Shown here: in pieces, positions 1 through 29,819 of the stretch
Position numbering within the stretch: position 1 is the first letter of the stretch
Layout of the letters: each line of letters opens with the position of its first letter
Origin: a virus
Taxonomy: Duplodnaviria; Caudoviricetes
Virus record (IMG/VR): IMGVR_UViG_3300030012_001538
Coordinates: 1 to 29,819 of that record
Strand: one strand, 5' to 3'
DNA length: 29,819 bases
Notes under the pieces: generated by a model
Seen by the model: only the letters and a program-made list of their open reading frames with translations
Databases searched by the model: none
What the model was told of the DNA's origin: nothing
Program-made: the position numbers and the translations under genes

Positions 1-99
1 GTTATTGGGTTCTTAAACTTTTGATTAGTTTCTAACCAAAGCTTTGCAATAGTGCTTCTATTTTTTGAACCTTTTGGTCTTCCGTTAGGGTTTCCACTT
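1..99. repeat. Terminal direct repeat, copy 1 (circular assembly overlap)
   Basis: Bases 1-99 are identical to 29721-29819. The TerS ORF reads in frame across the join. Confidence 0.97.
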
Positions 100-143
100 T
101 CGCCTTTTTTCCAAGCTGGTCTTAAATTTTCTTCATTTGCCAT
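1..143 (-). CDS. terS: Terminase small subunit (DUF5681-like), 5' part; continues across the circular junction
   Basis: ATG at 143, translated by hand as MANEENLRPAWKKGESGNPNGRPKGSKNRSTIAKLWLETNQKFKNPI. The 'KKGxSGNPxGRPKG' motif is typical of TerS/DUF5681. Missed by the ORF track. Confidence 0.85.
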   Translation of the reverse strand, partial: MANEENLRPAWKKGESGNPNGRPKGSKNRSTIAKLWLETNQKFKNPI

Positions 144-168
144 TTGTTCGGTATTTTTTCGGTGTACC

Positions 169-178
169 TATATAACTA
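169..178 (-). promoter_or_regulatory. Putative phage late promoter core TAGTTATATA upstream of terS
   Basis: Exact copy of the 10-mer found before four other late genes. It lies 25 nt upstream of the terS ATG. Confidence 0.65.
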
Positions 179-562
179 CTTTTTATCGTTTTCGTATTCC
201 TTGTAAACACTTCTTAAACGATCCACCATATCACGAACACAACTTGAGCAACTACTTGGTGTGCTTCTTTTATTAAACACACGGTTGTATATTTCTCTTA
301 AGTGTTGTTGTTCGGTTGGGTTTACTGTATTACGTTCTTTGCTAAACCAATCTTTTAACGTTTCGTATTCGTCTTCGTGTAGGCATTGGATGTTTGGGTT
401 GTAAGAAAATAGTTTGTTTAATTTCTTTCTTCTTTCTTCACACCCACAATCCTCACCAGCTACAAACTTAACAAGCTTATCTATGCCAGTTGCTTTAGTT
501 ACTTTTGCGATTGAGTCACCAAGACCTTCGCTTTTCTTTTTTGTTGTTTTCTTTTTTGCCAT
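176..562 (-). CDS. Hypothetical protein with CxC and CxxC (possible Zn-binding)
   Basis: 128 aa ORF with DCGC and CSSC motifs and an A-rich upstream region. Confidence 0.8.
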   Translation of the reverse strand: MAKKKTTKKKSEGLGDSIAKVTKATGIDKLVKFVAGEDCGCEERRKKLNKLFSYNPNIQCLHEDEYETLKDWFSKERNTVNPTEQQHLREIYNRVFNKRSTPSSCSSCVRDMVDRLRSVYKEYENDKK

Positions 563-564
563 TT

Positions 565-681
565 TTATTTAGTTTTAAATTTAAAGATTGCATAACTTAA
601 TAAGATGAATATTAAAGTTACGCTAAAGATATTTAGATGTGGTTCTCCACATAGTCCTAAAAGGTGTTTTATTGATTCCAT
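565..681 (-). CDS. Small putative membrane protein (38 aa), not in the ORF track
   Basis: Hand translation MESIKHLLGLCGEPHLNIFSVTLIFILLSYAIFKFKTK*. It fills the gap between neighbours and has one hydrophobic helix followed by a basic tail. Confidence 0.65.
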   Translation of the reverse strand: MESIKHLLGLCGEPHLNIFSVTLIFILLSYAIFKFKTK

Positions 682-697
682 AGTTTGATTCGTGTTT

Positions 698-1321
698 TTA
701 ACATATTCTTAATTGTGCAGTATGGTTTTCTAACCTTTTAATTGCTGCATCGTAATACTCTTTGTCTAACTCACAAGCAGTTAAGTCATAACCTAAATTG
801 TGACAAGCTATTGCAATACTTCCACTTCCTAAATGCGTGTCAAGTATTTTATCTCCCTCCTTTGCATAATTCATTAAAAGCCATTCATAAAGTTTAACTG
901 GTTTTTGTGTTGGATGTATTCTTACATTGTCAGCACCTAAAAACCCTTTATATCTTATTGGTGCAATTCTCAAAACTTTATTAAAACTGCACCAAGCAAG
1001 TTCTCCGTCTGAAAAATCGCAATCTCCGTTTATACCTTTATCCCAAAAAATATAACATTTACTTGGTCTTAATTTATCAGTAAAATAATTACCTCCCCAA
1101 ATAATTTGGTTTTTAGAAACTCTTTGTAATTCTTTAAAATAATTAACATTAGGTGTTTTATTATCCCACTTTTTACCCTTTTTATATTTCTTATTTTTAC
1201 CACTTCCCATTGTCATTTCTGAAGCGTTTATACCATAAGGAGGGTCTACAATAGCCAAATCAAAATAATTATCTTCATACCTTGACATTAACTCCATATT
1301 ATCTTCGTTAGTTATTTTCAT
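698..1321 (-). CDS. DNA amino-methyltransferase (N6-adenine/N4-cytosine, beta class)
   Basis: Catalytic DPPY near the N-terminus, HPTQKP motif, and SAM-binding motif ILDTHLGSGS near the C-terminus. Confidence 0.93.
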   Translation of the reverse strand: MKITNEDNMELMSRYEDNYFDLAIVDPPYGINASEMTMGSGKNKKYKKGKKWDNKTPNVNYFKELQRVSKNQIIWGGNYFTDKLRPSKCYIFWDKGINGDCDFSDGELAWCSFNKVLRIAPIRYKGFLGADNVRIHPTQKPVKLYEWLLMNYAKEGDKILDTHLGSGSIAIACHNLGYDLTACELDKEYYDAAIKRLENHTAQLRIC

Positions 1322-1322
1322 A

Positions 1323-1481
1323 CTAATTTAATGCTACTTCAAATAATTCTAAAAAGTCTTCTTCATCTAATTGCTTTTGAAAGCAAAATGTTTTAATTGC
1401 TTCTTCACGGCTTTTAGCTTTTATTAAACTAATTGCTTCCTGGTTAATGTCGTTCTTCATATAGAAGTAATATGTTTTCAT
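1323..1481 (-). CDS. Hypothetical protein (52 aa; start revised to MKTYYF)
   Basis: ATG at 1481 overlaps the upstream TGA stop (ATGA coupling). Confidence 0.65.
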   Translation of the reverse strand: MKTYYFYMKNDINQEAISLIKAKSREEAIKTFCFQKQLDEEDFLELFEVALN

Positions 1482-2002
1482 TTTTCTATTTTTATTCTTT
1501 CGTATTCCGTGTTTCTGAAGTCTTGCCAATCTTCACCAACTGCTTCTTTGATCCGTGTTCTACAATTCTTTAATGTTTGCCAAATACTTTTAACACTTAT
1601 TTTGCTTTCTTTAGATAGTTGACGTATGCTTTTACCACTTGATGTATAAACTTCAAATAGCATTTTATCGTACCAATGCCAAGTTTCTATTTCGTCTTGT
1701 ATCTTTTGGTATATTTTGCCATAAGCTATTTCTTTTTCCATTTCGTCTTTATATACTAAATTAATATCTTCCGTGTTTATCTTGTGTTTTTCTTTGTGTA
1801 GTAAGTAAGTGTTTCTTATTGCCCAGTAAATATATATTTTGTTAACTATTCCGTCTTTTAAAAGCTTTTGCAAGTTAGCGTGGTTTATAAGTCGTAAATA
1901 CATTTCTTGAACTATGTCTTCAGCAAATGAACCAGCACCAAGTTTTTTTGCTATCGCAACGTGTTCTTTGTGGTCTTTTGTTATTTGCTTTAACCAATCC
2001 AT
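1478..2002 (-). CDS. Phage sigma-70/ECF-like sigma factor
   Basis: Region-2-like AEDIVQEMYLRL and region-4 HTH SIRQLSKESKISVKSIWQTLKNCRTRIKE. The 174 aa size is typical of ECF sigmas. Confidence 0.8.
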   Translation of the reverse strand: MDWLKQITKDHKEHVAIAKKLGAGSFAEDIVQEMYLRLINHANLQKLLKDGIVNKIYIYWAIRNTYLLHKEKHKINTEDINLVYKDEMEKEIAYGKIYQKIQDEIETWHWYDKMLFEVYTSSGKSIRQLSKESKISVKSIWQTLKNCRTRIKEAVGEDWQDFRNTEYERIKIEK

Positions 2003-2007
2003 TTATC

Positions 2008-2015
2008 CAAAGTTA
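2008..2015 (-). promoter_or_regulatory. Bacteroidota housekeeping-type -7 element (TAACTTTG) for the sigma gene
   Basis: Matches TAnnTTTG. It is 5 nt upstream of the ATG at 2002 and immediately after a terminator. Confidence 0.6.
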
Positions 2016-2045
2016 AAAAAAAAGCAGCACAAATTAATGCGCTGC
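2015..2045 (-). terminator. Intrinsic terminator after the SSB-like gene
   Basis: Minus strand GCAGCGCA-TTAATT-TGTGCTGC followed by a T9 run. Confidence 0.8.
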
Positions 2046-2075
2046 CGTTTTCCTTTTAATAGACACAAGAAACTA

Positions 2076-2777
2076 TTAGAAAGGTAAGTCATCGTCTACT
2101 TCGGTTTTAGAAAAAGCATCATTAAAATCTTCTGCTTTCTTAATGTCTTCTTCTATGTCCTTTTTTATGGTGTTGGCTATTTTTTTTACCTTTTCTGCTA
2201 CTGGTTGTGGTTTGTATGGTTCACTTATTGCCATACTTAAAAACTTTTCACCGTTCTTTGTTTCACGTACCCATAACGCTACTTCTTTGTCTTTTCCGTC
2301 TACGTTCATTTTACCTTTGTAGTCGGGGTGGGTTTCTGCTTTCTTATAATTGTTTTTAAAGATTGCACCCGTGTTTTCTTTTTGTTGCATATTTATTTTT
2401 TTATTTAAATTTATATAACCTATATACTTATTCGTGTTTTGCTTGTTTTTAAATTCCGTTTGTTTTGGTAAAGTTCGCCATTCCCATTTAAAGTTGTACC
2501 CTTGTTCGTCTAAATCCGATACATTAAAAATATAAGTCTTATTATCCATTTTTACAACATACAAAAATACTTTATCGTTTAATTTGCTATATGTTAAATT
2601 GTAAGAATACTTATCAAATTCTATAAAGGTATCACTATAAACTTCAGAACGGTTTTTTATTTCAACTATGTAATTGTCATTAAAAGCATCAAACCTACTA
2701 TAAGTGTTTTCTTCTTCTTTCAAATTAAATCCTTGCTGGTTTAATTCTTCTAACACTTCACGTTGTTCGCTTTTCAT
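2076..2777 (-). CDS. In-frame fusion: PD-(D/E)XK-like nuclease domain plus SSB-like/DUF736-like domain (internal start at 2390)
   Basis: The N-half has SRFDA...IVEIKNR (nuclease D...ExK). The C-half MQQKENTGAIFKN..HPDYKG..ALW ends in the acidic SSB-type tail DDDLPF. Confidence 0.7.
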   Translation of the reverse strand: MKSEQREVLEELNQQGFNLKEEENTYSRFDAFNDNYIVEIKNRSEVYSDTFIEFDKYSYNLTYSKLNDKVFLYVVKMDNKTYIFNVSDLDEQGYNFKWEWRTLPKQTEFKNKQNTNKYIGYINLNKKINMQQKENTGAIFKNNYKKAETHPDYKGKMNVDGKDKEVALWVRETKNGEKFLSMAISEPYKPQPVAEKVKKIANTIKKDIEEDIKKAEDFNDAFSKTEVDDDLPF

Positions 2778-3460
2778 TGTTCAACGTTTATAGTTAGCTT
2801 TTCTTTTAGTTCTTCGTAGTATTCACGACATTCTTCTATTCGTGTTTTTATAGCTTGGATCACTTCCTTATCATAGTCTACACGAAACAACTTTACACGG
2901 TTTTCTTTAGGTATGTGACTAAATTGGTGTTTGCTTTGTACATAGTCCCGAACTTCTAAACACTCATCTATCTTTTGTTGCTTCCAATGTTCTCGCCGTA
3001 TTTCGTCTTCTACTATTTGTTGTGGTGTGTCAACAAGGCAATAAGCAATGTAAGCTTTGCGTTTTCCAGTTAGCCACATATAACCTTGCACTTGATAGAA
3101 GTAGTCTTTGTTTGGTAGTTTATCTTCAAACATCGGAAACGTTGAAGCATCCCAACTACTTTTTATATCTACTACGACGTCGGTTATTATATCGGGTTCA
3201 CCAGTAATATATTTGTTTGTAAACCTTTCTTCGTTTTTATACATAAAGCCAAAGTCTAAAACTTCATTGCATAATGAAATACTATGTTGTTCTACTTCGT
3301 TACCCTTGTCGGTGTACCTTGACCAAAATTCGTTTTTTATTCCAAATTCGTCTTCGAGTAGTGTTTGCTTTACGTAGCTTTTTGCCGTTTGACTTAACAC
3401 TTCTTTTTTAGAACGTGCGTTAGTCATTATTTTCCCAAGTGATGAACATCTTACTAACAT
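2774..3460 (-). CDS. YqaJ/lambda-exonuclease family recombination exonuclease
   Basis: RCSSLG, KGNEVE, GEPD...DIKSS and YQVQGYMWLTG motifs; adjacent to ERF. Confidence 0.85.
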   Translation of the reverse strand: MLVRCSSLGKIMTNARSKKEVLSQTAKSYVKQTLLEDEFGIKNEFWSRYTDKGNEVEQHSISLCNEVLDFGFMYKNEERFTNKYITGEPDIITDVVVDIKSSWDASTFPMFEDKLPNKDYFYQVQGYMWLTGKRKAYIAYCLVDTPQQIVEDEIRREHWKQQKIDECLEVRDYVQSKHQFSHIPKENRVKLFRVDYDKEVIQAIKTRIEECREYYEELKEKLTINVEQ

Positions 3461-4029
3461 AATTCTAAAGTTTGTTTTTGTTTATTACTTAAAGAATATT
3501 TTGCTACAAGTTGTTCTTTCTTGTATGAACCTTTTTTAATTGCATCTATGGCTTTGAAAAAAGCACCTTCGTTTAATGTAGGTTTAACTTGTTCGCCACT
3601 TGCATCCGTGTCTTTGTCGGTTATAATACCTAACAACGAAGAAAGTGCGTAACGTCTAAAATATGTTATTGCCGAACCATAAACCTGGAAAGCATTCATA
3701 CCTTTTAGCTGAACGTCTTGTGGAATATCTGCACAACTTTCGATAGTGTCGCCACTTTTTGTGTGGAATAATATAGTGCGTAGTTGTGTGCCATCTATTA
3801 ATTGTGTAAAACCTAAATTGTGTTTTTTCAATAGTGGGTTTATTACACTAAAAATTGTTGGTAAGTCGGCATAAGAATAGCCGTAGCCTTTTGTTCCTTT
3901 GTGGATAACTTGACATTCTTGCTGGAACGCTGCCAAGCTTTTGTAGATGTTTTCTTTTGGTAAACCTTTTTTTAAGATGGTTTCTTCTTCTTGTGCATAT
4001 TCTAATGCACGTTTACTTGATGTACTCAT
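3454..4029 (-). CDS. erf: ERF-family single-strand annealing protein
   Basis: YSYADL and the ERF signature GSAITYFRRYALSSLLGI..DKDTD. Confidence 0.9.
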   Translation of the reverse strand: MSTSSKRALEYAQEEETILKKGLPKENIYKSLAAFQQECQVIHKGTKGYGYSYADLPTIFSVINPLLKKHNLGFTQLIDGTQLRTILFHTKSGDTIESCADIPQDVQLKGMNAFQVYGSAITYFRRYALSSLLGIITDKDTDASGEQVKPTLNEGAFFKAIDAIKKGSYKKEQLVAKYSLSNKQKQTLELC

Positions 4030-4061
4030 ATTTACTTGTGTTTTTAAATTAATAGTTAAAG

Positions 4062-4592
4062 TTAAGAATTATTTTCAATTTCTTTACATTTTTGTTTATA
4101 AAGTTTTATAATATCTTTTAGTTCGTCTTTTTCCCACTTCTTCATTTTCTTGCTTTGCTTTTCTAAATCTTCAAATTCCTTTAAACCAATTTTTGTTAGT
4201 AGCCTTATGTGGTATTGATACAAGTTGCCGTGTTCCCATTGGTTACAATAAACGCATTGTGCGTGAATGTTTCTTACATCAAAACGAACTGAACCGTGAC
4301 CACCAGCACTAAAGAAGTGACCAGCGTCAAACTTACCAGTTAAAGGTGCATCGCAACTTATACAATTTTTATCTTTATCACGTAGCCTTACAAATTTGTT
4401 TACCCACTTTTGTGCTTCTTTTACATAGTCGCTTGTGGTTCGTAGTTCTTCTTTCATTCGTCTTTTTTTTGCTTTCCATTGTACTTGTTTGGCTTTCTTG
4501 ATCCATACATCCATACATTCTTTTTTTGTACAATACTTTTGGTTAAAGTGTATTGCTTCAAACTTTTCTTTGCAATGTTTACAACGTGGCAT
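4062..4592 (-). CDS. ninG: NinG/Rap-family recombination endonuclease
   Basis: N-terminal CxxC, VRLRD, CISC, DAGHF and NIHAQCVYCN motifs. Confidence 0.9.
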   Translation of the reverse strand: MPRCKHCKEKFEAIHFNQKYCTKKECMDVWIKKAKQVQWKAKKRRMKEELRTTSDYVKEAQKWVNKFVRLRDKDKNCISCDAPLTGKFDAGHFFSAGGHGSVRFDVRNIHAQCVYCNQWEHGNLYQYHIRLLTKIGLKEFEDLEKQSKKMKKWEKDELKDIIKLYKQKCKEIENNS

Positions 4593-4872
4593 CGTTTAAT
4601 AAATTTTCAATGGTTTGTTTATATTTCGTGTTTTGTTCTTGCAGTTCTAATAGTAACCTATTTTGGCTAAATAGTTGGCTTGACATTGCCATAACTTTTA
4701 AATCTAACCTATGCAAAATTGTGTTAGCATATTCAAGTTCTTGTAAACTATCTTTTTGGTTTCTTATTAATTCTTTTTTGTGGGGTGTTTTAGCTTCTAA
4801 TTCTTCAAGGGTTAACCTTGCTCTTAAAGTTACTTTGTTTAATCCTACTTTTGCGTTTATTACTTCTATCAT
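4579..4872 (-). CDS. Hypothetical coiled-coil protein
   Basis: 97 aa ORF overlapping both neighbours, with Leu heptads. Confidence 0.75.
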   Translation of the reverse strand: MIEVINAKVGLNKVTLRARLTLEELEAKTPHKKELIRNQKDSLQELEYANTILHRLDLKVMAMSSQLFSQNRLLLELQEQNTKYKQTIENLLNDATL

Positions 4873-5030
4873 TTTTCTTTAATTATAATATATTTTTCTA
4901 ACTTTTTTAAAGCTATTATTATTTCATCATCACTTAAATTAAATTTAGTGTGATTAAAAGCATATTCAAATAACCTTATTAAGTCTAACACTTCTTTATT
5001 GTTTTCGTCTATATAGTTAAATCTTTTCAT
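4869..5030 (-). CDS. Hypothetical protein (53 aa; start revised to MKRFNY)
   Basis: ATG at 5030 lies just downstream of the stop of the preceding gene, behind an A-rich leader. Confidence 0.6.
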   Translation of the reverse strand: MKRFNYIDENNKEVLDLIRLFEYAFNHTKFNLSDDEIIIALKKLEKYIIIKEK

Positions 5031-5043
5031 TTGTTTCGTGTTT

Positions 5044-5907
5044 TTATAGCCCACAAGAACCACTATCGCAACCATTAAAGTCATCATCAAACAATTCAAT
5101 TTGTGTTTTGTAATTTTTTATTTGTTCATAAGTTAATTTTTTCATTAACCAAGTTCTTCCTTTATAATCTTTCATAGATTTTTTTTCTTGTTCAATAAAC
5201 CAATTAAATTTATTAGGATGCTTTAAAGATTGATGTTTTAAAAATAAAGGTTCAGCGTGAAAACAACCTATGCAATTGTTGTTAAAAGCAAATCTAACCT
5301 TTTTGTTTTTCCAAAACTCTACAATATTATCTTTAAAAATTGCATCTTCAATTAAAGGAAAAGTAGGTTTTCTCCATTCTATTTCTTTCCATTTGTTATT
5401 TCCATTTTTACTTTTACCTATTTTAAATTTATTAGATTGTAATCCATTTTTATTTGTTTTTTCTTGCATTGTTTTTGCTCTACGCATTTCGTTTGCTCTA
5501 AAACCAATTCGCATTTCTATTGGTGTGCTTATGTTTTTATACCACCATTCTGCAATAGGTATTATTTTCATTTCTTGCGTACATATACGCCTATTAGCTT
5601 GTGGTATAAAAGTTTTTCCGTTTTTTTTTTTATTTATTTCATCAAATGTTTTTCCACTAACCCAACTAATTTCTTGACCTATAAATTGTTCTAAATCAAG
5701 TATAGTGTGAATTATCATATCGTCTTCTAAAGTTCCAATAAATTCTTTGCCTATTTTATCACTAACTACTTGCCTTAATTTAGCATCGGGAAACATACAC
5801 TTTTTATCGTCAGTTCTTACAAGTGCAAAAACATTATAGTCTGCTGGGTAGTTTGCTGCTATGTAAGCACTTGTTTTACCACCACTTATTGAATTAACTG
5901 TTTTCAT
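5044..5907 (-). CDS. PAPS-reductase-like (adenine nucleotide alpha-hydrolase) protein with Cys clusters
   Basis: PP-loop SISGGKTS, RICT, IGFRANE, NCIGCF and C-terminal CDSGSCG. Confidence 0.8.
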   Translation of the reverse strand: MKTVNSISGGKTSAYIAANYPADYNVFALVRTDDKKCMFPDAKLRQVVSDKIGKEFIGTLEDDMIIHTILDLEQFIGQEISWVSGKTFDEINKKKNGKTFIPQANRRICTQEMKIIPIAEWWYKNISTPIEMRIGFRANEMRRAKTMQEKTNKNGLQSNKFKIGKSKNGNNKWKEIEWRKPTFPLIEDAIFKDNIVEFWKNKKVRFAFNNNCIGCFHAEPLFLKHQSLKHPNKFNWFIEQEKKSMKDYKGRTWLMKKLTYEQIKNYKTQIELFDDDFNGCDSGSCGL

Positions 5908-6788
5908 TATAATCGTGTTTGTGTTGTTTTAAATCTATAATCTTTTAAGTTGTCTACACCTTGTGTTGTAAATCCTAAACCATTGTTAAAATTAAATAAT
6001 AATGGCATATTTAATTCAGTTAGTTGCCCACCAGTTTCTTTGTCTTTTATCTTTTCAATGCTTACCATCGTTTCATATTTCATTGTTTGATGTGCTACTA
6101 AACGGTGTACAATAAATAAATCGTCACATCTATTTAAAAAGCTTTTACCACCTTCAATATGTGCTTTCATTGGTGCTTTTAAGTGACCTTTCCATTCGTG
6201 GTTTTCGGGGTAAACATTTCCAGCACGACCACTTTCACTTGTTGGATGGCTTGATACATACAACGTTTTTTTCGTGTTGTTGCAAAATTGTCTTGCACCG
6301 TTTAAAAATTCATAGTTGCCTTCGTATGTCATCTTTCTATCTAAACCCGTAAATGGATCAATAAAACAAACGTCAGCATCTTCGCTTTCAAATATTAAAA
6401 ATAGTTCTTCGGGTTTGTAAAGTTTTCTATTATCTACAAACGTAAAAAATTGGCTTAAAAAATTATATGCACTTCTTATAGTTTGTAAAGGTATTTTTTT
6501 AAAATGTTCACCAACATACATTTGTATTAAATCACGCATTATTTGACCACTTGAATTTTCACCAGACCAAATACAAAAAGTTTTGTTGTTTATAATTGCG
6601 TGTGAAAGCATATAATAAGTGAAGAAGAAAGTTTTACCTACGTTGTCGTGTCCAAGTAAGATATTTAACTGTCCGTGTTTTAAACGTAAATAGTTATCCA
6701 AAACATTTCCAATGCCTAAACCAGCTTTTATTTTACCGTTTCGGTAGTTTTCTAAATAGGTTAATTCACTACCTTTATTTATTAGCAT
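5907..6788 (-). CDS. DnaB-like (SF4/RecA-fold) replicative helicase
   Basis: Walker A GHDNVGKT, SGEN, Walker B CFIDPF and SSHP motifs; follows the initiator gene. Confidence 0.8.
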   Translation of the reverse strand: MLINKGSELTYLENYRNGKIKAGLGIGNVLDNYLRLKHGQLNILLGHDNVGKTFFFTYYMLSHAIINNKTFCIWSGENSSGQIMRDLIQMYVGEHFKKIPLQTIRSAYNFLSQFFTFVDNRKLYKPEELFLIFESEDADVCFIDPFTGLDRKMTYEGNYEFLNGARQFCNNTKKTLYVSSHPTSESGRAGNVYPENHEWKGHLKAPMKAHIEGGKSFLNRCDDLFIVHRLVAHQTMKYETMVSIEKIKDKETGGQLTELNMPLLFNFNNGLGFTTQGVDNLKDYRFKTTQTRL

Positions 6789-7338
6789 TGATTTGTTTTT
6801 TAACGTGGTTTAATAATTCATCGTCAGCAGAACTTGCACTTGTGTTTTCTTTTGCCAACCAATTTCGAGCAGTTAAATATAAGCTTTTATATTTTTTATT
6901 TCCATTGTAGTTTTCAATAGCATCTAAAACACGGTCAATTTGTTCAGTAGAATACAACTTATTTAACTTATTAAATTCTTCTTTAGAAATACTTAAATGA
7001 TTAAATGCCCTATATATATTTATTACATTATCATTAACATTTACATTAACAGCTAATTTTGCTACCTTTTGTTTAGCATTGGTAGCTTTTGCTAAACCAC
7101 CTAAACGACCAGCTTCAGCACGTTTTGTTTTCGTGTTTTTCCATCTATCTAAATCACGTTTAAGTTGTTGTTTAATAGGTTCAAATGCAATTTCTAAAAG
7201 CATATCGTTTGTTGTTGGTTCTTCGTCGTTAACGTAACTTAAAATGTGCTTAAATAGTTTACCAGCGTATTCATCTGAAAGCTTATTAACCGTTGTATTT
7301 ATGTCAGCGTATAAAATAAAACCTTTCTTATTTTTCAT
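6775..7338 (-). CDS. DUF6291-type replication initiator/replisome organiser
   Basis: N-terminal KKGFILY..LSDEYAGKLFKHIL.Y, RAEAGRLGG, and a VNVNVNDNV linker; lies upstream of the helicase. Confidence 0.75.
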   Translation of the reverse strand: MKNKKGFILYADINTTVNKLSDEYAGKLFKHILSYVNDEEPTTNDMLLEIAFEPIKQQLKRDLDRWKNTKTKRAEAGRLGGLAKATNAKQKVAKLAVNVNVNDNVINIYRAFNHLSISKEEFNKLNKLYSTEQIDRVLDAIENYNGNKKYKSLYLTARNWLAKENTSASSADDELLNHVKKQINANK

Positions 7339-7715
7339 ATTGTAACCTCGTTAAATGCGTTAATTTTTTCTATTATTACATCTAATTTTTGCTGAACGTC
7401 TTTTACGTTTTTAATAACTTCTAACCGTTTTAAATCCGTGTTATTGTTGTTTAGATATTCACGAAGTTGTTCCGTGTTTTTAACGTAATTAGTTTTCTTT
7501 AAAACGCTATCTTGTTTGCTCTTACGAACACCATAAAGTACGTTTGGGTGCGTAGTGTTAAAAAGCTTTGCAATTTGTTTTAAAGTGTAGCCGTGTTCGT
7601 TTAAATATCTATAAAATAAAAAACGGTTGTCGGTTACAATTGGCTTTCTTGATTTCTTGGTTAAGTTAAAAAGCGTGATAATTTCTGCTGCTTCTTTTTC
7701 TTTTATCTTTTCCAT
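7335..7715 (-). CDS. HTH protein resembling the DnaA C-terminal DNA-binding domain
   Basis: TLKQIAKLFNTTHPNVLYGVRK resembles the DnaA domain IV pattern SLxxIGxxFxxDHTTVxHAxxK. Confidence 0.65.
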   Translation of the reverse strand: MEKIKEKEAAEIITLFNLTKKSRKPIVTDNRFLFYRYLNEHGYTLKQIAKLFNTTHPNVLYGVRKSKQDSVLKKTNYVKNTEQLREYLNNNNTDLKRLEVIKNVKDVQQKLDVIIEKINAFNEVTI

Positions 7716-7795
7716 AAGTATTTACTTGTATTTGTGTTTAAGTTGATAAATGTATTTTAAATTTTTGTGTTTTAAAAATTAGTATTATAAAATTA

Positions 7796-8086
7796 CTATT
7801 TCGTTTTTTTGTGGGATGGAGACTTTATTTTATAAATTGCGTGTCTATTATCGATTTGCTGGTTTCGTATCTTATCGAACCACGCACTTGCAGCAGATTC
7901 CAAATTTTGCTTTGTGGAAGTGTTTGGTTCTCCAGTTGATAAAAGTTCTATTTTTTTAATTAAACTTTTGTGGCGATCCAACTTAATAATTGCTTCTTCT
8001 TTTGTTTCGGCTTTTATTATGCTATAAACTTTTCGCCACGTTAAAGTGTGGTCACGTTCTTTATGCGTTATTTTGTATGTATTCAT
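7796..8086 (-). CDS. Hypothetical protein (start revised to MNTYKI)
   Basis: ATG at 8086 is coupled (ATGA) to the stop of the C5 MTase. Confidence 0.7.
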   Translation of the reverse strand: MNTYKITHKERDHTLTWRKVYSIIKAETKEEAIIKLDRHKSLIKKIELLSTGEPNTSTKQNLESAASAWFDKIRNQQIDNRHAIYKIKSPSHKKTK

Positions 8087-9090
8087 AATTTTAATTTTGC
8101 TATAATTTTTTCTAAACATTTTACAACGATACTATTTCCAGCTTGTTTGTAAGCTTGGCTATCTGAACACGACCAAGTAAACGTTTCTGGAAAGTCCATT
8201 AGTCTGAAACATTCTCTTGGTGTAAGTCTTCGAATTGTATCTTGTTTTAAAGTTGCTTGGTTACTAATGCATTCTAAAGATTGTGCTATTTGTTTTCCTA
8301 CACGACCACGTCTTGTTTCACTATGTAGCCTTGTAAAGTTTATGCTATCGCCTTCAGTAGCTACTTCGTAACCTTTACTATTAGCACTTTTAATTTTTAT
8401 GCTTTCACTATTATTTGTGTTTAATAGCATTTCATTTACTTTTTTTTCATCTAAAAAATACTTTTTATCTACTTCCTTTTCTAATACGTCTTTAAGCTTT
8501 GTTGTTAAAGGTTCGTCTTTTAGAAATTGAAAAACATTGTCTTTATCGTCTTTAATTCCTACTATAAAAACACGTTCTCTATTTTGTGGAACATTTAAGT
8601 TTTTAGAATTTATAACTTTATAATAGATGTGATAAGGAACTGCATTTTCATCTGCAAATAAAACTGGTAAACCATTGATGCTTTTACCACCTAAAAAATT
8701 CAACCATTCTTGAAAAGTCTTGCCGTTGTCGTGTGATAATAAACCCCTAACATTTTCAAATATAAAAAAGCGTGGTTTGTTCTTTTGTATAAATTCGTGA
8801 CTATTAAAAAATAATATTCCACGTTTATCTTCTTTTCCAAGTCTACTTCCAGCTTGACTAAAAGCTTGACAAGGTGGCGAAGTCATATACAAGTCTAATG
8901 GATCTTGTGGTATTTTCCTTTCGTAAACGTCAGTAGGATAGTAAGATGGTTCGCCATAGTTTTCTATGTATGTTTGTCTTGCATACTTATCCATATCACA
9001 AGCAAATATTGTTTCGTGTTTTATTCCTAACCTAATTAAAGCTTGGTCAAAAGCACCTACACCGCTAAAGTCACTACCTACCTTTATCAT
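8083..9090 (-). CDS. DNA (cytosine-5)-methyltransferase
   Basis: Motif I FSGVG, IV PPCQAFS, VI ENV, VIII QNRER, IX RRLTPRECFRL, X YKQAGNS. Confidence 0.95.
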   Translation of the reverse strand: MIKVGSDFSGVGAFDQALIRLGIKHETIFACDMDKYARQTYIENYGEPSYYPTDVYERKIPQDPLDLYMTSPPCQAFSQAGSRLGKEDKRGILFFNSHEFIQKNKPRFFIFENVRGLLSHDNGKTFQEWLNFLGGKSINGLPVLFADENAVPYHIYYKVINSKNLNVPQNRERVFIVGIKDDKDNVFQFLKDEPLTTKLKDVLEKEVDKKYFLDEKKVNEMLLNTNNSESIKIKSANSKGYEVATEGDSINFTRLHSETRRGRVGKQIAQSLECISNQATLKQDTIRRLTPRECFRLMDFPETFTWSCSDSQAYKQAGNSIVVKCLEKIIAKLKL

Positions 9091-9287
9091 AACTTATCTT
9101 CAATAGCTTTTAAACGTTCTAAAACTTCTTCTATACCATCTTTGTAGATATTAACTAAAGATGCTTTTTTTACCATTTCGCTTAAACCATACTTCGAATA
9201 AACTTCTTCGGTTCTTGATAAGTCTTGTAGCTTACTTATAATACATACAAGTTCCATACTTGCGTCAAATTGTTCTTTACTTTTCAT
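9087..9287 (-). CDS. Hypothetical protein
   Basis: 66 aa ORF coupled to the MTase start. Confidence 0.7.
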   Translation of the reverse strand: MKSKEQFDASMELVCIISKLQDLSRTEEVYSKYGLSEMVKKASLVNIYKDGIEEVLERLKAIEDKL

Positions 9288-9438
9288 TGCTTACTTCTTT
9301 TAAATAGTTCAAATATTTTATGTAGTGATCCGTGTTAAAATTACCTTTTTCGGTTCGTGTTTTTCTATTCCAGTAAAACTCGTATTTATAGATGTTTTTA
9401 AGACTTTCTATGTGGTCTGTCCAATTTATTTTTTTCAT
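9277..9438 (-). CDS. Hypothetical protein (start revised to MKKINW)
   Basis: ATG at 9438, 10 nt after the previous stop. Confidence 0.6.
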   Translation of the reverse strand: MKKINWTDHIESLKNIYKYEFYWNRKTRTEKGNFNTDHYIKYLNYLKEVSNEK

Positions 9439-9448
9439 AATTGTAAAT

Positions 9449-9568
9449 TTAAGTGATGTCGCTAAAATAACCTTTTGCACAATCTTCGCTACAAAAAGCA
9501 CCGTCGTCGGCTAACATTTCGTGGTTGCAATAGTCACAAGTTTTTATTTCTTCTTCTTCTAATTCCAT
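9449..9568 (-). CDS. Small Zn-ribbon protein (39 aa; CDYC...FCSEDC)
   Basis: ATG at 9568 after an A-rich leader; CxxC-x10-FCSxxC (FCS/TRASH-like) motif. Confidence 0.65.
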   Translation of the reverse strand: MELEEEEIKTCDYCNHEMLADDGAFCSEDCAKGYFSDIT

Positions 9569-9581
9569 AATTGTTTGTTTA

Positions 9582-9788
9582 TTATTCGCTAATAGAACTT
9601 TGGAAAATTTGCCCACCCGTGTTTTGTATGTTTTCAATATTTGACTTAATAGTTAATAAGTTTTGTAATTGAATAAACATTGTGCTTTTATCTTCGCACC
9701 ATTCTTGAGTCAAATCAAAGTTTACGTTGTCAATCCATACATCTAACTGTTCTTTAATTTGTGTTAATGTTAATCTTTCTTTTTTCAT
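9582..9788 (-). CDS. Hypothetical protein, first gene of the early operon
   Basis: 68 aa ORF directly downstream of a TAnnTTTG promoter element. Confidence 0.7.
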   Translation of the reverse strand: MKKERLTLTQIKEQLDVWIDNVNFDLTQEWCEDKSTMFIQLQNLLTIKSNIENIQNTGGQIFQSSISE

Positions 9789-9816
9789 TTTCTTGTGTTT
9801 TTTTAATTGTTATACA

Positions 9817-9824
9817 CAAATATA
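9817..9824 (-). promoter_or_regulatory. Host-type early promoter -7 element (TATATTTG)
   Basis: TAnnTTTG 28 nt upstream of the 9788 ATG and downstream of the late-operon terminator. Confidence 0.7.
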
Positions 9825-9890
9825 ACTAAAAAGTTACAAACTATTTACATTTTATTTAAAAAAAGTTTAAAACTATATATTTATACAAAG

Positions 9891-9916
9891 AAAAAAGCCG
9901 CTATTTCTAACGGCTT
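9891..9916 (-). terminator. Intrinsic terminator ending the late operon
   Basis: Minus strand GCCGTTA-GAAA-TAGCGGC followed by TTTTTT (GNRA loop). Confidence 0.85.
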
Positions 9917-9954
9917 CCAATCACAATTATTTGAAAAAATTACTTTGAAGTGTT

Positions 9955-9984
9955 CAAATATACTAAATTATAGGAAACTGGCAA
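9955..9984 (-). promoter_or_regulatory. Possible host-type promoter TTG-N19-TATATTTG
   Basis: TTG at 9984-9982, a 19-nt spacer, then TAnnTTTG at 9962-9955. Fits the Flavobacterium consensus. Confidence 0.45.
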
Positions 9985-10835
9985 CTATCTACTAAAGCAA
10001 ATGTCTTTTTTATTTTATTTATTTGTTTTCTAGAAATATTTATTGATAAAATTCGACCACCTAAAACCTTTGCTGGTGCGCCACGTTCAATATGCCAACC
10101 ACCGTAACCATCTACATACTCATCTTTATACGTTCCAGTTATCATTGAATGTATGTATTTGTGTTTTACTTCGCAAGTATATCCGTTTGAATGTAATACT
10201 TCTTTAGCATCCGTTCTTGCACTATTTTCGTGTATATGTCCCATTGTAAAAATGTCGGCTTCGTAGTTAGTTAATGCTCTTGTCAAGTTAATAGCACCTT
10301 TAGTTACTACACCACCACCACCATTACCGTGAAAATACTTTAAACGTAAGCTTTTTTTATTATTCTTAAAATTAAAATAAAACCACAACCAACCACCATA
10401 GCCACCAGTAAGCACATTTGATCCACATTTATAGTTTAATATATCTACAAACCTTTGTAAAACATCCGTTTCTTGGTGCTTAATTATAGCTGTTTCGTGG
10501 TTGCCATATGATATTACTTTAATAATACTTGCATACGGTGTAAACCATTCTACTGCCGTATTTACTATACTATCAAAATAATTATTAAATGCGTGTTCTG
10601 GTCGTACATCACTTTTGTTCCCTCGTCTATCGCCTTTGCCTTGCATTAAGCAAAACATATCACCATTAATAAAAACGGGTATATTATGCTCTAAACAATA
10701 GTCTAAATGGCTTTTAAGAAGTTCACGGTTACATTTGGGGTTATCCCAATGTAAATCGCTTAAAACGGCTAATTTAAAGTTTTTATTATCAAAAGTAAAT
10801 TTAATGATGTTTCTCGTAATTCTTTCAGTCTTCAT
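9963..10835 (-). CDS. Calcineurin-like metallophosphoesterase
   Basis: SDLH, NGD, GNHE, HG and GHIH metal-binding motifs in canonical order. Confidence 0.88.
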   Translation of the reverse strand: MKTERITRNIIKFTFDNKNFKLAVLSDLHWDNPKCNRELLKSHLDYCLEHNIPVFINGDMFCLMQGKGDRRGNKSDVRPEHAFNNYFDSIVNTAVEWFTPYASIIKVISYGNHETAIIKHQETDVLQRFVDILNYKCGSNVLTGGYGGWLWFYFNFKNNKKSLRLKYFHGNGGGGVVTKGAINLTRALTNYEADIFTMGHIHENSARTDAKEVLHSNGYTCEVKHKYIHSMITGTYKDEYVDGYGGWHIERGAPAKVLGGRILSINISRKQINKIKKTFALVDSCQFPII

Positions 10836-11170
10836 TATTTCTTTGCTGCTCGTTCTGCTCGTCTTTTAGCACGTCTTGCTTTACCATTTAAACACCAAGC
10901 TACAAACCTACCTAAAAGGTTGTATTTGCTTTTAACATCGATTGTTGTTCCGTGTTCGTCTTTTTTTATTTCAAAGTCTAAAACATCGCTTTCAGTATCA
11001 AACTTAAAAACTGAAATGTTGCCATCTTTGGTAAATTTTACGTCTACTTTATCCGTGTCAATTTCAAGATAAGTTTTTCCGTTTTTCTTATCTCTTTTAA
11101 ATTTTACATCAAAATTCTTCGTGTCGATATTTATATCTAACGGTTTTTTTGCGTTTTTCATATTATACAT
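10835..11170 (-). CDS. Hypothetical protein with repeated beta-strand units (xDTxxxDVxF)
   Basis: IDTKNFDVKF / IDTDKVDVKF / FDTESDVLDF repeats and a basic C-terminus. Confidence 0.7.
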   Translation of the reverse strand: MYNMKNAKKPLDINIDTKNFDVKFKRDKKNGKTYLEIDTDKVDVKFTKDGNISVFKFDTESDVLDFEIKKDEHGTTIDVKSKYNLLGRFVAWCLNGKARRAKRRAERAAKK

Positions 11171-11180
11171 AATTTACATT

Positions 11181-11765
11181 TTAAAATTCATTTATTAAGC
11201 AATAGCTAAAATAGCTTTGTTTTGCTTCTTTAAATAGTTTTATTACTTCACGATAAACAAGGTTGTCTGAAGCCACTTGGCAACCAGCACTCCAATAGTC
11301 AATTTCTTCTCGTTTAATATCTGCACCTTTTCGATAAGTTGATCCGTGAAAGTTTAAACCAATTTTACCCGTGTAAAGCTTTCCTATTTCTTCGCTTTTA
11401 CCGTTTAAATTTCCATCACGATAATAAGGCATATCTTTAGCTTGTCTTAATGCTTCCATCTTGCCACGATGTAAACCAAACTTCCAACAGTCATAGTGCC
11501 AATAGTCAGATTTAAGAACGGCAACACCTTCTTTATTATATTTTTTAAAGCCACCTTCTAAATAAACTTTACCTGGATTTGTAGTTGCTCTTAAAACTGC
11601 GTGGAACATACTACCAAAGTAAACATATATCTTGTCATCAAAAACGTTTGTAATGTCTTCTTTTGACCTTACACCAAGCATCCAATACTCGTTAGGTATG
11701 CCTTTAAAGTTTTCTATTTCTTGTACTTTGTCAAGTAGTTCTTTATCCGTGTATTTCCTTACCAT
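11181..11765 (-). CDS. Putative endolysin with a YkuD/L,D-transpeptidase-like catalytic motif
   Basis: IGLNFHGS-x13-WSAGCQV resembles the YkuD H...SxGC dyad. It lies directly downstream of small membrane proteins. Confidence 0.55.
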   Translation of the reverse strand: MVRKYTDKELLDKVQEIENFKGIPNEYWMLGVRSKEDITNVFDDKIYVYFGSMFHAVLRATTNPGKVYLEGGFKKYNKEGVAVLKSDYWHYDCWKFGLHRGKMEALRQAKDMPYYRDGNLNGKSEEIGKLYTGKIGLNFHGSTYRKGADIKREEIDYWSAGCQVASDNLVYREVIKLFKEAKQSYFSYCLINEF

Positions 11766-11943
11766 TTTCTTCTAATTTGTCATAAATTATCTTTTCAGTA
11801 ATACTTAAAGATTCATACGTATATACTTTATTGTTTAGTGCTTCTTCTTCGGTTTTATATGCTTCGTGTTTATGTCCTAACCTTGATTCGGTTATTAATC
11901 TATTTAACCAAGTTCGACCAGTTTCCATTTTTACTTTCGCCAT
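11743..11943 (-). CDS. Hypothetical protein (lysis region)
   Basis: 66 aa ORF overlapping both neighbours. Confidence 0.6.
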   Translation of the reverse strand: MAKVKMETGRTWLNRLITESRLGHKHEAYKTEEEALNNKVYTYESLSITEKIIYDKLEENGKEIHG

Positions 11944-12176
11944 TGATGTTTGCGAATCCTCTTTAGTTTCGTGTTTTCGTTTTTTAGTACTCTATTTTCT
12001 ATTCTTAAAGCGTCTATTAAACTATCGTTAACGTGCCGAAGTGAATCTATACATATTTCTGCATCTTGCGTTATATGGCTTTGTTTAGGTTTTTTAATTT
12101 CTTTTCTTACTGTTGGTTCAAAAAAAGTACCAAATAAACTTATGATTGCAGCTATAATTATGTATTTATTTTCCAT
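11931..12176 (-). CDS. N-anchored membrane protein with coiled coil (spanin-like candidate)
   Basis: Hydrophobic YIIIAAIISLFGTFF followed by a coiled coil; lysis cassette position. Confidence 0.55.
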   Translation of the reverse strand: MENKYIIIAAIISLFGTFFEPTVRKEIKKPKQSHITQDAEICIDSLRHVNDSLIDALRIENRVLKNENTKLKRIRKHQWRK

Positions 12177-12450
12177 CGTTATTTAATTTGTCTTCAAGCT
12201 TATGCTTTCTTTGGTTTTCAAAAACTAAATCTTGAAGTAGTAATTTGTCGTGTTTTCGTTCCTCATCGCATTCCTTTAATTGTTCTTTTTGTGTTTTTAT
12301 TTCCGTTTCTTTAGAGTCAAGTAAATACCTACCCAACCAACATAATAATATTATAGCGAAAAAAAATATAACGCTAAATGGTGATTTTAAAAATTCTCTA
12401 AAACCTATATTAAAAATTTTCTCCTTCATCGTTTCTATAAAGTCCAACAA
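12166..12450 (-). CDS. Single-TM membrane protein with coiled coil (holin/i-spanin candidate; start may be MKEKIF at 12429)
   Basis: TM segment FSVIFFFAIILLCWLG followed by a charged coiled coil. Confidence 0.55.
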   Translation of the reverse strand: MLDFIETMKEKIFNIGFREFLKSPFSVIFFFAIILLCWLGRYLLDSKETEIKTQKEQLKECDEERKHDKLLLQDLVFENQRKHKLEDKLNNDGK

Positions 12451-12601
12451 CTAATTGTAGTAAAGTATAACTTATTAACAAAACACCACCAAAAAAAGAT
12501 GGCAAACTTTCTTGACCATCTGCTATTAAAGCCAAACCAGTTGCTAAACTGCAAATAAATACAATAGCACCTAAAAACCGTATGTGGCTACTATTCTGCA
12601 T
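12410..12601 (-). CDS. Two-TM small membrane protein (holin candidate)
   Basis: Two hydrophobic stretches of about 20 aa in 63 aa. Confidence 0.55.
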   Translation of the reverse strand: MQNSSHIRFLGAIVFICSLATGLALIADGQESLPSFFGGVLLISYTLLQLVVGLYRNDEGENF

Positions 12602-12851
12602 CTACTTCTATTGGTTTACTCCATTCATCCGTAGCCATTAATTCTAAAGCTTGTTCGTGATTTAAGCATTCTATTGGTACAATAGTTTCATCGTATATAA
12701 AATTAGGTTCTACATTCCATTTTAAAACAAACTTCGTAAGATCCAAACTTTTGCGAATTGTGTCCGCAGATGTTTCGCCTACTTGTCCAAAGTCAACCTT
12801 TGGCAAATCGTCAATGCTTATTATAGCGTAAGTTAAATTATTTTTTTCCAT
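12591..12851 (-). CDS. Hypothetical protein (possible fibre/RBP chaperone)
   Basis: 86 aa acidic ORF immediately downstream of the LamG protein. Confidence 0.65.
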   Translation of the reverse strand: MEKNNLTYAIISIDDLPKVDFGQVGETSADTIRKSLDLTKFVLKWNVEPNFIYDETIVPIECLNHEQALELMATDEWSKPIEVDAE

Positions 12852-12862
12852 TTTTTTAATTA

Positions 12863-13696
12863 TTAAGGTGTGTCGGTTACTATATCACCGCTTGCCATAT
12901 TTGTCATCGTTCCGTTGTTTCCTCCACTTCCGTTATCCGTCAAGGTTGGGAACGTGTCGCCATCTCCCATACGATACCAAGCTAAAGGTGAATAGCTTGT
13001 TAAATCCGTAGGTGTTCCACTATTGTAAATTGCAGCAACATCACTTGCAGATAATTCTGAATTAAATACGCCAACTTCGTCAACATTTCCACTAAAAAAA
13101 GCAGTTGCTTGGTTTCTTGAACTAATACAAAAAGGAAAGCTATTGGTCATATCACTATTTAAAGTTCCAGTTGTTGAGCCATTATCTAAAGAGCCATCTA
13201 AATACAAATTTATCCCTGTTGGACTTGCAGAACCATCATAAGTAAATACAATATGATGCCAATTTGTATCTGCAATAGTGCTTGAAGAATTACGTATAAA
13301 TCTTTGAAAAGCTGGATTGCTATTTCTAAACATAACTCTATAAGTGTTGCCTGATAATAAAGCTAATTCATATCCTTTAAATGGACTTGCATTGTCTATT
13401 TTTCCTAAAATTACTTGTTCAGAGCCTAAAGCATCTCTTTTAATCCAACAGCTAATACTAAAAGAGTCAGTTTTAGAAAAGTCTAAAACATTTCCCATTG
13501 TAATATGGTCATCTACACCGTCAAAGTCAACCGATTTTGTATTTGAAAAACTTGGAGTTGCAACTTCTAAAAGAGTATCGCCACTTGCACTTGTTTCGTA
13601 AATTTTACCCCAATTATTGGTTGCGTTGTCTTTACCTTTTCCCCATTCTATCGTGTTGTTTTCAACACCTTGTCCCCATCCGTTAGTTACTGCCAT
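12863..13696 (-). CDS. LamG/concanavalin-A-like lectin-domain virion protein (receptor-binding candidate)
   Basis: FDGVDD, FSISCWIK, WHHIVFTYDG, LYLDG and FSGNVDEVGVFNSELS LamG motifs. Confidence 0.85.
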   Translation of the reverse strand: MAVTNGWGQGVENNTIEWGKGKDNATNNWGKIYETSASGDTLLEVATPSFSNTKSVDFDGVDDHITMGNVLDFSKTDSFSISCWIKRDALGSEQVILGKIDNASPFKGYELALLSGNTYRVMFRNSNPAFQRFIRNSSSTIADTNWHHIVFTYDGSASPTGINLYLDGSLDNGSTTGTLNSDMTNSFPFCISSRNQATAFFSGNVDEVGVFNSELSASDVAAIYNSGTPTDLTSYSPLAWYRMGDGDTFPTLTDNGSGGNNGTMTNMASGDIVTDTP

Positions 13697-13706
13697 TTTA
13701 ATTTTT

Positions 13707-14147
13707 TTAAGTTGTTATATCACCGTGTAAATACCATTCATCCGTAGCACGTTTTATTAAAGTTGCTACACCGTATTGTGCTGCAATTTTAGTTTTACCA
13801 CCACTTGAACGTAACGTAGCACCAACGGCAGCGGCTACCCTTAACTGTCCAGCACCTATTTGTGCTAAAGTAATTTGTGTTCCAATAGGAAAAGCCACAC
13901 CACTATTTGTTGGTATTGTAAAAGTTTTGGTTGCTGCGTTGTTTAATTCAACAAGCTTATTTGCATCGGTTAATACAAAAGTGTAAGTATCGGTTTGTGT
14001 GTTTACGGTTAAGCTTTTAAGTTCTGCTCCTGTAATATACTTTGAGTCGTACCCACCAGAGCCATCAGATTTACTTATAATTAATAAATCGGTTTCTTCT
14101 AAATTACTACCTTTCGCAGTTAATTGACTTATCTTCTTTTCTGCCAT
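13707..14147 (-). CDS. Tail fibre/spike-associated structural protein
   Basis: N-terminal KKISQL, YTFVLTDA..L, TIP...AFPIGTQI and terminal WYLHGD, a pattern common in phage fibre modules. Confidence 0.6.
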   Translation of the reverse strand: MAEKKISQLTAKGSNLEETDLLIISKSDGSGGYDSKYITGAELKSLTVNTQTDTYTFVLTDANKLVELNNAATKTFTIPTNSGVAFPIGTQITLAQIGAGQLRVAAAVGATLRSSGGKTKIAAQYGVATLIKRATDEWYLHGDITT

Positions 14148-14217
14148 TTTGTTTTAAGTATTTTTTTAACCTTAATATATTTATTTTCTTTGGTTTGCTT
14201 ATTCGTGTTTTTTTCAT
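14107..14217 (-). CDS. Small basic protein (36 aa), not in the ORF track
   Basis: MKKTRISKPKKINILRLKKYLKQNGRKEDKSINCER*. The ATG is coupled (ATGA) to the stop at 14214 and the ORF fills the gap. Confidence 0.5.
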   Translation of the reverse strand: MKKTRISKPKKINILRLKKYLKQNGRKEDKSINCER

Positions 14218-14714
14218 ATATACCAATTAGTAAAATTAACGTCAGAACTTGGTGAAACATCTGCACCCGTGTTTGAAGTATATTCGGGGAACAAATTACT
14301 ATTATTACATAAATAATCTACGCATCTTGTTGCATAGTGTTCAGCTATTTTGCGTTCTGCTGCTATAAGCTTTTCTAATTCGTCTTGGTCTACAACCGTA
14401 CTATTTTCAGCACTATGTTTATAGATGCCATTGTTTGAAATAGTTACACCACTAAATGGTAAATATTCAACCATACTATAATGCACTAACATCGGTTTAA
14501 CATAGGTTTCTACAAGCGTTTGATAATTACCCGTCAAACTACTTCCAGCAATGTCGGCTTTTACCTTTTCAAGTAAGTCCGTACCAAGATAATTTAGAAC
14601 GTGAATTTGTTGTGCTATATAAATAAATTGTATAAACTTATCAATGTCTATATTGCCGTTTAAAGCAGTAAAGCGTGTGATGTCGTTTCGTGATATTAAA
14701 AGAACGTTTGCCAT
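14214..14714 (-). CDS. Putative head-tail adaptor/connector
   Basis: 166 aa helical protein directly after the portal; positional inference. Confidence 0.55.
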   Translation of the reverse strand: MANVLLISRNDITRFTALNGNIDIDKFIQFIYIAQQIHVLNYLGTDLLEKVKADIAGSSLTGNYQTLVETYVKPMLVHYSMVEYLPFSGVTISNNGIYKHSAENSTVVDQDELEKLIAAERKIAEHYATRCVDYLCNNSNLFPEYTSNTGADVSPSSDVNFTNWYI

Positions 14715-14715
14715 T

Positions 14716-16524
14716 TTAGTTTTCGTTTACTGGTGTTGTAAAATTTTTAGGTTCTAAAAAACCTCTATTTTTCATTTCTCTTGTCCTTTGTGCTACTTTT
14801 TTATCGTTTTTTAAAACTCCTTTTTTAGGGTCATAACCATATTTTTTAATTCGTCTTTGTGCTATTGGTTTAACTCGTGGATCATTAATATTTAAACCAG
14901 CATCTTCAAATTGTGCATACACTTCACGATTCCAACGATGTCTGCAAGAACCACCACCTTTGTAGAACCAAACCGAATATGTATTTGCACCTTTAGCACC
15001 CCAACCTTCATTTACTGGTGTTGTTTCCATTCGTATAATATCTTCTTTACGATAAATCTTATTTCGTCTTATCATTTCACGGCAAAATGGTCTTGTATTT
15101 TTTTGCACGGTACCAGCGTAACGATAACGTGTAAAGAATTTAATACCATCTACGGTTATATCTTGTTCACTTTTTGCGTTAGGAAAAGCCATACCACTTG
15201 AAACAAATTCGTAAGCTTTAGAAAGTAGGTTTTTTGGTTTGTTTGCTCTTTCTATTGCCAAGTCAAGTTCTTCTTCGTTGTCATAGTCTACTTCGCTTTC
15301 GTCTACTAATAACCAATTGTCGGGTACATCTTCGCCAAATTCAGCTAATTTTTCAACAAGTTCTAAATCGCTTTTTTCTTGGTCTTTACTAAAACTATAA
15401 CCAGTTTCTTCTTCTTCTTGTTCTTCGTCTTTATAACCATCTAAATCTTTAAATTCTAAAGGTTGTAAGGTTCTAAAATAAAGCTTTAGTGATATACCGT
15501 TAAAAGCAAGTATTTTATCAATAGCATCTATTATAACGTGTTGTATTGGCTTAATAACCATATTTTCAAATAGTATAGAACTATTTTTTAATTCGTCAGC
15601 GTTAGAACTAAAGCCATTTGCGTTTGCAATACCAAATAAAAGTGGTGAAGTTACGTTATGACCAAGCATTATTTTACGCATACATTCTTCACTTAAATAA
15701 GTGTAGTGGTCTGGTGCGTCATTTAGTTGTATATCGTCTATTGTAGTCTTGCTTGTTTCGTCAGCATTAAACGCAACGATAACTTTTTGCCCTTGTGATC
15801 CAGTAAGCTTTGACATTACCTTATTAGAAATTATACTTTGTTGTTCTTCGGTAGGTATTCCGTTGTTAAAGTTAACGACCTTTGTGCCACTAAAACCGTT
15901 TTGTACTTCGTTTATTAGGTAGTCGGCTATTTCTTCTTCTAAAACTGCATAGCTAATAGCACCTTGATAGTCAACACAACCAAAATACTTCATTCCTACC
16001 GTGTAGTTCTTAAAACATAATACTTCTACTTTTTCTCGTGAAGTGTTAAAAGCTGGTATTCGCTTTGGTGGAAACTTTTTCGTGTCCTTCCAATTATCTG
16101 AATAGTAATATCCGTTTATTTTTCCGTGTTCGTCACATTTTTCGGGTGCAATTAATTGTATAGGCATATGGTAAACCTTAACAATTTTTTTATGATCCTT
16201 AGAATAGTGTACTTGAAACGCTGCTTGACCAAGCATTTTAAAGTCAAGAATAACCTTTTTTAGTTCGTCAGCATCCAACAACATAACCATTTGTGCGTAT
16301 TCGTTTGCTTTCTTGGAAGCATCAATAGCATTTAACCCTTTGCCATAAACAAACTTGCTTATATTGTTTATTATAGCGTTGTTTGTCGCACTATTTTTGT
16401 ACCTATCTATTAAGAAGTCGTAGTAGTCATTATTATCGCCATAAGTAACATATTTGTTCTTATTGTTTTCTACTACTTCGGGTGCTTCGTAAGCTGCTAA
16501 ATTTAAAACGTGTAAATTACTCAT
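14716..16524 (-). CDS. Portal protein with a C-terminal MuF/head-morphogenesis-like extension
   Basis: About 360 aa portal-like core (Y..SATNNAIIN, NGF.G..VV.FNNG, KIMLGHNVTSPLLFGI), an acidic linker, then an RPFC...YKGGGSCRHRW domain. Confidence 0.8.
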   Translation of the reverse strand: MSNLHVLNLAAYEAPEVVENNKNKYVTYGDNNDYYDFLIDRYKNSATNNAIINNISKFVYGKGLNAIDASKKANEYAQMVMLLDADELKKVILDFKMLGQAAFQVHYSKDHKKIVKVYHMPIQLIAPEKCDEHGKINGYYYSDNWKDTKKFPPKRIPAFNTSREKVEVLCFKNYTVGMKYFGCVDYQGAISYAVLEEEIADYLINEVQNGFSGTKVVNFNNGIPTEEQQSIISNKVMSKLTGSQGQKVIVAFNADETSKTTIDDIQLNDAPDHYTYLSEECMRKIMLGHNVTSPLLFGIANANGFSSNADELKNSSILFENMVIKPIQHVIIDAIDKILAFNGISLKLYFRTLQPLEFKDLDGYKDEEQEEEETGYSFSKDQEKSDLELVEKLAEFGEDVPDNWLLVDESEVDYDNEEELDLAIERANKPKNLLSKAYEFVSSGMAFPNAKSEQDITVDGIKFFTRYRYAGTVQKNTRPFCREMIRRNKIYRKEDIIRMETTPVNEGWGAKGANTYSVWFYKGGGSCRHRWNREVYAQFEDAGLNINDPRVKPIAQRRIKKYGYDPKKGVLKNDKKVAQRTREMKNRGFLEPKNFTTPVNEN

Positions 16525-16849
16525 ACATTAAAAAATCGTTAGTTGTCGTGTGTTGCGTATATACATTGTGATTTACGCTATATGAACTAACCGTTTGGTC
16601 AGTACAAAATATTTTACCTTTAAATACTACACTTGTGCCATTACGTACTTCTAAAGTGTAAAAACGACCTTCCTTTAAAGTATAACTTGCCGTTATAGTT
16701 TCATAGTAGTCATTAGATGCTGAAGAAGATATAGTTATTTGGCTTTCTACATTCGTGCTTTCATCGGTTATATATAAACCATCGTAAGTTTTAGAACGTG
16801 GTATAAACTTAAAAGTTTGTGCAGAAGTTGATGTTGTTAAGATAACCAT
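16517..16849 (-). CDS. Hypothetical structural protein (beta-rich)
   Basis: 110 aa, Thr/Ser-rich; first gene after a late promoter. Confidence 0.7.
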   Translation of the reverse strand: MVILTTSTSAQTFKFIPRSKTYDGLYITDESTNVESQITISSSASNDYYETITASYTLKEGRFYTLEVRNGTSVVFKGKIFCTDQTVSSYSVNHNVYTQHTTTNDFLMYE

Positions 16850-16852
16850 ACT

Positions 16853-16878
16853 TATATAACTAATTTTCGTGTTTTTGT
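16853..16878 (-). promoter_or_regulatory. Phage late promoter ACAA-N12-TAGTTATATA-N3-ATG
   Basis: The 10-mer is at 16853-16862, exactly 3 nt before the ATG at 16849; ACAA is at 16875-16878. Confidence 0.75.
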
Positions 16879-16885
16879 TTCTAAT

Positions 16886-16913
16886 AAAAAAAAGGGCTTA
16901 CCGAAATAAGCCC
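16886..16913 (-). terminator. Intrinsic terminator after the tail tube gene
   Basis: GGGCTTA-TTTCGG-TAAGCCC followed by T8. Confidence 0.85.
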
Positions 16914-16947
16914 CTTAAACACAAGTATAAAAGTAAAAGAAAGTCTT

Positions 16948-17532
16948 TTATGAAGTTACAATTGTACAGTTACCAGTACCACCAGCACCGTTTTGTAGTA
17001 AAAGCTTCAATTCAGTTTCGTTAGTTGCATTGATAAAGTTAGCTGGTAATTCTTCCATTGCAGTAAATGTTAAAGAATATCCGTTAAAGTCACCAAGTGC
17101 AGAACCACTTGAAATTGTACCAGCAGTTACATCACATCCTTGATCCAAGCCCATTAAAAAGAATTGGTCACCTCTTGCGTGTATAATTATTCTTGGTCTT
17201 CCGTAAGAAATTAATTTTATATTCTTGGTACTTTTAACATCTTGTCTTTTAAGTTGAACGGTCAACGATTGCTCGAAAAAAGTCGTTCCATTTTCCCTAC
17301 TACTATTAATAGTTTGCTCAAATGAATTTGCACCTTTAAGTTCAAACTTATAAATACTAAATGATAAACCATCACTTTGTACTGCTACGATTTGGTCAGT
17401 ATTATCTGATGTTCCATATTGGTTTAAACTTGGGAAGTCTAAATCGCCATAGTTCACAAGATAGATTGCGTGTAATCCCGAAACTGCATCTTTGCATTGC
17501 TCCGTTCTTCCACCTATTATATCACACGACAT
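16948..17532 (-). CDS. Putative major tail (tube) protein
   Basis: 194 aa, begins MSCDI..GR...CKD.VSG, contains SRENGTTFFEQSLT and GYSLTFTA.E. Biased codon usage; lies downstream of the MCP. Confidence 0.65.
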   Translation of the reverse strand: MSCDIIGGRTEQCKDAVSGLHAIYLVNYGDLDFPSLNQYGTSDNTDQIVAVQSDGLSFSIYKFELKGANSFEQTINSSRENGTTFFEQSLTVQLKRQDVKSTKNIKLISYGRPRIIIHARGDQFFLMGLDQGCDVTAGTISSGSALGDFNGYSLTFTAMEELPANFINATNETELKLLLQNGAGGTGNCTIVTS

Positions 17533-17553
17533 ATTTTTAGTTTTTTAAAGTTT

Positions 17554-17581
17554 ATAAATAAGTGGGGTTTTTACACCCCAC
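17554..17581 (-). terminator. Hairpin/weak terminator between MCP and tail tube genes
   Basis: GTGGGGT/ACCCCAC 7-bp stem followed by TTATTTAT on the minus strand. Confidence 0.55.
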
Positions 17582-17593
17582 AATTAATTAGTC

Positions 17594-18517
17594 TTATGCG
17601 TAGATAACTACGTCAGAATTGATTCCCATTGCAACCGCAGCAGTAAATCTCATAATAACTCTAACGTTTTGAGATCCATCTAATTCAGCCATATCTAAAA
17701 CTCTAACTTCGTTAGTGTCGTTTAATAGACCAGTTCCAAAGAACATATTAGATTTTTGTGCAGCCATCATTGAAGATGCTGGTAAACCTTGAGCAACAAC
17801 TACTGGAATACCATCGAAAGAAAGACCACCGTTATTAAACCAAGTTGTTCCTTGTGCGTTAACACCGTTAGCACCTAAACCGTTAGCACCGAAACCACCG
17901 AGACTTCGGATATAAGCGCGGGCTACGTTAGGCGCAACATAGATAAATACGTCTTCTTTTCCGTAAACTGCTTGTGGAATAGCGTCAACAACTTTTCCCA
18001 TTTCGTCAATTACGTTTGCAGCAGTCACACCAGTACCAGTTACGGCAACACATCCCGAACCACCAGCAGTAGCTAAATAGTAAAAACCGTCAAATTCTCC
18101 AGCGTTTGCAGTTTGACCAGCCCAAATGTTAGATTCGATTTTAGAAGCAACTTTTGCAGCAGTATGTGCAATAACAAAGTCAGAAAGACTTGGTGCTAAT
18201 TTATCAAATGCAGAATAACCCATTTGTTCAGCTTCCCAAGAATTAACTAAATCTTTTTTGCAGATATCCACATTTACTTGGAATTCTTCTGGTTGAATAA
18301 TTTTTTCTGAAAGTGTTAATGTTCCACTTGCAGTATAATCACAAGTTGCGTTTGCAACGATGTCATTGTATGATCCAACTTGTAAAACACTTTTGTATTT
18401 TACGTTTGGCATTACAGTTATTAGACCTTTGTCTAAAGTTTGTGCTGAAAGTAAAGCAGCAGAAATATACTTCCCACTAAATTCACCAGCATACGTTGAG
18501 GTTAAAGATACACCCAT
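17594..18517 (-). CDS. Major capsid protein
   Basis: 307 aa following the scaffold gene, with strongly biased codons and YAGEF.GKYI, NIW.G and C-terminal VRVIMRFTA motifs. Confidence 0.8.
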   Translation of the reverse strand: MGVSLTSTYAGEFSGKYISAALLSAQTLDKGLITVMPNVKYKSVLQVGSYNDIVANATCDYTASGTLTLSEKIIQPEEFQVNVDICKKDLVNSWEAEQMGYSAFDKLAPSLSDFVIAHTAAKVASKIESNIWAGQTANAGEFDGFYYLATAGGSGCVAVTGTGVTAANVIDEMGKVVDAIPQAVYGKEDVFIYVAPNVARAYIRSLGGFGANGLGANGVNAQGTTWFNNGGLSFDGIPVVVAQGLPASSMMAAQKSNMFFGTGLLNDTNEVRVLDMAELDGSQNVRVIMRFTAAVAMGINSDVVIYA

Positions 18518-18548
18518 TTTTTTTAGTTTTTAATTTATAATTTATTTT

Positions 18549-19211
18549 TTATTCGCTTAATCTGTCCATTACCCTATCAAGTGTTGTACGCATTCTATTT
18601 TGACCGTACTTAAATCCTTCAACTTCTTTTTTGTTTTCGGGATTGAACACTATTGGTTTTGGTTCTTCTTCAGTAGATAGTTCTACTTCAGTAGTTTCTT
18701 TTACTTCTTCTTTAGTTTCTACACTTTCTTCTTTCGTGTTTTCAACTGAAGTTTCTTCAGAACTTAATTTTAAACCTTCAAGTTCTTTCTTTAAAGATTC
18801 GTTTTCTTCTTTAAGCTTTTCGATTTCACTAAAGAATGATTCCTTTGTAATTGATTCGATAACCTTTTTAGGTGTTTTCGTTTCTTCTTTATACATTTCT
18901 TTTTCCTCCTCCTCACTTCTTGCTTCTTCTTCAACTACTTCTTCGGTTACTTCTTCTTCTTTAGCTTCTTTGATTTCTTCGATAAGACCTTCTTCTTTAA
19001 CAACTACCATACGACCATCTTCAAGTGTATAGTCGCCTATTGGCATTGCTACTTTTCCGTCTTCGGTTACTATCATTATTTCAGCACCAGCTTCAAAGTC
19101 ACTTTCAACGATTGTTAAACCGTCTTCAAGTTTCATTTGTGCAAGTCTTACTACTTCGCTTTCAACACCTAAAAGTGTTTTTATCTTTGTTAAAATTTCA
19201 GTTGTATTCAT
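18549..19211 (-). CDS. Capsid scaffolding protein
   Basis: Very Glu-rich coiled coil directly upstream of the MCP; P.GDY.LEDG motif. Confidence 0.75.
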   Translation of the reverse strand: MNTTEILTKIKTLLGVESEVVRLAQMKLEDGLTIVESDFEAGAEIMIVTEDGKVAMPIGDYTLEDGRMVVVKEEGLIEEIKEAKEEEVTEEVVEEEARSEEEEKEMYKEETKTPKKVIESITKESFFSEIEKLKEENESLKKELEGLKLSSEETSVENTKEESVETKEEVKETTEVELSTEEEPKPIVFNPENKKEVEGFKYGQNRMRTTLDRVMDRLSE

Positions 19212-19228
19212 TTTTCTTTTTTATTTTA

Positions 19229-19633
19229 TTATCTTACTTTTGAAAATTCTTTAGCCATTTTATTTGCAAATCTTTCAGCTTCTGCATATTTTTTAAATGA
19301 TTTTTGACCTTCGACATAATCTTTGCTTTCTTTGGCATTTATACCTAAATCTTTTGCTTTCTTTTCAAAATTGTCTAACATTCGAGCCATATCACTTGCC
19401 ATACTATCGCCTAATTCACCCCATTTATATATAGCACTTATTGTTTCGTTTAATTCTTTTTTCAATCTTTCACCTCTATTTTGTAGACCTTCAAGTTCTG
19501 AATAATATTTTTTATAGCCATTGCTATATTTTTTTATATCGTCAATTATTGCAAGTTCTACTTTATGCGTTTCAAGTTCGGTTTTTTCTTCTTTAGAAAA
19601 TAAACGATTGTAAACGGATTTTTGTGTGTTCAT
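19229..19633 (-). CDS. Helical protein, candidate internal head protein
   Basis: 134 aa with its own late promoter, in the head module; leader MNTQKSVYNRLFSKEEKTELETHKVELA. Confidence 0.7.
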   Translation of the reverse strand: MNTQKSVYNRLFSKEEKTELETHKVELAIIDDIKKYSNGYKKYYSELEGLQNRGERLKKELNETISAIYKWGELGDSMASDMARMLDNFEKKAKDLGINAKESKDYVEGQKSFKKYAEAERFANKMAKEFSKVR

Positions 19634-19636
19634 AAC

Positions 19637-19662
19637 TATATAACTATTTAAATTTAATTTGT
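19637..19662 (-). promoter_or_regulatory. Phage late promoter ACAA-N12-TAGTTATATA-N3-ATG
   Basis: The 10-mer is at 19637-19646, 3 nt before the ATG at 19633. Confidence 0.75.
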
Positions 19663-19673
19663 TGCGTTTAAGG

Positions 19674-19835
19674 TTAAATTTTACCTATTCCTTGTGCGTG
19701 TAAAGTACCGTCGCAGCAATCTACGTGGTAAGTGTTGTCATCGCATAAACAACCTCTTTTACTTCCTTTTGGTGAAGTTCTACTTGGTGTTGCGTTTTTT
19801 CTTTTTTTTACGTTTTTTCTTGTACTTTTTTTCAT
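19674..19835 (-). CDS. Small basic Cys-rich protein (53 aa), not in the ORF track
   Basis: MKKSTRKNVKKRKNATPSRTSPKGSKRGCLCDDNTYHVDCCDGTLHAQGIGKI*. It fills the gap and overlaps the 3' end of the protease gene. Confidence 0.65.
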   Translation of the reverse strand: MKKSTRKNVKKRKNATPSRTSPKGSKRGCLCDDNTYHVDCCDGTLHAQGIGKI

Positions 19836-21024
19836 AGTCTTCAATCATTTTTTTAAGTTCTTCAACTATTTGCTTGTCACGTTCTTGCTTTGTAGCTTCT
19901 AACTTACCAAGTTGTTTAAGTTTGCTTTCTGACCAACGTAGTGCAGCTAAACCACCCCATAGTAAATAAGATATATTACCACAGTCGTTTGTGTCAGCGT
20001 CATCGTAGTAAGTTTTAGCACGGCTTAAATAAGAATACATTCTTTGGATCGTGGCTACTGTTAAAGGGCGACCAGCAGCTAAATCAGCACCTCTATTTTT
20101 TCCAGTAAGTGTTGCACACTTATTGTTGTTTTTTTCGTTTAGTTCTATACCACGTTTTGCATTGTTGCTTACTGCTTGTGGATAGTCGCTATAACTTTCT
20201 AATTGTGTAGAATTTTTTATAGGCACACAGTTAGGTACTTTACGACCACCTTTTATTTTAAAGCCAATCATTTCATAACCACTTGTGCAAGGTTTTTTTA
20301 AATCTATGGTTGGTATTTCTTCGCTTAAAGAATGTTGTTCGCAAGGCATAAACCAAGTTTTACCTTCGAAGTCGTGTTCGTGAAAACCTTCGCAACCTAC
20401 TTCTTTTGCAACCTTTAATGCTTTTTCTTTTGTACTATATGCCGTTCGGTCATCTATTATTGCAAGTTCATCGTCTATTACAACGGATTTAAATTCTTGC
20501 TTACTTGCTTCAACTTTTTCTGCAAAATAACCTTCTATTGAAAAACCTTTTATTTCACCTTCTTTTACTTTTTTCCATACCTCATCGTTGTCAACTTTCA
20601 TAGATATCATCCAAGTACCTTCTGGAACGTTAAATTCGTATAAAGCACTTTTATCTTTTTTAGTGTCTTCTACGATCCAACTTTCAACTACGGTCATACC
20701 ATCAATTTTTTTTGCGTGTTCTAATGTTGCGTTGCTTTGGTTTGACTTCTTTAAAAATAGTTGACTTGCTTTTCTTATTGTTTCTTTAGAAAAATAAATG
20801 TAGTATTCTTCATTAGTCTTTTCGTTGCGTCGGTATATTTGTTTTTTAGGTACTAATGCAGCACCCATTAAAATACGCTTTTCTTCGTTTATCGTTTTTA
20901 ATTGTATTTCGTGTTTTTTTAGTGCTATCCAATTTTCTTCTATTGCTGGATTTTCAACTACACTTACGGCATCAACACCACTATTAATGTCATCTTCGTT
21001 TAAAACAAGTTCAATGATTTTCAT
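19780..21024 (-). CDS. XkdF-like prohead protease with appended C-terminal modules
   Basis: AVSVVENPAIE, KRILMGAALVP, TLEH, VESWI, GTW and GFSIEG motifs in the N-terminal 170 aa. Confidence 0.8.
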   Translation of the reverse strand: MKIIELVLNEDDINSGVDAVSVVENPAIEENWIALKKHEIQLKTINEEKRILMGAALVPKKQIYRRNEKTNEEYYIYFSKETIRKASQLFLKKSNQSNATLEHAKKIDGMTVVESWIVEDTKKDKSALYEFNVPEGTWMISMKVDNDEVWKKVKEGEIKGFSIEGYFAEKVEASKQEFKSVVIDDELAIIDDRTAYSTKEKALKVAKEVGCEGFHEHDFEGKTWFMPCEQHSLSEEIPTIDLKKPCTSGYEMIGFKIKGGRKVPNCVPIKNSTQLESYSDYPQAVSNNAKRGIELNEKNNNKCATLTGKNRGADLAAGRPLTVATIQRMYSYLSRAKTYYDDADTNDCGNISYLLWGGLAALRWSESKLKQLGKLEATKQERDKQIVEELKKMIEDYEKKYKKKRKKKKKRNTK

Positions 21025-21027
21025 ATC

Positions 21028-21053
21028 TATATAACTAAAAAAATTTATATTGT
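21028..21053 (-). promoter_or_regulatory. Phage late promoter ACAA-N12-TAGTTATATA-N3-ATG
   Basis: The 10-mer is at 21028-21037, 3 nt before the ATG at 21024. Confidence 0.75.
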
Positions 21054-22970
21054 TGCGTTTTGTATTTTATTACGGTCTAAACTTTGTGCCGTTGTAATAT
21101 CACCACTTACCACAAAAGCTTGTGTTGGTTGCATTTGTAATTCGGCAAGTTGGTTTATTCCACTATCGCCTACAACGTTAAAACTTGGTTGTGGCATAGC
21201 ACCACCACCAGCACCAGCACTTGTATCGCCTAAATCACTTGCAACTTGTCCACCTTCAAATTTAGCACTTGCTATTTTTGCTATTTGTACGGCACTAAAA
21301 GCACCAGCAATTGCTGCTTGAATACTTTTTAAAACTACACCACCAGGTGCGTTTGCATAAGTTGAAATTACGGCTTTATAACCACTCATTGTTGCTTCGG
21401 CAATGTCTGCTGCTTTCTTAATATTAAATGCACGTTTTGCTGATTTTTGGTCTTTTGCTGCAAATAAGTCTGCGATGTCTGAAACCAACCTTAGACCATC
21501 TATTGCAATATTAGCTACGGCTTGTGCAGTTTGTTGTGCTTGTTGTTTTCTTGATTCATCGTAGTCTTTTGTTATTTGAAGTTTTTTATCTTCTATTTTA
21601 GCGTGTAATTCAATTTCTGCTGCACCCCTAACTTCCATTTGTTCAAACTCAACTTCGCCACGTCTTTCACCTAAAGCAATAATTTTACCTTGCCTTATAC
21701 GTTCTTGTTCAACTAATAATTCGGTTCTTTGTGTAGAAGTAAGTTTATCGTTTGCAAGTATGTCTTCACGTATTCTTTTGGCTTGTGTGTTAATTAAAAT
21801 AACTTCTTTGTCGTAGCCTTCTTTAAGTTGTGCTATTCGTAAGTCTTCAAGTTCCCGTTCAATTTGTAAATTAAATGCACGTCTTTCTGCACGTTTTGCT
21901 GCTCTTTTTTCAGCTTCTTCAAAGTCTTTTTTACGTTGTTCTTCAAGCTTTTTTTCTTCTTCACGGGTTGCAATAATTTCCATTCTTGCAAGTTCTTGTT
22001 CTTTTCTATATCTTTCAGCACGAATTTGTATTCTTTGTTGTGTAGAAAGTAATTCTTCACTACTACCAAGAACCATATTTAAATTAGCAATTTCAGTTTC
22101 TAAGTTTTCTTTTCTTAATTTATTTATTTCTTTCTGGTTGTCTATTCCTTCAGCTTCTAAATCTTTTATTTTTTCTTGATTTTTTATAACTAAAACTTGT
22201 CTATCTACAAATGTTTGATTGTTCTGAATAATTTTATTCATATCAGCTAAATCTTTTTGCCTTGCAGTATTTAACTTTTCTTGTGCTTCTGCTGCGTCTT
22301 CTACTTCAGAAGTGTAACTACTAACAAGTGCAGTTATATCTTCCCAATAAGCTACGACTGCACCTAAAGCAACTAAAAACAAACCTATTCCAGTTGCAGC
22401 AACACCAGCTTTTATTCCACTTAAAGCTTTTTTTGCAGCCATTCCCATAGCCATAAAACTTTTAGCACCTTCACGCAAACCTTCAATGCCTTGCGTAATT
22501 GCCATTGCACTTTGTACTTTTAAAAGCGTTGCTTCTAGTTCTTCAGATTCAGTACCAAATAAAGCCATAGAACCTTGCACCAAAGCAAAACCACTTGCAG
22601 CACCTTGAATAGCACCACCAAGTTTTTGTGACATAGTAGTTGCAGCAGCATCCACAACCATATCGGTATCTATTTGCACCTTTCTATACTTTCCAACCTC
22701 ACTTAACAAGTCGTTAAATTCTTTACTTGCCGTGTCACCAGCTAAAGCCATTTGGTAAAGTCGGTCTTCCATCTCACCCATTTGTGCCGTTAATGGTTTT
22801 ACTTCACCATAAACTTCTTCAAATGAAGCGTGTAAATCTTTGTTCGTCTTTTGAACCTTTTTTTCGGCTTGGTTTAAATTGTCTACACTTTGCCCTAAAT
22901 CGTCTATGCCTTTTTTAGCTTGTTCGGCATTCGTGTTTACTTCAAGTTCTATTGTTTTTTTAGTTGCCAT
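21045..22970 (-). CDS. Tail tape measure protein
   Basis: 641 aa Ala-rich helical and coiled-coil protein with a hydrophobic ATGIGLFLVALGAVVAYW segment. Confidence 0.8.
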   Translation of the reverse strand: MATKKTIELEVNTNAEQAKKGIDDLGQSVDNLNQAEKKVQKTNKDLHASFEEVYGEVKPLTAQMGEMEDRLYQMALAGDTASKEFNDLLSEVGKYRKVQIDTDMVVDAAATTMSQKLGGAIQGAASGFALVQGSMALFGTESEELEATLLKVQSAMAITQGIEGLREGAKSFMAMGMAAKKALSGIKAGVAATGIGLFLVALGAVVAYWEDITALVSSYTSEVEDAAEAQEKLNTARQKDLADMNKIIQNNQTFVDRQVLVIKNQEKIKDLEAEGIDNQKEINKLRKENLETEIANLNMVLGSSEELLSTQQRIQIRAERYRKEQELARMEIIATREEEKKLEEQRKKDFEEAEKRAAKRAERRAFNLQIERELEDLRIAQLKEGYDKEVILINTQAKRIREDILANDKLTSTQRTELLVEQERIRQGKIIALGERRGEVEFEQMEVRGAAEIELHAKIEDKKLQITKDYDESRKQQAQQTAQAVANIAIDGLRLVSDIADLFAAKDQKSAKRAFNIKKAADIAEATMSGYKAVISTYANAPGGVVLKSIQAAIAGAFSAVQIAKIASAKFEGGQVASDLGDTSAGAGGGAMPQPSFNVVGDSGINQLAELQMQPTQAFVVSGDITTAQSLDRNKIQNATI

Positions 22971-23122
22971 TATTTCTTTTTAAAGTACAATTTTCTTTTT
23001 TCTTGTTTGTATATTTTTTTTACATTACTTTCTAACTTGTACTTGCCTTTTGCTATTTCTACATTCTCACTTATTCCAAAGTGGTCATCTAATTTTAGCA
23101 TATCTATTATGTTCTTTATCAT
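22970..23122 (-). CDS. Small basic protein (50 aa), not in the ORF track
   Basis: MIKNIIDMLKLDDHFGISENVEIAKGKYKLESNVKKIYKQEKRKLYFKKK*. It starts 1 nt after the upstream stop and has TAATG coupling to the tape measure gene. Confidence 0.7.
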   Translation of the reverse strand: MIKNIIDMLKLDDHFGISENVEIAKGKYKLESNVKKIYKQEKRKLYFKKK

Positions 23123-23123
23123 T

Positions 23124-25490
23124 TTACGGTTGTTGTATTATTATCGAAGTGTCATTAGTTGCACCGTTGCAATAAGTGTGTGTAACATTTAGTGTTATAC
23201 TTTGTGGTGCAGATTCTTCGGTTTCTATTCTAAAAAAGTTTTCCGTGTTTACATAGTTTGATCCATCTTCGGTAACTATTAATTCTTGCGTGTTACTATT
23301 TGCTGGAACACAAACTTCTACTATTTGACTACTTGTAATAGTGCTTGGTGTAATAGTTACACCACCAGTTGTAGTGCTTATTGTAGCAGAACAAACACCG
23401 TTTAATAAATTAACTGGTACGTCTACACAATTAGATGTTGGCTTACTATGAATAATTGTTAACGGTGAAAGTGGTCTAAAGTCTAAAAGTAAAGTCATAT
23501 CAACATCGCCACTTGTGATATTTGACTTCATTTCGTTTATGACATATCTTTTATCACGAATTATTACACGGTCATTTAATTTTAAATTAGTTAACATTGA
23601 AATAGGTAATTGTGTTTTTACCTTTATCAATCTATTTTGCAAGTCATATAGATTTTGTAAATAATTAAAATAATATGTTGCGTATAAAGTGTCAGTTACT
23701 GGTGTTAATAAAAACGTACTACGGTCAGCATTAAAATTTAATGTGTAGTTTGTAATTCCGTTTACTTGTAGGTCTTGACCAAATGGCATATAATCGCTAA
23801 CCGTAACTTCTGCCGTTCCGTTATAGAACTTAAAATTCGTGCTTTGCTTGTCGTACATATACATTAAACAAGGTTTAGGAACATAAGAAGCTAAATTATC
23901 ATCTAAAGCATAAGCTACTTGCGTGGTTGTTCCAGTAAACTTTTGTCCCATTAAGTTTTCAAATGGTAGTTGAACGGTAAATTCACCACCATCGTATGTA
24001 AATGATTGTTCCGTGTTTCCGTATTCACGATAAAACAAAGCTTTGAATTGTTGGTTTAATACGCTTTTGCTTTCTTGATATTTAAAAGATATTCTTTTAT
24101 ACAATGGCACACGGTCAACATCAATGCTTTTAACGTCGGTGTGTTTTGTTATGTCGTATAAATCGCCAAGTGTATACCACGTCTCTAAAGTTTCTATTTC
24201 GTAAGTGTCTGCAACCGTACCAAAACAAGTTAGGTTAAACATTTTTAAAACACCACTAAAAAAGTCAGCTACTTTTATTTCGGGAACTAATGATCCAAGA
24301 CTTGAATTTCCCGTTAATGTTTGTGTTGCACCCGTTATAGTAAATTCATCTACGGGTACGATGGTAGTTCCAACCGTTGCTTCCCAAAAACAATTTGTTG
24401 TAGTGTCTATGTCAATTTGGTTTGCTGCTCTCATTTCAAGAACTATGCTTTCGTCTAAACCTGGTGCGTTTTGGTCATATACTATTTGATGCGTTGCCGT
24501 TCCTTGTCCTTGAATAGTATGCGAAAATACACCGTTTCTATGTACGTCAATATAGTAGTCAGTTGCAGCATCACTTGGTATTACTGTCGTGTTTATTACA
24601 AACCTATAATGTTGACCACCTACTACGTTAGAATAATTGTATGTTATTGTGTTTGTTGTTAAGTCAACACCACTATTAACTGGTGCAGTTCCAGCAGCAT
24701 ACACTACACTTGCAAAGTCAACTTCTTTAGCACCCGTTATAAATGTATTAGATTTCGTGTTTTTCGCCCAAAGAAAACATTTCTTAAATCTTTCATCGTC
24801 TAAAAAAGTACCCGTAAAAGTTATGCCATAATGCGTAGCAATTACTTCAAATAGTTTTTTAATTTTTACTGCTGGAAAAAGTTCGTTAAATAATATTCGA
24901 CCAGCCGATGCAGTTATGTCATTACTACTTGGACTACCACCATAATTCCAATTTCTATCGCTACTTATTAATGGGTATCTTACATCGTAGTCGGTTGTGT
25001 CGTCGGTTATTCTATTGTAAACTTCTGAACCCGTATAAGTGTGGTCTAAAGAACTTAAATCAACATCGCTTAACATATCTTCGCCAAACTTATCTTTTAA
25101 GCTTGTGATGTCACCATAAAAAGTTAGCGTATAGCTTTCGGGTTTACCATCTTTTAAGTTTGCTTTTTCAAGTTGTATTTTACCCGTTCGAAAAGGTGTT
25201 AGGTTTATGTCAAGTTGTGCGTCTTTTCGTATGTTTACATTGAACGTAAATTGTGTTGGTGAAGTTGGTGTTATGTTAGTTGGGTTATATCCGTAAACAT
25301 CACTATTGTAAAAGTGTTGAAATACTTTATTATTTGTTTTGGTTGCTGGAACGGTAAACGATTGACTGAAGTCACTATAAATCTTGCTAATATCTTGGAT
25401 GTTTTGAACACTTGAATTTACTTGTATTTGTTCGTCATCAAACAAGTCAAGCTTTACCCCTTCAACATATATTTGTACGCTTCTTTTCAT
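23124..25490 (-). CDS. Large tail tip/hub protein
   Basis: 788 aa with N-terminal LDLF.DE.I....SVQNI.DISK..SDFSQSFTVPA; beta/Thr-rich; tail module. Confidence 0.7.
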   Translation of the reverse strand: MKRSVQIYVEGVKLDLFDDEQIQVNSSVQNIQDISKIYSDFSQSFTVPATKTNNKVFQHFYNSDVYGYNPTNITPTSPTQFTFNVNIRKDAQLDINLTPFRTGKIQLEKANLKDGKPESYTLTFYGDITSLKDKFGEDMLSDVDLSSLDHTYTGSEVYNRITDDTTDYDVRYPLISSDRNWNYGGSPSSNDITASAGRILFNELFPAVKIKKLFEVIATHYGITFTGTFLDDERFKKCFLWAKNTKSNTFITGAKEVDFASVVYAAGTAPVNSGVDLTTNTITYNYSNVVGGQHYRFVINTTVIPSDAATDYYIDVHRNGVFSHTIQGQGTATHQIVYDQNAPGLDESIVLEMRAANQIDIDTTTNCFWEATVGTTIVPVDEFTITGATQTLTGNSSLGSLVPEIKVADFFSGVLKMFNLTCFGTVADTYEIETLETWYTLGDLYDITKHTDVKSIDVDRVPLYKRISFKYQESKSVLNQQFKALFYREYGNTEQSFTYDGGEFTVQLPFENLMGQKFTGTTTQVAYALDDNLASYVPKPCLMYMYDKQSTNFKFYNGTAEVTVSDYMPFGQDLQVNGITNYTLNFNADRSTFLLTPVTDTLYATYYFNYLQNLYDLQNRLIKVKTQLPISMLTNLKLNDRVIIRDKRYVINEMKSNITSGDVDMTLLLDFRPLSPLTIIHSKPTSNCVDVPVNLLNGVCSATISTTTGGVTITPSTITSSQIVEVCVPANSNTQELIVTEDGSNYVNTENFFRIETEESAPQSITLNVTHTYCNGATNDTSIIIQQP

Positions 25491-26627
25491 TTATATTACG
25501 CTATTAATCATATCAAAACCATACTTAAATGTGATGTTATAATTTATGTTGCCTTGTGCATTTACACCTTTTAGTTTTTCTATGCTTTTAGTGTCTACGG
25601 TTACGGGTAAACTATCCACAAGAACTTTTTCACTTAACATTATTTGTTGTATTGTTTCGGAATAACTTGGTGCAACGATTCCAGTATTGCAAGTAATTGT
25701 TTCTTGACCGTTATGGTTAAATGCTTGTCTTTGTCCTTCAAGTGTAGAATAGCTTAATGAATTACTTTGCATTAAATTGTAAACGCTTTCTTTCGTGTTT
25801 ATGTTATTTTTTGATGCTTTAAAAAACCATTCACGTTGCCAATACCCCATTTGGTTGACAAAGTCTACTAAAATTGGTGTATATTTTGGTTCGCATTTTG
25901 GTTTAAATATCCAAGTTCCGTAAAGTGTCGGTGATCCAGAACCAAGATTATCCCAAACTTCCAATTTATTTCCGTCAGCATAATAGTCATACCATACCGT
26001 AGGAACGTCGTATAAATCTGTAGATGCAAAAGGGTTGCTAATAACTTGCGTTGCACCACTTACTAAATTTGTATATTTTAAATCTACTAAAACCCCAGCA
26101 CCTAAAAAACCGATTAATCCAGCACGTTGTGATTCGTTTGTCGCTGGTGTATGTGTACTTTGATAATGATAGTAATATGTGCCTTGTGGTAAAGATGCCG
26201 TTTGGTCAGTTGTAAATTCTAAACTTGTTAGTTGTGGGTTAGCACCTTCCGAATAATATCCGTATCCATCCATACAAAAATATGTAGTAGTATCTAACAA
26301 AGTATAGTTACCCGAAGTTGTTTCTTTGTATCGCTTAACATCAAGCTTAACCATTTGGTTGTAATTGTTAGCAGCAACTCCAGTAGAAACTCCCGAACCA
26401 ATAGCCGTTTGTCTTGTAGTAAATTTTAAATATTCTCTTGTGTAAGGTGCAACATCGTAATACATCTTCAAATTGTTAGATGCTGGTATAAGCTTCTGAA
26501 TAGTGTATTGTGGGTTTGTTGGTACACTTGTACCCGAATAGTAATAGAACAGTTCAAGCTTTGAACCTACAACCGAAGATTCGTCTACTTCTATAATGTA
26601 TGGTGAACGTGCAAATATTTTATTCAT
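25491..26627 (-). CDS. Minor tail protein (distal-tail-like)
   Basis: 378 aa, upstream of the hub protein; positional inference. Confidence 0.6.
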   Translation of the reverse strand: MNKIFARSPYIIEVDESSVVGSKLELFYYYSGTSVPTNPQYTIQKLIPASNNLKMYYDVAPYTREYLKFTTRQTAIGSGVSTGVAANNYNQMVKLDVKRYKETTSGNYTLLDTTTYFCMDGYGYYSEGANPQLTSLEFTTDQTASLPQGTYYYHYQSTHTPATNESQRAGLIGFLGAGVLVDLKYTNLVSGATQVISNPFASTDLYDVPTVWYDYYADGNKLEVWDNLGSGSPTLYGTWIFKPKCEPKYTPILVDFVNQMGYWQREWFFKASKNNINTKESVYNLMQSNSLSYSTLEGQRQAFNHNGQETITCNTGIVAPSYSETIQQIMLSEKVLVDSLPVTVDTKSIEKLKGVNAQGNINYNITFKYGFDMINSVI

Positions 26628-27151
26628 TATTTAGTTTTTAAGTTTTCTTCTATTATTGAAACAAGTAAATTTTCCATATCTAAACCGTACTTTTCTATTA
26701 GTTCGTTTGGTAGTTTTTCAAAAGCAGATTCAAATGGTTTGGTAAAAAACATACTTGGTTTTATTCCGTGATGGAAAACGCTTCTTGCAATTAAAAAGTT
26801 TAACGACTTTCGTTTTAATAACCTACCTTTTTTATCTCGTGGTGCTAAACCTTTTCTTATCGTCCACTTGTCAAATACTTTGCTTGGTGGCATCTTACTT
26901 TTATAGCTAAAGTTAGAAAGTGACTTACCACTTTTAACACCCCTTACACCTTGATCCTGAAACCATCCATAATTATCTAATTGAAAAAATACACGAATAG
27001 AATTTGGCATAACTTTTACTTTACCTTTTATACTGTCGCTTAAATTACCACTTGCGTTTTTATTTTGTTTTTGCAAATTATCTTTTGCAGCTTCAACTAC
27101 TCGTTGTTCAAACTCTTGCAATGCTTCCAATAAAAAGTTAGTTTCAGACAT
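26627..27151 (-). CDS. Basic neck/tail-completion protein (HK97 gp10-like)
   Basis: SGNLSDSI, YG.FQDQGV.G and IARSVFHHGIKPSMFFTKPF pattern. Confidence 0.6.
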   Translation of the reverse strand: MSETNFLLEALQEFEQRVVEAAKDNLQKQNKNASGNLSDSIKGKVKVMPNSIRVFFQLDNYGWFQDQGVRGVKSGKSLSNFSYKSKMPPSKVFDKWTIRKGLAPRDKKGRLLKRKSLNFLIARSVFHHGIKPSMFFTKPFESAFEKLPNELIEKYGLDMENLLVSIIEENLKTK

Positions 27152-27599
27152 CGCAAACAGTCATAACGTTAGGTGTGTTTATATTTACGGTCATAGTCCA
27201 TCCAGCTAATTTTGAAGAAAAGCGTTCTACAAATATTTCTAAATTTGGTGTGCCGTCTACTTGGTAATTGTCATCGTATAAATTACCACGTCTTAACTTT
27301 TCGTAAAGCCTATTAAGGATGCTGATTTGAGTATTTAAAACGTCTTGTTCGTTGTTATTTCCTAAAAATTTGTCCGTTGTTTCATCTTTTGATTCGTCAA
27401 CCACATCCATACTTAAAATGCTAATATTGTATTGGATCACATTATCTACAAACGTTGCACTATTTACTATTATGTGGCATAGTGGGAATATAGTTTGCTT
27501 TGATAAGTCAACGTCGAAGATATCACCACTTGAAACGGTGTTTACTAACGCATCGTTGTTTAGTTCGGTTTGTAGCTTGGTTAGAATTTCGTAGTACAT
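27144..27599 (-). CDS. Putative tail terminator/completion protein
   Basis: 151 aa acidic protein with FPLCHI and LAGW motifs; position next to the neck gene. Confidence 0.55.
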   Translation of the reverse strand: MYYEILTKLQTELNNDALVNTVSSGDIFDVDLSKQTIFPLCHIIVNSATFVDNVIQYNISILSMDVVDESKDETTDKFLGNNNEQDVLNTQISILNRLYEKLRRGNLYDDNYQVDGTPNLEIFVERFSSKLAGWTMTVNINTPNVMTVCDV

Positions 27600-27877
27600 T
27601 ATTTTATTTTATTTAGTTGTCGCTGCATTTCACTATGTTCAATATCTCTTTTTTGCTTTTCAAAAGTAAGCCAGGTAAAGCAGTCGTGTAATGGTAGTTT
27701 GGTGACATTTCGAAAGTTTTCAAGTTTTCCTTCAGCGATTGCATATATGCTTTGATACCATCCCCATTGTTTACCAAATTGATTTCTTGCTGAAAAGTCG
27801 CCATCATTTCCTTGCTCGTCATCTGCACTTCTAAATATTGAATTGTACTGTTCAGCAATTCGCTTGTTAAAACGCAA
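27599..27877 (-). CDS. -1 frame extension (gpT-like) of the tail assembly chaperone, probably reached by frameshift
   Basis: No ATG start. It begins at the T9 slippery run and ends with TAATG coupling to the next gene; WGWYQSIYAIA motif. Confidence 0.65.
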   Translation of the reverse strand: MRFNKRIAEQYNSIFRSADDEQGNDGDFSARNQFGKQWGWYQSIYAIAEGKLENFRNVTKLPLHDCFTWLTFEKQKRDIEHSEMQRQLNKIK

Positions 27878-28365
27878 AAAAAAACTTTAGCAGCAAGTGC
27901 TACACCAAGTGGTGCAAATTTCATTACTTCGGCATAGTTAGCAGAACTTTCGTATTCTTCTATTAAGTATTTATCTTTCTTCTTTTGAATTACTGGTCGA
28001 TATAAAACCGCCATTGCTTTGTGTAGTGTGTCAATAGACTTTAAGTTTGTTTCTAAATCTATGTATTCACCAAAAGTGATATCTTCTAAATTTGGAATAA
28101 AACCAAACTCATAGTCGTTTAGTGTAAATGTTCTTTCGAACTTTGGTTGTTCTTTAAATACTTTTGATAAGTGTATTGTGATGTCTTGAACATCTTGCCA
28201 CTTTACTTGCAGAACATCACGTAGTCGTAAACCACAAAATATTTCTACCATCTTTTGACATAAAAATTCTTCGTCATTCGTCTTTTCGTAGGTTGCCATA
28301 AACTTTTGATAGCTACCTAATGGTATTTCGTTTATGTCGGTTGGCAGTAAAATTTCAGCTTCCAT
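27613..28365 (-). CDS. Putative tail assembly chaperone (gpG-like)
   Basis: 250 aa containing GTT TTT TTT TGC (slippery T TTT TTT) at about 27876-27885. Confidence 0.65.
   Translation of the reverse strand: MEAEILLPTDINEIPLGSYQKFMATYEKTNDEEFLCQKMVEIFCGLRLRDVLQVKWQDVQDITIHLSKVFKEQPKFERTFTLNDYEFGFIPNLEDITFGEYIDLETNLKSIDTLHKAMAVLYRPVIQKKKDKYLIEEYESSANYAEVMKFAPLGVALAAKVFFCVLTSELLNSTIQYLEVQMTSKEMMATFQQEINLVNNGDGIKAYMQSLKENLKTFEMSPNYHYTTALPGLLLKSKKEILNIVKCSDN
27876..27885 (-). other. Programmed -1 ribosomal frameshift slippery site
   Basis: G-TTTTTTTTT on the minus strand, an in-frame X XXY YYZ heptamer. The -1 frame is open for 92 codons. Confidence 0.65.
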
Positions 28366-28368
28366 ATA

Positions 28369-28394
28369 TATATAACTATTTTTTGTGTTTTTGT
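28369..28394 (-). promoter_or_regulatory. Phage late promoter ACAA-N12-TAGTTATATA-N3-ATG
   Basis: The 10-mer is at 28369-28378, 3 nt before the ATG at 28365. Confidence 0.75.
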
Positions 28395-28395
28395 A

Positions 28396-29550
28396 TTACC
28401 TAATGTGGTAAGTTCCATAATTCTTATTGCTTAAGTTTTCCATTTCGTGATATCTTAAAGCATCTATTAAATGGTCTTGCCCACCTTTAGGTTTGTTTAA
28501 TTGTTTACCAGTCTTGTCCGTGTCCCAAACATAACCCCTTAATTCTTTTATTAAATTTAAGCTTGAGGATGTAACTAAATATTCTTGGTTTTGCATAAGT
28601 TGTATTCCGAATAAAATGCTATCCTTGCCTTTAGTACAACCTTTTATTTGATAACCAAGCCTTCTAATTTCTTCTATACTTTTTGGTTCAGCAGAGTCGG
28701 CTATAACTAATTCGTGTTTTGGTAGCTTCTTTGCTATCTCGGCATTCACTAATTTATTTTGGTAGCATATTTCGTTTATTATTCTTTTGCCGTTCCATAA
28801 GTAAACCTCAACTATTGCCGTTGGATCATTACTATAACCAAAGTCTAAACCGTGACCAATTAATTTAGCATCGCTTGGGACTTCGTCTATTTGCTTCCAA
28901 TTGTCAAACACTACACCTTGCAAGTTTCCTATCTCACCAAGTCCATAAACTGCCCACCAGTTTTTCCAGTATGCAGATGTCTTTGCTTTTTCCTTTGCCT
29001 TTTCTATTTCGAATATTATGTTGTCATCAAGTGCTTCGTTGTCTAAATAGTTAAGCTTTAGAAATTGTGCGTTGCTATCTTGCTTTAGTTCGTGTGCCCA
29101 AAATTCATTAGATGGGTTAAAGTCTAAATATACTTCGTCTTTTGTTCGTATAGCAAGTTCATTATACATTTCAAATGTTACGTTGTTACATTCGTTTATA
29201 TAAAGTATATCACGTCTTGCACCACGTAACCTGGAACTATCGTCAGCAGAAAAGAACTCAATAAAACTTCCATTAGTAAATTGATATTTCAACAAACTCC
29301 TGTTAAAAAGTTGTTCACGGTATCGGTTTAAACCTTTAAGTAACTTTATGCAGTCACGGATGCAACCACGTCGCAAGTGTGGTATTGATTCACTTACTAC
29401 GCTTATTTCAAGGTTTGGTAATTTAATTGCTTTGTCTATTAACAATATTAAAATAGAAATAGTCTTACCAGCAGATGTGCCGCCTTGAATTATTTTGATT
29501 CGTTTTTCTAACCTACTTATCTTGTTGACTGCCGTCGTTCTTTGAAACAT
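28396..29550 (-). CDS. terL: Terminase large subunit (PBSX-like)
   Basis: Walker A QGGTSAGKT, Walker B LYINE, DFNP, nuclease GLDFG..NDP, ADSAEP and DHLIDALRY motifs. Confidence 0.95.
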   Translation of the reverse strand: MFQRTTAVNKISRLEKRIKIIQGGTSAGKTISILILLIDKAIKLPNLEISVVSESIPHLRRGCIRDCIKLLKGLNRYREQLFNRSLLKYQFTNGSFIEFFSADDSSRLRGARRDILYINECNNVTFEMYNELAIRTKDEVYLDFNPSNEFWAHELKQDSNAQFLKLNYLDNEALDDNIIFEIEKAKEKAKTSAYWKNWWAVYGLGEIGNLQGVVFDNWKQIDEVPSDAKLIGHGLDFGYSNDPTAIVEVYLWNGKRIINEICYQNKLVNAEIAKKLPKHELVIADSAEPKSIEEIRRLGYQIKGCTKGKDSILFGIQLMQNQEYLVTSSSLNLIKELRGYVWDTDKTGKQLNKPKGGQDHLIDALRYHEMENLSNKNYGTYHIR

Positions 29551-29819
29551 CTATGTCTGGAAATATTGGTTGTTCGAATATTGTTTGGTCAATTTGTTGT
29601 ATCGGTGCACCATATCCAGAATCCATTAAAGCTTTGTATGCGTTCACGTCACCTTTCTTTGCTTTTTTAATTAATGCTAAAGTAATTGCATCTTCTTGAC
29701 TTAAAAATTCATCTTCTCCCGTTATTGGGTTCTTAAACTTTTGATTAGTTTCTAACCAAAGCTTTGCAATAGTGCTTCTATTTTTTGAACCTTTTGGTCT
29801 TCCGTTAGGGTTTCCACTT
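29513..29819 (-). CDS. terS: Terminase small subunit, 3' part (116 aa in total)
   Basis: ...TGEDEFLSQEDAITLALIKKAKKGDVNAYKALMDSGYGAPIQQIDQTIFEQPIFPDIDVSKNDGSQQDK*, with TAG at 29513-29515. Overlaps the TerL start, directly upstream of TerL. Confidence 0.85.
   Translation of the reverse strand, partial: SGNPNGRPKGSKNRSTIAKLWLETNQKFKNPITGEDEFLSQEDAITLALIKKAKKGDVNAYKALMDSGYGAPIQQIDQTIFEQPIFPDIDVSKNDGSQQDK
29721..29819. repeat. Terminal direct repeat, copy 2 (circular assembly overlap)
   Basis: Identical to bases 1-99. Confidence 0.97.

Follow-up and report, generated by a model that had tools for sequence, protein, structure and literature searches.

Why should a phage genome lose every copy of a short palindrome except those that carry one particular flanking base? 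We asked this of a 29,819-nt stretch of Caudoviricetes DNA (hereafter the window), for which an earlier note had proposed that a GATC-cutting host defense selects against unprotected sites, while a modification of narrower scope shields GGATC. This interpretation stood in part: a purge combined with a narrower shield fits all the comparative data, but one of the shields considered, a DPPY methylase, does not.

GATC survives in the window only as GGATC

A computed scan of the whole window returned the same 25 GATC sites as those listed earlier, every one a one-sided GGATC (on the + strand, 18 appear as GATCC and seven as GGATC), and no HGATCD or GGATCC was found in the window. The coordinates given previously proved right to within 2 nt (Table 1), and the count of TGGATC, 20 of the 25 sites, was confirmed. 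The base 3' of GGATC is A, G, or T, never C. Based on mononucleotide composition, 59.6 HGATCD, 23.2 one-sided GGATC, and 2.2 GGATCC are expected, in agreement with the earlier estimate that about 30% of GATCs should have a flanking G or C, and with the claim that dozens of HGATCD sites are missing while GGATC is near its expected frequency. The depletion was also seen against a codon null of 500 synonymous-codon shuffles within genes, which contained 27.1 ± 4.1 HGATCD (minimum 13, versus none observed) and 12.0 ± 3.0 one-sided GGATC (maximum 24, versus 25 observed). When both strands are counted, GGATA, GGATC, GGATG, and GGATT occur 29, 25, 28, and 22 times, respectively, which shows that GGATC is not depleted. 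In contrast, there are 25 HGATC versus 215 HGATA, 167 HGATG, and 129 HGATT, and these 25 are the GGATC sites seen from the opposite strand. Codon usage is no explanation for the pattern, since the sites, all within open reading frames (ORFs), are spread across the three frames (11, 8, and 6). These findings show that HGATCD has been wholly lost, with GGATC remaining at neutral abundance.

Several other short palindromic restriction targets are missing or scarce in the window, including CATG (0 versus 85 expected), CCGG and GGCC (0 versus 20), and CTAG (2 versus 85).

Table 1. GGATC sites located by sequence scan and methylase features of the window (strand is that on which GGATC or the gene reads)
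Feature	Coordinates	Strand	GATC start	Remarks
GGATC site	220..224	-	220	GATCC on +
DPPY (beta-class N6/N4) DNA methyltransferase, 207 aa	698..1321	-		PF01555, E 1.2e-17
GGATC site	1550..1554	-	1550	
GGATC site	2857..2861	+	2858	
GGATC site	4500..4504	-	4500	
GGATC site	6355..6359	+	6356	
GGATC site	7975..7979	-	7975	
C5 cytosine DNA methyltransferase, 335 aa	8083..9090	-		PF00145, E 3.5e-70; predicted GGATC shield
Module B, single target-recognition module of the C5 methylase (residues 226-283)	8242..8415	-		Tracks GGATC retention
GGATC site	8900..8904	+	8901	Within C5 methylase gene
GGATC site	9327..9331	-	9327	Window-specific: GTTCG in 5/5 aligned relatives
GGATC site	10420..10424	-	10420	
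GGATC site	11341..11345	-	11341	
GGATC site	12740..12744	-	12740	
GGATC site	14879..14883	+	14880	
GGATC site	15797..15801	-	15797	
GGATC site	16194..16198	-	16194	397 bp after previous site, shortest gap
GGATC site	17142..17146	-	17142	
GGATC site	17673..17677	-	17673	
GGATC site	18372..18376	-	18372	
GGATC site	20046..20050	+	20047	
GGATC site	20674..20678	-	20674	
GGATC site	23260..23264	-	23260	Preceded by longest gap, 2586 bp
GGATC site	24292..24296	-	24292	
GGATC site	25933..25937	-	25933	
GGATC site	26953..26957	-	26953	
GGATC site	27434..27438	+	27435	
GGATC site	28823..28827	+	28824	

Even spacing of the retained sites

As noted before, the sites lie roughly 1.2 kb apart with a largest gap of about 2.6 kb; the gaps average 1192 bp, none being shorter than 397 bp. 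The sites are over-dispersed, with a gap CV of 0.47 (P ≤ 5e-5). Comparable values were obtained for the complete sister genome G001 (0.49, P = 6e-4), the unrelated element L194 (0.46, P = 0.001), and L163 (0.44, P = 0.003), whereas 16 control loci with undepleted GATC range from 0.78 to 1.32. When the observed minimum gap was imposed as a hard exclusion, the leftover regularity was borderline (P = 0.05, 0.03, and 0.06).

GATC depletion is generally accompanied by even spacing, independent of flank. Across 131 dereplicated phage or prophage loci, GATC depletion correlates with gap CV (Spearman rho 0.40, P = 2e-6), P(CV) is below 0.05 in 21/73 loci at a GATC obs/exp ≤ 0.5 versus 2/29 at ≥ 0.8, and regular spacing is also found where the residual sites are mostly HGATCD (L381, L359, L270, and L170). 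A correlation between depletion and spacing that holds whatever the flank suggests an enzyme of the two-site, Sau3AI-like kind. There are exceptions to the spacing rule: several GGATC-keeping phages with module B (see below) have short gaps, such as 57 bp in L363 and 33 bp in L343.

GGATC retention and the recognition module of the C5 methylase

The GGATC-only pattern is found within the lineage of the window (L001-L004 with 18/18 sites, L160-L165, L172, and L174), including in G001, where 21/21 GATC are GGATC and HGATCD is 0. It is also found in L194, which has module B and only 27% terminase identity, with 15/15 sites being GGATC, and module-B prophage-like loci in metagenome-assembled genomes of Cellulosilyticum (L261), an uncultured member of the Eubacteriales (L267), and Gemella (L325) lean the same way. 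The pattern switches among sister lineages that are 91 to 93% identical: in three of these, the window's GGATC sites are intact in 1/12, 0/9, and 0/6 cases. Between the window and G001 (~93% identity), 15 of 24 aligned GGATC sites are shared, compared with an intact fraction of 79% for random 5-mers.

The C5 methylase matches PF00145 over residues 7-334 and has the motifs PPCQ (72), ENV (112), QNRER (169), RRLTPRE (287), and GNS (318). The nearest solved structure is M.HhaI, the alignment to which is confined to the catalytic core, and the recognition region showed no alignment to any characterized enzyme. This variable region is modular, relatives with a 97-99% identical core bearing one or two extra modules. 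Across the 18 module-B sequences of alignment A1, 21 columns are invariant, including those of TRRGRVGK. No profile similarity was detected between module B and methylases adjoining Sau3AI-like genes (hhalign probability 0.6%).

We quantified the association between module B and GGATC in dereplicated elements with HGATCD at ≤ 15% of expectation, leaving out the window cluster and scoring GGATC as kept at ≥ 30% of expectation. GGATC is kept in 14/22 purged elements with module B (pooled GGATC 0.46, HGATCD 0.06) versus 0/28 without it (pooled GGATC 0.02; Fisher P = 3.4e-7), and a smaller, earlier subset gave 10/16 versus 0/29. The groups differ in composition because the elements without the module are for the most part partial contigs obtained in marine phage searches; any methylase gene missed beyond the end of a contig could only make the association look weaker. 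These findings show that the methylase module and GGATC retention are statistically tied, which favors the C5 methylase, one of the shields suggested earlier. Module B is nevertheless insufficient for retention. Little or no GGATC is present in 8/22 module-B purged elements, and the lineage formed by L004 and L166 (99% identical mutually, ~93% to the window) possesses module B yet has 2 GGATC in ~16 kb. L180, L184, and L351 likewise show that the module does not suffice. L206 keeps both GGATC and GGATCC, with no HGATCD, and has a recognition region unlike module B.

A predicted methyl shield and its alternatives

We propose, with moderate confidence and on the basis of sequence comparisons, that a host GATC cutter purged the non-GGATC sites and that the phage C5 methylase shields GGATC via module B. 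Most likely, a host GATC-cutting restriction enzyme would select away unprotected GATC, and the C5 methylase would mark a cytosine of GGATC by its single module, the target of which may be GGATC or GATCC. Since GGATC is asymmetric, the GATC core would carry the methyl mark on a single strand. The selecting enzyme is probably Sau3AI-like, i.e., blocked by 5-methylcytosine in GATC and bridging two sites via a DNA loop. One-strand protection might then be enough for a lone site and insufficient for two sites within looping distance, and we propose that the minimum spacing exists because the shield fails for such pairs. GGATC-less sister lineages might face an extra enzyme insensitive to 5mC, e.g., of the DpnII or AlwI type. 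Passages cited here describe the product of the Sau3A methylase as 5mC, and Staphylococcus phage K as having lost GATC, thereby evading Sau3A (PMC6532042). In a sample of 301 genomes from a Flavobacteriaceae-level family, which may not be that of the host and shows only that suitable enzymes exist there, ~470-aa ORFs that have the Sau3AI architecture of paired MutH-like domains are present in 10/301, with 4/6 inspected Sau3AI-like genes lying beside a C5 methylase, while DpnII-family and RE_AlwI-family genes are present in 7/301 and 5/301, respectively.

Alternatively, the host enzyme itself could have an effective HGATCD specificity, a G flank on either strand making a site invisible or slow with no need for a shield. 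This would account for an exemption that is total and one-sided (a single G flank suffices at 25/25 sites), for the purged GGATC of the module-B lineage of L004 and L166, and for the switch between sisters, which is as expected from a change of host. We consider it unlikely, however, because invisible sites would be random rather than over-dispersed, and because retention is tied to a phage methylase module across unrelated hosts. To our knowledge, there is no known HGATCD-specific enzyme, which also counts against it.

There is a similarly slim chance, in our estimate a little below the previous one, that host AlwI-type fused m6A methylases mark GGATC/GATCC in progeny DNA, so that DpnII/MboI-type enzymes would be blocked too. 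The methylases of AlwI, EacI, and GmeI are described, in the text cited here, as two fused domains producing GG(m6A)TC and G(m6A)TCC (PMC3526280), with methylation at those positions protecting the AlwI site (PMC4081073), and DpnII- and RE_AlwI-family genes do occur in the sampled family; the archaeal case discussed below would also fit. This explanation leaves the retention of GGATC with a phage C5 module in unrelated hosts unexplained, and it requires nearly all host cells to carry a GGATC methylase although RE_AlwI is rare in the sample.

It is very unlikely that GGATC is kept for a function of its own, as regular marks or nick sites for replication, recombination, or packaging, with spacing under selection. 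The highly regular spacing, the borderline regularity beyond the hard-core null, and a GGATC count twice the shuffle expectation are compatible with such a role, which the earlier note had raised, but it is unsupported because site turnover exceeds that of random 5-mers and sister lineages have shed the sites wholesale. In addition, GGATC is only as abundant as GGATA, GGATG, and GGATT, non-GGATC residual sites in depleted phages are regularly spaced as well, and no recognizable site-specific nickase is encoded in the window.

The other suggested shield, the DPPY methylase, is largely refuted here and highly improbable: although it is an intact beta-class enzyme and the known methylases for GGATC modify adenine (PMC3526280, as cited here), its central region is swapped among ~93% nt-identical GGATC-keeping relatives (three types in the window, G001, and L174, the last SPPY-type), GGATC is purged in L086 and L087 (1 each versus 7.3 and 7.9 expected) despite copies 84% and 80% identical with the same central region as in the window, and ~40 loci with 63-68% identical copies have no GATC whatever.

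A GATC purge tempered by a predicted C5 methylase shield resembles several known systems, while the over-dispersion of retained sites, the evidence against the DPPY methylase as the shield, and retention tracking a C5 module are new here. As in restriction-site avoidance, illustrated by phage K and Sau3A (PMC6532042) and by the survey of Rusinov et al. 2018 (PMC6286503) in the parts relevant here, a short palindromic target is selected away. Unlike plain avoidance, that in the window is conditional, GGATC being exempt and present at neutral density, with its copies mutually distanced. Bacillus phages SPR, phi3T, and rho11 encode orphan, multispecific C5 methyltransferases. The window enzyme is likewise a phage C5 methylase without a nuclease partner, with a conserved core and exchangeable modules (one to three in its close relatives, a single one in the window), but its predicted target is the asymmetric GGATC, read solely from the genome footprint. 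Evasion of a two-site (Type IIE) enzyme by site distance was reportedly described by Kruger et al. in 1995 for EcoRII and phages T3/T7 with their sparse sites. There too, distant sites resist an enzyme that needs to bridge two; unlike in that case, ours is a statistical footprint of 25 sites and 131 loci, combined with a predicted methyl shield. The exclusion distance of 380-450 bp is close to the mean loop of 423 bp given, in the text cited, for Sau3AI looping DNA between two sites (PMC1474071). AlwI, EacI, and GmeI systems recognize the same word, GGATC/GATCC, but their methylases, as far as the cited accounts extend (PMC3526280, PMC4081073), have two fused m6A domains, one per strand, whereas the window candidate is a single C5 enzyme that would act on one strand, and no AlwI-like fused m6A methylase gene was found in the window. 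Finally, in Sulfolobus acidocaldarius, all 1,311 GATC are reported in the cited part of PMC5809426 to be part of AGATCC or GGATCC, and GGATCY to carry m6A. As in the window, GATC occurs genome-wide only with a G flank, tied to context-specific methylation (predicted in our case), but this is a cellular archaeal genome with adenine methylation and a pyrimidine after GGATC.

GATC and other avoided words in the phage genome

The window is the entire record of this virus (29,819 bp, 32.5% G+C), and all its long ORFs are on the minus strand. Searches against Pfam and PHROGs identified a small tailed-phage gene set. The complete sister genome G001 (30,765 bp, rated 100% complete, ~93% identity) aligns collinearly with the window once circular permutation is allowed for, so the window is close to a full genome. 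The terminase shows 49% identity to Flavobacterium psychrophilum phages and the capsid protein 30% to Nonlabens phages. Megablast of 9 kb from the window against named phages gave no match. Because the nearest named phages infect Flavobacteriia, we infer a host from this class.

Features identified on the window by domain and protein-family searches
Feature	Position	Strand	Evidence
Large terminase	28396-29550	-	Pfam/PHROGs
Head protease/scaffold	window	-	Pfam/PHROGs
SSB, exonuclease, Erf, NinG	window	-	Pfam/PHROGs
Helicase	window	-	Pfam/PHROGs
PAPS-reductase-like protein	5044-5907	-	PHROG 424; no Pfam match at E < 0.001
C5 methylase	8083-9090	-	PF00145
Beta-class DPPY methylase	698-1321	-	PF01555
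277-aa concanavalin-like lectin-domain protein	12863-13696	-	Laminin_G_3, E 2e-28; tail-related PHROG match

The lectin-domain protein is probably a receptor-binding tail component. Its identity to the G001 counterpart is only 48%, as against 95-99% for the adjoining genes.

A computed scan of the window found 25 GATC sites, each with a preceding G on exactly one strand, and 0 copies of either HGATCD (GATC without such a flank) or GGATCC. This bears out the claim of the earlier note that GATC survives only as GGATC/GATCC, in 25 of 25 cases. Mononucleotide composition predicts 59.6 HGATCD, 23.2 one-sided GGATC and 2.2 GGATCC sites. In the codon-preserving shuffle that the note had proposed (500 synonymous-codon shuffles within genes), HGATCD numbered 27.1 ± 4.1 and never fell below 13, compared to 0 observed, and one-sided GGATC numbered 12.0 ± 3.0 with a maximum of 24, compared to 25 observed. 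HGATCD is hence rarer than expected under both composition and codon-preserving nulls, while GGATC is undepleted relative to its sister words (both-strand counts: GGATA 29, GGATC 25, GGATG 28, GGATT 22). The purge of GATC with an exemption for GGATC is real and very strong. Codon or amino-acid constraint as its cause is ruled out, since the sites are spread over all three frames and involve varied codon pairs. The exempt sites have flank preferences, with T preceding GGATC in 20/25 (background 0.43, P 2e-4) and A following it in 18/25 (background 0.31, P 3.5e-5), both biases being weaker in G001 and in the unrelated marine phage L194.

We also observed that GGATC lies on the gene-sense strand at 18 of 25 sites in the window, 17 of 21 in G001 (the two counts are not independent, as these genomes have sites in common), 9 of 12 in L163, from the window's lineage, and 10 of 15 in L194. 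These shares are higher than the roughly 56-58% that G/C skew predicts by a simple ratio from G and C counts.

HGATCD is not the only word missing. Among palindromes in the window, observed versus expected counts are 0/85 for CATG, 2/85 for CTAG, and 0/20 for both CCGG and GGCC, with one CGCG and four GCGC. Under a Markov model and on both strands, CACTG/CAGTG is absent (22 expected), as is CTATAG (12.6 expected), and CTAAG/CTTAG occurs 3 times instead of 45. The combinations of purged words differ between relatives. Overall, restriction pressure on the window genome is heavy. For TCGA the depletion is partial (30 observed versus 85 expected), and the surviving copies are mostly TCGAA/TTCGA (26/30 in the window, P 4e-4; 35/46 in G001; 13/14 in G002, another relative), independently of the version of DPPY methylase present. 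This may be a second conditional avoidance.

Methylases and the exemption of GGATC

The earlier note had reasoned that a GATC-cutting defence selects against unprotected sites while a narrower modification shields GGATC, and had named both phage methylases and a host methylase as candidate shields. In the C5 methylase, PF00145 spans residues 7-334 (E 3.5e-70), and the catalytic motifs (PC dipeptide, ENV, QxRxR and GN) could be located. A search of solved structures matched M.HhaI (E 8.5e-39), which, like M.HaeIII, aligns in the core only. Orphan modular phage C5 methylases are known. Between the C5 methylases of the window and its relatives L160-L166 and L174, whole recognition modules have been inserted or lost, giving variable regions of 106, 136, 145, 166, 173 and 185 aa. 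The window and L160 carry a single module (module B, residues 226-283), giving the window a variable region of 106 aa, while relatives with 97-99% identical cores carry one or two further modules, the 136-185 aa of close relatives corresponding to module B plus inserts.

We searched for module B in viral contigs and species-representative genomes. An estimated 1,500 viral sequences in the database carry it, as do prophage-like regions in genomes from many phyla. The association with GGATC retention, a correlation with methylase presence of the kind the note had called for, was assessed on 384 loci dereplicated at 85% identity into 187 clusters, using one representative per cluster and module state, leaving out the window's own cluster, and keeping elements with at least 10 HGATCD sites expected and at most 15% of these observed. 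With module B, 14 of 22 elements retain at least 30% of the expected GGATC (pooled, 115 GGATC observed versus 250 expected, and 37 HGATCD versus 582). Without it, none of 28 does (pooled GGATC 5 versus 285 expected; Fisher P = 3.4e-7), and a first pass had given 10/16 versus 0/29. The keepers include L194, whose terminase is only 27% identical, and prophage-like regions of Firmicutes MAGs. There are exceptions. L166 and L004, which are one lineage (99% identity over 5 kb), carry module B and extra modules yet are purged of GGATC, as are L180, L184, L351 and five further module-B elements, while L206, whose recognition region is a different one, retains both GGATC and GGATCC. Retention thus goes with module B, though the module is neither sufficient for it nor, strictly, required. 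From the genome footprint and this association, we predict that the C5 methylase targets GGATC/GATCC. Related methylases in named phages made uninformative comparisons, since the genome of Streptococcus phage MM1 (43% identity) contains GATC 73 times, in every context, and that of Riemerella phage CRP5 (41% identity) only three times.

The DPPY methylase belongs to the beta class of N6/N4 enzymes (PF01555, E 1.2e-17), with DPPY and GSGS motifs visible in the translation. It is the window's only adenine-type enzyme, a single 207-aa domain, and Pfam and PHROGs revealed no window enzyme with the two fused N6-adenine domains of the AlwI type. In phages otherwise 91-97% identical, its two ends are nearly identical whereas the central region has been exchanged, with distinct versions in the window, G001/L138, G002 and L174, which from sequence looks like cassette-like swapping of specificity. 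The L174 version is of the SPPY type, the motif usual in N4-cytosine enzymes. GGATC is kept in the window, G001 and L174 despite their three different versions, whereas L086 and L087, which share the window's version (84% and 80% identity), have one GGATC each versus 7-8 expected. The DPPY methylase was rejected as the shield, since these results speak against it. Of the note's candidates, the C5 enzyme is favoured, and the general reading of a GATC-cutting defence with GGATC shielded by a narrower modification stands.

The PAPS-reductase-like gene was discarded as a modification factor because G001 shows the pattern yet lacks the gene. PAPS_reduct genes adjoin module-B methylases in several bacterial loci (L251, L259, L264 and L323). 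Among 85 ORFs at 24 of 79 bacterial loci, no restriction enzyme adjoins module B, and its surroundings are all phage-like or mobile-element-like.

Spacing of the retained sites and candidate host enzymes

The retained sites are evenly spread. The 24 gaps in the window have a CV of 0.47, a minimum of 397 bp and a maximum of 2586 bp, which differs from uniform placement (P ≤ 5e-5 for CV, P = 1e-4 for the minimum) and was never reached in 20,000 trials picking 25 of the 104 GGATN positions. Mean gaps between same- and opposite-orientation neighbours, averaged by hand, are similar (about 1150 versus 1240 bp). G001 behaves likewise (21 sites, CV 0.49, P 6e-4, minimum gap 379), as does the unrelated L194 (CV 0.46, P 0.001, minimum gap 254). 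Twelve loci with the pattern were submitted to the spacing test and the eight with at least five sites were tested. P was 0.003 for L163 and 0.03 for L206, and four of the eight (L002, L003, L162 and L165) were not individually significant. In 16 control loci with undepleted GATC, CV was 0.78-1.32 and P < 0.05 was found in 1/16 for CV and 1/16 for minimum gap. When the observed minimum gap was set as a hard exclusion, the residual regularity was borderline (P 0.05, 0.03 and 0.06), so the main rule is a minimum distance between sites of roughly 250-450 bp.

Even spacing goes with depletion more widely. Across 131 dereplicated loci of at least 6 kb with six or more sites, spacing tends to be more regular the stronger the depletion of GATC (Spearman 0.40, P 2e-6), and P(CV) < 0.05 was found in 21/73 loci at an observed/expected ratio of 0.5 or less, versus 2/29 at 0.8 or more. 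The effect extends to loci whose residual sites are mostly HGATCD, such as L381 (16 sites, CV 0.44, minimum gap 500) and L359 (8 sites, CV 0.27, minimum gap 1036). Regular spacing that accompanies depletion is beyond the reach of random thinning, so removal must depend on pairs of sites, and an over-dispersed residue of this kind is found both in the window's CV and in the 131-locus correlation. The latter suggests that site distance is a common route of restriction evasion, unquantified so far. A 1995 review, cited in PMC6286503, reportedly treats site distance as evasion of two-site enzymes. The literature searched, which lay outside subscription journals, yielded surveys of site avoidance but on distance nothing besides this citation, and no description of a general relation between depletion and spacing.

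The earlier note had also suggested that the sites might be kept for a function, which was not supported. Between the window and G001, 15 of 24 aligned sites are common, compared to 79% of all 5-mers intact. In relatives 91-93% identical, window sites are intact in 1/12 cases in L004, 0/9 in G002 and 0/6 in L166, while control GGATD words are intact in 20/30, 15/27 and 9/15, respectively. Such turnover, with near-total loss in three relatives, shows that the sites are neither individually conserved nor essential, and positional conservation was set aside. By inspection, a few lost sites have gains 0.3-1 kb away. The best reading of the spacing is that it reflects a two-site enzyme, rather than a function of the sites.

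We looked for candidate enzymes of this kind in 301 sampled genomes of the Flavobacteriaceae-level family that includes a Tenacibaculum MAG with module B. Ten genomes have Sau3AI-like two-domain ORFs, adjoined by a C5 methylase in four of six inspected, seven have DpnII-family genes, with the usual adenine methylases beside the three with clear flanks, and five have RE_AlwI-family genes. In the other two Sau3AI-like cases (L396 and L398), the gene adjoins a conserved 394-aa ORF without a Pfam match. Profile comparison of the module-B region with methylases adjoining Sau3AI-like genes gave a probability of 0.6%, so a weak BLAST match (E 0.002, against six sequences) was not used. Sau3AI works by looping between two sites, the loops averaging 423 bp (PMC1474071), and the Sau3A partner methylase makes 5mC (PMC6532042). 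Together with pair-dependent removal and occurrence in the family, these traits point to a Sau3AI-like enzyme as the agent of the GATC purge. If the C5 methylase marks GGATC asymmetrically, one strand would be protected, which would be enough for isolated sites only. GGATC would be purged as well in lineages exposed to further enzymes of the DpnII or AlwI type. We lean, with moderate confidence, towards this combination of a C5 shield of GGATC and a two-site Sau3AI-like purger, as far as sequence can tell. An alternative is that spacing results from modification-dependent enzymes needing two methylated sites, e.g., McrBC or SauUSI (PMC3874153), but this would not account for other phages, in which unshielded sites are spaced out too.

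Precedents and wider implications

Site avoidance, including loss of GATC, is well documented (PMC6286503, PMC6532042), and the GGATC methylases described so far are fused (two-domain) adenine enzymes (PMC3526280, PMC4081073). A cellular precedent is S. acidocaldarius, where GATC occurs only with a G flank and m6A is context-specific (PMC5809426). No description of GGATC-only retention tied to a C5 module was found in the literature searched outside subscription journals, and GGATC in PMC11042277, PMC10734518 and PMC6700114 refers to primers or unrelated motifs.

More tentatively, and as a proposal we think could well prove wrong, module B, which is common among the orphan C5 methylases of phages and prophages, may hemimethylate GGATC, and separately the spacing of retained GATC may be a general imprint of the looping distance of two-site enzymes. 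If both were true, a phage genome would record the methyl shield it carried and the mechanics of the enzyme it evaded. Conditional avoidance leads from raw phage sequence to a testable prediction of a methylase target, GGATC for this C5 module, and also predicts the type of enzyme evaded, here a 5mC-sensitive two-site enzyme. Given how widespread module B is, a single methylome result would annotate a large family.

The mirror pattern was also seen. Two loci from uncultured Clostridia MAGs (L302 and L303) have one GGATC versus 17 expected and 28-30 HGATCD, as expected, and L203 has no GGATC among 11 GATC sites, as if only a GGATC-specific enzyme were being avoided.
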